Virus record (IMG/VR): IMGVR_UViG_3300028048_000042 | Source of the DNA: a virus | Lineage: Duplodnaviria; Caudoviricetes | Reading direction: 5' to 3' (one strand) | DNA length: 64,000 nt | Position numbers and translations under genes: made by a program | Part shown: positions 1 through 64,000 of the stretch, one piece after another | Layout: each line of letters opens with the position of its first letter | Numbering within the stretch: the first letter of the stretch is position 1 | Notes under the pieces: generated by a model | The model's database searches: none | The model's input: only the letters and a program-made list of their open reading frames with translations | What the model was told of the DNA's origin: nothing

Positions 1-44
1 AAGACTAACGTCCTAAAAAAAATAAAGATAAGGAGGATGGTAAA

Positions 45-473
45 ATGTGGATATTTGCGCTTCTTGCATTGGCACTTATTTTTGGAGATTATTCTGCTGA
101 CAAAATGTTTTTTATCTGTGTGGCAATTACAATTTTTACAATTATAGTAAAAATAGTGGATTTTGTATTTGAAAAATATTGGACTTGGCAGGAAAAGAAA
201 TTTCGAGAAAAACGTGAACGACAATTCGCCATTGAACAGGAAGAATTAAAACGCAGGCGAGAACTTGAAGAAAAGAAATATCGAGAAAAAATTCGAAAAA
301 GCGCAGAGAATATTTGTCATGATATTCAAACAGGCAAACGTCCCATGCCCAATATCAGTGGGATTGTTGGAGAGCGTTTAAGTTATGATAACGCAAAAAT
401 TAGAGAATTTTGTTGTCAAAACAATATTACTTTTGATGAATTGGTGGAAATGCACTTCAACGGATATTTGTAA
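45..473 (+). CDS. hypothetical membrane protein
   Basis: AGGAGG RBS; two N-terminal hydrophobic segments followed by a charged coiled coil. Confidence 0.7.
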   Translation: MWIFALLALALIFGDYSADKMFFICVAITIFTIIVKIVDFVFEKYWTWQEKKFREKRERQFAIEQEELKRRRELEEKKYREKIRKSAENICHDIQTGKRPMPNISGIVGERLSYDNAKIREFCCQNNITFDELVEMHFNGYL

Positions 474-474
474 A

Positions 475-505
475 AAAAGACACTCAATATGAGTGCCTTT
501 TTTTT
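475..505. terminator. bidirectional intrinsic terminator
   Basis: A-tract, agacactca/tgagtgcct stem, T-tract, between convergent genes. Confidence 0.7.
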
Positions 506-521
506 GTTTTCTTGTGTGGTG

Positions 522-875
522 TTAACCTTCCCAACGAGCAGCATAACCACGAGTGTCTACATGAACGAATTGGTCATCATAGTAACGACCAATACCATCA
601 GCACCGAGTTCTTCAGCGAGGTCAGCCAATTCATCAACTGTCCATCCATCAGGAACAAGTACGTCAGCAGCGCACCCTTGAACATGCTGAGAGTTAGGAA
701 CGCCACCTACTTCGGCATTATGTTCAGGGCAACGGTATACACAAGATACATTTACAGGTGCTCCTACACGTTCACGAATATCATCAAGGAGATTCTGCAA
801 ACGTACATCAATACCATCACCAAGGCTACCGCAACAACGGCAAGCCATTTCTTCTACACTAAAATATTTAGCCAT
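522..875 (-). CDS. peptidase M15A family Zn peptidase (cell-wall hydrolase / endolysin-like)
   Basis: YRCPEHNAEVGG..NSQH..G.AAD and FVHVDTRG motifs; GAGGTG RBS on the minus strand. Confidence 0.85.
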   Translation of the reverse strand: MAKYFSVEEMACRCCGSLGDGIDVRLQNLLDDIRERVGAPVNVSCVYRCPEHNAEVGGVPNSQHVQGCAADVLVPDGWTVDELADLAEELGADGIGRYYDDQFVHVDTRGYAARWEG

Positions 876-1027
876 AAAATCACCTCATATTAAAAAGAAG
901 CATAGTCTTAGGAAGTTACCACTTCACAAAAAACAATATTTCTTTTTACATTAAATATGAAGTTGTTTTGTACCTAGTTAAAAACTCATGGCTGAAAGTG
1001 AGGGACTTTATTAACGTTAAAAAATCA

Positions 1028-1056
1028 TTGACAAACAACTGCTTCTATGATAAGAT
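1028..1056 (+). promoter_or_regulatory. sigma-A-like early promoter
   Basis: TTGACA-17-TAAGAT with TG extension. Confidence 0.65.
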
Positions 1057-1087
1057 AAAGAAAAAATTAAAACTTGGAGGAATAAAA

Positions 1088-1465
1088 ATGTATATAAACA
1101 ATATCAGAGAATGGATTGATAGACGATTGAAAAATGATGAAATTACGAAAGTTCGTTTCTATATTTCTCCTAAAGATTGCATTGAATCCATTTACGAAAA
1201 TAAATTGATTGCAGAAATCGAGAAAATGTTCAAAGAAATTGGCATCAATACTAATTTTGTAGATACTATACCAGGTGCTTTCAATCTCAATCGTAATTAC
1301 CTCGAAACGGACAAATTTGATGCCATTGTTGAATATTGTGGTGTATATCCAATCAAAATGGACGCCAAAAACAGTGCTTGGTTGTCTGCACTAGATAATT
1401 GCGGTGAAATTCGCATAACGGTAGTCACTTATGATAAAGATGATAATGAACATATGAATTTGTAA
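1088..1465 (+). CDS. hypothetical protein
   Basis: start moved to the ATG after the GGAGG RBS. Confidence 0.7.
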   Translation: MYINNIREWIDRRLKNDEITKVRFYISPKDCIESIYENKLIAEIEKMFKEIGINTNFVDTIPGAFNLNRNYLETDKFDAIVEYCGVYPIKMDAKNSAWLSALDNCGEIRITVVTYDKDDNEHMNL

Positions 1466-1478
1466 TGGAGGACTTGTT

Positions 1479-2000
1479 TTGTTTAAAAAGCTTTTTGTCA
1501 TATTGATGGTTATTACTTCCTTTTTTATGGTTGGATGTGTCAATTCTTCCGAAACGGTAGAAATTAAAGTAACAGGTATTTCTTGGGAATATATTATTCA
1601 TGTTCAGAAGTTAATTACCGTAGAAGAAGAAGATTCGGTTATTCCTAAAGACGGACGATATAAATATAGTACAACAGCAATTCAATATTATGTAGGAAAT
1701 ACGCCTATATACGAAACAAAATATGTATATGATATTGAACGTTGGGAAAAATATGGCACAATTACAACAGAAGGATATGGTCATAATCCGTATTGGGAAG
1801 AATTTTCTTTAGAAAAAGGTGAACCGCCCTATAATGTAGGGGCAACAGATGTAGCAAAAACAGAAGAAATTTACAAGGTCACAGGTATTGTAAATGGAAA
1901 AGAACAAACATTTACTGTAAATAAATCTTTGTGGGAACAACTCAATGAAGGAGATACTGTGGTTGGCATTGTCGAAAACAATCATTTGTATGTAGAATAA
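1479..2000 (+). CDS. putative lipoprotein
   Basis: signal peptide with lipobox-like MVGC; GGAGG RBS. Confidence 0.65.
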   Translation: MFKKLFVILMVITSFFMVGCVNSSETVEIKVTGISWEYIIHVQKLITVEEEDSVIPKDGRYKYSTTAIQYYVGNTPIYETKYVYDIERWEKYGTITTEGYGHNPYWEEFSLEKGEPPYNVGATDVAKTEEIYKVTGIVNGKEQTFTVNKSLWEQLNEGDTVVGIVENNHLYVE

Positions 2001-2017
2001 TGATAGGAGTGATAGTC

Positions 2018-2191
2018 ATGAATAAGAATCTTGATGGCGTATTTTTCCGCATTAAACGTGATGGAGAATGGCAGAATGTTTGTTTTTGCGATTTGACCAT
2101 AACTGAAATGTATACCGTAATGAAAAGTAGAAGTTGGCATTGGTATAAGGAACTTTTCAAAATTCTTTTGCAGAACAATTTGCGATATTAG
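2018..2191 (+). CDS. small hypothetical protein
   Basis: AGGAG RBS before ATG 2018. Confidence 0.55.
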   Translation: MNKNLDGVFFRIKRDGEWQNVCFCDLTITEMYTVMKSRSWHWYKELFKILLQNNLRY

Positions 2192-2223
2192 TAATTATTT
2201 TAATTTGAAAGGAATTTGATTTA

Positions 2224-2484
2224 ATGAAGTTTAAATCACATGGAAACACTTTTTTTTCAAATTGGTATGCATTTGAAATCACTGACAATAATCAAAAAAT
2301 AGATAATGTAGTTTTCAAAATGTCTCCCTATACAAATGAAAGGCAAATTTGCATTTATGATGAATACGCTAAATGTAAATATCTTTTTCTGATTAAAGAC
2401 GATACAATTCTTGCGTATGAATCCAATGATATATTAAATATTAAAGAAATGAAACAATTGTTGTCACGATTTTTTGGAGTATGA
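2224..2484 (+). CDS. RxxG-phi C-terminal motif family protein
   Basis: ends LLSRFFGV*. Confidence 0.8.
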   Translation: MKFKSHGNTFFSNWYAFEITDNNQKIDNVVFKMSPYTNERQICIYDEYAKCKYLFLIKDDTILAYESNDILNIKEMKQLLSRFFGV

Positions 2485-2487
2485 AAG

Positions 2488-2733
2488 ATGAATATACATT
2501 TTGTTTTACAAAAAACTGTTATGGAAGGTGTTGATTACCAAGAACCAAAAAAAAGAGTAGGTTGTATAGGATATATTTTTACAACAAGTAATATATCTAA
2601 AAAATTTGTTTTTCGTAGCTATACTGATGGCACACAAACGATGCATAAATTAGGTGGAATTTTATACAAACCAATAGACTTTATGAAAGTTGAATACCTA
2701 AGAAAATTAATGCAAAGATTTGATGGAGTTTGA
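2488..2733 (+). CDS. RxxG-phi C-terminal motif family protein
   Basis: ends LMQRFDGV*. Confidence 0.8.
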   Translation: MNIHFVLQKTVMEGVDYQEPKKRVGCIGYIFTTSNISKKFVFRSYTDGTQTMHKLGGILYKPIDFMKVEYLRKLMQRFDGV

Positions 2734-2751
2734 TTATAAAGGAGTAATGAA

Positions 2752-2916
2752 ATGAATAATAAAAACGTGAGTGGAAAAAGAGACACAAAATTGTGCAAAA
2801 GCATAAAAGAACATAACAAAACTTGTGACAGTTGTCCTGCTTTAGTAAGAAAATCAGAAGGAAAATGTTGTGTTTTTGACTATACTCTAATTAAAGCTGA
2901 TAAAGATTTGAGATAA
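2752..2916 (+). CDS. small Cys-rich hypothetical protein (54 aa, not in the ORF track)
   Basis: AAGGAG RBS; MNNKNVSG...CDSC...CC...DLR*. Confidence 0.55.
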   Translation: MNNKNVSGKRDTKLCKSIKEHNKTCDSCPALVRKSEGKCCVFDYTLIKADKDLR

Positions 2917-2949
2917 AATTATGTTGGCATATAATCCAAATGAAAAAGG

Positions 2950-3195
2950 ATGGCAAAAGTGAAATTAGAAGAAGCGATTAAGCGTTGCGAAGAATTAGCT
3001 GACAGTAAATATAATACATATAGTAGAGAATGTAGACAATTGGCAGAATGGCTAAAAAAGTTAAAACAATATATTTTAGAATGTAAAAAAGGAAGTGGAA
3101 TAAAATGTTGGATTTTGTTTGCGGTATTTTTGTTGGCATTTTCTTTGGACTTATTCTGCTTAATGATGAAATTAACATTGGATGAAAGAAAATGA
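2950..3195 (+). CDS. hypothetical protein
   Basis: in operon; LEEAIKRCEE...CRQLAEWLKKLK. Confidence 0.55.
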   Translation: MAKVKLEEAIKRCEELADSKYNTYSRECRQLAEWLKKLKQYILECKKGSGIKCWILFAVFLLAFSLDLFCLMMKLTLDERK

Positions 3196-3201
3196 GGATT
3201 A

Positions 3202-3501
3202 ATGAATATGAAAGATGAATTGATTGTCAAGAATGCAATTACTAATGCAATAGCCAAAACACACAAAGAACTTTCAAATTTAAGATTGGGAATTTTGGCA
3301 TTTATTGATGAATATAACAATTTTGGATTTTCAATTTATGGCGGTTTGAATAGTGGATTAGGCAAAAAAGAAATTTACAACAGAGAAATTCTTGCTTTTG
3401 AAGAATATATGAAGTCGTGCAATATCAATATTGTTTTGGTTTTGCGTGAAGATGATTTAGATGATGATACATTTTACCTTGAATACAAAGTAGTAGAATG
3501 A
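3202..3501 (+). CDS. hypothetical protein
   Basis: GAGG RBS, in operon. Confidence 0.65.
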   Translation: MNMKDELIVKNAITNAIAKTHKELSNLRLGILAFIDEYNNFGFSIYGGLNSGLGKKEIYNREILAFEEYMKSCNINIVLVLREDDLDDDTFYLEYKVVE

Positions 3502-3529
3502 GAAAATAGTAAAGGAAGGATGAATAAAT

Positions 3530-4315
3530 ATGTTTAAAGATTCTTTAGGCGATAGAATGAAAGGTTATTATGAAAATGCTTATCGCAATTATTTAACAAG
3601 ACGAACTCCTGTAATTATCCGTATTGACGGTAAAGCTTTTCACACTTTTACAAGAGGTCTTGAAAAACCATATGATATGATTTTTAAGAAAGCTATGTGG
3701 AAAACAACGGTTTATTTGTGTGAAAATATTCAAAATGCAAGAATTGGCTATGTGCAATCTGATGAAATTTCCATTCTTTTGATTGACTATAATAAATTTA
3801 CAACCTCTGCATGGTTTGATAATAATATTCAGAAAATGTGTTCTGTGTCAGCAAGTATGGCAACGATGGCTTTCAATAAATATTTTATGGAAGAACTCTA
3901 TGAATATTTAGAAACAAATGATATGTCTGATGAAAAGTTTGCTATTTATGAAAGCAAACTTAATGGTGCTATGTTTGATTCGCGAGTTTTCAATCTCCCT
4001 GAGTCGGAGGTTTGTAATTATTTCATTTGGCGACAAAATGATGCTACACGTAATTCTATTGAACTTTTGGGTAGAGAATACTTTTCTGCAAAAGAATTGC
4101 ATAAGGTTAATTGCAATCAAATTCAAGACAAACTCATGACAGAGAAAAATGTTAATTGGAATGATTGTCCAACATTTTTTAAGCGTGGTGCGTGTGCATA
4201 TAAGAAAGTCAATGAAGAAGAAAATTGTTCGGCAGTAAGTATTGATTTGGAAATTCCAATTTTTACACAAGATAGAAATTTCATTGAGAAACATTTGGAA
4301 ATTGTAGACAAATAA
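3530..4315 (+). CDS. thg1: tRNA(His) guanylyltransferase Thg1-like protein (3'-5' polymerase)
   Basis: RIDGKAFHTFT, YVQSDEIS, FDSR, YFIWRQNDA.RNS motifs. Confidence 0.92.
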   Translation: MFKDSLGDRMKGYYENAYRNYLTRRTPVIIRIDGKAFHTFTRGLEKPYDMIFKKAMWKTTVYLCENIQNARIGYVQSDEISILLIDYNKFTTSAWFDNNIQKMCSVSASMATMAFNKYFMEELYEYLETNDMSDEKFAIYESKLNGAMFDSRVFNLPESEVCNYFIWRQNDATRNSIELLGREYFSAKELHKVNCNQIQDKLMTEKNVNWNDCPTFFKRGACAYKKVNEEENCSAVSIDLEIPIFTQDRNFIEKHLEIVDK

Positions 4316-4438
4316 AGGGAGATACAACGTATGTTCTTGCTTGATGCATGGATTTGTTTTATTGGATTGGCAGGGTTTACTTTTGCGCTATGGTTCATTA
4401 TCAATAGCGAAGAAAAAACATTATAACAAAAAAAACAA

Positions 4439-4470
4439 AAAAGAGTAAGGTATATTTCCTTACTCTTTTT
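4439..4470 (+). terminator. intrinsic terminator
   Basis: aagagtaagg/ccttactctt stem plus T-tract. Confidence 0.75.
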
Positions 4471-4471
4471 G

Positions 4472-4500
4472 TTGACAAAAAACATTTCTTGTGATATTCT
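4472..4500 (+). promoter_or_regulatory. sigma-A-like promoter
   Basis: TTGACA-17-TATTCT with TG. Confidence 0.6.
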
Positions 4501-4536
4501 AAAAATAGATTTTTAATAAAAGGAGAGAAAATTTCA

Positions 4537-5265
4537 ATGAAAAAAATCCTAATAATGTTTACACTTATCTTTACCACAATATTATCATCTGCTAGTGCTC
4601 ACAATTATTGTTTTATTGGAGATAGCCGTTTTGTGGGTATGAAGCAATCTGTAGAATATAACAACAATGTGAAATGGATTGCTAAAGTTTCTATGGGTAA
4701 TGCGTGGGTTTGGCAACACATGAATACGATTCAATCTTTAGATAAAGACACCATCATTATTTACGAAATGGGCGTGAATGATTTAGATTCAGCAGAATGT
4801 ATTTCTGTATTAAATCATCTAAAGGAATTAGGATTTACTCATATTTATTTTTCAACGATTACACCTGTAAACGAAGAAAAATGCTATTCCTATGGATATA
4901 GCAGAACGAATAGTCAAATTCAAACATACAATCGTAATGTATTAAACAATCTGCCTAATGGTGTAAAATTAATTAGTAGTTATGATACATTCATCAACAA
5001 TGGGTTTAATACATTAGATGGAATTCATTACACAAATGATACATATCAAATGTGGTATCAATACATTATGAAACAGGTAGAAAAAGATTTTGAACAAGTC
5101 CAATCAACGCCTGTGGTTTCAAAAGAAACAATTCAAAAAGATATTCAACCACAAGAAGATGTTCAATCAGCAGAAAACCCTAAAGATGAACCACTAGAAC
5201 AAAAATCACTTACAATTTTTGATAGAATTATTATTTTCCTTAAACAAATCTTTCGGAGAGATTAA
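4537..5265 (+). CDS. secreted SGNH/GDSL hydrolase
   Basis: signal peptide; FIGDSR, GVND and DGIH catalytic blocks. Confidence 0.85.
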   Translation: MKKILIMFTLIFTTILSSASAHNYCFIGDSRFVGMKQSVEYNNNVKWIAKVSMGNAWVWQHMNTIQSLDKDTIIIYEMGVNDLDSAECISVLNHLKELGFTHIYFSTITPVNEEKCYSYGYSRTNSQIQTYNRNVLNNLPNGVKLISSYDTFINNGFNTLDGIHYTNDTYQMWYQYIMKQVEKDFEQVQSTPVVSKETIQKDIQPQEDVQSAENPKDEPLEQKSLTIFDRIIIFLKQIFRRD

Positions 5266-5560
5266 TCAATGAGCATATTTGATGATATAATTAATTTTCC
5301 TTTAAATTTTGTTTCATTTTGGACAAATTGGAGTTGCTTGGACAATAAAAGAAAGTCTAACAACCAATTAGAAATTACGCTTATCAACCCTAAAAATATG
5401 TCCTATAATATAAATACAATTGATTTAAGGAGAGATAAATAAATGCGCAATAACTTTATTGGTACATGATACAATTCAATCCATTATTATCAGTGACGAT
5501 TATGAAACTGCAATAAAAAAGGCATTTTCCAATAACTAATCATGTGGGGAGGGATAATTA

Positions 5561-6079
5561 ATGTCACTTTTTAAGAATCTTTTCAATGATAAAAAACTTG
5601 TAAGTGAAGATAGACAAGAACGACCTGCCGAAAAAAATAATGCCAACTCAGAAATCAATAAAGAATACAATATAACTTATAAACCATGCGAACAATCCAC
5701 AGATTTTAATTCGCACAATGATAAAGACTATGAATATAATAACGAGGGCGAGGAGGGAGAAGAAATGAACAATTATGAAGATGAAGAATATAAAGAAGTG
5801 GTAATTCCACCAATCATTAACCTTCGAGAAGCAATTGTATGTACTTGTGATGAAGGAGAAACAAAAGTAGCTATCAGAAAAGATAGAATTTTTTATTTGG
5901 AGGAAGAAGAAGATACAGATGATTACAATAAAAAGCATACTGAAATTTATTTTGACGATTCAACAGGCGAAGAATGTAGCGTAACAGTAGACCAATCTTT
6001 TGATGAAGTACGTAAAGCGGTATGGGGATATGAAAATCATAATGAATTAATGTTAGATAATGAAGCTAAAAATAAATAA
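5561..6079 (+). CDS. acidic hypothetical protein
   Basis: GGGGAGG RBS. Confidence 0.7.
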   Translation: MSLFKNLFNDKKLVSEDRQERPAEKNNANSEINKEYNITYKPCEQSTDFNSHNDKDYEYNNEGEEGEEMNNYEDEEYKEVVIPPIINLREAIVCTCDEGETKVAIRKDRIFYLEEEEDTDDYNKKHTEIYFDDSTGEECSVTVDQSFDEVRKAVWGYENHNELMLDNEAKNK

Positions 6080-6091
6080 GGGAGGATTATA

Positions 6092-6976
6092 ATGGACAAT
6101 TCACACTATTGGAGAAGAAAAGAAGAAATGAAAAAGAAAGCATTAGAACATACAAAAGAAATGTCTAATACTTATTCAGAAGAAATTCTAAACTCCATTA
6201 ATAACACTACACTCTATTTTATGAATGGAAACAATGTAAAGAAAAGTCATCATGAAGGAGATAGTATTATCACCGAAACTGTATATCCTTTGGTTAAGAA
6301 TGCTATGGTAAGACCAATTCCTAAACATCATGTATTACAGTCTACTTCTACACAAGCAATCTTTGATGAATTAAGTAGTAGTGGCAAAGTTTGTGTATTG
6401 AACTTTGCTAGTTATAAGAATGCAGGAGGTGAATTCCTTAAAGGCAGTACAGCACAAGAAGAATGTTTATGCCATGATTCATTCCTGTATAATGTATTAA
6501 AAGAATATCCTAAGTATTATGAATGGAATAAACAACATTTAAATAAGGGAATGTATCTCCATAGAGCATTATATACAAAAGATGTAATTTTTGAATGTGA
6601 AGGTAAAAAAGCGTTGGTAGATGTAATTACTTGTGCTAGTCCAAACTATTCCGTAGCATTAAAATATGGCGGTTTTACGGCAAAAGAAAATCTAACCTGC
6701 CTAAAGCAGAGGGCGAAATTTATTCATGCCATAATTGAGGACAATCCACAGATTGATGTAGTCATTTTAGGAGCTTGGGGATGTGGCGTATTCAAACAAC
6801 AGCCCAAACAAATGGCAGAGATTTGGAAAAGATTGCCTTTTGACTCTAATCTGACCATTATCCACGCTATCCCTGACAGACGAACTTTTAACGATTTTGA
6901 AAATGTGCTTCATAAGCATAAGCAAATGGGAAATAGTTTTTACTCAAATTCGTTTTACTTAAATCAAATTGAGTAA
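6092..6976 (+). CDS. TIGR02452/DUF2263 macrodomain protein (bacterial PARG-like ADP-ribosyl hydrolase)
   Basis: VLNFASYKNAGGEFLKGSTAQEECLC and ILGAWGCGVF motifs. Confidence 0.88.
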   Translation: MDNSHYWRRKEEMKKKALEHTKEMSNTYSEEILNSINNTTLYFMNGNNVKKSHHEGDSIITETVYPLVKNAMVRPIPKHHVLQSTSTQAIFDELSSSGKVCVLNFASYKNAGGEFLKGSTAQEECLCHDSFLYNVLKEYPKYYEWNKQHLNKGMYLHRALYTKDVIFECEGKKALVDVITCASPNYSVALKYGGFTAKENLTCLKQRAKFIHAIIEDNPQIDVVILGAWGCGVFKQQPKQMAEIWKRLPFDSNLTIIHAIPDRRTFNDFENVLHKHKQMGNSFYSNSFYLNQIE

Positions 6977-6997
6977 AAATATATAGGTGGAATCCAC

Positions 6998-7075
6998 AAA
7001 TTCATAGTAATGAATTCTATAAATTCATAGTAATGAATTTTATAAATTTGTAATAATGAATTCTATAAATTTGTG
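6998..7075. repeat. 23-bp tandem repeat, about 3.5 copies, each unit internally palindromic
   Basis: aaattcatagtaatgaattctat at 6998 and 7021, degenerate at 7044 and 7067. Confidence 0.85.
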
Positions 7076-7099
7076 TTAATAGATTCTTTGATTTTATGG

Positions 7100-7143
7100 T
7101 AACAAAAAGAGACAGGTGTTTTATACCTATCTCTTTTTGTTAT
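7100..7143. terminator. bidirectional intrinsic terminator
   Basis: taacaaaaagagacaggt / acctatctctttttgtta; the G-U pair favours the minus strand. Confidence 0.75.
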
Positions 7144-7460
7144 TATATACGTGGCAAGTTAGCTATCGTCAGATAGTCATATAACCGCCCATACGGATAA
7201 TCTACGTATAAAAAGTAATTGCACTATACAGTCTAAAATAGTACATATTCGTTGACTGTTTCCATAGGCAACTATTAGTTCGCCATTCGGTACAAATTGT
7301 ACAGAAAAAAGAGCGTTTACCTACGCTCACAGGCATCTGAAAAAGCACCTTATTCGCACCGTAGGGTGCTCATGTGCGGAAAAATTTCGGATTGAGTTTT
7401 CGGAGTTCATTCATTCTATAAAAAGAATAAGAAGTCCTCTGCCCTATATTTTGTCGTTGA
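7144..7460 (-). ncRNA. candidate structured non-coding RNA with two pseudoknot-like elements
   Basis: GC-enriched intergenic stretch with several stems and two sets of crossing helices (7344-7378, 7220-7259). Confidence 0.45.
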
Positions 7461-7500
7461 GAGAGTAGAAGATTAGCAAAAATATAGATTAAAAAGAATA

Positions 7501-7530
7501 TTGACAAAATGTGAATGATAATGATATAAT
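7501..7530 (+). promoter_or_regulatory. sigma-A-like early promoter heading the array
   Basis: TTGACA-18-TATAAT with TG. Confidence 0.7.
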
Positions 7531-7554
7531 TGTATAGAAAGGAGTTGTAGATAT

Positions 7555-7836
7555 ATGATAAAATTCTGCAATGAAATGCAATATGACAATTCATTCCTTG
7601 AAGATAAGTCGTGTTTTTTCGCATTTTTTTATTCTGAAGGCGAAAGATATTTTTGCAGATTACCATCAGGCATAGATGTAAACAGCATTGACTACTTAAA
7701 ACTATACCGTGTTTGGCATCCTTCAAAATCTGTTGGACAAAATAATATAGGATGGAACTTTGAAGAATTGAAAGAAAACAAAACACCACAACAAAAAATG
7801 TATAGAAAATTGTATAGTAGGATTTTGGGATTATGA
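7555..7836 (+). CDS. RxxG-phi family protein
   Basis: ends LYSRILGL*. Confidence 0.8.
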   Translation: MIKFCNEMQYDNSFLEDKSCFFAFFYSEGERYFCRLPSGIDVNSIDYLKLYRVWHPSKSVGQNNIGWNFEELKENKTPQQKMYRKLYSRILGL

Positions 7837-8294
7837 ATGACAGTAAAGAATATCTGCAAAACAAAATGTTTGAGAAAATAACAGCAATTTCCATTATTGA
7901 GAAATTCTATTTTTTTAGGTTTGGTCATGTAGAAGCACATTGGTTATTTGGTGACAAAAAGAAACTTAACAACCTTCTTTTTAAAAAAAATATAAAAATT
8001 TCTTATTTTGAAGAGAGAGGAAATGTAGTTACCTTCCACGGCAAAGAGGAGTATTGTATCTATTATGAAGTAATTCACAAAAAAGAACATATTTTCCGAG
8101 CTGTATTTGTTTGCGGAGAAAATAAACTTTTTCTTACTGATGATAATAGAAGCGGTTATGTATTTTGCCCAAATGATAATGAACATCAAGATACTTATAA
8201 ATTTTTGGCATCAAAAGCAGAATTGATTTCTTGTTCTGTTGATGACCTAATTAAAATTTTACGTTCGGTAATGTTTCGTACAATAGGCACTTAG
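7833..8294 (+). CDS. RxxG-phi family protein
   Basis: ends VMFRTIGT*. Confidence 0.75.
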   Translation: MNDSKEYLQNKMFEKITAISIIEKFYFFRFGHVEAHWLFGDKKKLNNLLFKKNIKISYFEERGNVVTFHGKEEYCIYYEVIHKKEHIFRAVFVCGENKLFLTDDNRSGYVFCPNDNEHQDTYKFLASKAELISCSVDDLIKILRSVMFRTIGT

Positions 8295-8306
8295 GAGAGA
8301 TTTTGC

Positions 8307-8720
8307 ATGAAAACATTTGGTAGATTTGATAAAGATTATGGGGAATACGAAATTCATATAAAGTGTATATTTCGAGATGATTCTATACCTGCAACATTTG
8401 GGACTTTAACTTTGAGAGAGTTTTTTGCCCCACCATCGACTCTAAATTACATTTCTGTGGCAATCGTAGCAAAAAAATCTCTAAGCGACAAAATGAATTA
8501 CTTTGAACGCACAACACAAAAGCAAAGAAATTCAAATTTATGTTATTATACAGATAGTGAATTTGGTATTTTTAGCATAACAAATGCGTTAAAAACAATA
8601 CTAATGGCAGGGTACAATTTAAGTTATTATCCGCAAATACGCAAAAATTTAAAACAAGGATTAGAACTCGTTTTAAAAGATTTAAAAGAAAATTATGTAC
8701 CTAGAAAGATTGGAGTATAA
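8307..8720 (+). CDS. RxxG-phi family protein
   Basis: ends YVPRKIGV*. Confidence 0.75.
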   Translation: MKTFGRFDKDYGEYEIHIKCIFRDDSIPATFGTLTLREFFAPPSTLNYISVAIVAKKSLSDKMNYFERTTQKQRNSNLCYYTDSEFGIFSITNALKTILMAGYNLSYYPQIRKNLKQGLELVLKDLKENYVPRKIGV

Positions 8721-8723
8721 AAA

Positions 8724-9512
8724 ATGATTTTTTTTATTTCTGACACACATTTTTATCATGATAATATAATTAAATATTGTAATCGTCCTTTTCGCAATGT
8801 AGAAGAAATGAACGAAACCATAATTGAAAATTGGAATTCGGTAGTAAAACCTACTGATGTAGTGTATCATTTGGGCGATTTTACAACTGCTGATTATATC
8901 CCTAATATTAAATTTAAAGACAGATACATTGTAACAGCTAGGAATCTGTTGTCAAGGTTAAATGGAAAAAAAATTTTAATTCGTGGTAATCATGATTTAA
9001 GCAAAACAGTTTGTTTGGAATGTGGATGGGATAGGGTTGAAACTGAAGTCAATGAGAGAGGTATGGTATTAAGTCACAAACCTAAGGAATATATAAACCT
9101 TGTAAATGTTCATGGTCATATTCATAATCAAAAACCATTTTGTTATTTAGATGAAAATGGTAAGGTTCGGTTTAATGTTAGCGTTGATGTAACATCTTTC
9201 AAACCTGTATCAATTGAACAAATTGAGAATGCGTATATTAACAAAATTTCTGAAGTATACCAAAACGAAAAAATCGTTAGTAGTGAAATTCATTATGGTA
9301 AATTTTTCCAATTTATCCATGATAAAAAATTTGATATTCTTGTAGTATTGAAATTTACCAATAATTACAGTTTAGAAATTTACAAAACACGAAGTCAATA
9401 TGTAATAAAATGTAATGGCATAGAAATGCATATAATAAGAGTAGATTTAAATGATTTAAAAAAGTTCCCTCAGTTTTTGAAGGATTTAATGATAAGATAT
9501 GGAGTGATTTAA
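8724..9512 (+). CDS. calcineurin-like metallophosphoesterase with a C-terminal extension
   Basis: SDTHF, HLGDF, RGNHD, HGHIH motifs; about 90 extra aa ending LMIRYGVI*. Confidence 0.88.
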   Translation: MIFFISDTHFYHDNIIKYCNRPFRNVEEMNETIIENWNSVVKPTDVVYHLGDFTTADYIPNIKFKDRYIVTARNLLSRLNGKKILIRGNHDLSKTVCLECGWDRVETEVNERGMVLSHKPKEYINLVNVHGHIHNQKPFCYLDENGKVRFNVSVDVTSFKPVSIEQIENAYINKISEVYQNEKIVSSEIHYGKFFQFIHDKKFDILVVLKFTNNYSLEIYKTRSQYVIKCNGIEMHIIRVDLNDLKKFPQFLKDLMIRYGVI

Positions 9513-9513
9513 T

Positions 9514-9876
9514 ATGGCATATACATATCCATTTATGTGCACAACTATTTCTGCAAAAGCAGAATATTTTGCAAGGTCTGTTGAAACACAATCAATATTT
9601 AATGAATTTAAAGTATTGAAAAAAGAAAAAAAATATAAGGTTCAAAATTTTTGTGGATATAGGATTATAGAAGTTGACCCATATTTTTCACTCTTTATAA
9701 AAAAAGACAAAACAATTTGCGGATTTTTATCCAATTATGCAGATAATCCGTTTATGTATAACATTAAATTTACTCACAAAACAAATTTTATATATGACAA
9801 TTTTACAAAAGCTAAATATAAACCTAAAGAAAAAGAGTTTATTAAACATTTGTGTGCAAGATTGAAAGGTATATGA
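9514..9876 (+). CDS. RxxG-phi family protein
   Basis: ends LCARLKGI*. Confidence 0.8.
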   Translation: MAYTYPFMCTTISAKAEYFARSVETQSIFNEFKVLKKEKKYKVQNFCGYRIIEVDPYFSLFIKKDKTICGFLSNYADNPFMYNIKFTHKTNFIYDNFTKAKYKPKEKEFIKHLCARLKGI

Positions 9877-9877
9877 A

Positions 9878-10249
9878 ATGGTTAATATAACAGAAGGACT
9901 CAATCGAATAAATAGTTGTAAATATAATTTTTTCTTTAATGGCTTGAAAATTTCCCAACAAAAAAATGGTATTGTTATTGTTCGAAATTTCAATCCATTA
10001 AGTATTAGAAATAATTGTTCTTGGCATGACCAATCGCCATACATCTATACAAGTTTTTTTCTTGAAAAAGATGGAATTTTTAGTTATAACGACCATATAA
10101 GAGACAGGCAAGTAAAAATAAACTTATTTGGATATAAACAAAAATGGTGGAATAAATATTGGTTTTCATTCGAGTTGAATTTTACATTTTTCGAAAGCAC
10201 AATGGTTTATTTTGCAAAAAAATTGTATAGCCGTTTATATGGAGTGTAA
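9878..10249 (+). CDS. RxxG-phi family protein
   Basis: ends LYSRLYGV*. Confidence 0.8.
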   Translation: MVNITEGLNRINSCKYNFFFNGLKISQQKNGIVIVRNFNPLSIRNNCSWHDQSPYIYTSFFLEKDGIFSYNDHIRDRQVKINLFGYKQKWWNKYWFSFELNFTFFESTMVYFAKKLYSRLYGV

Positions 10250-10252
10250 AAT

Positions 10253-10519
10253 ATGCGTATTTCTACAACAAAAATTTTTAACAACCTTTGTCGAGTTTTT
10301 GCTTATGGAGAATCAGACAATTACATATTTACTTTTGATTTAGACGATAGTGATTTTTGCGAAATAATTATTAACAATTATAAAATTACAATTGCAAGAG
10401 AAGATGGAATGAACAGTTATATTGCTTGGAATGAAATTAAGAATTTAACAAATTTCTATCCCATATCTCATATTAAGAAAGAACCTCGAATTATGTTTTC
10501 TAGGTGCTTTGGAGTCTGA
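10253..10519 (+). CDS. RxxG-phi family protein
   Basis: ends MFSRCFGV*. Confidence 0.8.
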   Translation: MRISTTKIFNNLCRVFAYGESDNYIFTFDLDDSDFCEIIINNYKITIAREDGMNSYIAWNEIKNLTNFYPISHIKKEPRIMFSRCFGV

Positions 10520-10538
10520 TTTTTCAGGCTCTTTTTTG

Positions 10539-10567
10539 TTGACAAAAGTTGCAAAATCGTATAAAAT
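10539..10567 (+). promoter_or_regulatory. sigma-A-like promoter, preceded by terminator hairpin 10512-10537
   Basis: TTGACA-17-TAAAAT. Confidence 0.65.
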
Positions 10568-10594
10568 AAAAGTAATGAATAGGAGGTAATTAAA

Positions 10595-10864
10595 ATGATA
10601 GAAAGTGTATTTATAGATATGCCACATATATACTTGAAAAAAGACGCTTTTTATTTTGGTAAGACAAACATTAGAAAGCTTGGCGTGCGCATCTCGCTTG
10701 AAGATTATGCTAATTTCTATGTATCAAGGTGGAGAATGTTTCGTGGTGAACAGTATTCTCGTAATAATGGTTTGGTTTTCGAAACATTGTATAATCAAAT
10801 TGGTGAATATTACCAATACACTAAGGAAGCAAAAATTTTAATGGGAAGGTTGGCAGGTATATGA
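10595..10864 (+). CDS. RxxG-phi family protein
   Basis: ends LMGRLAGI*. Confidence 0.8.
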   Translation: MIESVFIDMPHIYLKKDAFYFGKTNIRKLGVRISLEDYANFYVSRWRMFRGEQYSRNNGLVFETLYNQIGEYYQYTKEAKILMGRLAGI

Positions 10865-10867
10865 TAA

Positions 10868-11048
10868 TTGACATCCTCCTCCACCTTTTTAAGTGGGGGA
10901 TTCCTACTTCTCAGACCGTAGCGTATGTGATTTCATCACATGAGGTATGGCGTAGCCATACCTTTTTACGTCTTACACAATCTCCATAGGCTTTCCGTAC
11001 CTTCGGTACGCTGATTCCGCAAGCCCTGCGGTACAGTTTTTGTATGGT
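10868..11048 (-). ncRNA. TnpB omegaRNA scaffold / IS200-IS605 right end (copy 1)
   Basis: conserved with 19367-19540 including compensatory stem changes; subterminal hairpin, ends ...ggatgTCAA. Confidence 0.8.
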
Positions 11049-12161
11049 TTAGGCTACTTTCAGTAGCCTTTTTCCTTCTTTTAAGATATTTATGCTTGCA
11101 TTTATGTCTCGGTCATGCGTAGCATGACATTTCGGACATTCCCATTCTCTGATTGACAAATCTTTTACTTTTGGATTTTTATATCCACAATTTGAACAAG
11201 TTTGAGAACTAGCAAAGAAGGTATCTACCTTCACTACTTGGCAATTGCATTGCCATTTTGCTTTGTATTCAAGCATAGTTATGAATTTATACCATGAACA
11301 ATCTTGAATGGATTTAGCTAATTTATGATTTTTTACCATATTTTTAATTTTTAAACTCTCAATAGCTATGACTTGGTTTTCATCTACTAGCTTTCTTGAA
11401 AGTTTATGAAAAAAATCATTTTTAAAATTGGTAATTTTTTCATATTGAATAGCTAATTTAATTCTTCTTTTTTCATGGTTTTTAGATTTAGGCATTGTTC
11501 TTGAAAATTGTTTTTGTAATCTTTTTAATTTCTTTTCAAGTTTTTCAATGTGCTCTGTGTCCATGTGGTACTTCGTACCATTTGATGTAATAGCAAAATC
11601 TTTAATACCCAAATCAATACCAACTTCGTTGGCTTGTGATGTACCAAAAACATCTTGTTCCTCTACAAGAAGTGAAACAAAATACTTATTTGATGGTGTC
11701 TTTGACACCGTAGCATTTTTGATTATTCCATTGAAAAATCTGCTTTGTTTTACTTTTACAAGAGTTTTTAGTTTAGGCAAGCGTAGCTTGCCATTCTCAA
11801 CGGCTACTGTTCCATTCTGATTTAGTGTTCTGTAAGAATTTTTCCTATGCTTATTGTGAAATCTTGGATATTTAGCTTTTTTCTTAAAGAAACGTTGAAA
11901 AGCTGAATCAAGGTCACGAAGTGACTGTTGCAATGCGATAGAATCGCTCTTTTTCAGCCATTCGTATTCTTGATATTTTTTCAAATCAGTGATATGTTTT
12001 GATAATTCTTTCATAGAAATAGTTTTTTGTTCATTTTTCCAAAGGGCTTTTTTAAGACCCAAACAATGATTATAAACAAATCTACAATTCCCAATGTTTT
12101 GGTCAAAAAATTGTTTTTGATTTTCATTAGGATATAATCTAAATTTGTATGCTTTTAGCAT
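11049..12161 (-). CDS. tnpB: IS200/IS605-family RNA-guided endonuclease TnpB (copy 1)
   Basis: [12 protein letters not shown] start; RuvC GIDLG / IESL / DRDINA intact; CxxC..CxxC zinc ribbon. Confidence 0.95.
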
Positions 12162-12186
12162 TTTATTTCACCTCCTTTAAAGGATA

Positions 12187-12245
12187 TTGACAAATTAAAA
12201 TATTTGTGTTAATATTAGTATATACCTAAAAGAGAAAAATGTCAA
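12187..12245. promoter_or_regulatory. interdigitated divergent promoters
   Basis: plus: TTGACA(12187)-17-TAATAT; minus: TTGACA(12245-12240)-17-TATACT facing tnpB. Confidence 0.65.
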
Positions 12246-12265
12246 AAAGTGGAGGGGGTCTTTAT

Positions 12266-12526
12266 ATGATAAATAAAAAATTTAAATTTTACCATAGTTT
12301 TCTTAACAAACGCCAAAATTCATTTACAGTTACAGTATACACCCATATTGGTGAGCCAAATATAAAAGAGGAAGTATATACTATAACTTGCTTCGACCAT
12401 GAAGCTATAGCAATTTCAAAGAATTACAAAAACACAATGTATTACAACACAAAACATTTCATTCTTAATAAAAAACTTCCACAAAGAGAAACATCACTGC
12501 TAATTAGTAGAATGTTTGGAGTTTAA
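12266..12526 (+). CDS. RxxG-phi family protein
   Basis: ends LISRMFGV*; start after GGAGG. Confidence 0.8.
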   Translation: MINKKFKFYHSFLNKRQNSFTVTVYTHIGEPNIKEEVYTITCFDHEAIAISKNYKNTMYYNTKHFILNKKLPQRETSLLISRMFGV

Positions 12527-12527
12527 T

Positions 12528-12772
12528 ATGGCTACTAGAAAATACATTTTTAGTATAACACGTACAGTTTTTCGCAACGAAGTTAGAACGATTGATGAAT
12601 TCTTTCACATTCATATTAACACATATAGACAGACAGCAACAATGACAGATTATGATTATGATATATTCCAAAGATATGACTTAAAAAGAGGGAAACGAAT
12701 GGTTGTAGAAGGTGTAGATAGAGAAATCCCCCTTTTTGCAAAAAACTAATATCAAGAGCGAACGGAGTATAA
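12528..12772 (+). pseudogene. frameshifted RxxG-phi family gene
   Basis: frame 0 stops at 12749 (FAKN*); the -1 frame continues KKLISRANGV* to 12772 across an A6 run. Confidence 0.75.
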
Positions 12773-12824
12773 AACAAATAAGATATATATAACACTTGAC
12801 ACAAGTAGAACGGTAGGGGGAAAC

Positions 12825-13094
12825 ATGAAACAACTTAATGTATATAGAAACGATGAATTAGTTAATTTTTTTGCTGTGGGTTTTCGTCAGAACTATTGGA
12901 TTACAATATATTTCCCACTAACGATACAACATTATCTTTTTAGAATTTCTGTAACGCAAACGCATTGTTCTCGTAAATCAACTGTTAAATTTTTCTTTTC
13001 TTATCATACTCAACAAGATTACGATAAAATTTTCGGTTCAGATATAGAAAAAAAACAAATCATGCTCAATATAAGCAGAATGGTTGGTGTATAA
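12825..13094 (+). CDS. RxxG-phi family protein
   Basis: ends NISRMVGV*. Confidence 0.8.
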   Translation: MKQLNVYRNDELVNFFAVGFRQNYWITIYFPLTIQHYLFRISVTQTHCSRKSTVKFFFSYHTQQDYDKIFGSDIEKKQIMLNISRMVGV

Positions 13095-13100
13095 TAAGCA

Positions 13101-13388
13101 ATGGAGAAAAACAAAATAAAATTTGTAAGCAAATTGGGGAAAGAAAACAATCTCAGTTATTGTACAAACAATGGAATTGATAATAATCTATTTTGCACAT
13201 ATTACACTACAATTTTGTTCAATGGTATTGATTTACCAATCGTTGATTTAAGTTATAGAGATGAAATAAATCATTTTATAGATTTTTCACCATATAATAA
13301 AGAATGTTCTTCTGATGATTATGAAAACATTCTTGATGGAAAATATAAAAAAATACGAATTATCTTTTGTCGCCTGATGGGAGTATAG
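13101..13388 (+). CDS. RxxG-phi family protein
   Basis: ends IFCRLMGV*. Confidence 0.8.
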   Translation: MEKNKIKFVSKLGKENNLSYCTNNGIDNNLFCTYYTTILFNGIDLPIVDLSYRDEINHFIDFSPYNKECSSDDYENILDGKYKKIRIIFCRLMGV

Positions 13389-13679
13389 ATGAATTATACA
13401 TTTAATTTTAAAAATAACAATTGTGTTGAATTTTTTTGTAAAGATGATATTGAACATTACGAACGTTATTACTGTTGGTTCTATATCTTAGAGCCAAAAC
13501 TTAAAACCGAAAAATGGAACTTCATGTTATCCTTTTTTATCCGAGATGGAGGAATGAAACATGAATTTTTTAACTCTGACAGTGAAAAAGATGATTATGT
13601 AACAAACTTGAAGTGCCATTTTGACACCTCAAATATAAAAAAAATAATGATACTTATTGGTCGTGCAATAGGCATTTAA
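13389..13679 (+). CDS. RxxG-phi family protein
   Basis: ends LIGRAIGI*. Confidence 0.8.
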   Translation: MNYTFNFKNNNCVEFFCKDDIEHYERYYCWFYILEPKLKTEKWNFMLSFFIRDGGMKHEFFNSDSEKDDYVTNLKCHFDTSNIKKIMILIGRAIGI

Positions 13680-13686
13680 AAAAATG

Positions 13687-13715
13687 TTGACAAATTATGC
13701 TTTTTCTGATACAAT
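13687..13715 (+). promoter_or_regulatory. sigma-A-like promoter
   Basis: TTGACA-17-TACAAT with TG. Confidence 0.7.
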
Positions 13716-13729
13716 AAAGGAGAAATAAG

Positions 13730-14026
13730 ATGTATAACAATTACAAAAAAACGTTTAGCAGTGAATATAGCGATTATAATTCAATTGTTTTTACGATTAA
13801 AATCATACATCCTGTAAGTTGTGAAAAAATAGGAGAATTTAGCATAGATATTTCTCTTTACAAAAATTCCTGTTGGACATATATCACTGAATCAAAAGAA
13901 ATTCCCCTCACGGAAGATTTGCAAGGAGAAGTACAAAAATATGAATTTTGGAATGATAAATCTTTTGCAGAACATTTAATGTCTAGCGGTTGGAAAAATG
14001 AAGCGTTGAGATTAATAGGAGTGTAA
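13730..14026 (+). CDS. RxxG-phi family protein
   Basis: ends EALRLIGV*. Confidence 0.8.
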   Translation: MYNNYKKTFSSEYSDYNSIVFTIKIIHPVSCEKIGEFSIDISLYKNSCWTYITESKEIPLTEDLQGEVQKYEFWNDKSFAEHLMSSGWKNEALRLIGV

Positions 14027-14031
14027 AAAAA

Positions 14032-14292
14032 ATGAAAGTGTATTTTGCGAATTTCAAAATATCTCGATACAGAGAGTTTGTGTCAAATGTGATTATTTGC
14101 AATAAATTTAACATTTATACTTATCACATGCCCATGAGTTGTACACTATCTATCCTACCAATAGATAAAACAGCCGTTCAAGATTCTGCAACTGTAACAA
14201 ATAAGTATGGTAGAGAATGTTGGATTCATTATGAAAATTCATTGGAAGATAAGGAATTGAGAAAAGTTTTTGAGAGGATGTTTGGAATATAA
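14032..14292 (+). CDS. RxxG-phi family protein
   Basis: ends VFERMFGI*. Confidence 0.8.
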   Translation: MKVYFANFKISRYREFVSNVIICNKFNIYTYHMPMSCTLSILPIDKTAVQDSATVTNKYGRECWIHYENSLEDKELRKVFERMFGI

Positions 14293-14573
14293 TGTTAGAT
14301 TTGAAAGTAAAATTCTCTGAAATACATTATAACAAAACAGGCATACCTTCATGTTCAATTCCTATAACCATATACTATAAAGAAGGACAAATGGACATGC
14401 TTTTTTTTCTCAATGGTAAATGGTTGCTTTTTGAAAAATTTGATGAAAATGGAAATGTTTTCCCCTTAACAAAGACGATTGAATATTTAGATGTAAAAAA
14501 GGAATTCGATAAAGAAAATTTACCGTTACACAAAGAGATTTTTTTTATACTTAATAGGAGTGTTGGAATATGA
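14292..14573 (+). CDS. RxxG-phi family protein
   Basis: ends ILNRSVGI*. Confidence 0.8.
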   Translation: MLDLKVKFSEIHYNKTGIPSCSIPITIYYKEGQMDMLFFLNGKWLLFEKFDENGNVFPLTKTIEYLDVKKEFDKENLPLHKEIFFILNRSVGI

Positions 14574-14803
14574 CACATTGTATAATGTTTCCTTCGACCA
14601 TACATTGTAGCGCACTTAGAATCTATACAACTTTCTTCCACAATGGCAAAAAATATAAAAGTTATGATACTTATACAAATAGTTTTTTTAATTACCAACC
14701 AAAAATTGAAAGTGTTGGGTTGCTTTCTGATACTTATTCAATTCAAAATTTTCATTTGATTCCTGAGTTATCCAAAATCTATTCAAGAATACATGGAGTA
14801 TAA
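14570..14803 (+). CDS. RxxG-phi family protein
   Basis: ends IYSRIHGV*. Confidence 0.8.
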   Translation: MTHCIMFPSTIHCSALRIYTTFFHNGKKYKSYDTYTNSFFNYQPKIESVGLLSDTYSIQNFHLIPELSKIYSRIHGV

Positions 14804-14804
14804 A

Positions 14805-15053
14805 ATGTTTAAAATAAAATTTTGTGAAACAAAAAACAATCCTAATAGTCCAAAGCGTAAGTTTATATCTGCCAAATTATATCGCAATGATTATTTGCAA
14901 GAAATAAGAATAAATTATCAATTTAGAAAATCGCATTATTCAAAAGTACGATTTGTAACAAAATATAATGGTAAAAAGACAGAAACGTGGGAATCACAAT
15001 TGATGCACAACCTTTTTCAAAAGAAAATTATTGCAAGAATGTTGGGGGTGTAA
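14805..15053 (+). CDS. RxxG-phi family protein
   Basis: ends IIARMLGV*. Confidence 0.8.
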   Translation: MFKIKFCETKNNPNSPKRKFISAKLYRNDYLQEIRINYQFRKSHYSKVRFVTKYNGKKTETWESQLMHNLFQKKIIARMLGV

Positions 15054-15055
15054 AT

Positions 15056-15370
15056 GTGATAACAATACCGTTACCTAAACCAATTTCCCCTATCTCTGCG
15101 GTTGGTGGAGCATGTATAAGATACCTAAAGTTGGGAAAACCTCTTTACTTTAAGATATATTCTCCCATAGATTTTAAAGTAGATACATTACACATTCATA
15201 CTATTGGAATTGTTTTTCGTTTAAAAAATAACAAACTTGTATATGATTTGTGTGTTTTTGAAAATTATAATGTGTCAGAGAAAGATTTTTTGTATTACAG
15301 TAAGACTATATTGGAATACAAAAAGAAAAAGTTCGTTAATCATTTAATTCAAAGATTAGTTGGCATCTAA
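15056..15370 (+). CDS. RxxG-phi family protein
   Basis: ends LIQRLVGI*; GTG start inferred. Confidence 0.75.
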   Translation: MITIPLPKPISPISAVGGACIRYLKLGKPLYFKIYSPIDFKVDTLHIHTIGIVFRLKNNKLVYDLCVFENYNVSEKDFLYYSKTILEYKKKKFVNHLIQRLVGI

Positions 15371-15427
15371 TCCAATTTAGATGTAAAATTACAACTAACA
15401 GAATGTTTAAATTGAGGGAAATATAAA

Positions 15428-15817
15428 ATGTTTAATTTTTTTAGAAAGATATTTAAGAAAAAGCAAAAATATATTTTTTCAAAGCCAAACATTGATATAA
15501 TTGATAGAGGTGGCAATAATATTGTCACCTTTAGCTATCACATAGGGCAAGCAATTTCAAACAGTAACATTAACCGAAATGTTTTTTTGTCAACTACTAT
15601 TGTGAATGATACAAAACATATATCTGAAATAGCTAATAAAGATTATCTTTACCACCAAGCTCTTAAAAATTTGAACCTTGAATGGTTCTCATATGAAAAA
15701 GTTGACTCTATTATTGGAGTGGAAAACGATACAAAGACAGACAGATATGCCTTTTGTGATTTCTGTAAAGCATACCCTCAATACAAAAATTTGTATTCTC
15801 GTTATTTTGGCGTATAA
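15428..15817 (+). CDS. RxxG-phi family protein
   Basis: ends LYSRYFGV*. Confidence 0.8.
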   Translation: MFNFFRKIFKKKQKYIFSKPNIDIIDRGGNNIVTFSYHIGQAISNSNINRNVFLSTTIVNDTKHISEIANKDYLYHQALKNLNLEWFSYEKVDSIIGVENDTKTDRYAFCDFCKAYPQYKNLYSRYFGV

Positions 15818-15831
15818 GGAGATATTTTGAA

Positions 15832-16146
15832 ATGGAAAAAAGACTTTTGGTATTTAAAACACTTGAAAATCAAAGTGTAGAGGTTCGTGTTACACATGGC
15901 AGTGGAATATTTTGTAAAGGTGGCGGTAGAGAAATATTAGATTTCGACATGACCGTTACACACTTCTATTGTAGTTGTTGGAAAATAGAAAACGAATACT
16001 GTATCAGTTTTGGTATGAATGATTTTTTTGCATTACAACGTGGCGATTTTGTCCATAGTGATTATAACAACATAATTCCACTAACAGCATTCAAAGCTAT
16101 GCCAAAATCCATAAAAAATTTACAACTTAGAATTTGGGGAGTCTAA
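15832..16146 (+). CDS. RxxG-phi family protein
   Basis: ends LQLRIWGV*. Confidence 0.8.
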   Translation: MEKRLLVFKTLENQSVEVRVTHGSGIFCKGGGREILDFDMTVTHFYCSCWKIENEYCISFGMNDFFALQRGDFVHSDYNNIIPLTAFKAMPKSIKNLQLRIWGV

Positions 16147-16162
16147 CTAAGTTTAAAAACTG

Positions 16163-16215
16163 TTGACAAAATAACAAAAATGAAGTACAATTATCAAAGA
16201 TAAATAATTGTACTT
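16163..16215 (+). promoter_or_regulatory. sigma-A-like promoter with a 12-bp inverted repeat over the -10
   Basis: TTGACA-17-TACAAT; aagtacaattat / ataattgtactt. Confidence 0.65.
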
Positions 16216-16303
16216 TTTTAAATGTTAGTGAAGATTCATCTGTAAAAGTGGGAGAATGTCACCTAAAATACCAATTGTAATTAAAATTGTAGGAGTATAA
16301 AAA

Positions 16304-16564
16304 ATGTTAAAAGCTAAATATTACTTTTCTCAAACATATCAAGCACTTGTCATTGATGATATAACTTACACATCATCAGGCTCTTTTTCTAATCAACTTC
16401 TATCTATGATGATTAATTTTGAACAAATTAATTTTCGCTATAAAGAAATGTTTTCTGATAGTTGTAAAATCAACTCTAATTTTGAAGATTTAAAAAAATT
16501 ACGTTTTACAAAAAACGAAAAAAGACTTATTTTGCGAAGCATTAGTAGGTTAAAAGGCGTTTAA
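16304..16564 (+). CDS. RxxG-phi family protein
   Basis: ends SISRLKGV*. Confidence 0.8.
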   Translation: MLKAKYYFSQTYQALVIDDITYTSSGSFSNQLLSMMINFEQINFRYKEMFSDSCKINSNFEDLKKLRFTKNEKRLILRSISRLKGV

Positions 16565-16565
16565 A

Positions 16566-16844
16566 ATGGAAAATAAGGCTAAATATGATAAATGGCAATT
16601 TTGGGACAATAAAATTGCTTATCCTCCAAACATAATTGGAGATTCACCTATAAAAAATATGATGGTTAGAAACACACAAGATAAACAAAGCTTATTTTGT
16701 CATATAACATTTTCCAAACCATTAGAAACAACATTTGCCTTTATCAATAACAATAAAATAAAAAGTTACAATAATAATGATTTGGTAATGATGAAAGAAA
16801 ACAAAAAATTTGCACTGCTGATTGCACGAACTGTGGGGATGTAA
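16566..16844 (+). CDS. RxxG-phi family protein
   Basis: ends LIARTVGM*. Confidence 0.8.
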   Translation: MENKAKYDKWQFWDNKIAYPPNIIGDSPIKNMMVRNTQDKQSLFCHITFSKPLETTFAFINNNKIKSYNNNDLVMMKENKKFALLIARTVGM

Positions 16845-16847
16845 AAA

Positions 16848-17189
16848 ATGAAACGAGCACAATTAACAAAAGAGGAAGTTAAAGAATTAACAAATAATCA
16901 ACACAAAGTCTCATTTGAAACAAGAAGAGCAAATACAGGAAAAATAACGTATACTATATTTTCCGTTTTCTTCAATGAGAATAAAAATTTTCCAAAAATG
17001 CTTTTTAAATTTTTTTACACACAAAAAGATTTGCAAAATTTTATGTATGTTATTGCATTATATGACTTTAAGAATGAGAAAGAATATAATCTACAAGATT
17101 TGCAAAAAATTGGATTGGGAAGTAAAAGGTATTCACCCCTATTTTGTTCTGTTCTAAGAAAATATGTATTGAGAATTGATGGTGTGTAG
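16848..17189 (+). CDS. RxxG-phi family protein
   Basis: ends YVLRIDGV*. Confidence 0.8.
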   Translation: MKRAQLTKEEVKELTNNQHKVSFETRRANTGKITYTIFSVFFNENKNFPKMLFKFFYTQKDLQNFMYVIALYDFKNEKEYNLQDLQKIGLGSKRYSPLFCSVLRKYVLRIDGV

Positions 17190-17192
17190 ATA

Positions 17193-17239
17193 CATTGACA
17201 ACGATTGATATTTTTGATATAATTTAGTCGTTGTCAATG
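17193..17239 (+). promoter_or_regulatory. sigma-A-like promoter enclosed in a 12-bp inverted repeat
   Basis: TTGACA-17-TATAAT; cattgacaacga / tcgttgtcaatg. Confidence 0.7.
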
Positions 17240-17256
17240 CAAAGAGGTGATGCACT

Positions 17257-17529
17257 ATGATTTTCCGAAATGAAGTAAGAAAAGCAAACGTAGTAAGTAA
17301 CGATATGTACATACTGATTAACGAAGTATCAGAAGGAACAACAAGAATCGTATTGAAATTGTTGATAATGAACAACGATAATTATAAAAAAATTAGCTGT
17401 TCAAACAAATTGGTTGAAGTGTTTGGTGTAAGAAATAAAAGATATAAAATTATAGAAAATCACGATTTATCAGTAATGAAAAGACATAAAAGTTTTAGGA
17501 TTGTTTTTTCAAGAGTATATGGGGTGTAA
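17257..17529 (+). CDS. RxxG-phi family protein
   Basis: ends VFSRVYGV*. Confidence 0.8.
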   Translation: MIFRNEVRKANVVSNDMYILINEVSEGTTRIVLKLLIMNNDNYKKISCSNKLVEVFGVRNKRYKIIENHDLSVMKRHKSFRIVFSRVYGV

Positions 17530-17532
17530 GTT

Positions 17533-17799
17533 ATGAGTGTTACAACACTAACCTATTCAATAAAACCTTGTAAGTTTTTCAAAGAAATTAAATTTTCAAT
17601 ATTTGGTTGCAAAGCTTATGGTGTGAATTATAACAACGAGGAAACGTTGATTTTGTGTGCAACACAGGAATCATTGTTTCTTGAATGGTCGCCAAAAAAA
17701 AAGGATAAATTGGCTAAGAATTATCCACTGAACCATCAAGATTTAGAATATTTAAACCATAAATTTAGTGGATTTGTATCTCGAATAATAGGAGTTTAA
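17533..17799 (+). CDS. RxxG-phi family protein
   Basis: ends FVSRIIGV*. Confidence 0.8.
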   Translation: MSVTTLTYSIKPCKFFKEIKFSIFGCKAYGVNYNNEETLILCATQESLFLEWSPKKKDKLAKNYPLNHQDLEYLNHKFSGFVSRIIGV

Positions 17800-17801
17800 A
17801 A

Positions 17802-18182
17802 ATGCAAAATGTATTTACCATATGCGGTCAACCTACACATAATTCCAATTCGGTAACATGTTTCAATCCGCATTCTTTTTTGAAAGGGATTGGATTACCT
17901 TATAGTTTTTTAGGTTATAAAAAATGTTATTGTTATTTGAAAATTAGCTCTCCCTTTGTGACAACAGTTTTCGATAAACAAGGAGAAATAAGCGATTTTG
18001 ACTGTCATGGAATTGTTGCATCTATTAATGAGAATGGAAAATATGATTTCTTTTGTATTGATAGTTACACTAAACCAATTTGGGACGAAAGTGGAGAATG
18101 TTTCGGTTGTAGACCTGTCATTGATAATGTAGGTAGCCAAGAAAAATTCTCAAAACTTTTTCAAAGAATTGTAGGAGTATAA
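17802..18182 (+). CDS. RxxG-phi family protein
   Basis: ends LFQRIVGV*. Confidence 0.8.
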   Translation: MQNVFTICGQPTHNSNSVTCFNPHSFLKGIGLPYSFLGYKKCYCYLKISSPFVTTVFDKQGEISDFDCHGIVASINENGKYDFFCIDSYTKPIWDESGECFGCRPVIDNVGSQEKFSKLFQRIVGV

Positions 18183-18253
18183 AAAATGAAAATAACGTTT
18201 CCTGTAATTTTCCATAAATAATAATACAATTAAATCAAAGGAGGTGAAACAAA

Positions 18254-19366
18254 ATGCTGAAAGCATACAAATTTAGATTATATCCAACCGAAGAACAAAA
18301 ACAATTTTTCAATCAGTGCATTGGAAATGCACGTTTCGTTTACAATCATTGTTTAGGTCTTAAAAAAGACCTTTGGAAAAATGAACAAAAAACTATTTCC
18401 ACGAAAGAACTTTCAAAACATATCACTGATTTGAAAAAATATCAAGAATATGAATGGTTGAAAAAGAGCGATTCTATCGCTCTTCAACAGTCACTTCGTG
18501 ACCTTGATTTGGCGTTTCAAAGATTTTTCAAAAAACAAGCTAAATATCCAAGATTTCATAACAAACATAAGAAAAATTCTTATAGAACAATCAATCAGAA
18601 TAACAAAATACGTTTAGAAAATGGTAAGTTACACTTGCCTAAACTTAAAACGTTTGTAAAAATCAGACAAAGCAGATTTTTCAATGGAACAATCAAAAAT
18701 GCTACGGTATCAAAGACACCATCAAATAAGTATTTTGTTTCACTTCTTGTCGAAGAAGAAGATGTTTTTGGTGTTTCACAAGTCAACGAAGTTGGCATTG
18801 ATTTAGGTATTAAAGATTTTGCTATCTTGTCCAACGGTACGAAGTACCACATAGATACCAAGCATATTAAAAAACTTGAAAAGAAGTTAAAAAGATTACA
18901 AAAACAATTTTCAAGAACAATGCCTAAATCTCAAAACCATGAAAAAAGAAGAATTGAATTAGCTATTCAATATGAAAAAATTACCAATTTCAGAAATGAT
19001 TTCTTTCACAAACTTTCAAGAAAGCTAGTAGATGAAAACCAAGTCATAGCTATTGAGAGTTTAAAAATTAAAAATATGGTAAAAAATCATAAATTAGCTA
19101 AATCCATTCAAGATTGTTCATGGAACAAATTTATAACTATGCTTGAATACAAAGCAAAATGGCAATGCAATTGCCAAGTAGTGAAGGTAGATACCTTCTT
19201 TGCTAGTTCTCAAACTTGTTCAAATTGTGGATATAAAAATCCAAAAGTAAAAGATTTGTCAATCAGAGAATGGGAATGTCTGAAATGTCATGCTACGCAT
19301 GACCGAGACATAAATGCAAGCATAAATATCTTAAATGAAGGTAAAAGGCTACTTAACGTAGCCTAA
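18254..19366 (+). CDS. tnpB: IS200/IS605-family RNA-guided endonuclease TnpB (copy 2)
   Basis: same motifs as copy 1, RuvC D-E-D intact; about 90% aa identity to copy 1 by manual comparison. Confidence 0.95.
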
Positions 19367-19540
19367 ACCATATAAAAAACTGTACCGCAGGGCTTGCGGA
19401 ATCAGTATAAAACTAAGCCTATGGAGATTGTGTAAGACGTAAAAAAGCATGGCTACGTCATGCCCTATGTGATGAAATCACATATGCTACGGTCTGAGAA
19501 GTAGGAATCCCCCACCTCTACAGGTGGGGGAGGATGTCAA
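19367..19540 (+). ncRNA. TnpB omegaRNA scaffold / right end (copy 2)
   Basis: hairpin ccccacct-ctac-aggtgggg then aggatgTCAA. Confidence 0.8.
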
Positions 19541-19542
19541 AT

Positions 19543-19563
19543 TGTAGAATTTGGGGGATATAA
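19543..19563 (+). pseudogene. 3' remnant of an RxxG-phi gene (CRIWGI*)
   Basis: tgt aga att tgg ggg ata taa directly after the IS right end. Confidence 0.6.
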
Positions 19564-19565
19564 AA

Positions 19566-19838
19566 ATGAAATTTAATTGTTCTATTGAAAATTGTTTATT
19601 CTTAGGACAACCATCATGTGTGATTACAATTGAACTGTATAAAACATTCGCTACATTTTGTTTTGTTTGTACCGAGGAACATGGTATATTTTTACAATAT
19701 CAGAGATATGACGATTATTATCCAAAATTAATTAACCAAGAAACAATGAAAAAAATTGCTCTTGGGAAAGATAAAAGATATAAAGTAATCTCAAAAGAAC
19801 TTATGAATTTTTGTTATTTGCGAATTTTTGGAGCTTGA
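19566..19838 (+). CDS. RxxG-phi family protein
   Basis: ends CYLRIFGA*. Confidence 0.8.
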   Translation: MKFNCSIENCLFLGQPSCVITIELYKTFATFCFVCTEEHGIFLQYQRYDDYYPKLINQETMKKIALGKDKRYKVISKELMNFCYLRIFGA

Positions 19839-19841
19839 AAA

Positions 19842-20111
19842 ATGAAAATTAAGTTTAGCGATTATTTTCAAAGTTGGAGCACAAGTACAAAGGGGCAAAT
19901 ATTCATCAATAAATTGACAAAAGATAAACAAACTATGCAATTAGAACTAAGAGTTGGTTTTGCCATAAAAGTGAGTCAATGCTTTGATATACGAATTATT
20001 TACGGCAAAAAACCAATTCATAAAATTATGAATAAACAAAAATTGTTATACCAAAAATCATACAAATACAGACAATACAGATTAATTTTTTTAAGAATTT
20101 TTGGAGTTTGA
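19842..20111 (+). CDS. RxxG-phi family protein
   Basis: ends IFLRIFGV*. Confidence 0.8.
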   Translation: MKIKFSDYFQSWSTSTKGQIFINKLTKDKQTMQLELRVGFAIKVSQCFDIRIIYGKKPIHKIMNKQKLLYQKSYKYRQYRLIFLRIFGV

Positions 20112-20114
20112 AAA

Positions 20115-20423
20115 ATGTTAATTGTAGATAACTTGCCGCCTATACAATTTGGCAAATGGAAAAAATCAACTGCATTTGAAAATTTTTATTGTGATGTAAA
20201 ATTGGGAAATCATGCGAAATATAGATTGTTTTTGCAATCTTGTTATCAAAAACCACATATATTGCTTATTATCCCTTGCCGTGATGGAGAACAAACAAAT
20301 ATTAATTTTAGCAAAAAGGCAAAATATGGGAAAAAAGAATTATCAACATATGATTTTCTTCATAATAAATATACAATTGTTCAAGAAATGAGTAAAATAT
20401 ATTTGCGAACGGTAGGTGTATAA
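20115..20423 (+). CDS. RxxG-phi family protein
   Basis: ends IYLRTVGV*. Confidence 0.8.
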   Translation: MLIVDNLPPIQFGKWKKSTAFENFYCDVKLGNHAKYRLFLQSCYQKPHILLIIPCRDGEQTNINFSKKAKYGKKELSTYDFLHNKYTIVQEMSKIYLRTVGV

Positions 20424-20425
20424 CA

Positions 20426-20743
20426 ATGTTCTCGTTAAAAGAAAGTATGTACTATTGGAAAAGCAAAAGAAAACTAAAATCATTTCATAAATCAGTCACA
20501 ACAACAAGCATAAAAACAATCATTACTTTTCACTGTTTGCATGGTGGAAAATATGCTGACCATATAGACCTTATAAAACATAATCGCAATGCAAATAAGT
20601 CTTGGTCGATTTCTTTGACCGATTATCAAAATGGCGAAATTATTGATTTTGATTTTTTCATTAAAGATGAAAAAGAACGAAATATACAAATGTTAGCAAA
20701 TAAAAAATATCATTATTTTTTGTCGAGGTTGGTAGGTGTTTGA
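20426..20743 (+). CDS. RxxG-phi family protein (paralogue of 23660..23998)
   Basis: ends FLSRLVGV*. Confidence 0.8.
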   Translation: MFSLKESMYYWKSKRKLKSFHKSVTTTSIKTIITFHCLHGGKYADHIDLIKHNRNANKSWSISLTDYQNGEIIDFDFFIKDEKERNIQMLANKKYHYFLSRLVGV

Positions 20744-20744
20744 A

Positions 20745-21008
20745 ATGGCATTCCCACACGAAGAATTGAAAACCTTTTCATTCCCACAAAAAATGGTTTT
20801 TGAAATATCAACTACATATTTTTATTTTAGCGGAAATGTAAAAATGAATGGACGTAAATTTCTTCTTGAAGAACAAACAGGAATGGATAACGAACCTGCA
20901 AGGCGTTTCTTGTATAACCATCAAACATTTGAATACGTTTTGCATGAAGATTTAATGGAAAAAAGTAAACCTTACAATTTTCTTTTCCAAAGAATAATAG
21001 GAGTTTGA
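20745..21008 (+). CDS. RxxG-phi family protein
   Basis: ends LFQRIIGV*. Confidence 0.8.
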   Translation: MAFPHEELKTFSFPQKMVFEISTTYFYFSGNVKMNGRKFLLEEQTGMDNEPARRFLYNHQTFEYVLHEDLMEKSKPYNFLFQRIIGV

Positions 21009-21010
21009 TT

Positions 21011-21262
21011 ATGAAATTTGTTGGTGCATTAAATTCAGATTATACCACCCATAAAAGTTTCATCATAAGGTTGCATGGTCTTGGATTTGAATTCAATCTT
21101 GTAAAACAAACGAACAGCATTGCTGTAATTGGTGGGCTTGTTAATTTTGGGGGATATAAACATTTTGAAAATGGCAAAAACTATCTTACATTAAGGAATC
21201 TTAAATGTAAACGCAAGTATAAAGAATTTAGTTTGTTGTATTTAAGAATTTTTGGAGCATAA
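21011..21262 (+). CDS. RxxG-phi family protein
   Basis: ends LYLRIFGA*. Confidence 0.8.
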   Translation: MKFVGALNSDYTTHKSFIIRLHGLGFEFNLVKQTNSIAVIGGLVNFGGYKHFENGKNYLTLRNLKCKRKYKEFSLLYLRIFGA

Positions 21263-21264
21263 CA

Positions 21265-21552
21265 ATGATGCAAAAATTTAAAGTTCAAACGAAACATTAT
21301 CCTATAACGAAACAAATGGAAATAATTATCCATTGGACAAATTCATCAAGCAACCTTGACGCATTTGACACAAGTAATAAATTTCGCATTATTATATATC
21401 GAGGAAAAGTATTTGTGCAGGTAAGAGCGTTTACAAATCTAAAAAAAACATATGATTTGAAACAAATTCAGAAAATCGGATTAAATGACAAACGATTTTT
21501 GGTTGATACAAAAAAATTCAATTTTTGTTATTTAAGGATGATGGGAGTATAA
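21265..21552 (+). CDS. RxxG-phi family protein
   Basis: ends CYLRMMGV*. Confidence 0.8.
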   Translation: MMQKFKVQTKHYPITKQMEIIIHWTNSSSNLDAFDTSNKFRIIIYRGKVFVQVRAFTNLKKTYDLKQIQKIGLNDKRFLVDTKKFNFCYLRMMGV

Positions 21553-21573
21553 CAGAATACATTTAAAATTCTA

Positions 21574-21618
21574 TTGACAAAAAACCTTCAATACGTTATA
21601 ATACTATTGAAGGTTTTT
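21574..21618 (+). promoter_or_regulatory. sigma-A-like promoter with a 14-bp inverted repeat flanking the -10
   Basis: TTGACA-17-TATAAT; aaaaaccttcaata / tattgaaggttttt. Confidence 0.7.
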
Positions 21619-21689
21619 GAATGTGATATTGTAATTACAATGAACATTCTCACAAATAAAATCTAGCAAGCAGAATGTGAGTGATTAAA

Positions 21690-22910
21690 ATGACGATTGA
21701 AGATTTCGCTAAAACAATTCAGTCTATGGGGGGAACTGCTTATATTGTAGGTGGTTTTGTCCGTGACGAAATAATGAATATTTCTTCCCATGATTGCGAT
21801 TTAATGATAACAGGCATTAAAGAGGATGATTTTGTCAAGAAATTTCCTAATGCTAATCCAACAGGATTAGCATTCCCTGTTTTTCGTTTATTTATTGACG
21901 GTGAAGAAATGGAAGTAGCTTTTGCTCGTAAAGAACGTAAAGTGTCTGAAGGTCACAATGGTTTTGAAGTTTTCTTTTCTCCTGAGGTTACAGTTGAAGA
22001 AGATTTGGAACGCAGAGATATTCGTATGAATTCTATTGCAAAAAACATATTAACAAAAGAAATTATTGACCCCTTTAATGGTGTAAAGGATATTCAAAAT
22101 AAAATTATCAATATTACTTCTAAAAAACATTTCTCTGAAGACCCATTAAGAGTTTTACGAGTAGCACGACAGGCTTCCAAATTCAATTTTGATATTAGTG
22201 AAGAAACAAAACAAATCCTAACCCAAACGGCAGATAGTTTAGTAGAATTACCACTAGAACGCATTTTTGGCGAAATGGAAAAAGCATTAGAAACAAAAAA
22301 GCCATCTACGTTTTTCAGAATTTTGAAAGAGGTTGGTGCGTTAAAATTTGCTTTTCCTTGGTTAAACAAATTGATTGGTCAAACACAATCAAAACAATGG
22401 CATCCTGAGGGAGATGCTTTTGAACATTCAATGTTGGTTTTGGATAAAGTATCAATGCAAACCAAGGATGTGAAATTAAGGTTTTGCGCTTTATACCATG
22501 ATATTGGAAAAGCAGTAACACCGAAAGAAACCCTTCCAAAACATCTTGGTCATGATTTTGAAGGGTTAAAAATCATTGACAGTTTACCGCTTGTAATTCC
22601 GAAGGATTGGCGTAACAGAGCAAGAGCAGTGGCAGAATTACACATGAAAGTAAGAACAATAAAAAAACCTGTAAAGAAAGTACAGTTATTTAATAGGTTA
22701 AAACAAGCAGGTCTTTCCGTTGATGAATTTAAAATTATCGTTAGTGCTGACAGTATTAACGGTGATGAAGATGTACCTGCTTGGCTTACACAGGAAACTT
22801 TTGATAAAGTATTTTTGCCAATTGAAATTCCTAACAATTTAAATCCTAAAAAAGATGGAACAAAAATCAAAGAATTTGTTTTATCTGTTCGCAGTAAAAG
22901 AATTAGCTAA
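21690..22910 (+). CDS. cca: CCA tRNA nucleotidyltransferase with HD domain
   Basis: VGGFVRD..DCD, EEDLERRD, EDPLRVLR, WHPEGDAFEH, LYHDIGK. Confidence 0.92.
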   Translation: MTIEDFAKTIQSMGGTAYIVGGFVRDEIMNISSHDCDLMITGIKEDDFVKKFPNANPTGLAFPVFRLFIDGEEMEVAFARKERKVSEGHNGFEVFFSPEVTVEEDLERRDIRMNSIAKNILTKEIIDPFNGVKDIQNKIINITSKKHFSEDPLRVLRVARQASKFNFDISEETKQILTQTADSLVELPLERIFGEMEKALETKKPSTFFRILKEVGALKFAFPWLNKLIGQTQSKQWHPEGDAFEHSMLVLDKVSMQTKDVKLRFCALYHDIGKAVTPKETLPKHLGHDFEGLKIIDSLPLVIPKDWRNRARAVAELHMKVRTIKKPVKKVQLFNRLKQAGLSVDEFKIIVSADSINGDEDVPAWLTQETFDKVFLPIEIPNNLNPKKDGTKIKEFVLSVRSKRIS

Positions 22911-22972
22911 ACATAGTATTTGTTGCAAAGGTAAGGAAAATGTCAAAATAAAACTATTAGGAGCACAAATTT

Positions 22973-23410
22973 ATGAATTTATCTAAAATTAATTTTTGGG
23001 ACAAAACAGATAATACAACCATTTTTGACGAAGTAATTTTTAAAATTCATCAATACTATGAAGAAACAGAAACAATAAAGTGGCGAGATTTTGCACAACT
23101 TAAAACAAAGATTTGCAAATTTTTATTTTTATATCACAAATATTTCAAACCACATTGTAAATGGAAATTCAGCACCGAACAACAATATTACACAAACATT
23201 ATATTAAATGATACAATTTGCTTTGAACTTTGTTATATGACTGCCGATGTTTTGCTTGACCCTTCCAAATTAAAAAAACCCAACAATGGACTTAGATTTT
23301 CTGTAAAACTCAAAAATAAACAAATGAATTATGTCTACTTTAACTCTTGGGGCAACCGCTTCTTAAACAAAGAATATAAACTAATTCTTTTAAGAGGGGA
23401 TGGCGTATGA
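22973..23410 (+). CDS. RxxG-phi family protein
   Basis: ends ILLRGDGV*. Confidence 0.8.
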   Translation: MNLSKINFWDKTDNTTIFDEVIFKIHQYYEETETIKWRDFAQLKTKICKFLFLYHKYFKPHCKWKFSTEQQYYTNIILNDTICFELCYMTADVLLDPSKLKKPNNGLRFSVKLKNKQMNYVYFNSWGNRFLNKEYKLILLRGDGV

Positions 23411-23637
23411 TGAAAGAAAGATTCAAATTCAGACACAATGTTTACGAAATGGTTGCATATTCTCCATTCACACAAATCACCATAAATATAAACGCATACA
23501 AAGTTACATGGCATACGAAAAAACTAACAAAAAATTTCAATTTACGCAAAATGAATGTATTGTATAAAAATCCGTTTATCTCTGATTGTGAAGTAAAAAC
23601 TATATCAATTATTGTAGGACGGATGTGGGGGATTTAA
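23407..23637 (+). CDS. RxxG-phi family protein
   Basis: ends IVGRMWGI*. Confidence 0.8.
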   Translation: MMKERFKFRHNVYEMVAYSPFTQITININAYKVTWHTKKLTKNFNLRKMNVLYKNPFISDCEVKTISIIVGRMWGI

Positions 23638-23659
23638 AAAAATGTTTGGGTGAAAAATT

Positions 23660-23998
23660 ATGAAGAAAGAATATTATGAAAAAAATATAAGGTATTGGAA
23701 AACAAGAAAAAAAATTAAAAATTTTCGCATAGCTTCTCTAAAACACTTTCCGAAACCAATCTTTTCAACACCACTCAGTCGGCAGCATATGTTCTTTTTG
23801 TGTGGACAAGCATATGATTCTTTTGAAATCTTGCCACCTACATCCGATATAAAAGAATTTAGATTTGTTTTGAATGATTACAAGAACAATGATTATTTTG
23901 TGTTCTATTTTACGCCAAAATCGGAAAAATGCAGAGATATACAAATGCTTATTAACAAAAAATATAATCATTTGTTGTCGCGTTTTTTGGGGGTATAA
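23660..23998 (+). CDS. RxxG-phi family protein (paralogue of 20426..20743)
   Basis: ends LLSRFLGV*. Confidence 0.8.
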   Translation: MKKEYYEKNIRYWKTRKKIKNFRIASLKHFPKPIFSTPLSRQHMFFLCGQAYDSFEILPPTSDIKEFRFVLNDYKNNDYFVFYFTPKSEKCRDIQMLINKKYNHLLSRFLGV

Positions 23999-24000
23999 AA

Positions 24001-24267
24001 ATGAATATTTTTCTTGAAGATATAAAAAAAGTAAAATTTAGTTCCGTGGAAACTACAACTTTAGGTCACATTGAAGGTAGACTAACTTGCAGTTCTGAAA
24101 TTCTTGTAAATGACCTCCATTTTGTACACACACAATTAAAACTGCCTATCAATATATACAATAATAATTATAAAAGGTGGTATGATTTACACCACATGTA
24201 TTCACTAAAATTCTTAAAGCAATCAGAAAAAGCAAGACATATATATTCTCGTATATATGGAGTATGA
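24001..24267 (+). CDS. RxxG-phi family protein
   Basis: ends IYSRIYGV*. Confidence 0.8.
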   Translation: MNIFLEDIKKVKFSSVETTTLGHIEGRLTCSSEILVNDLHFVHTQLKLPINIYNNNYKRWYDLHHMYSLKFLKQSEKARHIYSRIYGV

Positions 24268-24271
24268 AAAC

Positions 24272-24505
24272 ATGAAAAAAAAAGATTTCCATTTTTGTAA
24301 GAGTTTTATTGACCCACAATTGTTCTATTTAAGTACAGACGTTATACGTTTAGGAATGTATGATGATGCTTTTTTAAACAGTGCTCATTATTTTCACAAC
24401 GATAAACAATTATACAAATTAAATCAATTTCGTGAATTTTCAATTGTTAGCGAGAAACAGAATCGTTCATTCCGATTAATTATAAGTAGACTTGAAGGGA
24501 TATAA
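24272..24505 (+). CDS. RxxG-phi family protein
   Basis: ends IISRLEGI*. Confidence 0.8.
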   Translation: MKKKDFHFCKSFIDPQLFYLSTDVIRLGMYDDAFLNSAHYFHNDKQLYKLNQFREFSIVSEKQNRSFRLIISRLEGI

Positions 24506-24529
24506 ATAAGACATATTACACAATTCATA

Positions 24530-24558
24530 TTGACATTTTTATACATACATAGTAAAAT
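24530..24558 (+). promoter_or_regulatory. sigma-A-like promoter
   Basis: TTGACA-17-TAAAAT. Confidence 0.6.
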
Positions 24559-24657
24559 ATATGTAATAGAAAATTTTTCTAAAGAGGATTGAAGAAGTAC
24601 GAATAAAGATTTTGAGAGAAAAATCATTAAAGAACGTTTTACAAAGGAGAATTTGTA

Positions 24658-25422
24658 ATGGATGAATTTTATGTAAAAATGAATAACAATGATGATGAAA
24701 AAATTTCTGCCACAGAATACTTTCAACGGTTAAAGAATAGCAAACAAAGTATTTCCGACAAAGATTTAATTCAATTTTATAATAACTGTTTACAGATGAA
24801 AGAACAGTTTGAAAAAACTGAACAAATTGATGCAATCAAAAAATTGGTATTTTTGATTGAAACTGTTACAAGAGAGAAAAAAGTTCTTGACCTTGGAATT
24901 AATCAATATGTGTTCCGCAATTCTATTGATGAATTTATTGAACATGTATCTAAAGACGAATTGAGTTTTATTGAATTAAGTCGATACGAACGAATTGTTC
25001 CTGACGATATTATTGAAAAAGTTGAAAAATGTAAAGATGTTTTTGACAACATGTATGTATTGTTTACGGATTATTCTCAAACACACAAGAAAAAATATGA
25101 GCGTGAACACGACCCTATTCTGTTTGGTGTCTTTGAAAAAGATGGTTATGTGCATGACCGTTTCTATTTTATTGGAGATTGGGTTGACGAATACTGTGAT
25201 TTAACATTAGATAAATTTGCAACTATGTATGAAAAAGTACACAAAGTCAATCCTGTTAATAAAATTTCTGCTCTTGATGAAATCAATATTGGTGAAATTG
25301 GAGCATTGAAACATGAAATGAATACCTTGCGATTCAATACAGATACAGGCAAATATGAAAAAATTCCTGAAAAAAATATGATTCAGAAATTTATCGGAAC
25401 AGTAAAAGGATTTTTCAAATGA
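24658..25422 (+). CDS. hypothetical phage protein
   Basis: AAGGAG RBS; DPILFG...FYFIGDWVDEYCDLT block. Confidence 0.8.
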   Translation: MDEFYVKMNNNDDEKISATEYFQRLKNSKQSISDKDLIQFYNNCLQMKEQFEKTEQIDAIKKLVFLIETVTREKKVLDLGINQYVFRNSIDEFIEHVSKDELSFIELSRYERIVPDDIIEKVEKCKDVFDNMYVLFTDYSQTHKKKYEREHDPILFGVFEKDGYVHDRFYFIGDWVDEYCDLTLDKFATMYEKVHKVNPVNKISALDEINIGEIGALKHEMNTLRFNTDTGKYEKIPEKNMIQKFIGTVKGFFK

Positions 25423-25865
25423 GATTAAGAGATTTTGACCTAACCGAAAATGGGTTATTTAGAAACGCAGAAAGAAGAAAATATACCGACAAAATGTTAC
25501 TGCGAATGTTAAAACGCAGTGTAATGTTTAATGGTAAAGAAGTGGGATTTGCCATGAAACGCTATGTAGACAGTATGCTTTTTGAAAAATACGGCATTGG
25601 TCACTTTTGTGATAGGTATCTGATTAAAAAACCTAAAAATTATGAGCGCAATGGATTGTTAATTGGTTCGCAAAAGAAAAAGAAACTTTTCGCAGAATAC
25701 ATGATGGCTGAAGATGGAAAAATCTGTGTATGTTGTGGCAGACCGATAGCACCTTATAATCTTACCTTGTGTAATCAATGCGAGGAAAGAGGTAAACGGA
25801 AGTCCATTACTAGCGATTGTTATCGCAGATTACAATTAAATGAACGTCCTTTGGAATGGATGTAA
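25419..25865 (+). CDS. hypothetical protein with C-terminal zinc ribbon
   Basis: CVCCG...LCNQC. Confidence 0.7.
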   Translation: MRLRDFDLTENGLFRNAERRKYTDKMLLRMLKRSVMFNGKEVGFAMKRYVDSMLFEKYGIGHFCDRYLIKKPKNYERNGLLIGSQKKKKLFAEYMMAEDGKICVCCGRPIAPYNLTLCNQCEERGKRKSITSDCYRRLQLNERPLEWM

Positions 25866-25910
25866 AAAAGAGAAATCCTGAATATTACTCAGGATTTCTC
25901 TTTTTTTTTT
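25865..25910 (+). terminator. intrinsic terminator
   Basis: gagaaatcctga / tcaggatttctc plus long T-tract. Confidence 0.8.
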
Positions 25911-25922
25911 GTTAAAAAATTG

Positions 25923-25951
25923 TTGACAACAATAATAAAATATGATAACAT
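25923..25951 (+). promoter_or_regulatory. sigma-A-like promoter
   Basis: TTGACA-17-TAACAT with TG. Confidence 0.6.
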
Positions 25952-25978
25952 ATACATAAAAGAAAGGGAGTGCGAAAA

Positions 25979-27517
25979 ATGAAATACTATGTAAATAGTG
26001 AGGAAATTGGTAATGGTTTTGCAGAACTTCATGACGGAGACTTAGACAAATTCCATTCTTTAATTGAAAACGATTTGAAGAATATAGATGTTGAATTTAA
26101 CAACCTTATGCCTTATGGTGGACTTCAATACAACAAAGGTGCTAATTCTGTAATTCTTAATTACGTTATGAGTATGAGAGAAGATGGTAAATATCCTGTC
26201 TACTTCGTTGCATATTATGATGAAAATGCAAATTTGAGAGCGTTCGTCCCAAAGAAAAACAACAATTTGGTAATGGGTGATGATGGCAAATGGCATGGTA
26301 TTTACGATAATGATGAAAGCGGAAAGATTTACAACATCACTCGCATATTAAAAGAGTTTAAAAAAAATACTATTTATATTGATAAGAAACCTCGTGACAT
26401 TGCTTACCATACCAACGAAAAACAATTTGCAAACTACATCAATCGTTTTGGTGACGAATTAATTAATTTTGTAAAATGTGATGTAGAACTCGGTATGTAT
26501 GGAGTTCAATATAATGAAGTAAAAAAGATTACTCCACATACAGATAGTATCTATAATAAAAATGGATTGGTTTTTTGTTTTGCCGATATTGAAATCAAAA
26601 ACATGCATAATATTAAAGGGATTCTTTATATCAATGAACGTGGCGGTTTACAAATGTATGTACCTATAAATGGTAATGCTATCGACAAGGCAAATATGGA
26701 AATTTTCAAACAAGAACATTGTGTATATTTTTCTGAATCAAAAATGATTAAGGAATTTCTACATTTAGTGAATATTAGTTATGATAATATTGATTTAAGT
26801 GAAGAAACATTTTATTACCGTAACGGTATTCCTTATGAAAACATTGATGCCGAAAAAATTGTTGCTAACCGTGGCAAAGTCAATGTGTTGGAAAAAACAG
26901 ATTTCGATTTTGAAAATTTTCTAAAAAGCAAATTCAATTTTGATTCTTTCGACATTGTGGAACATGGCATAGAATTTAAAGATGTATATGTGAAGCAGGT
27001 TGATGTTTCCATTGATGGCTACCATACGATTGCTGTTTTTGGTTATATGGATAAAAACAATAAGCCTTGTGTGACGATTCCTTTAAAAAACAACAATTTA
27101 TATAAAGGAGAATTAATTCCTTCTGATATTGATGAACTCCCATATATAAATTATGATTCTGTTGGAGCAAATTGTTTTGAATTATTCGAAGAAAAAGTTG
27201 ATTTAATTGAAGAAACATATACTGCTCGTCCATACGGATTTAGTATTCTCACTCCATTAATTGATGGTAAATCTGTCAATGAAGTAAATGCGTTAATTTG
27301 TGATGATATAAAATACACAAATCCAAAAAATGAAGTTACAAAGTATAGTAATAACAAAGGATTAGAATGTTATCTATTCCAAGTCGATGAAGGATATTGC
27401 GTATTGTATTGTGACATTTTTGATAAAATTCGTGGCGTAATTGTTAGTGACACAACAAAAATTGACAGAACAATTATTGCTACAAGCTTTGATAGTGATG
27501 AAGATTTGTTGTTGTAA
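25979..27517 (+). CDS. hypothetical protein with 3-4 internal repeats
   Basis: recurring Y-x-D/N-x3-L-x3-VP-x2-NN motif. Confidence 0.8.
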   Translation: MKYYVNSEEIGNGFAELHDGDLDKFHSLIENDLKNIDVEFNNLMPYGGLQYNKGANSVILNYVMSMREDGKYPVYFVAYYDENANLRAFVPKKNNNLVMGDDGKWHGIYDNDESGKIYNITRILKEFKKNTIYIDKKPRDIAYHTNEKQFANYINRFGDELINFVKCDVELGMYGVQYNEVKKITPHTDSIYNKNGLVFCFADIEIKNMHNIKGILYINERGGLQMYVPINGNAIDKANMEIFKQEHCVYFSESKMIKEFLHLVNISYDNIDLSEETFYYRNGIPYENIDAEKIVANRGKVNVLEKTDFDFENFLKSKFNFDSFDIVEHGIEFKDVYVKQVDVSIDGYHTIAVFGYMDKNNKPCVTIPLKNNNLYKGELIPSDIDELPYINYDSVGANCFELFEEKVDLIEETYTARPYGFSILTPLIDGKSVNEVNALICDDIKYTNPKNEVTKYSNNKGLECYLFQVDEGYCVLYCDIFDKIRGVIVSDTTKIDRTIIATSFDSDEDLLL

Positions 27518-27520
27518 GAG

Positions 27521-27793
27521 ATGTTTAGCGTGAATTTAGAAAGTATTAAAAATGCGATTGAAAAAATTAAAGAATTGGAATATGATTTTTTGAACAATTC
27601 CGATACATATATTGATGAAGAATGCACAACGCATTCTAACGAATGGTTAAAAACTCATTGGCAATTCAGTTTAGATATTAGACGATTAGAAGAATTGATG
27701 TTTGATTACAAATACAACCGTCCAACTATTAGTGCAGAGCGTGTAGAAAAATTATCAGATTGGTTAAATCAAAAATATGGGGTGGTTTTATGA
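27521..27793 (+). CDS. hypothetical protein
   Basis: in operon. Confidence 0.65.
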   Translation: MFSVNLESIKNAIEKIKELEYDFLNNSDTYIDEECTTHSNEWLKTHWQFSLDIRRLEELMFDYKYNRPTISAERVEKLSDWLNQKYGVVL

Positions 27794-28095
27794 GAACTGA
27801 AATTTATAATTTAATTTGTATGACAAGATTTTTTGATACAGATGATGGTAAAGTTGTGGTTTTGGAAGTATACAAAAAAGGCGAGGATTTAGGAAAAGAA
27901 TATGATAATTATCATGGTTCTCGTTCTGTTCATTATACAAAACTATTCAAAACAAAAGATTTTACCGTTGATAATGTAGTGACAGAAATGGCAAAAAAAT
28001 TAGCAAAACCTCAGTCACAATTTCAAACACTCGTAGCTTCGTTTGATAAGCAAATTCTAAAATTTTTGAGAAATTCCGTAGAACAAAACATTTGA
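27790..28095 (+). CDS. hypothetical protein
   Basis: ATGA overlap with the upstream stop. Confidence 0.65.
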   Translation: MRTEIYNLICMTRFFDTDDGKVVVLEVYKKGEDLGKEYDNYHGSRSVHYTKLFKTKDFTVDNVVTEMAKKLAKPQSQFQTLVASFDKQILKFLRNSVEQNI

Positions 28096-28134
28096 ATGTG
28101 AAATTTTCTTGAATCGCAAAGGGAGATATATGAA

Positions 28135-28515
28135 ATGGCACGTCAACAAATTGTTATACCAATAGAAACAGGATATGATACTTATTTGATTTTTGAATTT
28201 TCAAAATATAAATTTTCGCAGATATGTTTGACTTTGCATCATCCTAGCAAATTTCATTGTATTCCTATTGCGATAAAAGAATGGAGAATGCCAAGGCACG
28301 ATTATCCTTTTGATTCTTATGACCACCTAAATAAAGAAATTCAAAATTTACGTGAAGGAATTAATCAAGATGAAAAATTGAATTTTTTCAAAAAAAGAAT
28401 CCCTAAACCATTAGAAAAAGCAATGCTTAAATGGATTGATGAATTTTCTGTATGGTCTATTCCTTGTAAAACTATGTATGAAATAATTGGTTTGGATGTA
28501 AGGGATGGTATATAA
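28135..28515 (+). CDS. hypothetical protein (paralogue of 32537..32908)
   Basis: YPFDSYDHL vs YPFNSYDNL. Confidence 0.7.
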   Translation: MARQQIVIPIETGYDTYLIFEFSKYKFSQICLTLHHPSKFHCIPIAIKEWRMPRHDYPFDSYDHLNKEIQNLREGINQDEKLNFFKKRIPKPLEKAMLKWIDEFSVWSIPCKTMYEIIGLDVRDGI

Positions 28516-28883
28516 TGGGCGAATTAATTTATCAATACGATTGCTTGTTACCCTCAGGTACAAAATTCAAATTTAAAATCAATACACCTGATTATAAAAA
28601 CGATTCGATAGAAATGCAATTTTTTGTCACTATGGACTTTAGAAAAGACAAAGAAAAATTTATCAAAAATAATTTTGATATAATTACAGGCATTTTTAAA
28701 TATGGATTATCAAATGATTCTATGTGTAAAATCAAAACAAAGATGAAGGCTAGAGCAATAAAATATGCGCAACCTTTTACAATGAAAGATGTACGTGCTG
28801 CAAACAAAATCATTGATGGCTTAGATATAAATGTAAATAAATTTCCAAAAATCAAAGAAAGAGGGCGTAGACATGGTATATAA
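28515..28883 (+). CDS. hypothetical protein
   Basis: coupled start. Confidence 0.65.
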   Translation: MGELIYQYDCLLPSGTKFKFKINTPDYKNDSIEMQFFVTMDFRKDKEKFIKNNFDIITGIFKYGLSNDSMCKIKTKMKARAIKYAQPFTMKDVRAANKIIDGLDINVNKFPKIKERGRRHGI

Positions 28884-29115
28884 ACTCAACAAAAAAGATG
28901 GTACTGAATTTGATAACGCCATTGACAGGGCTTTTTCTGAAATGGAATTTAAGGATTTACCTATTGATAAAGCAAATCAATTATTTCGAGATGGAGTTCT
29001 CGGATTGTATATCGCAGAAATGGCTTTAAAAAATGGAAAGCACATTTATGTTCATAGTGACTTATTCACCATAGCTGTAAATATTCGAGAAGCTTGTGAG
29101 TTGGTGGCAAAATGA
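28873..29115 (+). CDS. hypothetical protein
   Basis: GAGG RBS. Confidence 0.6.
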   Translation: MVYKLNKKDGTEFDNAIDRAFSEMEFKDLPIDKANQLFRDGVLGLYIAEMALKNGKHIYVHSDLFTIAVNIREACELVAK

Positions 29116-29510
29116 CTAGCAAATTTATTCCTCATTCAATTTCAATTCAGAACCCTCAATATAGCATTGCCTGTATATATATTTTCAATAGTTATGATTC
29201 TTATAACGGTGAACTCAATCTATGTTTTGAATTTGGATTAAAAGAACCGTTAAAAAACAACAAAAATGGAGCAACGTATTCTTTTTATTGTACTGTTAAA
29301 TGTAATGGGAATTTGAAAATCAAAGCCTATAAAGACATTGAATATGTATTTAAAACAGCACTTGCTAAATTGAAAAATAGTGATGAATATCACAAACCGC
29401 ATTGGAAAAAGAAATGGCAGAATCTTATAGATTTAACTCAGAATGTAAATATTTATAAATACATTTCTGCAAAAGATATAATGATGTTAAACAATGACTT
29501 TTCATTATAA
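29112..29510 (+). CDS. hypothetical protein
   Basis: ATGA overlap. Confidence 0.65.
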   Translation: MTSKFIPHSISIQNPQYSIACIYIFNSYDSYNGELNLCFEFGLKEPLKNNKNGATYSFYCTVKCNGNLKIKAYKDIEYVFKTALAKLKNSDEYHKPHWKKKWQNLIDLTQNVNIYKYISAKDIMMLNNDFSL

Positions 29511-29542
29511 TAAAATGTATATATTTTATAGTACCACATTAC

Positions 29543-29572
29543 AAAGCTAAGATTTTTATCTTAGCTTTTTTT
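29543..29572 (+). terminator. intrinsic terminator
   Basis: aaagctaagat / atcttagcttt plus T-tract. Confidence 0.75.
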
Positions 29573-29586
29573 ATTTTTACGGTAGA
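29572..29586 (+). promoter_or_regulatory. candidate late promoter TATT-N7-TAGA
   Basis: same spaced motif before four large structural-type genes. Confidence 0.5.
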
Positions 29587-29611
29587 AAATAAAAAAAAAG
29601 GGGTAAAAACA

Positions 29612-32482
29612 ATGGCAAAACTAATACAAGAAGAACAATTGTGTACATCAATAAAAAATAAATTGTTAAATTCAATAAAAGCATGGAAGCCAAAAACATA
29701 TTTTTGTCAAGGGGATATTGTCTTAACTTTAAATAATATATATATGGAATGCTTGCGTGATGGAGTTACAGGCAGTGTTGAACCAAACTGTGCAGGAATA
29801 ATAGAGGATGGAACTGTGCAATGGAAAGCAAACACTCAAACTTCTCAACCACAAAATGTAGATACAACTGTTGTTGAAACTTCACTTGATATATTAGAAC
29901 AATTTCCTACTCCAAAAGAAGGAGATTTATGTATTGTACAACGAAAAATGCCAAATTTGCAAGAATTAAAATCAAATACAAGTTGTTTTATAATATTTTC
30001 TATATATTGTGATGATTTAGATTGTGATGTTTTAATTAAAAACCCAAAAACATTCGATAAATTAATGGATTTAAAAAGCAAAACAACGGGAGAATCACTT
30101 TTAGAATTAACAGATACTATAAACACGGATTATGGATATGAAAGATATGATTCAATTGAAACAAGCACAACCATCCAAGAATTACTTTATTATTGTATGG
30201 CGGCAAAAGATAAAAACAAAAAACACACAATAAAAAACAAATATTACATATATAATGCACAAACTATAGTAAAAAAAATATCAGGTAAAGAACTAAAAAT
30301 TGATTATCTAACTTATAAATTGAATGTATCTCAAAACAATGCAGCAATAAGCTATATTATTTATATCAATTGTCCAACCAATAATGGTAATGAGAAAATA
30401 TTCGGAACAAATGATTTAGAATCTATTGCAGGTCGCAAATTATACTTTTATGATACACAAAAGAAAAGGAAAAACATATACATACAAATTGATAGATTAT
30501 TTAACAATACTCGTGATAAAGAACATTTAATGCTTGCAGATGTTGAAGCAGGAATGAATCGCTATAAAGACGGTGTTACATATGAAGAGTATGACCCTAT
30601 GGAAGGCCCCAAATCATTACTCGGTTGGAAATCTTTTTCTAATAATTATGTAGATGAAAATATAAAAAACAACACAATTCAATTCAAAACAATAAACATT
30701 TATAAAGCATACACAGGAGGAATATTTAACACAATAAAAAACAGTTTATCAGTTACAGGAATTGAAAGTAACGAGCAAATACAATATAATGCAGAACAGC
30801 AAATAAAAAATTACATAAAACGAACATTCAATCAGACGCAAGACATCGACTTAATTCACTACACATCTTCCACTACAAAAATATCTTCTTATGATTCAAA
30901 AGGAACACCTTCTAACACATCTATACCTTTATTAAAAGATGTTTGCGTTTCTCAATCAGAAGTGGCCTTAAACACACCAAGGGTAAAATATAATTATGAT
31001 AATTCCACACTTACAGTTTCAGACTATATGTATGCAAATAATCAATATGAGATTAGAGGAGTAAAAACATATTTTAAATACGGAATTACAATACCGTATA
31101 ATTTTTCAAATATTAAAATTGTTTCAAATGATATAGAATCACTTGCAAAAAATTTCTGTTTTTACTCGGACTTGGGGGTAAACTTTTGGCCATTAGGTGT
31201 AAATCTATCAAATTATATTTTAAGTGTGGATTTTTTAGAAATAGAAAATTTAAAATACACAAATACCAACTTTGTAACAGATTATTGCATTTATGAAAAA
31301 AATCGACCATATTATTATTATCAAAATATAAGAAAGATAAACTTCTTAAATTTAGAAATAGAAACTTATATTATTGGCGGTTCGTATATTACTTTACCTA
31401 TTTTAAGCAATACATGTATAACAGAACTTACAATACCATTCAATCTTAATTTATTTTTGATAAATGGCAGTGATGAATTTCAAATTTTTAAAGATAAAAC
31501 AATCCCAAGAAAACTACAATTATGTTGTCCAAAATTAAAAAGAATTCACCTTACAGAATTTAGAATCAGTAAAGAAAAAAAAGTTTATGACGAGCCATAT
31601 AAAACAAAAAAATTAACCCCACCAAAAGAGGTTGAAGCTACATATATCAAATTTAAACCAACTGACAAAAAAATTAAACGATGGGCATATGTTTTAAAAG
31701 ATGGAACATACAAAATAGATACGATTTTTAGAGAATACAATCTTTTACAATTTGTAAAAGATGTTCTAATAAAAAACAGTCCACAAACAAGAACAATCAT
31801 TTTTGATGGTACAAGTACAGAAAAACAAACATTAGATATGGGAGAAGATAGATATGGAGATAAACAAACTGCGGAAATTGATATAGGGGAAATTGTTGTA
31901 AAAATAACAGATGATTTATGTGGTATTTACATAAGTTACGCTTCTAGTGGTAAATTATTTGAATTAGAAAATGATTATGACGGTTATTCTTTTTTGGGAA
32001 TGAAATATGATGGCAATAAATTTTATGACAATTCAAATAGCGAAAATTGCTATTATTGCATTCCAATTAATGACTTTTCATTAAGTTTTGAATCCACGTC
32101 AACTGTTAGACATGAAACATGTGTTTATATGAACACTCAACATTATTTAGAAAACGATAATTATATTGCAACGTCAAACAAACAATATGATTATTCTTCC
32201 GACTCAATATCGCAATCTACAGCTACTTTGTTAGATTTTGATTTTAAATTGTCAAATGGAGATAGTTTTATTCAAACAGGAGCGCAAATAAAATCTTACT
32301 CACAACACCCCACAAAAATAACTAACGTTATAAATGATGAACAAAAATACATTGTTCTTCCTCTTTTAAACCATAAAATAGATTGTTCAAAAATTGCATT
32401 ATGTATTTATGGCAATGATTTTTATGCAAAAATAGATAAAAATAAATTGGGAACTCCAATACCATTATTAGCAGAATACTAA
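29612..32482 (+). CDS. large putative virion/tail-associated protein (paralogue of 45294..48740)
   Basis: N-terminal WKPKTY..GDIV...DGTVQW carbohydrate-binding-like module; shares N- and C-terminal blocks with 45294. Confidence 0.6.
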   Translation: MAKLIQEEQLCTSIKNKLLNSIKAWKPKTYFCQGDIVLTLNNIYMECLRDGVTGSVEPNCAGIIEDGTVQWKANTQTSQPQNVDTTVVETSLDILEQFPTPKEGDLCIVQRKMPNLQELKSNTSCFIIFSIYCDDLDCDVLIKNPKTFDKLMDLKSKTTGESLLELTDTINTDYGYERYDSIETSTTIQELLYYCMAAKDKNKKHTIKNKYYIYNAQTIVKKISGKELKIDYLTYKLNVSQNNAAISYIIYINCPTNNGNEKIFGTNDLESIAGRKLYFYDTQKKRKNIYIQIDRLFNNTRDKEHLMLADVEAGMNRYKDGVTYEEYDPMEGPKSLLGWKSFSNNYVDENIKNNTIQFKTINIYKAYTGGIFNTIKNSLSVTGIESNEQIQYNAEQQIKNYIKRTFNQTQDIDLIHYTSSTTKISSYDSKGTPSNTSIPLLKDVCVSQSEVALNTPRVKYNYDNSTLTVSDYMYANNQYEIRGVKTYFKYGITIPYNFSNIKIVSNDIESLAKNFCFYSDLGVNFWPLGVNLSNYILSVDFLEIENLKYTNTNFVTDYCIYEKNRPYYYYQNIRKINFLNLEIETYIIGGSYITLPILSNTCITELTIPFNLNLFLINGSDEFQIFKDKTIPRKLQLCCPKLKRIHLTEFRISKEKKVYDEPYKTKKLTPPKEVEATYIKFKPTDKKIKRWAYVLKDGTYKIDTIFREYNLLQFVKDVLIKNSPQTRTIIFDGTSTEKQTLDMGEDRYGDKQTAEIDIGEIVVKITDDLCGIYISYASSGKLFELENDYDGYSFLGMKYDGNKFYDNSNSENCYYCIPINDFSLSFESTSTVRHETCVYMNTQHYLENDNYIATSNKQYDYSSDSISQSTATLLDFDFKLSNGDSFIQTGAQIKSYSQHPTKITNVINDEQKYIVLPLLNHKIDCSKIALCIYGNDFYAKIDKNKLGTPIPLLAEY

Positions 32483-32486
32483 AATA

Positions 32487-32515
32487 TTGACAAAAATCCT
32501 CCTATGTGATAAAAT
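32487..32515 (+). promoter_or_regulatory. sigma-A-like promoter
   Basis: TTGACA-17-TAAAAT with TG. Confidence 0.7.
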
Positions 32516-32536
32516 ATTTTGCAAAGGAGGATTTTT

Positions 32537-32908
32537 ATGTCTGATAATAAAAGCAAAATGGTTGTTATAAATATAAAAAACGGTAAATACATTATAGTTT
32601 TTTCCTCAACCCCAAACATTTGGGGAGATTACAGTCTTGGGCGTAGTCAAGCAGTATTGTATAGAAAAAAAACCGTCATAAGTATAATTACATGGGAGTG
32701 GGAAATATATGGGCAATATTATCCATTCAATTCTTACGATAATTTAAAAAAAGCATTTAAACATATGGTTGATATTACTATTAAAGAACAATCAAACACA
32801 GAGTCTATATTAACGTTAGAAGACATATGGACTTTCGATGTATACCAAATACCTGCTCGTACATTAAATGTATTAAATGGATTTCCTGACAAACAATTTT
32901 CATTTTAG
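32537..32908 (+). CDS. hypothetical protein (paralogue of 28135..28515)
   Basis: AGGAGG RBS. Confidence 0.7.
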   Translation: MSDNKSKMVVINIKNGKYIIVFSSTPNIWGDYSLGRSQAVLYRKKTVISIITWEWEIYGQYYPFNSYDNLKKAFKHMVDITIKEQSNTESILTLEDIWTFDVYQIPARTLNVLNGFPDKQFSF

Positions 32909-32919
32909 GAGGAATTATT

Positions 32920-34779
32920 ATGAATAAAGGTTTAATGTTGAGAAAAATTAAGGATGCAGACAAGGCTTATTACATGGATGATAATCCCATTATGTCAGAT
33001 GAAGAATATGATACTTTAAGAAATACATACATTTCTTTGTATGGCAGTAAAGATTTAGATTATGTAAGTGGAGATATAAAAAAGGGATTAAAACCATTCA
33101 AACATACTTGTAATATCAATTCTTTAAAAAAAATTCGTTATTACGAAAAAGAAAAACTGATTGAAGAAATTCGCAGGTTGAGTCCAATTGTAGTTGAGCC
33201 AAAATATGATGGACTGACCGTTGTTGCTTATCCTAGCGGTGAGTTTGTCACTCGTGGTGGCGGTTTGGTCGGAGAAGTGCTGAACAATTTCCCTTCTCGC
33301 TATAACAAAAATACCTCAGAGTTCCCCATTCGTGGAGAAGCATATTTGACTGTTAAAGATTTTGAAATCATCAATGCTGATTTACGCAACAAAGGTATGG
33401 ATTTATATAAAAACCCTCGTAATGCCTGTGCAGGCATCTTGCGAAGAATTGATTCTAGCCCTTATAAAGAATATGTGAAATACATTTGTTATGATGTAAT
33501 TGGTAGTGATGCAGGGGAATTAGACAAAATTAAATATATCAAAGAACATACCAACTTTGATGTAGCTGAAACGTTCATTCCTCCTGCATGTGATTTAGCT
33601 GATTATTTTAGCAAACTCTACGACAAAAAAAGTAAAGAAGATATTCCTATTGATGGTTTAGTAATCAAAACAACATTTGCAGGCAGTTTAAAAAGATTTG
33701 GCTCAACTGACCATCATCCAAGAAATGCCTTTGCGTATAAATCCCAGGATGAAATTAAAGCTACGAATATCATTTCTGTGGAATGGCAAGTTGGTAGAGA
33801 AAGTGTAACTCCAATTGCTATTTTTGAACCTGTAGAATTAGAAGGTACGACAGTATCAAAAGCTTCCCTTAGTAATGCAGGTTTGTTTATGGATTTAGAT
33901 TTACATATTGGCGATACTGTGTCGGTATTCAAGGCGAATCAAATTATTCCTCAAATCAAAAGCAAATTGGCAAACAATGGTGGTAATAAAATCGAATTGC
34001 CGAAAACATGTCCTGTATGCGGTTGTGCATTAGAAAGCCGAAAAAATAACGATACATATACAATTGTTTGCCCAAATGAAATGTGTAAAGGAAAATTAGT
34101 TAATAAAATCGAATACATGTTTTCAAAGAAATGTCTTAATGCAAAAGGTATGTCTTCAAAAACCATTGAAAAAATGTTACCTTACATTAATCATCCAACT
34201 GATATTTTCAATATTACTTTGGAACAAATTTTAACTTTGGAAGGATTTAAGGAAAAATCTGCCAATAATTTATATAATGCTATCCAAAATTCACGCAAAA
34301 ACGTTTCATTGGATGTATTTATTGCTAGTATTGGATTTTTAGGTATTGGATTTGACGTTGGCAAATTACTTGCAAATAAATATAATACTTATGATAAAGT
34401 TTTGATGGGATTACAAAACGATTCTCTAACAGACATTAAAGGAATTGGTGAAACCACAGCCTTAAAATTAAAATCTAATAACTTCATTCATGAAATGAAA
34501 AAGCTTCATGAATATATTGAAATTAAGGAAGAAACATTTACAACTAATAATAATTGTTTAACATTTGTTATTACAGGTAAATTTTCTCAACCTCGCAGCG
34601 TTTTAGAAAAAATGATTGAACAAGCAGGTCATAAAGTAGCAAGTGCAATTAGTAAAAACACCAATTATCTTGTTATTAGTGATTTATCGTCAACATCATC
34701 TAAAACGAAAAAAGCAAAACAGTTGGGAATTCCAATGATTGATGATAAGCAATTAGAAAATATTTTACAGGAAGGATAA
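32920..34779 (+). CDS. ligA: NAD-dependent DNA ligase
   Basis: EPKYDG adenylation motif, TRG, RGE, NPRN, OB fold, Cys4 zinc finger, HhH repeats, BRCT. Confidence 0.95.
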   Translation: MNKGLMLRKIKDADKAYYMDDNPIMSDEEYDTLRNTYISLYGSKDLDYVSGDIKKGLKPFKHTCNINSLKKIRYYEKEKLIEEIRRLSPIVVEPKYDGLTVVAYPSGEFVTRGGGLVGEVLNNFPSRYNKNTSEFPIRGEAYLTVKDFEIINADLRNKGMDLYKNPRNACAGILRRIDSSPYKEYVKYICYDVIGSDAGELDKIKYIKEHTNFDVAETFIPPACDLADYFSKLYDKKSKEDIPIDGLVIKTTFAGSLKRFGSTDHHPRNAFAYKSQDEIKATNIISVEWQVGRESVTPIAIFEPVELEGTTVSKASLSNAGLFMDLDLHIGDTVSVFKANQIIPQIKSKLANNGGNKIELPKTCPVCGCALESRKNNDTYTIVCPNEMCKGKLVNKIEYMFSKKCLNAKGMSSKTIEKMLPYINHPTDIFNITLEQILTLEGFKEKSANNLYNAIQNSRKNVSLDVFIASIGFLGIGFDVGKLLANKYNTYDKVLMGLQNDSLTDIKGIGETTALKLKSNNFIHEMKKLHEYIEIKEETFTTNNNCLTFVITGKFSQPRSVLEKMIEQAGHKVASAISKNTNYLVISDLSSTSSKTKKAKQLGIPMIDDKQLENILQEG

Positions 34780-34785
34780 TGATGT

Positions 34786-35139
34786 ATGTTCAATTTTATC
34801 AAAGAGTGGATTCTAGGAGATATAGAAAAGCGTGTTCATTACCTTGAAAACATGGAACGTGCTCATGATGCAAGAATTTCTGCATTAACTTTAGAAAATA
34901 CGAAACTGAAAGAAAGAGTTGCGAATCTCGAAAAGGAAAATAAGGCAAATACAGACCTTTTGCTTGATATGAATGATGATATGTTGCAAATGGAAGCATT
35001 TTGCCTTGATGCCACAATGGTAACAAAACCCACATCCATTTTGGCAGTAGAAGAAGCAGAACCTCTTAAAGGTGGTACAATCAGAGCACGAAATATCCAC
35101 ACAATTGCACAAGAGCAACGAGATTCCAAAACAATGTAA
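34786..35139 (+). CDS. coiled-coil hypothetical protein
   Basis: heptad pattern. Confidence 0.65.
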   Translation: MFNFIKEWILGDIEKRVHYLENMERAHDARISALTLENTKLKERVANLEKENKANTDLLLDMNDDMLQMEAFCLDATMVTKPTSILAVEEAEPLKGGTIRARNIHTIAQEQRDSKTM

Positions 35140-35145
35140 TATTAT

Positions 35146-35173
35146 AAACATCCCCAAATGGGGATGTTTTTTT
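35146..35173 (+). terminator. intrinsic terminator
   Basis: aaacatcccca / tggggatgttt plus T-tract. Confidence 0.8.
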
Positions 35174-35463
35174 GCAAAAAAAATCAAATTGATTTTTATC
35201 CTAAAAACAAAAAAAATCCATATTTTCACACAAATTTTCTAAATTGACCAACAATTCTACATAATAGTATTTCATCTTTCCTTATATACATTTTTCCTTA
35301 TATATAGGAAGTAATTTGTTCAAACTGTACTAAATTGTTGTATATAGCTGAATTTTAAATCATCTGACAATTCACAGAAGTGGTTCTTTAGTCCTAAGTG
35401 TTGACTTTTAGGAGAATGCACTATAATATAGTAAATGTTTGAACAAAAAGGAGAAATGTAAGA

Positions 35464-35856
35464 ATGTGCAAAATCACAACCAAGACAATTTACAACAAAT
35501 TAACTAAGGACGAGAAGAAATGGTTATGCCCTGACGGTAAGTGGTCTGAAATTGCAGATGACAAGGTTATTTACAAGGAGGTTAGTAAAAAAGGTTTTAT
35601 TGAAGCGTACAACACAGGCATTATAGAGGATGCTGTATACTTCGACATTGCAGTAGTAAAAGAGCATAGGCAGGAAGGTTTAGCTTCTAAAATGTTTAAT
35701 AATATGGTAGAATGTCTAAAAGAAAAGAATTTCACTACCATCTTTACATATGTTCACAAGGATAATGACCCCTCCTATTGGATGCTTGACAAGTTCGGTT
35801 TTGAAATTATCGGCAAATGTGATGATATGTGGAAATTGAAATTACAGGTGGCATGA
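35464..35856 (+). CDS. GNAT family N-acetyltransferase
   Basis: IAVVKEHRQEGLAS acetyl-CoA motif; N..S..ML.KFGF. Confidence 0.85.
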   Translation: MCKITTKTIYNKLTKDEKKWLCPDGKWSEIADDKVIYKEVSKKGFIEAYNTGIIEDAVYFDIAVVKEHRQEGLASKMFNNMVECLKEKNFTTIFTYVHKDNDPSYWMLDKFGFEIIGKCDDMWKLKLQVA

Positions 35857-35857
35857 T

Positions 35858-36310
35858 ATGCAAGAAACCGACAAAAATATGGTGTGCAATGTTAAAATTT
35901 GTGAGAATTTAGGTATTGTCACATATAACAAAAATATAACAATTCGTACAGGTAAAAAATCAAACAGATACGAACTGCTTTTGCAATTTGTTTCATACGG
36001 TACAGATGCTTATCTAAATTTACCATATTATTTTGATTTATACTTTTTAATCAAAGACGATAAAAAAAAATTGCTTGATATATCTCTTTTGGATAGTGAT
36101 GGTGTAATTATTAATTTAAAAAACAAAAAACTTACTCGTAGCGATATAGAAGGTATCATTTGCTGTTTCAAATTTGACGGACGCCTTTCAGAAAAACTAA
36201 TGAATACAAAAATTAATTACGATATAATTATACAACATTTAACACAAATGTTATCAAGAATAAAAACAAAACAATTGCGCTTAATTAAAAGTAGAGTTAT
36301 GGGAGTATAA
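35858..36310 (+). CDS. RxxG-phi family protein
   Basis: ends IKSRVMGV*. Confidence 0.75.
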   Translation: MQETDKNMVCNVKICENLGIVTYNKNITIRTGKKSNRYELLLQFVSYGTDAYLNLPYYFDLYFLIKDDKKKLLDISLLDSDGVIINLKNKKLTRSDIEGIICCFKFDGRLSEKLMNTKINYDIIIQHLTQMLSRIKTKQLRLIKSRVMGV

Positions 36311-36357
36311 TATACTCCCATATGATGCATGTAAATAAATTCTGAGGTGAATTACAT

Positions 36358-36687
36358 ATGAATGATTCGCAATCATTAATAGGCTTTATAAAATGGGCAT
36401 CAGATGTTCAAGTTTATGGTTGTGTTAGCATGGAAAAAGATTATAACACAGGTGTGGCAAAAATTTGTGTGATTGCAAAACACATATCAAACGAAGACCT
36501 CGACTACACTTACGTTTGCAATTTCATTAGATGTAGGGAAGATATTGTCGAACGAGTTTTAGGAGATATAATACATAAATTCGGAGCAACAGAAACTCCG
36601 AATCTTCAAAATTTAATCAAAAGTTGTTTGTCAAAACAAGGTCGTAGAAATATGGGTATATATGCATCTAGGATTCTTGGAACATAA
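36358..36687 (+). CDS. RxxG-phi family protein
   Basis: ends YASRILGT*. Confidence 0.75.
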   Translation: MNDSQSLIGFIKWASDVQVYGCVSMEKDYNTGVAKICVIAKHISNEDLDYTYVCNFIRCREDIVERVLGDIIHKFGATETPNLQNLIKSCLSKQGRRNMGIYASRILGT

Positions 36688-36730
36688 AAACAAGGTAACG
36701 TTTTGTTACCTTGTTTTTTTAAAAAAAATG

Positions 36731-36759
36731 TTGACAAATATTTTCTATTATGATATACT
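36731..36759 (+). promoter_or_regulatory. sigma-A-like promoter, after terminator 36687-36720
   Basis: TTGACA-17-TATACT with TG. Confidence 0.7.
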
Positions 36760-36791
36760 TTAGTTACACTAAAGCGAAGGAGATTTTAAAA

Positions 36792-37841
36792 ATGAAAAGT
36801 TATAATGCTTTTGAAAAAGAATTATACAAATCACTTTTTAACACAGAAAACGAAACAGTCACAAAACAATATAAAAATCGCATATACATGATTTGTTCCA
36901 CAGAAGAAAATGAATTTATTCAAAGAGTTGTTACAGCCAACAATCTAAAAGATATACTTTCTTTGAATAAAGTTTTATACACAAAACGTTTGTTTGATTG
37001 TGATGTGGTAATTGAACGCGACCCTTATGAAAGCAACATAATGATAAAGAATTATCAAAGGGAAGCAAAAAAAATAATGGTCGAGTCAAATGTAGATACT
37101 ATCACATTAAAACGTAGTGAGTCTGTGGTTGAGTACACTTACGAAAATAACGGTGATATGCTACATCTTCAACTTAACGCCATTTCTAAAGATGCAAAAA
37201 CAACCAACACAATATATCGAGTTTCAGGAATTGTTTATTTTGCTAATGATTTTGACGATATAGCTTTTGTTTTACATGAAGATGATTTAAAGAAATTAAT
37301 GCCACAATTAAAAAAATCAAACATGTTTGCGGTCAATAAGCTTTATAAAGTTTGGTTAAGTTGGTACAAAAACATCACAAAAAACAATGGTATTACAGGC
37401 GTTAGTGATGATTTTTGCAAAAATGTACCACGAAATTTTTCTTTCAATAGTATTACAGATAAATTTCCATTGTTTCAAAAAAAACTTGTTTGGTATAATC
37501 AAAAATACAAAAATTACTACAGAAACTATTTTAAATATAATTATCCAAACAAAGAAATTATGGAAAAATTTCTTATACAAGAATTGTCAAAACCTAAATA
37601 TCATGGTTATGAAGTTCTTGTAAATGATGGAAAAGGTATCTTTACTACTATAAATAAAGTAGCTATTTACATCAAAACAGATTTGGGTTATATTCAAGAA
37701 ACAGACACAACATCGAAGGAATTTCAAAATATAAAAACTCTTGTGTGGAAAAAGATAAATGTGCTTGCTAGATTATCCCACATAAATGCAGAAAGCTATA
37801 TTTATAAAGAACTAGACCGATTAAAATTCATGAATAATTAA
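36792..37841 (+). CDS. hypothetical protein, triplicated family member 1
   Basis: C-terminal KTDLGYI...VLARLSHI; start after AAGGAG. Confidence 0.75.
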   Translation: MKSYNAFEKELYKSLFNTENETVTKQYKNRIYMICSTEENEFIQRVVTANNLKDILSLNKVLYTKRLFDCDVVIERDPYESNIMIKNYQREAKKIMVESNVDTITLKRSESVVEYTYENNGDMLHLQLNAISKDAKTTNTIYRVSGIVYFANDFDDIAFVLHEDDLKKLMPQLKKSNMFAVNKLYKVWLSWYKNITKNNGITGVSDDFCKNVPRNFSFNSITDKFPLFQKKLVWYNQKYKNYYRNYFKYNYPNKEIMEKFLIQELSKPKYHGYEVLVNDGKGIFTTINKVAIYIKTDLGYIQETDTTSKEFQNIKTLVWKKINVLARLSHINAESYIYKELDRLKFMNN

Positions 37842-37857
37842 AGGGAGAGAATATAAA

Positions 37858-39009
37858 ATGTCTACAAATATTTTGCATGAAATTTTTAATGATATTAAAA
37901 CCAAAAGTTTTACTTCATTTACAGATAAGGTATATATGGATGAAGAAAATGTATATATGTTAGCAAAACAAAACGAATATATTGATAAAGATGATTATTT
38001 TGGTAGATATGATTCTCACCATAAATATGATTTTGACATTGTGAATTTTTTTCATCTAAATGTAATAAATAGAAAAACTTTACATGAAGGAATTGCAAAT
38101 AGCACATTTATTTGCCTTGGAGGTATTGGCGAAAAACCTTTAATTTTTCGTCGCCGTTTCAAAGAACATTTCAATAGTATTGTATCTCTTGATGATAGTG
38201 GACGTTGGATTCACACAGATAAATGGAGTGAATTATGCAAAAAAAATAAAAATTTTATATTTCACAAAGACAACATGTACGTTAAAGAATTTCCTATACA
38301 CAAATCCTGTTCATTATTCTTATATGTAAGAGCTAATGATGGAGATTTTAACGAAGACCCAATTCCATACATTAACAATTTTAACATTGAAGCTTATATC
38401 AAAGCGTTTAATTACGAAATGAGCCTATGGAATAATGGTGAAGTTAATGAATTGAAAGATGTTTGCCCTGAGTTTGTAAAAACATATAACGCATTTTTCA
38501 AACCTATTGAAAAACTTACGAATGAAGAGAAAAAGCTAATTAAACCATTGATGCAAAAAGTGGAATTTGACAAACGAATAAACCCACTTTATGACAAAAA
38601 TGATATTGTTGTAAAATGCAAAAAGTTCGCCACAATTGAAAGTATTGATTATGATTTTTGCCCTTCAACAGAATTAATTTCCACAAATGGTGATTATGAA
38701 AATGATGAAGATTTGTCAGCATTGATTGGTGGGTACGTGAATTCATTTAGAATTTATAACAATACAAAAGATTTAGTAGGTTCTAAATTTAAATCACCTA
38801 TCAAAGTAAAAGAACTTGAAGTATTCTTTTCAACCGATGAACCTAACCGTACCGAAATTTTCAAATCTACAAAATATGGCATGATTAATATTGAAAATTA
38901 TGACCGTGTATATGCCAACAAATATAAAAGCATGGTAAAACAGTATCTTGAAACTATTGCTCGTATCTCTAATATAAGTAAAAAAGAAGTTATTGGAGGA
39001 TTAAAATGA
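37858..39009 (+). CDS. hypothetical protein, triplicated family member 2
   Basis: C-terminal STKYGMI...TIARISNI. Confidence 0.75.
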   Translation: MSTNILHEIFNDIKTKSFTSFTDKVYMDEENVYMLAKQNEYIDKDDYFGRYDSHHKYDFDIVNFFHLNVINRKTLHEGIANSTFICLGGIGEKPLIFRRRFKEHFNSIVSLDDSGRWIHTDKWSELCKKNKNFIFHKDNMYVKEFPIHKSCSLFLYVRANDGDFNEDPIPYINNFNIEAYIKAFNYEMSLWNNGEVNELKDVCPEFVKTYNAFFKPIEKLTNEEKKLIKPLMQKVEFDKRINPLYDKNDIVVKCKKFATIESIDYDFCPSTELISTNGDYENDEDLSALIGGYVNSFRIYNNTKDLVGSKFKSPIKVKELEVFFSTDEPNRTEIFKSTKYGMINIENYDRVYANKYKSMVKQYLETIARISNISKKEVIGGLK

Positions 39010-40202
39010 AATCACTGAATAAGTTGTTTAAAGAATTGTGTGATTTAAGTTTTACAGGACAAGAAGAAAATTATTTTTCAATCGAACATAACAAAACGCT
39101 TTCTCGTCAAGTAGCATTTACTTACGATTACATGGGTATGGCAAAAATGCAATCCGTTGAAAAACAATATTCTCAATGGAATAACACCCAATATGATGTT
39201 TTTTTTAACAACAATGATTCATCTTTGGGAAAAATTCAACTGTCAGAAATTAAGCATAGTGATATGCAAACATTTAATATTGTTGATTACAACATTCCTT
39301 CTTTGATGGTAAGAAATCAACATGTATTATATTGTTTCAATAATCTTTTTGGCAAAAAGATTTGGTTTACCACAGACGAAAATCAAAAATACGAATTATA
39401 TTCCAACGCAAAAGAAAGCTATGGGATAAAGATTGACCTTAAAGGAAATAAGAACAAATTAAAAAACGGCTTAAATACTGATTTCGAATGGTTTACCAAT
39501 GTCGTTTATTTCCAAGATAGAGAAAACTACGGTATTGGGATTGATGTGCAAGCCATTGAACCTAATGAATACTATTCGGAAAGAAATTGCGAAGAGCCTA
39601 AATTTTATCATTTTAAGATTAATGGGTTCTTAATGATTAATGGCGAATGTATTTATCTTGATGAAAAACAATTACGTCAAGTAATGAAACAGTTATACCA
39701 TTCAAATGCAAGAAAAATTGTTGAGATTTATGCAAGTCTTCACAAAAGAATCAATAAAATGACAAAAGAAGATAAAAACAATCTTAAATATTTTCCTTGC
39801 ATCAAAAAACATTATCTTGCCCCCATAGTTTCCAATAATCATGGTGTAATTCGGCTGAAATATCTCTTACCTCCCAAAAATTGTGAAAAAAACATCATTG
39901 GAACTATTAAAAATGATATTGACGCTAGAGTTTATTTAGAAACTCTTTACACGCGAAACAAATCTGTAAACAAATGCGAAGAAGATACAGATTTGCAAAA
40001 AATCGTTATTGATGATTACACATTTTTTCTCAACACAAAAAAACATTTATTTGCAGGGTTTAAGAAAACTCAATATGGGGATTTGGATTTGGGTAAATAC
40101 GACCAAATTTCAATAAGCAATGCAAAAGAAATGTTAAAGAAAAAAATGTCAATTGTTGCAAGATTGCAAAATTTATCACTAGAAGACGTATATCAAGAAT
40201 AA
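39006..40202 (+). CDS. hypothetical protein, triplicated family member 3
   Basis: C-terminal KTQYGDL...IVARLQNL. Confidence 0.75.
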   Translation: MKSLNKLFKELCDLSFTGQEENYFSIEHNKTLSRQVAFTYDYMGMAKMQSVEKQYSQWNNTQYDVFFNNNDSSLGKIQLSEIKHSDMQTFNIVDYNIPSLMVRNQHVLYCFNNLFGKKIWFTTDENQKYELYSNAKESYGIKIDLKGNKNKLKNGLNTDFEWFTNVVYFQDRENYGIGIDVQAIEPNEYYSERNCEEPKFYHFKINGFLMINGECIYLDEKQLRQVMKQLYHSNARKIVEIYASLHKRINKMTKEDKNNLKYFPCIKKHYLAPIVSNNHGVIRLKYLLPPKNCEKNIIGTIKNDIDARVYLETLYTRNKSVNKCEEDTDLQKIVIDDYTFFLNTKKHLFAGFKKTQYGDLDLGKYDQISISNAKEMLKKKMSIVARLQNLSLEDVYQE

Positions 40203-40241
40203 TAATTATCAAGGATAGCAATTAAATTGTTATCCTTTTTC

Positions 40242-40256
40242 TATTTCTTTTTTAGA
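40242..40256 (+). promoter_or_regulatory. candidate late promoter TATT-N7-TAGA, after terminator 40211-40240
   Basis: TATTtctttttTAGA. Confidence 0.5.
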
Positions 40257-40278
40257 TTAATAAAGGAGGATTCTCTGA

Positions 40279-42381
40279 ATGCCTAGATACATTTTAGATA
40301 TAGGTGATAATTATATAGAACACAGTCACAACTGTCCTCTTTGCGAAGCGATTGATAATCAAGTGCAATACATAAAGGATATGGCAAAAATGCCAAATCC
40401 AAATAGACATTATATCAAACAACAAATAGATGTTTTGGAAGGTATGCTTGTTAATGGATATGACTTATTACAGGTTTATGAAGCAAATGCAACAACTCAT
40501 AAATTTGTAGACCGAATCCTTAGAGATATGCCAACATATACAGATGATTTGGTTAATTACGTCATTAACACTTATGGCAACGAAAAACGTTCATTTAATG
40601 ACTCTGAACGTAGACAACCTACATTATATTTTTCTCGCTTTTGTAGAGACTGTGGTGCTCGTAAACCTGATATTTTTGATACCGAACAATTAGAACAATT
40701 TGATTGGTGGGCAAAAGCTGAAATTCGTAAAGATTTACATTCTGTTCTTTTAACGTGGAACAAGTTAGATTATCATTTTGATTATACAGTTCGTATATAC
40801 AAAAAAGCAGATAACGGTGTTCCCCCCAATACCGAGGTGGATAAAGATGGTTATGCTTTTTATGGAGAATTTACAAAAGAAACAGAAAGCATAGACACAA
40901 TGATTGCAGATGGGCGTGTATATTATTACAAATTCCAATTCATAGATAAATACGGTATGGTTTTTAAGGAATTGAAAACTGATATATTGAATAAGGTTTG
41001 GTTTGAGCACCGACCTCATTTAATACAAAATTTGAAATTTAAAAAACACCGCCGATTAATTTATAAAGATGGAAAATATGAAACAGACGATTTTTTATAC
41101 GCCACTTACGAAGTAGATTCTTCTGATAAAGATTTTGGTGATGTTTTATTTAAAGTCAATTCAGACCACGTTCCATCATTAGATTATTTTATTGACGATT
41201 ACACTTTTGATTCTGAAAATCATTTCCGTTTTCCAAGCAAAAGTCAATATTATTTTGTTAAACCTTATATCCGAAGCAAAAAATTCAAAAAAGATTGGGA
41301 CAATGACCACATGGTTTATCCTGACTTATATTTTTGGAATACAGATGCACAAGCAGAATTAATTCATTATGAGCCATTTTTGGATGAATTATATGACCTT
41401 AATTTTGAAGATGGTATTCGTAGTATGAAAATCTCTTACAAATTAAAATACCGAAATCACATTAAATATGTTCGTATCATGTTCAAACAAGATGATAAAT
41501 ACATTACAGATGATGATGATGGTACTTATAAAATTGTTGATGTACCTGCCGTACATGCCCTATACGATTATACAGTCAATATTGAAGACCTTGCTAGTAA
41601 CAGTTATTGGGTATTTGGTGTATTCCCTGTTTACGAAGATTCCGACCCTGATATTCGATTAGACTATCAGACTATTGTTAAAATTCGTCCTTGGTTTGAA
41701 GAAGATGAATATTTCAACGATATGTTGGAATTTTATTATACAGGTTATTGGTACAAAGATAAGGATTTTGATAAATATAACATTCCAACAAATCATGATA
41801 AAATTATTTCAGCAAATGCTAGAGATAAAGAAGTTATGATGTGTGATAACCTCAAAATGAAAGATGTAGCCCCCTTATTGATTCATAGAGATTATTGTTC
41901 GGAAATTTGCACTGTCGATTTTGATTTTAAGATGATTGCAAAAACACAACAAGATAGATTGCATTATTACATTAATCACAAACGACAATTAAAATGTGTA
42001 GATACTGATGATTTATGGATGCACTATTCTGAAACTTTCTATGGACAACAAGATTGGTTGATTCTTAGATGGGAACAAATGAAATTTTCTGATTCCGAAT
42101 GGACTTGCACTTTTGTTGACAATATTCACATTCATAATGAAAAAATTGTTGACGATAAAACAGACAATTTTACTCGTGAAGATGAAATTGAATATAAAAA
42201 TTTCCATTATTACAATCGCAAAATTAAGCACAATGCTTTATATTTGCACACTCCTGATAAATATTATTCAGTACACATCAAAATTAATCCATATTTTAAT
42301 GTTTCTGAAGAAGAATCAAATAGAATTAATGAAGAAATGGTAGTAGGAAAGCCTGACGAAAACTTCACATGGATGCCATAA
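40279..42381 (+). CDS. putative virion structural protein with fibronectin-III-like segments
   Basis: SVLLTW...VRIYKK...GRVYYYKF and DLASNSYWVFGVFP patterns; N-terminal CxxC pairs. Confidence 0.55.
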   Translation: MPRYILDIGDNYIEHSHNCPLCEAIDNQVQYIKDMAKMPNPNRHYIKQQIDVLEGMLVNGYDLLQVYEANATTHKFVDRILRDMPTYTDDLVNYVINTYGNEKRSFNDSERRQPTLYFSRFCRDCGARKPDIFDTEQLEQFDWWAKAEIRKDLHSVLLTWNKLDYHFDYTVRIYKKADNGVPPNTEVDKDGYAFYGEFTKETESIDTMIADGRVYYYKFQFIDKYGMVFKELKTDILNKVWFEHRPHLIQNLKFKKHRRLIYKDGKYETDDFLYATYEVDSSDKDFGDVLFKVNSDHVPSLDYFIDDYTFDSENHFRFPSKSQYYFVKPYIRSKKFKKDWDNDHMVYPDLYFWNTDAQAELIHYEPFLDELYDLNFEDGIRSMKISYKLKYRNHIKYVRIMFKQDDKYITDDDDGTYKIVDVPAVHALYDYTVNIEDLASNSYWVFGVFPVYEDSDPDIRLDYQTIVKIRPWFEEDEYFNDMLEFYYTGYWYKDKDFDKYNIPTNHDKIISANARDKEVMMCDNLKMKDVAPLLIHRDYCSEICTVDFDFKMIAKTQQDRLHYYINHKRQLKCVDTDDLWMHYSETFYGQQDWLILRWEQMKFSDSEWTCTFVDNIHIHNEKIVDDKTDNFTREDEIEYKNFHYYNRKIKHNALYLHTPDKYYSVHIKINPYFNVSEEESNRINEEMVVGKPDENFTWMP

Positions 42382-42539
42382 GCAATTAAAAAAGTATTTT
42401 ACTATATATTGGTAAAATACTTTTTTTTGAATTGATGAAATGAATTGATTTATCGCAAAAAATTTACAAAAAAAAGAAGTAATTTTTACTTCTCTGCATA
42501 TTACTTATATGAAAATGATAAAAAGGAGAATTTTTATAT

Positions 42540-42995
42540 ATGAATATTTTATTGCGTAAAATTAAAAAATTGGCTTTTGATTCTCGTTTAAAAAATCAAT
42601 ATACGCAATATGCTTTGGATTATGTGAAAAAAGAATTTGGTAAACATTATGAAGAAGAAATGAATGATGTATATCATGAGTATATTGAAAATTGTGAACG
42701 ACTTGAAATGCGTTATGATGAAGATGGTAAAGATTTTGATGACCGTGAACTTGAAAAAGAAGCAAAACAAAAGACTTTAAATGAAGTTAATGCATTGGCA
42801 TATGCTTTTGTAAGTAAAACACTTAATGATGATTTTGTAAAGCAGTTCAACGAACATTTTTCAAATAAATCCAACATTCCTGAAGATGTTAATAGCTACT
42901 TCAAAAGGGAAGAATTGCAGCAGTATATTGATTTTGACCAAATCACCACAGCTATTGAAAAGAATTATAAAGATTATATCGAGGATTTGTTATGA
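42540..42995 (+). CDS. acidic protein with basic N-terminal leader
   Basis: MNILLRKIKKLA then a D/E-rich body. Confidence 0.7.
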   Translation: MNILLRKIKKLAFDSRLKNQYTQYALDYVKKEFGKHYEEEMNDVYHEYIENCERLEMRYDEDGKDFDDRELEKEAKQKTLNEVNALAYAFVSKTLNDDFVKQFNEHFSNKSNIPEDVNSYFKREELQQYIDFDQITTAIEKNYKDYIEDLL

Positions 42996-43363
42996 AAAGA
43001 TTAATTCGTGCAGACATGTCAAAGGAAGATATGGTAAAAACAATTACGGATAACAATCCTGCTTATAATGAAGGAGCTACTTGGATTCGAACTGAGGATG
43101 ATATTGCAGACGTTCAAGAATTATGGACGGATGAAGATTTCGGTATGTACCCTGATTTTACCAAAGAAATGGCAGAAAAAGCCTTAAAAGAAGGTAAAGT
43201 TGTGGTATATAGTAGTAAACCATTTGAACTTGGAAGTTTCGTAACGCCTAGCAAAATGTATGCTGAAAGCTATTCAGGCAATGGTAAGATTTATTCCCAA
43301 GAAATGAATTTGAATGATATTGCTTGGATTGACGAAGGTGAAGGTCAAATTGTAAAATTATGA
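42992..43363 (+). CDS. acidic protein with basic N-terminal leader
   Basis: MKRLIRA; FVTPSKMYAESY...DIAWID. Confidence 0.7.
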   Translation: MKRLIRADMSKEDMVKTITDNNPAYNEGATWIRTEDDIADVQELWTDEDFGMYPDFTKEMAEKALKEGKVVVYSSKPFELGSFVTPSKMYAESYSGNGKIYSQEMNLNDIAWIDEGEGQIVKL

Positions 43364-43382
43364 AAAGGAGCGAAAACCTTAA

Positions 43383-43790
43383 ATGAAACGATTAGCTAAC
43401 ATTGATTGGAATAACGAAGACGTAGAATCCATTAATTATATTAAAGAAAATGCTGACGATTTTAAGTCTTTCGTAAAAAAAGAAATGATTGATTATTACA
43501 AGGATTTTCTTGATGATAATGAAGATTGGTTCGTTGATGAAGAAGATGATGAAGGTTTTAAAGTAAAATCTGATGAACAATTATCCAAGGATTTGGAAAG
43601 TCGAATGGAATCATTCACAGGTGGGTACTTATTCTGCATCCTTGATTATTTGGAAGCGCACAATAAAAAATTCCATCAGACAAGCTACGGCTGTGAATAC
43701 ATGAATAAATTCAAAGACGAATGGTTTATGTCGGTCATGAAGGAAACGGTAATTCCTGAACTCATTAATTACGTACATAAAAGATTCTAA
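43383..43790 (+). CDS. acidic protein with basic N-terminal leader
   Basis: MKRLA then a D/E-rich body. Confidence 0.7.
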   Translation: MKRLANIDWNNEDVESINYIKENADDFKSFVKKEMIDYYKDFLDDNEDWFVDEEDDEGFKVKSDEQLSKDLESRMESFTGGYLFCILDYLEAHNKKFHQTSYGCEYMNKFKDEWFMSVMKETVIPELINYVHKRF

Positions 43791-43832
43791 AAAAGAGACG
43801 TTTTAACGACCTCTCTTTTTTATAAAAAATTG

Positions 43833-43861
43833 TTGACAAAATCCCTCTGCTATGATATAAT
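43833..43861 (+). promoter_or_regulatory. sigma-A-like promoter
   Basis: TTGACA-17-TATAAT with TG. Confidence 0.75.
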
Positions 43862-43891
43862 CATTTTATAAATCGCAAGGGGGGATTTTTG

Positions 43892-44164
43892 ATGAATATA
43901 ATAAATGATGAAAACATTGAAATAGATTTGTTTAGGGAAGTTCAATACTTCAACAGTATTTATAGCACAAATTCATTTTTTTGCTATTGCGATGATTATT
44001 TGTATAGAGTCCAATTCCGTTATGAACTCGATAAAAATTCTTTCAGTGTTTTTTTTGGTCAAGGCGATAAAGATATTACATTACCATTCCCATTAAAATC
44101 AAAAACCATAAAACAGATAAATAAAAACCTTGTCAAAATGCTGACAAGATTGGTCGGAGTATAA
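43892..44164 (+). CDS. RxxG-phi family protein
   Basis: ends MLTRLVGV*. Confidence 0.8.
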   Translation: MNIINDENIEIDLFREVQYFNSIYSTNSFFCYCDDYLYRVQFRYELDKNSFSVFFGQGDKDITLPFPLKSKTIKQINKNLVKMLTRLVGV

Positions 44165-44166
44165 AA

Positions 44167-44460
44167 ATGGAAAAATTAACATTCAAAACTTTTTCTAATC
44201 GTTTTAAGAGTACACTACTAGGCAATAGGAAATTAAAAAAAAGTAACAAGTTTCATTCAAGATATAGAATTGATTGTTATTGGATTGATTCACAGAAAAA
44301 AATATTTACAGAATTCATGTATCAATCATATCCTAATCATTTCATTATCAGTTTTTGCCCTTATGATTCAGCTCTACTAACAGAAGGGCGAGAAGAAAAT
44401 ATCCAATTAAAAGAGTACAAAGAACAACGAATTATATTTTCAAGAATGTTTGGAGTATAA
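44167..44460 (+). CDS. RxxG-phi family protein
   Basis: ends IFSRMFGV*. Confidence 0.8.
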   Translation: MEKLTFKTFSNRFKSTLLGNRKLKKSNKFHSRYRIDCYWIDSQKKIFTEFMYQSYPNHFIISFCPYDSALLTEGREENIQLKEYKEQRIIFSRMFGV

Positions 44461-45280
44461 TTGCATGTAAAATTTCTTACTGCCACAACATATTTAAATC
44501 CTTAAATAATGAGTTTTCACTATCACCACTTAGTAAAAACCATCTTGAACACTTTTACTTATACTTCATACCCCTTATAATTGCCATATATCTGTTTCTT
44601 CTCTCCGTAGGGAATAAATCATAAAGAAATAGTTCCTGTAAAATCTTTTACAAGTACCCCTAAAAATGTCAAAAATTTTTTTTACCGCCACTACAAAAAA
44701 TCGGCAGGGAGGAAAGAAATATCTATATATATAAAGAAATCTATATAGATAAAAGTAACAGTAAAAGAAGTGGAGATTGATAAAAAGTATATATAAAAAA
44801 TTTCCTTCACATAAAAACAACCCAATCCCTATATATAAAAGAAACATTATATAAGGAATTGGATTTTTATATATATAGAAATACCATCTTGTTCTTCCTT
44901 TCGTTTATATGCCTATATATAGAAGATTTTCCCTATATAGATTTAATTGCTTATATATAGAAAAGAAACTATATATAGAGATATAAAAAATAAACGTAAA
45001 TGGAATACTTTAATTGTTTAGATAAAATTCAATGATTTATAAAATTCAATGATTTATAAAATTCAATGATTTATAAAATTCTTTGGTATATATAGATTTG
45101 ACTATTTTTTGCGAAGCAAAAACTGAGCGTGAGCGAAGGTATCGCCCACGTTGCGCAAAAATTTTTCACAAGAAAAAATTTACACTTTTTGCAGATAATT
45201 GTTTCTGTGCAATAAGGACATTTGACCAATTTTTATAAATCAAAACGATATTAATATATTGTTGAAACAATAAAAAGCAA
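44461..45280. other. long non-coding region rich in CTATATATAG-like palindromes (origin-like)
   Basis: about 9 TATATAG/CTATATA sites, 17-bp tandem repeat, GCGAAGC hairpin. Confidence 0.45.
45022..45081. repeat. 17-bp tandem repeat, 3.5 copies
   Basis: ataaaattcaatgattt at 45022, 45039, 45056, partial at 45073. Confidence 0.9.
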
Positions 45281-45293
45281 GAGGGGATGAACA

Positions 45294-48200
45294 ATGGCTC
45301 AACTAATAAAGGAAATGCAAATAGATTCGAACGTTAGGAGTAAGATTAACAACTCCTTAAAAATAAGAAAAGATAAAATGAAGTGTTTCAAAGGGGACGA
45401 AATTTTATTTGCTTTTAAAAACAAAGTATATATATGTCTTGCAAAGAATGATGGTATCTTAGGAGAAGGATTCTCCAAAGAAATTGGTAATATTGGGGAT
45501 TATTTTACTGATGGAGAAGTATCATTAGAAGTAGAAAACATCTATAACAGTAGTGAGGACATAGAAAATGTCAATTCTGTATGGGGTTTATTTAAAATAG
45601 AAAATCCCAAGGAAGGTGTAACATATAGGACATTAACTGAAAGCAATTATCCGCAAGAATTTATTAACAATTATATAACAGAAGATAAACATTCTTTTAC
45701 AGTAGATGAAGGAAACAAATATGAATATGCATTTAATTTGCTAGTAGATTATGGTAGTGAAGAAGTCAAAAAGAGGATAAATAGGATTTCAATGACTTCG
45801 ACTTTTGTTAATAAATTTCAAACAAAAGATGGTATAGATGTACCTTTAGAGGGACATGCTTTTCTTATGCATAATGGGAAATGTTGTTTTTATGGTAAAT
45901 ATACTGATACTGATGGTGAACCTTTGGCTATGGATGAAATAATTTCAGGGAGTCTCAGAGCAGAATTTTCCACAGACGAGATTGCGCATGATGAAATATA
46001 TATATGTCCATCTTACGATTCAGATTTCTACACTTATCCAATTGAATATGTAGATACAAAACTTAAATCACAACCGTTTGAGGGTGTAATAAAAGAAACC
46101 ATAGAGCATGGCGTTGGACTTAGATGGTATCATTGGAATCTTGAAAAAGAAACTTTTGTTGGAGAGATATTTGAGATAAAAAATATAAATGAAAGGTTGG
46201 AAAATTTATATAACAATGAGCAACCTGCCAAATTCACTTTATATATGGTAGAAACCGAACATGATTTTGATTTTCCGTATGCAATAGGTCAAAAATTAGA
46301 TGAACGAGATAAAGATTTAGCTTATATAAAGCAAACACTGAACGAATGTGGAATAACTGCTCCATTACAAGAATCTATTGATTTTTATATTTCAATGAAG
46401 CCGTTTAAGGATTATGACAGAGTTAAATCTGAAACAGATGGAGAAATTGTTTTTTCAAACAAGAATGGGTTGCAAGATTATCATTTTGGTGCAGGCAGCG
46501 AATTTACATTTACAAATGGTAAATGGATTGAAAGAACAAAAATAGAAAATTCAAAGCATTTAAATGAAAATAAAATACCGACATTAGCGGAAGCACTTAA
46601 AACTTCTGACCTAAACACATTTAATTCTATTTTGAAGGATGAAGAATTATATTGTTGGAATGAAGGTAAAAAATATTACACGATTGGCAATTTTTATAAT
46701 ATTGGCGATAAAATTTGGATTTCTGACGAAATAGACGATATGTATTTTGTTTGCACAAAAGGTGGGCAAATATTAGATGATATAGAATCTCGCATTGACA
46801 TTATTAGAACTCGTATATCAGGCACTACATTTAATGATTCAGGTGGAGCAGAAATAAAGTTACAATATACGAGCAACATTGTTATTGGCGGTAGACCTTA
46901 TTATAGATATAATGATATGCAATCTCTTAAAAACGTAGCAGAAGGAGAAATAGTTTATCTAAAAGAAGCATTAGTGAATTACTTATATATATCAAACAAT
47001 TCAACGTTTGTCAAAATAGGTTTATATAATTGTTCAACAGATAATAATTCTTTTGGTGCTAATTTGCCAATTACAAATGTAAAAGACAAAAATGGCACAA
47101 ATTTAGTCACAGCAGGTGAATACATTACCTATGGAGATACCAACAAGCGCAAAATTACGGAAGATTTAACCTTTGAAGATGTTATAAGAAATTCAATACA
47201 ATGCAAATTAAAACAATCTATTGAATCAATTGAATTTATAACTGCATTAAATCAAGAAGATATAAATTTTGACACATTGAATTATGATATATCAAAAATA
47301 ACAGATAGGAACTATACAAATTTAATTTATAAAGTGAAATTAAACAATTATGTTTCGATACAACAAATATATCAACAAAACAATCGAGGATATAGTGTTC
47401 CTAATTTTTATCGTAGTAACGGTTCTTCCTATGGTAGTGCATTTTATGTACATTTTACATTATTAGATACAATTAATACCATTGCAGGATATGGTAAGGA
47501 TTCAGTTTTCAAATTTAAAAATGGCAAATGGGAATGCATATACAACACTTTAGCAAATGATGCAATTATTTCGCAACGAATTCATGGGGGTAATGTTTTT
47601 TCAAGAATTGAAAGATGGCTAAAATCACCTACGGATGTTAATAGATTGAAAATAAAAACAGAATATTTTCCTTCTCTCACGCCTACCGCTATAACGGCAT
47701 CTGAAATATCAAAAGCAAACGAATTGATTTACAATTCACATCTCACGCATTTTAATATTTCGGTTTGTGAAAGTCTTATATCTAAAGAATGTATGGCAAC
47801 CAATTTTAACAAGAAAGAATGTTCGACAATAATTGTTGATGGCAACAATCAAGGAGTAAAGCATTATATAAAAGACAATCGTTTCATTGCATATAATTAC
47901 AATGATGGTAGTGGAAAAGTTGTTTTTCATGATGCAAGAGATTCCAATATAGATAAAGAGTTACCGCAACATTGTTCTTATCTTGAATTTGAAAATGTTT
48001 ATAATACTGATTATTTTAACTATAGAAATTATCATATCAATAACGGTTTGAATAGATATGACAATATGTTAAATGTAGATGTGGTTGACTTTTTGAAATG
48101 TGGTAAAGAAGAATTACCGCATTTATGGAAAGTAAAAAAAATAAGAGTAAACAAAGACAATTTCCCTCACTTTGTTTCCAATGAGCAAAAGCATAAAAAT

Positions 48201-48740
48201 GTAATCAATAAAATGAGAAATTATCTTTGTCCGTTATTAAAAACTGTAGAAATTTCGTCCAAACAAGAATATGACGAAAACGAGTCTTGTTCATCTATCA
48301 ATTTTGATGTTCCGTATAATACGAAATATACCTATATTCTCTTAAAGGAAGATACAAGTTATCAATTTAAATCTATTGGTGTAGCTTCTCGTGATAACAA
48401 ATTTGGTGGATTGGATTATAGATTTGCTTCTAATCTAAGAAATGTAAAAGATGTTGCTAACGCTGCAATATCATATTTAAATAATTCTTCATTTAGTTCA
48501 TTTGGACAATTTGGTGCAAAAATAATTTGTGATGCGACTGAAGCAACAAAAACATTGACTATGGAAACAGAAAACGGTGGACAAAATTTTGTTGTTCAAA
48601 AAGGTAATATCGTAATACAGGCTTCACCTGACCTTATTGGAATTATATTATCTGCAAAAGGTAAAGATGGGTGGTATGATTTTGATAATGAAGCTGAAGA
48701 CTATTGCAATTATCAAATTATTGGAATGAAAACAGATTAA
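45294..48740 (+). CDS. large putative virion/tail-associated protein (paralogue of 29612..32482)
   Basis: MAQLIKEMQI vs MAKLIQEEQL; shared IIxD.T...TL.M...G.IV.....DL.GI...GMK.D block. Confidence 0.6.
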   Translation: MAQLIKEMQIDSNVRSKINNSLKIRKDKMKCFKGDEILFAFKNKVYICLAKNDGILGEGFSKEIGNIGDYFTDGEVSLEVENIYNSSEDIENVNSVWGLFKIENPKEGVTYRTLTESNYPQEFINNYITEDKHSFTVDEGNKYEYAFNLLVDYGSEEVKKRINRISMTSTFVNKFQTKDGIDVPLEGHAFLMHNGKCCFYGKYTDTDGEPLAMDEIISGSLRAEFSTDEIAHDEIYICPSYDSDFYTYPIEYVDTKLKSQPFEGVIKETIEHGVGLRWYHWNLEKETFVGEIFEIKNINERLENLYNNEQPAKFTLYMVETEHDFDFPYAIGQKLDERDKDLAYIKQTLNECGITAPLQESIDFYISMKPFKDYDRVKSETDGEIVFSNKNGLQDYHFGAGSEFTFTNGKWIERTKIENSKHLNENKIPTLAEALKTSDLNTFNSILKDEELYCWNEGKKYYTIGNFYNIGDKIWISDEIDDMYFVCTKGGQILDDIESRIDIIRTRISGTTFNDSGGAEIKLQYTSNIVIGGRPYYRYNDMQSLKNVAEGEIVYLKEALVNYLYISNNSTFVKIGLYNCSTDNNSFGANLPITNVKDKNGTNLVTAGEYITYGDTNKRKITEDLTFEDVIRNSIQCKLKQSIESIEFITALNQEDINFDTLNYDISKITDRNYTNLIYKVKLNNYVSIQQIYQQNNRGYSVPNFYRSNGSSYGSAFYVHFTLLDTINTIAGYGKDSVFKFKNGKWECIYNTLANDAIISQRIHGGNVFSRIERWLKSPTDVNRLKIKTEYFPSLTPTAITASEISKANELIYNSHLTHFNISVCESLISKECMATNFNKKECSTIIVDGNNQGVKHYIKDNRFIAYNYNDGSGKVVFHDARDSNIDKELPQHCSYLEFENVYNTDYFNYRNYHINNGLNRYDNMLNVDVVDFLKCGKEELPHLWKVKKIRVNKDNFPHFVSNEQKHKNVINKMRNYLCPLLKTVEISSKQEYDENESCSSINFDVPYNTKYTYILLKEDTSYQFKSIGVASRDNKFGGLDYRFASNLRNVKDVANAAISYLNNSSFSSFGQFGAKIICDATEATKTLTMETENGGQNFVVQKGNIVIQASPDLIGIILSAKGKDGWYDFDNEAEDYCNYQIIGMKTD

Positions 48741-48801
48741 ATACCCAAATTAAAATTTAGAGATTTCCTATATATAGGAAATCTTTTTTTTGAAAAAAGT
48801 G

Positions 48802-48830
48802 TTGACAGATACCTTTATATATGATATATT
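48802..48830 (+). promoter_or_regulatory. sigma-A-like promoter, after palindromic terminator 48761-48791
   Basis: TTGACA-17-TATATT with TG. Confidence 0.65.
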
Positions 48831-48868
48831 ATATACATGAAGCGAAAAGCGAAAGGAGAATGAATAAA

Positions 48869-49138
48869 ATGAAAGTAAATGGAATGATTAATACAGAGGT
48901 AGAAGTAACGGAAAAAGAAATGGTAGAAACCATGCTTGCGAATTTGCTGAAGACGGACAAATGGAAAGTACGCAATATGATTATCACGGAAATGGAATTT
49001 GAAGGCGAATATGGTTTGTATGAAGAATACGATGGCAATTATAGTGGCACTCCATATTCTTTGATTACAAATGACCCCAAGAAGATTAAGAAGTATAATC
49101 TTCTGAAGGAGCTTTTGGAAACTGTTACGTCTGAATAA
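48869..49138 (+). CDS. hypothetical protein
   Basis: start moved to the ATG spaced from AAGGAG. Confidence 0.65.
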   Translation: MKVNGMINTEVEVTEKEMVETMLANLLKTDKWKVRNMIITEMEFEGEYGLYEEYDGNYSGTPYSLITNDPKKIKKYNLLKELLETVTSE

Positions 49139-49160
49139 CAAAGTTTTTTAGGGGACACAA

Positions 49161-49793
49161 ATGATTATTTATTCTTGCATTGATAAAAATGAATATGAAG
49201 TATTAATGAATAAAGGCATTTTAGAATGTGACCCTACGCTTGCAAGAATGCCCTCTGAGAGCGTTGAATTTGCCATTGCATATAAGTATATGGCTGACAA
49301 GTTACAAGCACGTTACAGGTCAAATCTGAGCTTCCCACGATGGGGATGGTACAAGTATGAAGGTAAATCTGTCGCAGAGCAACCTGACGTATTTTTTGCC
49401 AATGCTCCGTATACGAAATCATATCTTTTAAAGCTTGATATAAAAGAATGCTTATTGAGTGATTTCGATGCATGGCATTGTTGTTTAAATCTATGTCCAT
49501 TGTGTTATTCTGAGGAAGAATGGCAAGAATACTGTTATTATTTGGATATAGCCCATCTAAAACATTGGGAAGTGTTTTTCAAAGACAATATATATACGTA
49601 TGTTTTAAGGGATAAAGTAATCAAAACATGGAATAGAATTTTCGATATATATAAGGAAAATGATTATGCCTTATATAGTAATGATTACAAATCCATTCAG
49701 GCGGTATTTTGGACTATATATAAGAAAGATGTTTTAGATGTACGTGAAATCATGGTAGATGATATAACGTACTATCAGTATCACAGTTTCTAA
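49161..49793 (+). CDS. DUF3841-like protein
   Basis: FPRWGWY, LLSDFDAWHCCLN, W.RIFD, IQAVFW motifs. Confidence 0.7.
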   Translation: MIIYSCIDKNEYEVLMNKGILECDPTLARMPSESVEFAIAYKYMADKLQARYRSNLSFPRWGWYKYEGKSVAEQPDVFFANAPYTKSYLLKLDIKECLLSDFDAWHCCLNLCPLCYSEEEWQEYCYYLDIAHLKHWEVFFKDNIYTYVLRDKVIKTWNRIFDIYKENDYALYSNDYKSIQAVFWTIYKKDVLDVREIMVDDITYYQYHSF

Positions 49794-49944
49794 AAAACTA
49801 GAATATCGGCAATTTTTGAGTTTTTTTGCCGATATTCTAGTTTTTATATACATTAAATCGCAGGTCGTAAAAAAGATAAATAATACTTGATAGAGATTGT
49901 AGTGTATGATATAATGTAATTGTTTTGAAAGGAGGTAATCAATC

Positions 49945-50508
49945 ATGAAAGATATTACTGACGTTTTTTCTGAAGTAATTGACAAGTACATTGATTTTTA
50001 CATGACGAAAGAAGAATTTAATCGTGCTTGGGAAAAAGTCACGAAAGAAATGTCACGTAGATACAAAAAACGTGGCAAAGAACTTTGCGAATCGAAAGAA
50101 GAAATTGAATATACAATTAAATGGTTTGATATTGGTAAAACCAAAAGAGAAGTAGAATTGGAAAAAGAGGTAGAAAATCTTAAAAGTAAGCTAGAAGAAT
50201 ATGAAAACGAAATGGTTTATTTAAATACCAAAATTAAAAATCTTAAATTCAAAGAAAAAGAATATAAAAAAGAAATCAAGAATTTTTCCAATATGGACAA
50301 GAGATTGACCAAAGTAGAATATTCTATTAACAGAAAAAATGATGAAGAAATTGAAAAATGTGCAAGAGAAAATCGTAGATTCAGAGAATATGAAGAATAT
50401 GCCAATAGTTACGAAGGTAGAAAAGAATGGAGCGATTATGTAGATTCTTGTTTTAGAAGAGATGCAGAAATCAGAAGAGAAGAAGAAAAACTCGAAAGAT
50501 TATTTTAA
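49945..50508 (+). CDS. coiled-coil hypothetical protein
   Basis: GGAGGT RBS; promoter TTGATA-17-TATAAT at 49887-49915. Confidence 0.7.
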   Translation: MKDITDVFSEVIDKYIDFYMTKEEFNRAWEKVTKEMSRRYKKRGKELCESKEEIEYTIKWFDIGKTKREVELEKEVENLKSKLEEYENEMVYLNTKIKNLKFKEKEYKKEIKNFSNMDKRLTKVEYSINRKNDEEIEKCARENRRFREYEEYANSYEGRKEWSDYVDSCFRRDAEIRREEEKLERLF

Positions 50509-50523
50509 AGGGAGGAATTACTA

Positions 50524-50766
50524 ATGAAAATGTTTTGGATTGGAATGAATAGCTATTTGAAGGAAGACCTTGTAAAATGTGTGAGTGATTATAACCTGAA
50601 GGAAAATCGGCGCAAAGTAAAAACATTACAGGAGCAATACATGGTCAGTGATTATAGCAATGGAAAAAAGAAGGAGAGTGTAGTCTATCTGACGAACGGA
50701 GAAGCATACATTACATCTATTCCTGTAAACGAATTACTGAAGGGGAATGATAATGAAATCAAATAA
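50524..50766 (+). CDS. RemA/DUF370-like protein
   Basis: 80 aa; IG.N.....V......RR.......V.D.S.GKK..SVV....G....TSI pattern parallels RemA. Confidence 0.55.
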   Translation: MKMFWIGMNSYLKEDLVKCVSDYNLKENRRKVKTLQEQYMVSDYSNGKKKESVVYLTNGEAYITSIPVNELLKGNDNEIK

Positions 50767-50847
50767 AGATGTAGTTATTCCATAGTTGGTTAGTGCATTG
50801 TAATTATATATGTAGAAAAAGAGGGTGGTTGAAATCACTCTCTTTTT

Positions 50848-50862
50848 TATTATCTTTTTAGA
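50848..50862 (+). promoter_or_regulatory. candidate late promoter TATT-N7-TAGA, after terminator 50816-50848
   Basis: TATTatcttttTAGA. Confidence 0.5.
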
Positions 50863-50883
50863 AATAAAAGTGAGGTGAATTTT

Positions 50884-53574
50884 GTGGCTTCTATAAATGA
50901 AACTAACGAATACTCTCCAAGTATTACGAAAGTAGATGCAAACAATGATGTACCTAATCAGCAATTAGCGAATCGTACATTATATTTAAAAACCACATTA
51001 GAAAGTCTGCAATCATTTTTAAATACATATCGTACAAAGAACGATACAAATTATGCAGATTTGAAAAATAACGTAGATAAATTAACCCAAACCTTGAAAG
51101 AAATGAATGAAACTGCCAAGGCGATGGATGAAAAAACAATCATTTCAAATTTGAATATGATTAATAAATCTTTGGATGAACTCAAAACAAATTTGGTAAA
51201 TCACACGCACAATTATGCAGGTTCTATCAAAGCAGGTGGGGATGCGAACTCCGTAGATGTCAAACCTGATATTATTTCAAACCTGTGTGCTGTTGGTGTA
51301 ACGGAAGCGATTCCAAACAAATTACGAGTAAACAACAAGATTACATTTGAGAATGATACAATTTCAGCCAAAACATTCAACGGTGATTTAACAGGTATTG
51401 CAGCAAAGGCTATAAATCTTTCCAACAATCCAACTATTACATTAACAGGTGATGTTGTAGGCTCTGTTAAATTCGAAGGTGACAAAGATGTAGTAATTAA
51501 TACGTCCTTAAAAGAACAATCTGTATCAGCAGGTGAATACGGTGCTATTGGTAACTACACATTAGGCAATGAAGGTTCATTTACTGTACCTGATATTACG
51601 GTAAATGGTTTAGGATTGATTACAAAAATTCGTAACAGAACGATTTCGTTGCCAAAAAATTTAGGAATTAATGGTATTACAAGTTCTTTACCTACTGATA
51701 AAAAAATCTATATTTTAGGTACATCTGAACAAGCAGAAAAATCTGCCACTTATACGCAAAATGATGTATTTATTCGAGACAGGCACATTTATAGTAACGG
51801 AAATGAAGTAGTTAATGTAAAAGATTTCCAAAATCTCAAAAACAAAACGTATGAAGGATATGAATTAAATGATGCTTGTGCTAGGGGCGTAGATGAAACT
51901 ATTGGCGGTTCGAAAGATGATGCTCGATTAATTACAAGTAATGCATTATATAGACATAAACATCAGTATGCTCTATCAGATTCAACAGATGGTCGTGCTT
52001 TGTATGTAAAAGTAACAGAAGATAACAAAAACATTGGTTATTTAGTTACAAATAATTATAAGAAGGATAATGGGGATAAATCTAGCAGTATTTTAACAAA
52101 AAATACAAATGTATACGTACAGGGTAAAGAATTACATGTACCTGACATGTATGCAAAAGATAATATGTATATACCTGGTGGTAAAATTTGGATTGATTCA
52201 ATCGAAGTACCTGTGGAAGAAGATGCATGGATAGGCAACACACCTATTACTGAAGATACTTCAGAAATTCCAAAAAAATCCACAGAAGTAGTATTGAATC
52301 CAAGTTTCCAAGGTGCAGGTGTTAATAATCCTGTATCAGGCACAGGCACAAGCCCCATTGTATTAGGCCCTCCTTTGTCAGGATTGTCTATAACAGGCGG
52401 TACACTACCTGATGGTAGTACAACCACCCCTTATACAATCTCGAAGGTTACAGGCGGTGTGAAGAATCCTGACGGCACGATTACTGCTACCAAAGATAAC
52501 CCTGTAACAATTACTATTATGCGTGACGGAAAACCGTATACAATTATTGCTACCTCAGGTACATTTGACCCTAAAAAAATTATTGCAGGCTCTACAGAAG
52601 TTACGTATTCTTCAGGCGGTAATAGCGGTGGTGGCATTACAGCTACGAGCGATAAACCAATTAAATTAGGGCCTCCTTTAAACGGTATGACAATTACAAG
52701 TGGTACATTACCAAATGATGACCCTAACAAACCATATACAATTTCTGAAGTAACAGGTGGTGTAGATAATGGTGACGGTACAGTAACAGCTACCGCAGAC
52801 AAACCTGTTGTTATTACATTTATTCAGGATGGAAAACCATATACAGTTGTTGCTACTTCAGGTACTTACAATAAGGCTGATGTTGGTAGCGGTGTAAAAG
52901 CAGATGAAAAAACACCTATTGTTATGGGTTCACCCTTGAATGAAATGACATTCTCAGGTGGTACATTGCCTGATGGCAATACATCAACACCATATACGAT
53001 TTCAGGCTATACAGGTGGAGTTAAAAATGCAGATGGTACAATTACAGCTACTCCTTCAAATCCTGTAACAATTACTATCATTCGTGATGGAAAGCCATAT
53101 ACGATTGTTTCTACTTCAGGAACTTTTGACCCTAAAAAAATTATTACAGGTTCTACTACAATTAATTACGTAACAGGTGGTTCACAAGATTCAGCCACAG
53201 TTAAGTATAATTCAGGCGGTAGCAAAACAGGTAATTCAGGTTCAGGTAGTTCTACTGTTAAAATCACAGCAGGAATGCTTTTGGTGTATAAGCGTAATGG
53301 TTATGTGCCTGCTGATAATCGCAGCATTGATGATTGTGACAATATTGCATTAACAGACTCTGATGGTTTAAGTAGCACAATTAAAATCATGTATACAGGT
53401 CGTTATGATTTGGGTAGCACAGCACATGATGGAGATAATTGTTATGTAGGTCAAAATGGTCACATTGATTACGCTCCACCTACAAGCAAAGGCACAATTG
53501 TTAAAAAGATTGGTTATGTAGAAGGTAGTTTCCTTGTATTCTATCCATCCGAACTTTGTTACATAAATAAGTAA
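50884..53574 (+). CDS. tail fibre protein
   Basis: QQLANRTLYLK tail-fibre N-terminal motif, HTHNYAGS motif, TLTGDVVGS, ITVNGLGLIT; three Gly/Thr/Pro-rich repeats; GTG start after GAGGTG. Confidence 0.8.
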   Translation: MASINETNEYSPSITKVDANNDVPNQQLANRTLYLKTTLESLQSFLNTYRTKNDTNYADLKNNVDKLTQTLKEMNETAKAMDEKTIISNLNMINKSLDELKTNLVNHTHNYAGSIKAGGDANSVDVKPDIISNLCAVGVTEAIPNKLRVNNKITFENDTISAKTFNGDLTGIAAKAINLSNNPTITLTGDVVGSVKFEGDKDVVINTSLKEQSVSAGEYGAIGNYTLGNEGSFTVPDITVNGLGLITKIRNRTISLPKNLGINGITSSLPTDKKIYILGTSEQAEKSATYTQNDVFIRDRHIYSNGNEVVNVKDFQNLKNKTYEGYELNDACARGVDETIGGSKDDARLITSNALYRHKHQYALSDSTDGRALYVKVTEDNKNIGYLVTNNYKKDNGDKSSSILTKNTNVYVQGKELHVPDMYAKDNMYIPGGKIWIDSIEVPVEEDAWIGNTPITEDTSEIPKKSTEVVLNPSFQGAGVNNPVSGTGTSPIVLGPPLSGLSITGGTLPDGSTTTPYTISKVTGGVKNPDGTITATKDNPVTITIMRDGKPYTIIATSGTFDPKKIIAGSTEVTYSSGGNSGGGITATSDKPIKLGPPLNGMTITSGTLPNDDPNKPYTISEVTGGVDNGDGTVTATADKPVVITFIQDGKPYTVVATSGTYNKADVGSGVKADEKTPIVMGSPLNEMTFSGGTLPDGNTSTPYTISGYTGGVKNADGTITATPSNPVTITIIRDGKPYTIVSTSGTFDPKKIITGSTTINYVTGGSQDSATVKYNSGGSKTGNSGSGSSTVKITAGMLLVYKRNGYVPADNRSIDDCDNIALTDSDGLSSTIKIMYTGRYDLGSTAHDGDNCYVGQNGHIDYAPPTSKGTIVKKIGYVEGSFLVFYPSELCYINK
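52354..53151 (+). repeat. three intragenic repeats of about 85-100 aa in the tail fibre
   Basis: PI.LG.PL....GGTLP.....PYTIS.VTGGV.N.DGT.TAT...PV.IT...DGKPYT...TSGT at about 52354, 52657 and 52915. Confidence 0.85.
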
Positions 53575-53809
53575 TCCTTTTTATTAAACTACCATATACA
53601 AACAAAAAAAACTATATATAGAATAATAAGAAAACAGGAAGATGAATCTATGGGATATAATTCTCACAGACCGTTCTTCCTGTTTTTATTTATATTACCA
53701 TTTATTTATATTACCATTTACATGCAAAACTATATTTCCATAAAACTATATTTCCATAAAGCTATATAGTACCGCAGAATTAATTATCTATATATATTTT
53801 AAAAAACTA

Positions 53810-53838
53810 TTGACAAAAATCAAAAAAAGATTTACTAT
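53810..53838 (+). promoter_or_regulatory. sigma-A-like promoter
   Basis: TTGACA-17-TACTAT. Confidence 0.65.
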
Positions 53839-53858
53839 ATATATAGGAGGAAAAAGAA

Positions 53859-54878
53859 ATGAACGACAAACAAGCATTAGAAAAAGTAATTAAAGAGCAG
53901 GGCAGTAGTGTACTAAGCGAAGAAGGAAATGTATATACGAATTATGAAGGTAGTATATATAAAAGCAGCCTTAAATGGCGTAGAAAAGAAGTAAATTATA
54001 TAGGGGAGGTATATAAAGGGGAATTATTTATCGAATGGAGTTTTAGGGATGAATTTTATAAAACAGACGAAAAAGTAAAATTCATTAATGGCATTAGTGA
54101 GGAAGTATTTCGTAATATATATATAGCGATAATTAGGGAACTAAATAAGGAAGTCAAAATTACGAGTGGGATAATGATTGAACCAAAATACCGCAATTAT
54201 GCAGAAACAAATTTATCTCACATAATATATAACCGAATCAAATATGGAGAATATTTTACAAAAAGATATAAGAAATATGCAATTGAAGTTCAAGAAGCAA
54301 TAGGAAAAAGTTTAAGTAATACAGAAATTATTCAACTATATATAGATAAGAATTATGAAGAATTTGCCAAAAACATGAGTAGTAGATTTTCTTTCAAAAC
54401 TGTCGAGCAGAATAGGGCAATACAGAAAGTAATTCAGGAAAAGAATATAGAACGACATATGGATGAATTTGTACGGATATATAAATATCACGAAGCGTTA
54501 ATGAAATTAGATATGTTTTCTTCAATAAGCGTACAATACAAAGTAAGTGGAGCGATTGATATAATTGATTCCATTATAAAAGAAAGTGTTATCAATCGGT
54601 TAAAAGGTAAATGTAACAATGATACCATTGAGTATTTCAAAGAATGGAAAAATCAAATCAGAAAAGATGGATATTGTGAGATTGAGTTCAAAGTATATGA
54701 TTTACACTTAGAGGAGGATTCAATAGGCATTTTATCAAAAGCAATTTGTCAAAAATTCTTTACACTTCAAAGTTGTAATATATACTTTAAAGCAGTTAGA
54801 TATTTTGAAGACATGAGCAATGTTATTTCCATTGAACATTTGGGAGAAGATATAGTAATAAAGGATATGTTCAATTAA
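53859..54878 (+). CDS. hypothetical protein, LEKV/IGEVYKG family member 1
   Basis: LEKVIKE.GSS...GSIYK...IGEVYKGEL. Confidence 0.78.
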   Translation: MNDKQALEKVIKEQGSSVLSEEGNVYTNYEGSIYKSSLKWRRKEVNYIGEVYKGELFIEWSFRDEFYKTDEKVKFINGISEEVFRNIYIAIIRELNKEVKITSGIMIEPKYRNYAETNLSHIIYNRIKYGEYFTKRYKKYAIEVQEAIGKSLSNTEIIQLYIDKNYEEFAKNMSSRFSFKTVEQNRAIQKVIQEKNIERHMDEFVRIYKYHEALMKLDMFSSISVQYKVSGAIDIIDSIIKESVINRLKGKCNNDTIEYFKEWKNQIRKDGYCEIEFKVYDLHLEEDSIGILSKAICQKFFTLQSCNIYFKAVRYFEDMSNVISIEHLGEDIVIKDMFN

Positions 54879-54879
54879 T

Positions 54880-55660
54880 CTTGACGGCAGGTTTTATATC
54901 TGCCGTTTTATTTATATTACCATCTACATGCAAAAATAACTTTTTTATATATAGGAATTTCCATTTCATTAAACTACTATATATAAACAAAAAAACTATA
55001 TATAGATAAACCATAAGCAGAGTTATCTATATAAAACTGTTACGTATAAATAGAATTTTATAGTTTACCTAATCCATTTATTAAGAATACATATTACATA
55101 CAAAAACCAATGTAATACTAAGAATCCATTTTATTGAAAGCTATATATAGGTATTTCATTTTCATTAAGTATTCACTTACTTTTCATTCTTCTATATATA
55201 CTATCATCTATATATAGGATTCTGATAGAATTCTTTTTAGGAATATAGTTGTTCATTCATGTCACATATAAAGCTATGTTTCCCAAAAACTATATATATA
55301 GATATTTTACATTTTCGAAGGAGTAATTGGAATATATCTGCCATTTAAGAAGTTCCATTTTGTAGATATATATAGGGATAGTTTTTCATATATACAGTTT
55401 TCTATATATAGATATTTTGTTTCCCCCACAGAATTGTATATCTGATAAATTTTTATATAGGTACGTTTTTGTTCTTTCTATATATATGGCAAATTTATAT
55501 TACAACTATAAATTAGTCACCCCTCCCAAAAATTTTTTAAATTTTTTTTGACACCAAAAATTTTATTTTTTTATATTTTTTTCCACGTTCAAAAAAATTA
55601 AGAAAATAAAAATTTTAAAATTTTTGCTTTTTTTATATTTTTTTGTGATGATAATTTTTT
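54880..55660. other. long non-coding region rich in CTATATATAG palindromes; candidate replication origin
   Basis: about 12 CTATATA/TATATAG sites and T-rich tracts; plus strand looks G-rich to the right. Confidence 0.45.
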
Positions 55661-55668
55661 AAAAAATG

Positions 55669-55697
55669 TTGACAAGTAAAATAAAAAGTGGTAATAT
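55669..55697 (+). promoter_or_regulatory. sigma-A-like promoter
   Basis: TTGACA-17-TAATAT with TG. Confidence 0.65.
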
Positions 55698-55722
55698 ATA
55701 AGAAAAAGGAGAGATGATAAAT

Positions 55723-55887
55723 ATGAAAAGCAAATGTAAAGAATGCATGTATGATGCGCCATACAAATGGTGTTGTAAAGAAGTATGTGGGGAAATTGAA
55801 TTTTGCAGAGATTGTGAAGCAAAGTGTAGGGGAACAATTAAGATGTGTTTGAAAGAAGGTAACGGAAGTGCTAGAAAAAGTAATTAA
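55723..55887 (+). CDS. small Cys-rich protein (54 aa, 9 Cys; not in the ORF track)
   Basis: AAGGAG RBS; MKSKCKEC...WCCKEVC...FCRDCEAKC...MC. Confidence 0.55.
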   Translation: MKSKCKECMYDAPYKWCCKEVCGEIEFCRDCEAKCRGTIKMCLKEGNGSARKSN

Positions 55888-56860
55888 GGAAGAAGGAAGT
55901 AGTCAGGTAGGAGAAAACGGAATAATATATGCGAATGATGGAGGGAGCATATATAAGGTCAATTTAAGGACGAAGAGTGTAATCAATATAGGGGAAGTAT
56001 ATAAGGGAGAATTATATTTAAAAAAGAATACATCGAAGGAATATAGTGGCAAGAGCATAACAATCAATAATATAGAGGATGAAGTATATCAAGAACTGTA
56101 TTTGAGCATGGTAAGGTATGCGAATGAATATTATAAAAGGCGAGATACAGTAGAATATATGGGAGTAGATTCATATCAAGGAGATATTCTTTACAACTAT
56201 TTAAGGTATGGTGAATTTTTCATAAAAGGGTCAAACGATTTCAAATCACAAGTATCAATAACATTAATGGAGAAATTAAGTAATAGGCAGATAGTAGAGT
56301 TATACAAAGACAAGAATTATGAAGAATTCTGCAAAAGTGATAAAGTAAAAGATGTAATAATTAAATCTTTGTTGGAACAATATACTATAATGAAGAAGGT
56401 AAAAGAGTGGAAAGTAGAAGAAAACTTGGCAGAGTATAAGAGACAGTATAAGTATGTACGAATATTGGAAGGTAAGAATATAAAGCAGAATGATACATTG
56501 GAGATTGAATACGATACAGAAAAAATCACGCCCATTTTAAATGAAATCATCAAACGACATACGTTATATCGGTTAACGAACAAGAATATCAATTTCAATA
56601 TTGAAGCCATACAAAACATGAAGGAGAAAGGTTTAACGTTTTATGCTCATAAATCTAATTTAAGGTTAGGGAATATAGGAGATACAGTATTATACTCTGT
56701 AAGCGTGATGAATATTGCAGGAGATATAGCAAAAGCGTTTAATACAAATATTGAAGAATTTGGTGATGAAGATTTTTCAACAAAAGTTGTGATGGAATTT
56801 AGCAATTTTAAGAACGTAGCATCAATCAAGTATAAAGGAAAAGACTTGTTAGAAATGTAA
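55868..56860 (+). CDS. hypothetical protein, LEKV/IGEVYKG family member 2
   Basis: shared motifs with 53859 and 56876. Confidence 0.78.
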   Translation: MLEKVIKEEGSSQVGENGIIYANDGGSIYKVNLRTKSVINIGEVYKGELYLKKNTSKEYSGKSITINNIEDEVYQELYLSMVRYANEYYKRRDTVEYMGVDSYQGDILYNYLRYGEFFIKGSNDFKSQVSITLMEKLSNRQIVELYKDKNYEEFCKSDKVKDVIIKSLLEQYTIMKKVKEWKVEENLAEYKRQYKYVRILEGKNIKQNDTLEIEYDTEKITPILNEIIKRHTLYRLTNKNINFNIEAIQNMKEKGLTFYAHKSNLRLGNIGDTVLYSVSVMNIAGDIAKAFNTNIEEFGDEDFSTKVVMEFSNFKNVASIKYKGKDLLEM

Positions 56861-56875
56861 TATTGGGGAAGAAAA

Positions 56876-57904
56876 ATGGAAAATTGGAAATTTTTAGAAA
56901 AAGTATTAAATGGCAAGCGAGTCAAGATGACAGATGATGGAATTATATATGCGAATCACAATGGTAGTATATATAAAACAGCATTGGAATTAGGGCAAGT
57001 AAGATATATAGGGGAAGTATATAAAGGGAACGTTTATTTAACTGAGGAAGCGAAAGAAAAAGAGCACATTGAATGTAATTTTATAAAAGATATACGTGAG
57101 GAAACATATATAAGGTTATTTTTTACTATTGTGAAGTATATCAATAGCAAAAAATGGGACAGGGATGAATTTGCGATAGAATATGTAAAAAATCATATAG
57201 GCAAAGCGATTTACAATTATTTTGAATATGGAGAATTTTTCATTTTAAATGATAGAAAAAATCGAGAAGATGTATGTGATGAAAGCTTTCGCAATATATT
57301 TTTCAAAATGACAGGCAAGGAATTAGATGCGAAGGAACTTATTCGACTGTATCATGACAACAGTTATAATAAATTCATCAAAGAGCATGAGAGTTCACTT
57401 GTCAATGCATTTGCGATACAAAAATTTGTAATACCAACGGTTAAAGAACTAGGTATAGAAAAAAATATTGAAGAATATGAACGGCAGTACAAATATGCGA
57501 AGAAGCTGTTAGAAGTGAATCTATATGAGCCTATAATTGTTAGGTATGATGCAAACAAGACAGGAGAACTTTTGGATAAAGTTATAAAAGAATGGACAGT
57601 ATGTAGGATAAGGGGAGATGAATTGTGTTCTAAATTCAATATACAGCATATAAAATATTGGAAGGAAAGTTTTTTAAAAAGCGGATTTTGTGGAGGTAGT
57701 TGTGCACGAATCATTGTAGCGAATAAAATGGTAGGGAAATCGCTAAAAGGTTTGGCGAATGAATTATTTGGAAAAAGGTCAAGAACACCAATAGCATTAT
57801 TAGGAAATAAAGAATTAGAAAAGGAAGTAATGGATTATTTTAGTGATATGAAGAATATGATTAGTATTTGTAATGAACTAAAAGAAGACATTTTAAATTT
57901 ATGA
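56876..57904 (+). CDS. hypothetical protein, LEKV/IGEVYKG family member 3
   Basis: shared motifs incl. IYN...YGEFF and EY.RQYKY. Confidence 0.78.
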   Translation: MENWKFLEKVLNGKRVKMTDDGIIYANHNGSIYKTALELGQVRYIGEVYKGNVYLTEEAKEKEHIECNFIKDIREETYIRLFFTIVKYINSKKWDRDEFAIEYVKNHIGKAIYNYFEYGEFFILNDRKNREDVCDESFRNIFFKMTGKELDAKELIRLYHDNSYNKFIKEHESSLVNAFAIQKFVIPTVKELGIEKNIEEYERQYKYAKKLLEVNLYEPIIVRYDANKTGELLDKVIKEWTVCRIRGDELCSKFNIQHIKYWKESFLKSGFCGGSCARIIVANKMVGKSLKGLANELFGKRSRTPIALLGNKELEKEVMDYFSDMKNMISICNELKEDILNL

Positions 57905-57968
57905 GGTCAAAAATTTTGACCTCATTTTTTTTATAGTGAGGGAAAGAATAGCAAAAGGAGGAAGAATG

Positions 57969-57983
57969 TATTAGATGAATAGA
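57969..57983 (+). promoter_or_regulatory. candidate late promoter TATT-N7-TAGA, after terminator 57901-57932
   Basis: TATTagatgaaTAGA. Confidence 0.5.
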
Positions 57984-57996
57984 GGTGGTGATTTAG

Positions 57997-58923
57997 ATGA
58001 AGTATGTAAATGCAGGCTTCCCACAGCTATTTGAATACCAAAGTATGAATAATGTAGTAATTGGGCAAGACAAGAATAACGAATTAAGTACCACAGGGTA
58101 CTTTTTACATATAAGTAAGAATGACAGTGATGTATTCTACAAGATGGTAGATAAAACGAAAGAATTTTGGATAATGTTTGATTTAATTTTCAAGCAAGAC
58201 GAAAATTCCGTCACGAAAGTAGACCAATGGGTAGAAGTATTTAATTTTTATAATGACAGCGACCCAAACAAAAATTTAAAATTCTGTTATAGGCAATTAA
58301 AAAATGAAGTATATGAAGTAGGAATTTTAACGAATGGGAATGCATTGTTAGGTAATACAGTAGAAGTATATCGAAATGAGATTAATACTTATGAGATTCA
58401 TGTAATGAGAAATATTATTACCAATGTGGAATTATACATCAATAATAAATTGAAACAAACGGTGTTAGATACTACAATTGGCAATGATTTTATCAATCGT
58501 ATCAATTTCTATTGTAATTACGTAGATGACGTAGATACTTGTTTAAGTCATGTAATTTATAATGACAAAGCAAGAATTGGCAATGAACGAATCAAAATGT
58601 TAAAAACAGATGTAGTCAATCGTTTGATTGCGAATGGTAGCAGTGGAAATTTTGAAATCACAGAAATTCTAAATAAGAATACGTATCGAGACATAACAGG
58701 TTTTGGAGTTGTCACGAATGTAGAAAATGCAGATGATGCAAAAACTGAAGTGGGCGAATATCTAAACGAAACAAAAATAAATACGTTTGATGTAGATAGT
58801 AATAAAACGAAATATACACAATCCTATATGGACAAAGACCCACGAACAAACGCTGCATTTAAGAGTGAAGACATAACAGGCAGGAAAATTATAGTAGAAA
58901 CAAAGAGTTTGGGGGGAGAATAA
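57997..58923 (+). CDS. putative virion beta-sandwich (ConA/LamG-like) protein
   Basis: YVNAGF start; TYEIHV..VELYINN; paralogue of the next gene. Confidence 0.55.
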   Translation: MKYVNAGFPQLFEYQSMNNVVIGQDKNNELSTTGYFLHISKNDSDVFYKMVDKTKEFWIMFDLIFKQDENSVTKVDQWVEVFNFYNDSDPNKNLKFCYRQLKNEVYEVGILTNGNALLGNTVEVYRNEINTYEIHVMRNIITNVELYINNKLKQTVLDTTIGNDFINRINFYCNYVDDVDTCLSHVIYNDKARIGNERIKMLKTDVVNRLIANGSSGNFEITEILNKNTYRDITGFGVVTNVENADDAKTEVGEYLNETKINTFDVDSNKTKYTQSYMDKDPRTNAAFKSEDITGRKIIVETKSLGGE

Positions 58924-59925
58924 GTGATTTATTATGCGAACGCAGGTTTCTATCAATTCTTAAAAAACATGACGAGTGAAAAAAAGAATAGTACAGAACA
59001 CACAATTACAGGTACAAGTATTGTAATGAGTCGTGGTGCTAAATATTTGGTAGAAAGCGATATTAAAAAGAATAATTTGTACTTCAAATTTGACATTTGT
59101 CAAGAAACGGATTATGAAAAAATTGGAGTTAATTCTGTAGATAATAACAATCCAATTATGCGAATTGGTACAAATAATGATGAATATCCATATATTTTAA
59201 TGACATTAAGAAATAAGGTTTTGTTTATTGAACGAGAAGACAAAACAGGTTATAAGACGGAAATTATCAAAGTAGACCATATGGAACAATATGCAAATGA
59301 ACCTGTAACGTATGAATTGCATATTAGTACCGAAAATGTATTTGATGTTTTTGAATTATGGATAAATAATTTATTGGTCGGAGTTAAAAAAGATGTAAAT
59401 TATTTAGATGATAGTTTACTTATGACAATGGAATTATCGCATGGTATGCCAAGTAGCATTGCAGTTGGTCAGGAAGGGTACAACTATATAAGTTATGTAT
59501 CGAACATTATGATTGGTGACGAGCGATTAAGCAATAAGAAATGCATGGTGTTGCCGACAAAAGTAGTAAGCAGTGATTGGAAAGTAGAAGATGGATTGTA
59601 TGTATCTACAGATAAAGGTCAAGAATTAACGTTACAAGTAGATGTAGATGAATTAAATAAGATTAATCCATTATACGCAAATACAAAAATTGATTGTATC
59701 ATGTGTGGTAGTGATGTAGCATATAGTGAAGGTTATAACAGCAAAATTAATTATGCAGTAAATGGTACATCGTTTGATGAAAAAACATTATCCAATAAGA
59801 ATTATCAGGGCGTTAAAACGAAATTGTTAAGTAAGAATCCTAGCATTAATGATTATTGGCATATAGAAGATTTACGTACAGCGAAATTCACAATGACGAG
59901 TGATACTAGACTATCTGATGAATAA
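58924..59925 (+). CDS. putative virion beta-sandwich protein (paralogue of 57997)
   Basis: YANAGF start; TYELHI..FELWINN. Confidence 0.55.
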   Translation: MIYYANAGFYQFLKNMTSEKKNSTEHTITGTSIVMSRGAKYLVESDIKKNNLYFKFDICQETDYEKIGVNSVDNNNPIMRIGTNNDEYPYILMTLRNKVLFIEREDKTGYKTEIIKVDHMEQYANEPVTYELHISTENVFDVFELWINNLLVGVKKDVNYLDDSLLMTMELSHGMPSSIAVGQEGYNYISYVSNIMIGDERLSNKKCMVLPTKVVSSDWKVEDGLYVSTDKGQELTLQVDVDELNKINPLYANTKIDCIMCGSDVAYSEGYNSKINYAVNGTSFDEKTLSNKNYQGVKTKLLSKNPSINDYWHIEDLRTAKFTMTSDTRLSDE

Positions 59926-59938
59926 AGGGAATGGTTGA

Positions 59939-61330
59939 ATGGACAAGATATTATACAATCCGAAGGTATACGGAACGATTGAAAACGGTAATAGTGTAAT
60001 TAGTCCAAAAATCAGTGGTATAGTAGTAAATGAATCAACAAGAATTAAACCTTTTGTCAATGGTGTAATAAGTAGAAATTTTGATATTCACAGCAAGCCT
60101 GAAATAATGGGTATTTATGAACCTGACATGCAAATCAAATCCAAATTAATAGTGCAGGCTGTAATTACTCAACCAAAAGAAAAAGAATTTGATGTAAATG
60201 GCCCTAATATTTCCATGAGTGTATACAAAAAGAATTGGGTAGATAATCATTTGCCAATTAAAATGGAAGTAGAAAGGGTAGGTAGTAAAAAAGATAATGA
60301 CACAACAATAATTGGTTATAATACGAATGTATATCCTTTTGCTACATATCAATTCAACAACCGTGAATACTTTAAAGTACAGCCATATATCACTTATATT
60401 ACGAATGGTGGTATCAATATTGATGCCAATATGTATGTAACGTATATTGACTACGCATTTGGCGCAAAAAAATTAGAACGAAGATACTATGCAGTATTTC
60501 ATTCTAATTATATGAATAAAGACATTAAGTGTAGGTTGTATGATAAAACGGTAGGCTTCCCATTAAGGGGTGCGCATATCAGTGTATTATGTGACGATAA
60601 TCATATTCGATATTTACCCATTGATTTGTTGGGCAGCGATTTTGATTCAGGCATTAGATGTAGTGACAAATGGGGAAATCAATATCAAATCTGTTTAATG
60701 AGACAGGAAAATATGATAAGCAAATTCTTCCCATTTGGTAATATGATAATGCCATTGACTTCTTACAATGATTTGTATGCTATTTTGACAGGCATATTTG
60801 GCAAAGCTAGGGTTGAATTAGGAGAAAATTGTTTATATTTCTCACCACCGTCAGCGGCTAGTGGAATAACAAAATTTATGTGTGTTGGATTAAATATACG
60901 AATTACCACTTGTCATGGACAAGAATTGACTACATATAATAATGGTTTGAATAGCACATCTTATGGTGGAGATTATCATTGGACAGCGAACAAGATGTTG
61001 CTAAAAATGAGAAATCGAGAAAAATTCAAAATAGAGTTTGATAATAGTTATCATGGCACTACATATAAAAGTGATGCTTTGGTAAAAAACTTTTTGATAT
61101 TTGGGCAGACTGTAGAAGCATTAAAAGAAGAAAGTGCTTCTATGGAATTATTGATTAATAATCATAGATGGTATTTGTTCAATGTGAAGAAGAATGAGAT
61201 TAAATCAGTAAATGAACAAAATGATGACATCAAGTACGTGAGAGAGAATTATTTGGAATATTCTCATAGTCCATGTACATATAACTACTATGATTTAGGT
61301 AAATATAAATGTTTTGAACCTGATAAATAA
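59939..61330 (+). CDS. hypothetical protein, probably tail-associated
   Basis: in the late-type operon; N-terminal P.[IV].G repeats. Confidence 0.6.
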   Translation: MDKILYNPKVYGTIENGNSVISPKISGIVVNESTRIKPFVNGVISRNFDIHSKPEIMGIYEPDMQIKSKLIVQAVITQPKEKEFDVNGPNISMSVYKKNWVDNHLPIKMEVERVGSKKDNDTTIIGYNTNVYPFATYQFNNREYFKVQPYITYITNGGINIDANMYVTYIDYAFGAKKLERRYYAVFHSNYMNKDIKCRLYDKTVGFPLRGAHISVLCDDNHIRYLPIDLLGSDFDSGIRCSDKWGNQYQICLMRQENMISKFFPFGNMIMPLTSYNDLYAILTGIFGKARVELGENCLYFSPPSAASGITKFMCVGLNIRITTCHGQELTTYNNGLNSTSYGGDYHWTANKMLLKMRNREKFKIEFDNSYHGTTYKSDALVKNFLIFGQTVEALKEESASMELLINNHRWYLFNVKKNEIKSVNEQNDDIKYVRENYLEYSHSPCTYNYYDLGKYKCFEPDK

Positions 61331-61380
61331 AAAAAAAGAGAGGTCGTTACCAACTGCTGTAACGACCTCTCTTTTTTTTT
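61331..61380. terminator. bidirectional intrinsic terminator
   Basis: aagagaggtcgttac / gtaacgacctctctt with A and T tracts. Confidence 0.85.
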
Positions 61381-61385
61381 ATAAA

Positions 61386-62387
61386 TTATTTTGCGCGTTC
61401 TACTTCATCACTCATAGCTGTGGAAATATAATAATCAGCATCTAAGCATTCATCCTGATAATATTTAAGGGAATCTTTTAGACCGTCAATACGTGCTTTA
61501 TCAACACCATTTGCTAGAAGTTCATTTGTTTTAGAGTCAATATATTTTAGCATGTTAGAATAGCAATTAGCATAAACGTGTTCTGCACAAGAAAGAACGA
61601 AATCATTATTATTTTTTAGGTTGCTAATGTAATTGTCAATGTCTTCAACGTTATTGTTCTTTGCATATTCTTTAAGTTGATTGCTAATTTCGCCAACAAT
61701 ATTTTTGCTATTTTCCATAATGTCAAATGCAATTTCACCCACATCTGTACCATCAGTTAGATATTCAAGATATTTATCGGCATTGAATTTTGAATCGGCA
61801 TCATTTTTAATGCTATCAAGTGCATCAAAAACCATATCATTGTTGATGAGTGCTGCTTCGGCATTTTCTTTATCTTTCTCTGCTTTTTTTTCATCTTCCT
61901 CTAAGGAAATTTCGTTAAAAACATTTGTGATTGCAGTTTTGTAACCATCCTGAGTTTCATTAGGAAGAGTGGACATATTGTAATCAATGTTATCAAGAAT
62001 TTCATCATTTTCAGGACTATCTTCTTTTGAAGAAATGTCTTTAAAAATAGACTCTAATTCTTGTGTTAGTTTCTGTGCAACATTGCAGTTGGTATATGCA
62101 TAGCAATCAACTAAAGTATTTTCAGGAATTGTAACATTCGAGTTCGGGAATAATTTATTAACAAAGTTTTCAACAACTTTATCAATTTCACTTTCAGGAA
62201 TGCAAACTTTGTTATAATACAAGTCTGCCATTTTCTCCCCACTCTCTTTACTTGCTGCAATTAAATCATCATGCAAAGAGTTATAATTCTGTTCAACTGT
62301 AGCAGAAAATCCATCAAGAGCTTTAAAAAGGTCATCAATTGATGGCTTTGCAGACAATCTAATCAATCTTTTTTTTACAATATTCAT
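61386..62387 (-). CDS. acidic helical protein with basic N-terminal leader
   Basis: MNIVKKRLIRLSA then a D/E-rich body; AAAGGA RBS. Confidence 0.75.
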   Translation of the reverse strand: MNIVKKRLIRLSAKPSIDDLFKALDGFSATVEQNYNSLHDDLIAASKESGEKMADLYYNKVCIPESEIDKVVENFVNKLFPNSNVTIPENTLVDCYAYTNCNVAQKLTQELESIFKDISSKEDSPENDEILDNIDYNMSTLPNETQDGYKTAITNVFNEISLEEDEKKAEKDKENAEAALINNDMVFDALDSIKNDADSKFNADKYLEYLTDGTDVGEIAFDIMENSKNIVGEISNQLKEYAKNNNVEDIDNYISNLKNNNDFVLSCAEHVYANCYSNMLKYIDSKTNELLANGVDKARIDGLKDSLKYYQDECLDADYYISTAMSDEVERAK

Positions 62388-62526
62388 TACAAAAAATCCT
62401 TTCTATTTTTTATATTTTTTTGTTATTGTGTGTAATCTACTACTAATATATAGGGAGAAATTAGTTTTTATTACATAATTATAAAAAAAATACATTGAAA
62501 ATATTATACAAGTAGGAGGTGAAATA

Positions 62527-64000
62527 ATGCCTAAGATTATATATAAAGACGGAATAGCTCAACAGAAAGACCAATTAACTGAGAATTCGTTTATTGAAGA
62601 AACAAATGAGTGGAGTAATCAAGTTTATCTAATTGATGAACAGGATTACGTACATGGTGGTAAGGACGGTTATGATAATATACCACATCAGCAGTTGGCA
62701 AACAGAACTACATTTTTAAAGGTAGTTTGCGAAACAATTAGGAATGATTTGACAGCATTCCAAAATGCTGTATCAAAACAAGATGGTAAAAATGATGCGC
62801 ACTTCAAAGAAGTAGAGAAAACAGAAAATAAATTACGACAAGATTTAGACGATTTAACAAATAAATTTAATAATTTCTCGGATGATGAAAAGAAATTAAT
62901 TGATGGATTAAGGGCAGATGTAAATCAATTAATTTCTGATATGAAGACACATACACATAAATACGCAGGTTCGGATGTAGCAGGTGGAGATGCCAATACT
63001 GTAAAAGTAATTAAGGACAATGTAGCCAAGATTTTGCTTACAGGTGTAACGAGTGCAAATCCAAATGCGTTAAAACGTAATGATGGTGCGTTTTTACAAA
63101 ACAATGAAATTACTGCTACGAAATTTCATGGTGATTTAGATGGTGCGGCTGCAACAGCAAACAAATTGACCTCAAAAGCAATGATTTCGTTTTATGGTGA
63201 TGTAATCGCTTCTTATTTATTTGATGGTTCGGAAAAAAATATGCAAATCAAAACATCACTCAATACAAGTGGTGTAGCAAAAGGAACATATGGTAATAAT
63301 ACAAAACATCAATTAGCTATGAATGAAGTGTTTAAAGTACCACAATTTACAGTTAATGATAAAGGTATTCTTACCTATGCAAAAGATGTAGAATTACAAT
63401 TACCTGACGAAGCAGTAAGCGGAACAACAAATGCAACGCAAAAAGGTGGCAAGTTGTTTTTAATTGGTGGTCAAAAACAGCAAGCAAAAGAATATACTTA
63501 TACAAATAACAAAGCTTATCAGATTGATGGTGTGTTATATTCCAATGATAAGGAAGTAGTAAATGTTAGCGATACGCAGAGTTTAAAAAACAAAACTTAT
63601 GAAGGTTATACTTTAAACAAGGCGTGTGCTCGTGATGTGGATGAAAGTATACAAGGTGTAAATGGTAGTAAAGCCTTAGTTACTTCAAATGCTTTATTTA
63701 ATCACCAACATAAATATGCAGGCTCAGATAGTTATGGTGGTCATGCTAATACAATTCATGTAACAAAGAACAATTTAGCACGTAGATACTTGGCTATCAC
63801 ACAAGGTGTGGCAGGCAAGTTGGAATACAATGATAAAGCATATATTCAGGATAATGATTTATGTGTACCTGTTGTTCATGCAACTGAAATGATGCATATA
63901 CCAGGTGGTCGTCTATGGATTGATACAGCAGTAGAAGCGATGGATGGAGCGACATTTAATCCTGATACTTTGGCAAAAATTGCTAATTTGGAAGAAAAAG
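62527..64000 (+). CDS. tail fibre protein, truncated by the window end (paralogue of 50884..53574)
   Basis: GGAGGT RBS; IEETNEW...GGKDG.DNIPHQQLANRTTFLK, HTHKYAGS, LKNKTYEGY.L..ACAR.VDE, IPGG..WID. Confidence 0.8.
   Translation, partial: MPKIIYKDGIAQQKDQLTENSFIEETNEWSNQVYLIDEQDYVHGGKDGYDNIPHQQLANRTTFLKVVCETIRNDLTAFQNAVSKQDGKNDAHFKEVEKTENKLRQDLDDLTNKFNNFSDDEKKLIDGLRADVNQLISDMKTHTHKYAGSDVAGGDANTVKVIKDNVAKILLTGVTSANPNALKRNDGAFLQNNEITATKFHGDLDGAAATANKLTSKAMISFYGDVIASYLFDGSEKNMQIKTSLNTSGVAKGTYGNNTKHQLAMNEVFKVPQFTVNDKGILTYAKDVELQLPDEAVSGTTNATQKGGKLFLIGGQKQQAKEYTYTNNKAYQIDGVLYSNDKEVVNVSDTQSLKNKTYEGYTLNKACARDVDESIQGVNGSKALVTSNALFNHQHKYAGSDSYGGHANTIHVTKNNLARRYLAITQGVAGKLEYNDKAYIQDNDLCVPVVHATEMMHIPGGRLWIDTAVEAMDGATFNPDTLAKIANLEEK

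Follow-up and report, generated by a model that had tools for sequence, protein, structure and literature searches.

Forty-three small proteins of an uncultured phage share a C-terminal tag that looks like an undescribed address label

Two described systems bear on the protein tails considered here. In humans, APPBP2 recognises C-degrons that read Arg(-5)-x-x-Gly(-2)-x; its pocket detects the Arg and the Gly separately and sets the distance between them at two residues (PMC10614623). MinD carries a membrane anchor, which in E. coli reads KGFLKRLFGG (PMC5471200), and a single copy of the B. subtilis anchor has been reported to be sufficient for membrane binding (PMC8155659). The uncultured phage analysed here has a genome of ~318 kb, and a window of 64,000 nucleotides from it contains 43 small genes, all on the + strand, whose products (76-153 aa) share a C-terminal tail with the same Arg(-5)-x-x-Gly(-2)-x form as the APPBP2 degrons. 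We found no published description of such a tag in the literature.

The existence of this shared tag is a confirmed observation. Among the window's ORFs of at least 50 aa, 44 of the 113 on the + strand and 0 of the 112 on the minus strand end in R..G[VILAMT]; the background rate is 2 matches in 537 ORFs of at least 100 aa from unrelated bacterial loci. The 44th match, 28515-28883, meets the regex but falls outside the wider tail profile, and the other 43 are precisely the intact R-x-x-G-x-COOH ORFs recognised before. Of these, 37 lie in 7555-24505 and the rest form satellite pairs at 2224/2488, 35858/36358 and 43889/44167.

As had been claimed, the tag genes have sigma-A-like promoters before them: TTGACA-17-TATAAT consensus sites stand ahead of tag operons, which makes early expression plausible. 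In the following survey all sites and genes are on the + strand and the proteins end in G-V unless another ending is given. The leftmost pair consists of 2224..2484 (86 aa) and 2488..2733 (81 aa). The first array operon has a sigma-A-type consensus promoter at 7501..7530 (12/12, extended -10), followed by 7555..7836 (93 aa, G-L), 7833..8294 (153 aa, G-T) and 8307..8720 (137 aa, with Pro at -6). Next in the array is a metallophosphoesterase gene, 8724..9512 (262 aa), whose ending is tag-like from -11 to -4 with the Gly moved to -3; it is a possible degenerate member, the likeness not being statistically significant. The operon continues with 9514..9876 (120 aa, G-I) and 9878..10249 (123 aa) to its terminal gene 10253..10519 (88 aa), whose last codons are taken in by a terminator-like stem (10511-10532). 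Past the promoter-like site 10539..10567 (11/12) comes 10595..10864 (89 aa, G-I), then an IS (TnpB) copy. The site 12187..12215 (10/12 with TG) precedes 12239..12526 (95 aa), 12825..13094 (89 aa), 13101..13388 (95 aa) and the operon-terminal 13389..13679 (96 aa, G-I), and 13687..13715 (11/12 with TG) precedes 13730..14026 (98 aa), 14032..14292 (86 aa, G-I), 14292..14573 (93 aa, G-I), 14570..14803 (77 aa), 14793..15053 (86 aa), 14987..15370 (G-I; longest ORF 127 aa, the true start probably being GTG 15056, giving 104 aa), 15428..15817 (129 aa) and the operon-terminal 15832..16146 (104 aa). The site 16163..16191 (11/12) is followed by 16304..16564 (86 aa), 16566..16844 (92 aa, G-M) and the operon-terminal 16848..17189 (113 aa, Asp at -3). 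Beyond the site 17195..17223 (12/12 with TG) lie 17257..17529 (90 aa), 17533..17799 (88 aa) and 17802..18182 (126 aa, 8 Cys), then a further IS (TnpB) copy, and after it 19551..19838 (95 aa, G-A, with an uncertain TTG start adjoining the IS end), 19842..20111 (89 aa), 20115..20423 (102 aa), 20426..20743 (105 aa), 20736..21008 (90 aa), 21005..21262 (85 aa, G-A, the start probably being ATG 21011) and the operon-terminal 21265..21552 (95 aa). Finally, the site 21574..21602 (12/12) would serve the gene for a CCA-adding enzyme together with the array's five final tag genes: 22973..23410 (145 aa, Gly at -4 and Asp at -3), 23407..23637 (76 aa, G-I), 23660..23998 (112 aa), 24001..24267 (88 aa) and the operon-terminal 24257..24505 (82 aa, G-I, Glu at -3).

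The two other satellite pairs also follow promoter-like sites. One, at 35401..35427, lies upstream of a GNAT gene, to which 35858..36310 (150 aa) is coupled; 36358..36687 (109 aa, G-T) follows and then a terminator-like hairpin (36688-36720). Just downstream of another such hairpin (43791-43821), a site with TTGACA and an extended -10 (43833..43861) is found upstream of 43889..44164 (91 aa) and 44167..44460 (97 aa).

The tag had originally been defined by its R-x-x-G-x end; this end stands, but the conserved stretch is wider than claimed, with ~24 bits of information in positions -13 to -1 and the consensus K-[E/K]-h-[R/K]-x-[L/I]-h-[S/L]-R-h-h-G-V (h = hydrophobic). Gly -2 and Arg -5 occur in 43 of the 43 members, the latter also in every orthologue seen, and the chain ends exactly one residue past the Gly in every member. 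Lys, three times as common as Arg in the tag proteins, is never found at -5, and the other basic positions of the tail mix K, R, S and N. Our recount of the last residue was identical to the earlier hand count (V29 I8 T2 A2 L1 M1): it is beta-branched (V, I or T) in 39 of the 43 members and never Phe, Tyr or Trp. The tag is confined to C-termini: among 12,351 internal 13-mers taken from 44 other window proteins the top score is 7.2, whereas the member median is 20.2. The tail is also retained in the orthologues of 35858..36310 (P0006 and P0007, 75-76% identity) and in a partial orthologue of 16304..16564 from strain L001; 16566..16844 has the orthologues P0001 and P0002, and P0002 ends in G-I.

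The codons behind these residues are varied. All six Arg codons (AGA21 AGG9 CGT6 CGA5 CGC1 CGG1 at -5), all four Gly codons (GGA25 GGC6 GGT6 GGG6 at -2) and all three stop codons (TAA27 TGA13 TAG3) are in use, in agreement with the earlier tally, and at the fixed sites the choice of Arg and Val codons matches the genome background. Because every Arg and Gly codon is used, the Arg codons in background proportions, it is the residue rather than the DNA that is under selection, as the earlier note had argued. It is accordingly extremely improbable that the motif is a nucleotide by-product in which GGAGT would provide a translationally coupled downstream gene with its Shine-Dalgarno site; the codon data effectively refute this. 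At Gly -2, GGA does have a share of 58%, compared with 31% in other genes (p = 4e-4), and the GGA-GTN codon pair places GGAG 6-9 nt upstream of many next-gene starts. However, 18 of the 43 members have a non-GGA Gly codon, Arg -5 is free of any nucleotide signature, and of 21 other genes that have another start close downstream only 28515-28883 matches the regex, and the wider profile does not fit it. Moreover, the tag is indeed retained on operon-terminal genes, and the GGA share is alike in coupled genes (16 of 28) and in those classed by script as operon-terminal (9 of 15), so that the need for a ribosome binding site does not explain the excess.

The heads of these proteins, previously judged unalignable by eye, prove so in numbers as well. 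An all-against-all phmmer search of the bodies links a single pair (20426 and 23660), Smith-Waterman scores do not differ between real and reversed bodies (p = 0.11; three pairs stand out), and hhalign of random family halves of the bodies gives a probability <0.1%; with full-length profiles its match spans only 13-28 columns, namely the tail. No family in Pfam or PHROGs matches the tag proteins, and relatives of the genes elsewhere were found in near-identical strains only. The heads are nonetheless under purifying selection (dN/dS 0.18 at dS 0.74, against L001), and are thus real proteins, each individually constrained, without detectable mutual similarity.

Could these be 43 hyperdiverged paralogues of one small beta-sheet fold, the tail being its structural or oligomerising last helix and no external signal at all? 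We regard this as rather improbable. The few body pairs that are still similar imply that duplication occurs in the family, and AF2 with a paralogue alignment predicts four strands and then a C-terminal helix (81-94) for 44167..44460, the helix being the most confident part of the model (pLDDT 76-77 in the tail, 65 overall); single-sequence models are much poorer (13101..13388, AF2, pLDDT 40; two members in the ESM Atlas, 0.47-0.49). But the better model is itself of low confidence and without a fold match, the profile-profile comparison of the bodies speaks against a common fold, lengths vary from 76 to 153 aa, and the heads offer the invariant Arg no conserved residue to contact. A structural last helix, besides, normally tolerates variation in end length, and the tag proteins have none.

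In the same model the tail is predicted to be helical up to -3. This weighs against the idea, raised earlier for conjugation, that the last residue is cut off to leave a C-terminal Gly open to ubiquitin-like conjugation or some other modification of the chain end, since a flexible end would be expected. Mature ubiquitin ends R72...G75-G76, in register with R-x-x-G-x-COOH, and the loss of residues after the Gly has its precedent in several ubiquitin-like precursors. Nevertheless, the 49 window proteins scanned against Pfam include no ThiF/E1-like, JAB or peptidase domain, we know of no precedent for 43 different modifier bodies, and the idea has in our opinion very little chance of being correct.

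The main rival to an address tag is a membrane helix of the MinD type, which the earlier note had also raised: a cationic amphipathic helix lying in the plane of the membrane would pin the 43 proteins to its inner host face with no protein reader. This is physically sound. The tail is such a helix (net charge +1 to +5 in 43 of 43 members, hydrophobic moment 0.47-0.56, mean hydrophobicity ~-0.1), and in all three properties it lies within the range spanned by the E. coli MinD anchor and four Bacillota MinD tails. One anchor copy is, as mentioned, reported to suffice, and the E. coli anchor agrees with the tag in register at -10, -8, -7, -5 (Arg), -4, -3 and -2 (Gly); scored with the tag matrix, it ranks in the top 0.08% of random 10-mers. 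The Bacillota tails, in contrast, differ freely, have different ends and score like background in that matrix, as befits an anchoring that needs no invariant residues. The MinD reading leaves unexplained why the Arg is never Lys, why the Gly is invariant, why the stop comes strictly one residue later and why Leu, Phe and Trp are nearly absent from the last position. Seven members with Asp, Glu or Lys at -3 and one with Pro at -6 also count against it, and on balance we think it unlikely, if worth serious attention.

We tentatively favour a portable address tag. One constant partner would read it in a pocket that senses Arg -5, Gly -2 and the free end. Lys would serve as well for generic electrostatics, so that an Arg never replaced by it counts for shaped reading, and a last residue that is beta-branched in 39 of 43 members and Leu only once points to a size-discriminating pocket near the free end. 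As only the tail is conserved, whatever the invariant side chain contacts must be constant and lie outside the head; alternatively, Arg -5 may play an intramolecular part, such as bridging to its own carboxylate. APPBP2 provides a precedent for this kind of reading. No PDZ, TPR, Clp, Lon or clamp domain was found among the window proteins scanned. The predicted helicity of the tail up to -3 weighs against an end-reading pocket, since most of those known bind peptides in extended form. Equally, a lipid could be the partner, because the physics of the tail equals that of the MinD anchors.

With respect to the interchangeable anti-defence adaptors and common hub envisaged earlier, the selected tag and the constrained, dissimilar heads stand; the hub, its identity and the anti-defence adaptor role do not follow from our results. 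In our reading each gene encodes a small, probably early protein with a variable head and a constant 13-residue C-terminal tail. The helix of the tail would stop at the invariant Gly, leaving one beta-branched aliphatic residue and the free carboxylate beyond it, and its hydrophobic face would strengthen binding to the partner. This partner could be a host or phage protease, an unfoldase or an adaptor site, the tag then being a degron or adaptor tail, or instead a scaffold, possibly at the membrane. All the heads would in this way reach one common location or machine shortly after infection, and the tag looks like an undescribed address label with either a protein partner or the cell membrane as its reader.

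All window ORFs of at least 50 aa, on both strands, were examined for the C-terminal pattern R..G[VILAMT], which matched 44 ORFs on the + strand and none on the minus strand. An earlier note had picked out 43 small + strand genes (76-153 aa) with such an ending, 37 of them in an array at 7555-24505 and the others in satellite pairs at 2224/2488, 35858/36358 and 43889/44167; all 43 are borne out by this search, and the 44th match fits the pattern alone. The same pattern occurred in just 2 of 537 ORFs from unrelated bacterial loci, which upholds the contrast with background that had been expected. A position-by-position count extends the conservation over positions -13 to -1 (-1 being the last residue), with the consensus K-[E/K]-h-[R/K]-x-[L/I]-h-[S/L]-R-h-h-G-V and a content of ~24 bits. 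Within this shared tail, Arg at -5 and Gly at -2 are invariant (43/43 members), exactly one residue lies beyond the Gly in every member, and Lys never occurs at -5, though it is ~3 times commoner than Arg in these proteins. The last residue is mostly beta-branched, Leu, Phe, Tyr and Trp being all but absent there, and the original hand count was accurate (Val 29, Ile 8, Thr 2, Ala 2, Leu 1, Met 1). The members score 10.7-26.7 bits in a matrix built from the tag and reach at most ~25 bits with a tail-only profile, a score too small for searching whole databases. The motif was not found inside other window proteins, where the best of 12,351 internal 13-mers scored 7.2 whereas the median of the members is 20.2. 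Likewise, the tail profile had no match at E ≤ 10 among PDB sequences, and the ESM Atlas gave no feature match.

It could be asked whether such a motif is simply a nucleotide artefact, created for instance by the ribosome-binding site of the next gene. GGA is indeed over-represented at Gly -2 (58% vs 31% elsewhere, p = 4e-4). This excess is, however, equal in coupled genes and in those that our script classed as operon-terminal, so that the need for a downstream ribosome-binding site explains neither the excess nor the motif, as the earlier note had argued. That note was also right that the genes use the full range of codons for Arg (six) and Gly (four) and every one of the three stops; moreover, the Arg and Val codon shares at the fixed sites are those of the genome background. 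A purely nucleotide origin of the motif is thus scarcely credible. The proposed sigma-A-like promoters were found as well, the consensus TTGACA-17-TATAAT lying before each operon and before both downstream satellite pairs, and a strong Shine-Dalgarno motif precedes 26 of the 43 starts as compared with 8% of control ATGs. The CodY-box consensus is not enriched in the window (22 matches vs 30 expected).

In striking contrast to the tails, the rest of each member (the head) has next to nothing in common with the others. The heads had been described as unalignable by eye, and three methods agree that they show no general similarity. An all-against-all phmmer comparison of the tail-less bodies linked one pair; Smith-Waterman scores of real pairs were not in excess of those against reversed sequences (p = 0.11), with three outlier pairs; and hhalign of random family halves gave the bodies a probability of <0.1%, the full-length profiles matching in their last 13-28 columns only. 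Among curated families, PHROGs matched none of the 43 members and Pfam yielded two isolated sub-threshold hits only (heads, E ≤ 0.01). The heads are real proteins all the same: four genes of the window, paired with their orthologues in a related strain (L001), have a dN/dS of 0.18 at a dS of 0.74. The tail is kept in orthologues of 70-76% identity.

Could all of the members nevertheless share one hyperdiverged fold, whose last helix serves a structural or oligomerising role? The structure predictions offer something to this explanation: when AlphaFold2 was given a 97-aa member with an alignment of 38 paralogues plus orthologues, it predicted four strands with a C-terminal helix after them (residues 81-94), at a pLDDT of 65 overall that was highest in the tail. 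A single-sequence prediction had a pLDDT of 40, and the ESM Atlas models had values of 0.47-0.49. The pLDDT-65 model had no fold match above noise (Z at most 5) in Foldseek searches of the PDB and BFVD or in a wide VIA-align search. With this result, and with bodies as dissimilar as those just described, a common structural helix seems distinctly improbable. The same low-confidence model bears on the idea that the tail is processed to expose its Gly for conjugation, as in a ubiquitin-like modifier, which would have a beta-grasp fold, a flexible tail ending in Gly or Gly-Gly and an E1-like enzyme nearby. In the model, the helix after the four strands includes the tail; neither a ThiF nor a JAB domain was found in the window proteins scanned, and we consider this explanation very remote.

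A more serious alternative is that the tail is purely a membrane anchor, with no protein that recognises it. The tail is predicted to form a strongly amphipathic cationic helix, capped by the Gly and one aliphatic residue. Its mean hydrophobic moment is 0.47 (12-mer) or 0.56 (best 11-mer), compared with 0.25 for the bodies on average; 72% of the tails exceed the 90th percentile of the bodies, and the net charge of the last 14 residues is +1 to +5 in 43/43 members. The obvious comparison is the C-terminal membrane-targeting sequence of E. coli MinD, KGFLKRLFGG (PMC5471200; the MinD anchor is also treated in PMC8155659). Both are short, transplantable, cationic amphipathic helices at the C-terminus that end in hydrophobic-hydrophobic-Gly-x, and the moment and hydrophobicity of the phage tail fall within the range of the MinD anchors, E. 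coli (PMC5471200) together with four Bacillota tails. The E. coli anchor even aligns in register with the tag, including Arg -5 and Gly -2, but it scores just 3.9 bits in the tag matrix, far from the range of the members, and the four Bacillota tails have background-like scores and lack both an invariant residue and a constant end. These anchors show that membrane binding by itself imposes neither. Furthermore, the MinD anchor is borne by one conserved ATPase whereas the phage tail is borne by 43 unrelated heads, among which no MinD/ParA deviant Walker ATPase was detected (Pfam, E ≤ 0.01). A membrane anchor and nothing else is therefore unlikely, though it deserves to be kept in mind.

An Arg that is never Lys, an invariant Gly, a single residue after it and a beta-branched end are, going by the sequences, more than either an anchor or a structural helix would call for. 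Since the heads conserve nothing, the invariant Arg -5 and Gly -2 and the fixed end must, on this reasoning, contact something constant. A precedent for such a contact is the human C-degron Arg(-5)-x-x-Gly(-2)-x, which is recognised by APPBP2, a eukaryotic TPR receptor of the cullin-2 ligase CRL2, with proteasomal turnover as the outcome; its pocket senses the Arg and the Gly separately and fixes their spacing, the peptide being extended, with x-x free and 0-3 residues, usually one, after the Gly (PMC10614623). All 43 phage members have the spacing of this degron, with Arg -5, Gly -2 and one residue beyond the Gly, so that the determinant near the free C-terminus is identical. The two differ in that the x-x of the phage tag is mostly hydrophobic and its segment predicted to be helical, and in that the phage tag has exactly one residue after the Gly where the degron may have up to three. 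Bacteria are not known to have cullin ligases, and hence only an analogous reader is conceivable; the window proteins that were scanned included none with a TPR family. The likeness to APPBP2 is an analogy and no sign of relationship, but the human case shows that an R-x-x-G determinant can serve as an end signal read by a receptor.

Taken together, the four features of the tail, the lack of anything conserved in the heads and the APPBP2 analogy lead us to favour, tentatively, a portable address tag that would be read by the pocket of one partner. No candidate for this reader was found in the window. A fuller version of this proposal, which we advance with some doubt, is that the phage has an undescribed address-tag system, in which ~43 unrelated early heads would carry one R-x-x-G-V tag and a single reader would recognise the Arg, the Gly and the free end, much as a bacterial or phage equivalent of the eukaryotic R-x-x-G degron pocket would. 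This reader might be a protease or unfoldase, which the heads would use as a hub for adaptors or which would time their removal. Full-text searches yielded no published account of such tags, nor did a 2026 review of jumbo phages.

The principle of a short terminal peptide that plugs unrelated proteins into one partner is familiar from the T4 capsid-targeting sequence and from encapsulin cargo-loading peptides, and the clamp-binding tails of T4 gp43, gp55 and gp33 and the docking of the SspB tail on ClpX obey the same one-partner rule. These peptides have other sequences and far fewer clients than the phage tag, and the T4 capsid-targeting sequence is N-terminal and on late proteins whereas the phage tag is C-terminal. 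The poxvirus ankyrin proteins are similar in being a viral multigene family in which the target-binding heads vary while a C-terminal PRANC/F-box-like module stays constant and docks on one host hub; they are, however, a eukaryotic system, their module is a folded domain of ~30-40 residues and their heads are recognisably homologous repeats. Two known motifs were tried on the tail and rejected. The sliding-clamp motif Q-L-x-L-[F/L] would put Gln at -6, where it occurs in 4/43 members, and Leu at the next position, which is Arg in 43/43; an ssrA-like ClpX degron (C-motif 1) would end in L-A-A or a comparable pair of small non-polar residues, whereas Ala is last in 2/43 only, the -2 residue always being Gly. 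No connection to a clamp, an encapsulin or ClpX was found here.

The window has a GC content of ~29%, is coded almost wholly on the + strand and forms part of a 318-kb contig. For most of its large ORFs, neither Pfam nor PHROGs has a matching family. Accessory enzymes are interleaved among the tag genes: a Thg1-like tRNA-His guanylyltransferase (3530-4315), a microbial-type PARG (6092-6976), a CCA-adding enzyme with an HD domain (21681-22910), an NAD-dependent ligase (32920-34779) and a GNAT acetyltransferase (35464-35856) that is translationally coupled to tag gene 35858. With a metallophosphoesterase (see below), these are among the recognisable genes, along with two IS605-family TnpB copies, one at 11049-12161 on the minus strand (flanks 10865-12238) and the other at 18254-19366 on the + strand (flanks 18183-19550). 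The two elements are inverted with respect to each other and ~88% identical across ~1.37 kb. Between them lies the 12.2-18.2 kb stretch of the array with its 18 tag genes, and the neighbouring tag genes 10595, 17802 and 19551 directly adjoin the IS ends. TnpB relatives share only ~49% identity and are spread across Bacillota, Fusobacteriota and cyanobacteria, mostly Bacillota; from this distribution, together with the sigma-A-type promoters and Shine-Dalgarno sites, we read the source as a highly divergent jumbo phage whose host is probably a member of the Bacillota.

The search for relatives of this phage had little yield. The phage collection, searched by both DNA and protein, had no match except one distant ligase, and a 1148-aa neighbour protein had no relative in IMG/VR. 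A word-indexed search returned near-identical strains only, a JGI metagenome scan led to the same 1.6-kb contig again, and an exhaustive phmmer search with a 150-aa member gave two close relatives; one related strain originates from JGI metagenome 3300028591. A 14-base pattern scan of IMG/VR gave at least 120 loci, each with one chance match, and there was no second array among the loci listed. As far as can be seen, the tag would be lineage-specific, because the collections searched yield close strains of the phage only.

Several other sequences of the window merit mention. Inside the array, a calcineurin-like metallophosphoesterase (8724-9512; Pfam E = 2e-8) has an end that agrees with the tag over positions -11 to -4, including the Arg at -5, but its Gly is shifted to -3. 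Its score is not significant, though this could be a degenerate member built on a known enzyme fold. A 52-codon frame at ~39500-39633 on the + strand (44 aa from its first Met), out of frame inside gene 39006-40202, has a tag-like end (R-L-M-G-S) and, at 12.8 bits, is the top-scoring non-member C-terminus of the window; chance, an overlapping gene or the remnant of an overprinted one could each account for it. A weak paralogy links the 383-aa (37858-39009) and 398-aa (39006-40202) proteins across their final ~175 residues (BLASTP E = 7e-7), and both have an A-R-h-x-N-h-S segment 10-15 residues from the end, with a similar one in a 363-aa protein. As variants of the tag, the metallophosphoesterase end and the C-terminal regions of these three proteins were rejected as not significant. 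Small genes that lack the tag are very rare in 7.5-24.5 kb; one of them is at 12528-12749 (~73 aa from the ATG at 12528), inside the array and coupled to tag gene 12239. Finally, there are two long non-coding stretches: 44461-45293 is repeat-rich, with many TATATATAG-like words and a 20-nt unit in three tandem copies at ~45010-45070, and 6977-7080, upstream of the array, has a ~25-nt tandem repeat. Either could be an origin/iteron or a regulatory region.

Most early genes of large phages are small ORFs whose function is unknown, and they offer no handle for their study. A tag common to 43 early proteins would supply one, as a single bait peptide could identify the shared partner and all 43 could be disabled by one class of point mutation (R-to-K, G-to-A or a one-residue extension), while the heads would be a ready library of binders directed at the host. 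Should a protease or adaptor site prove to be the reader, the phage would practise targeted degradation or a timed self-removal of its early proteins; should it be the membrane, the tagged proteins would make up a large class of early proteins that are peripheral to the membrane.
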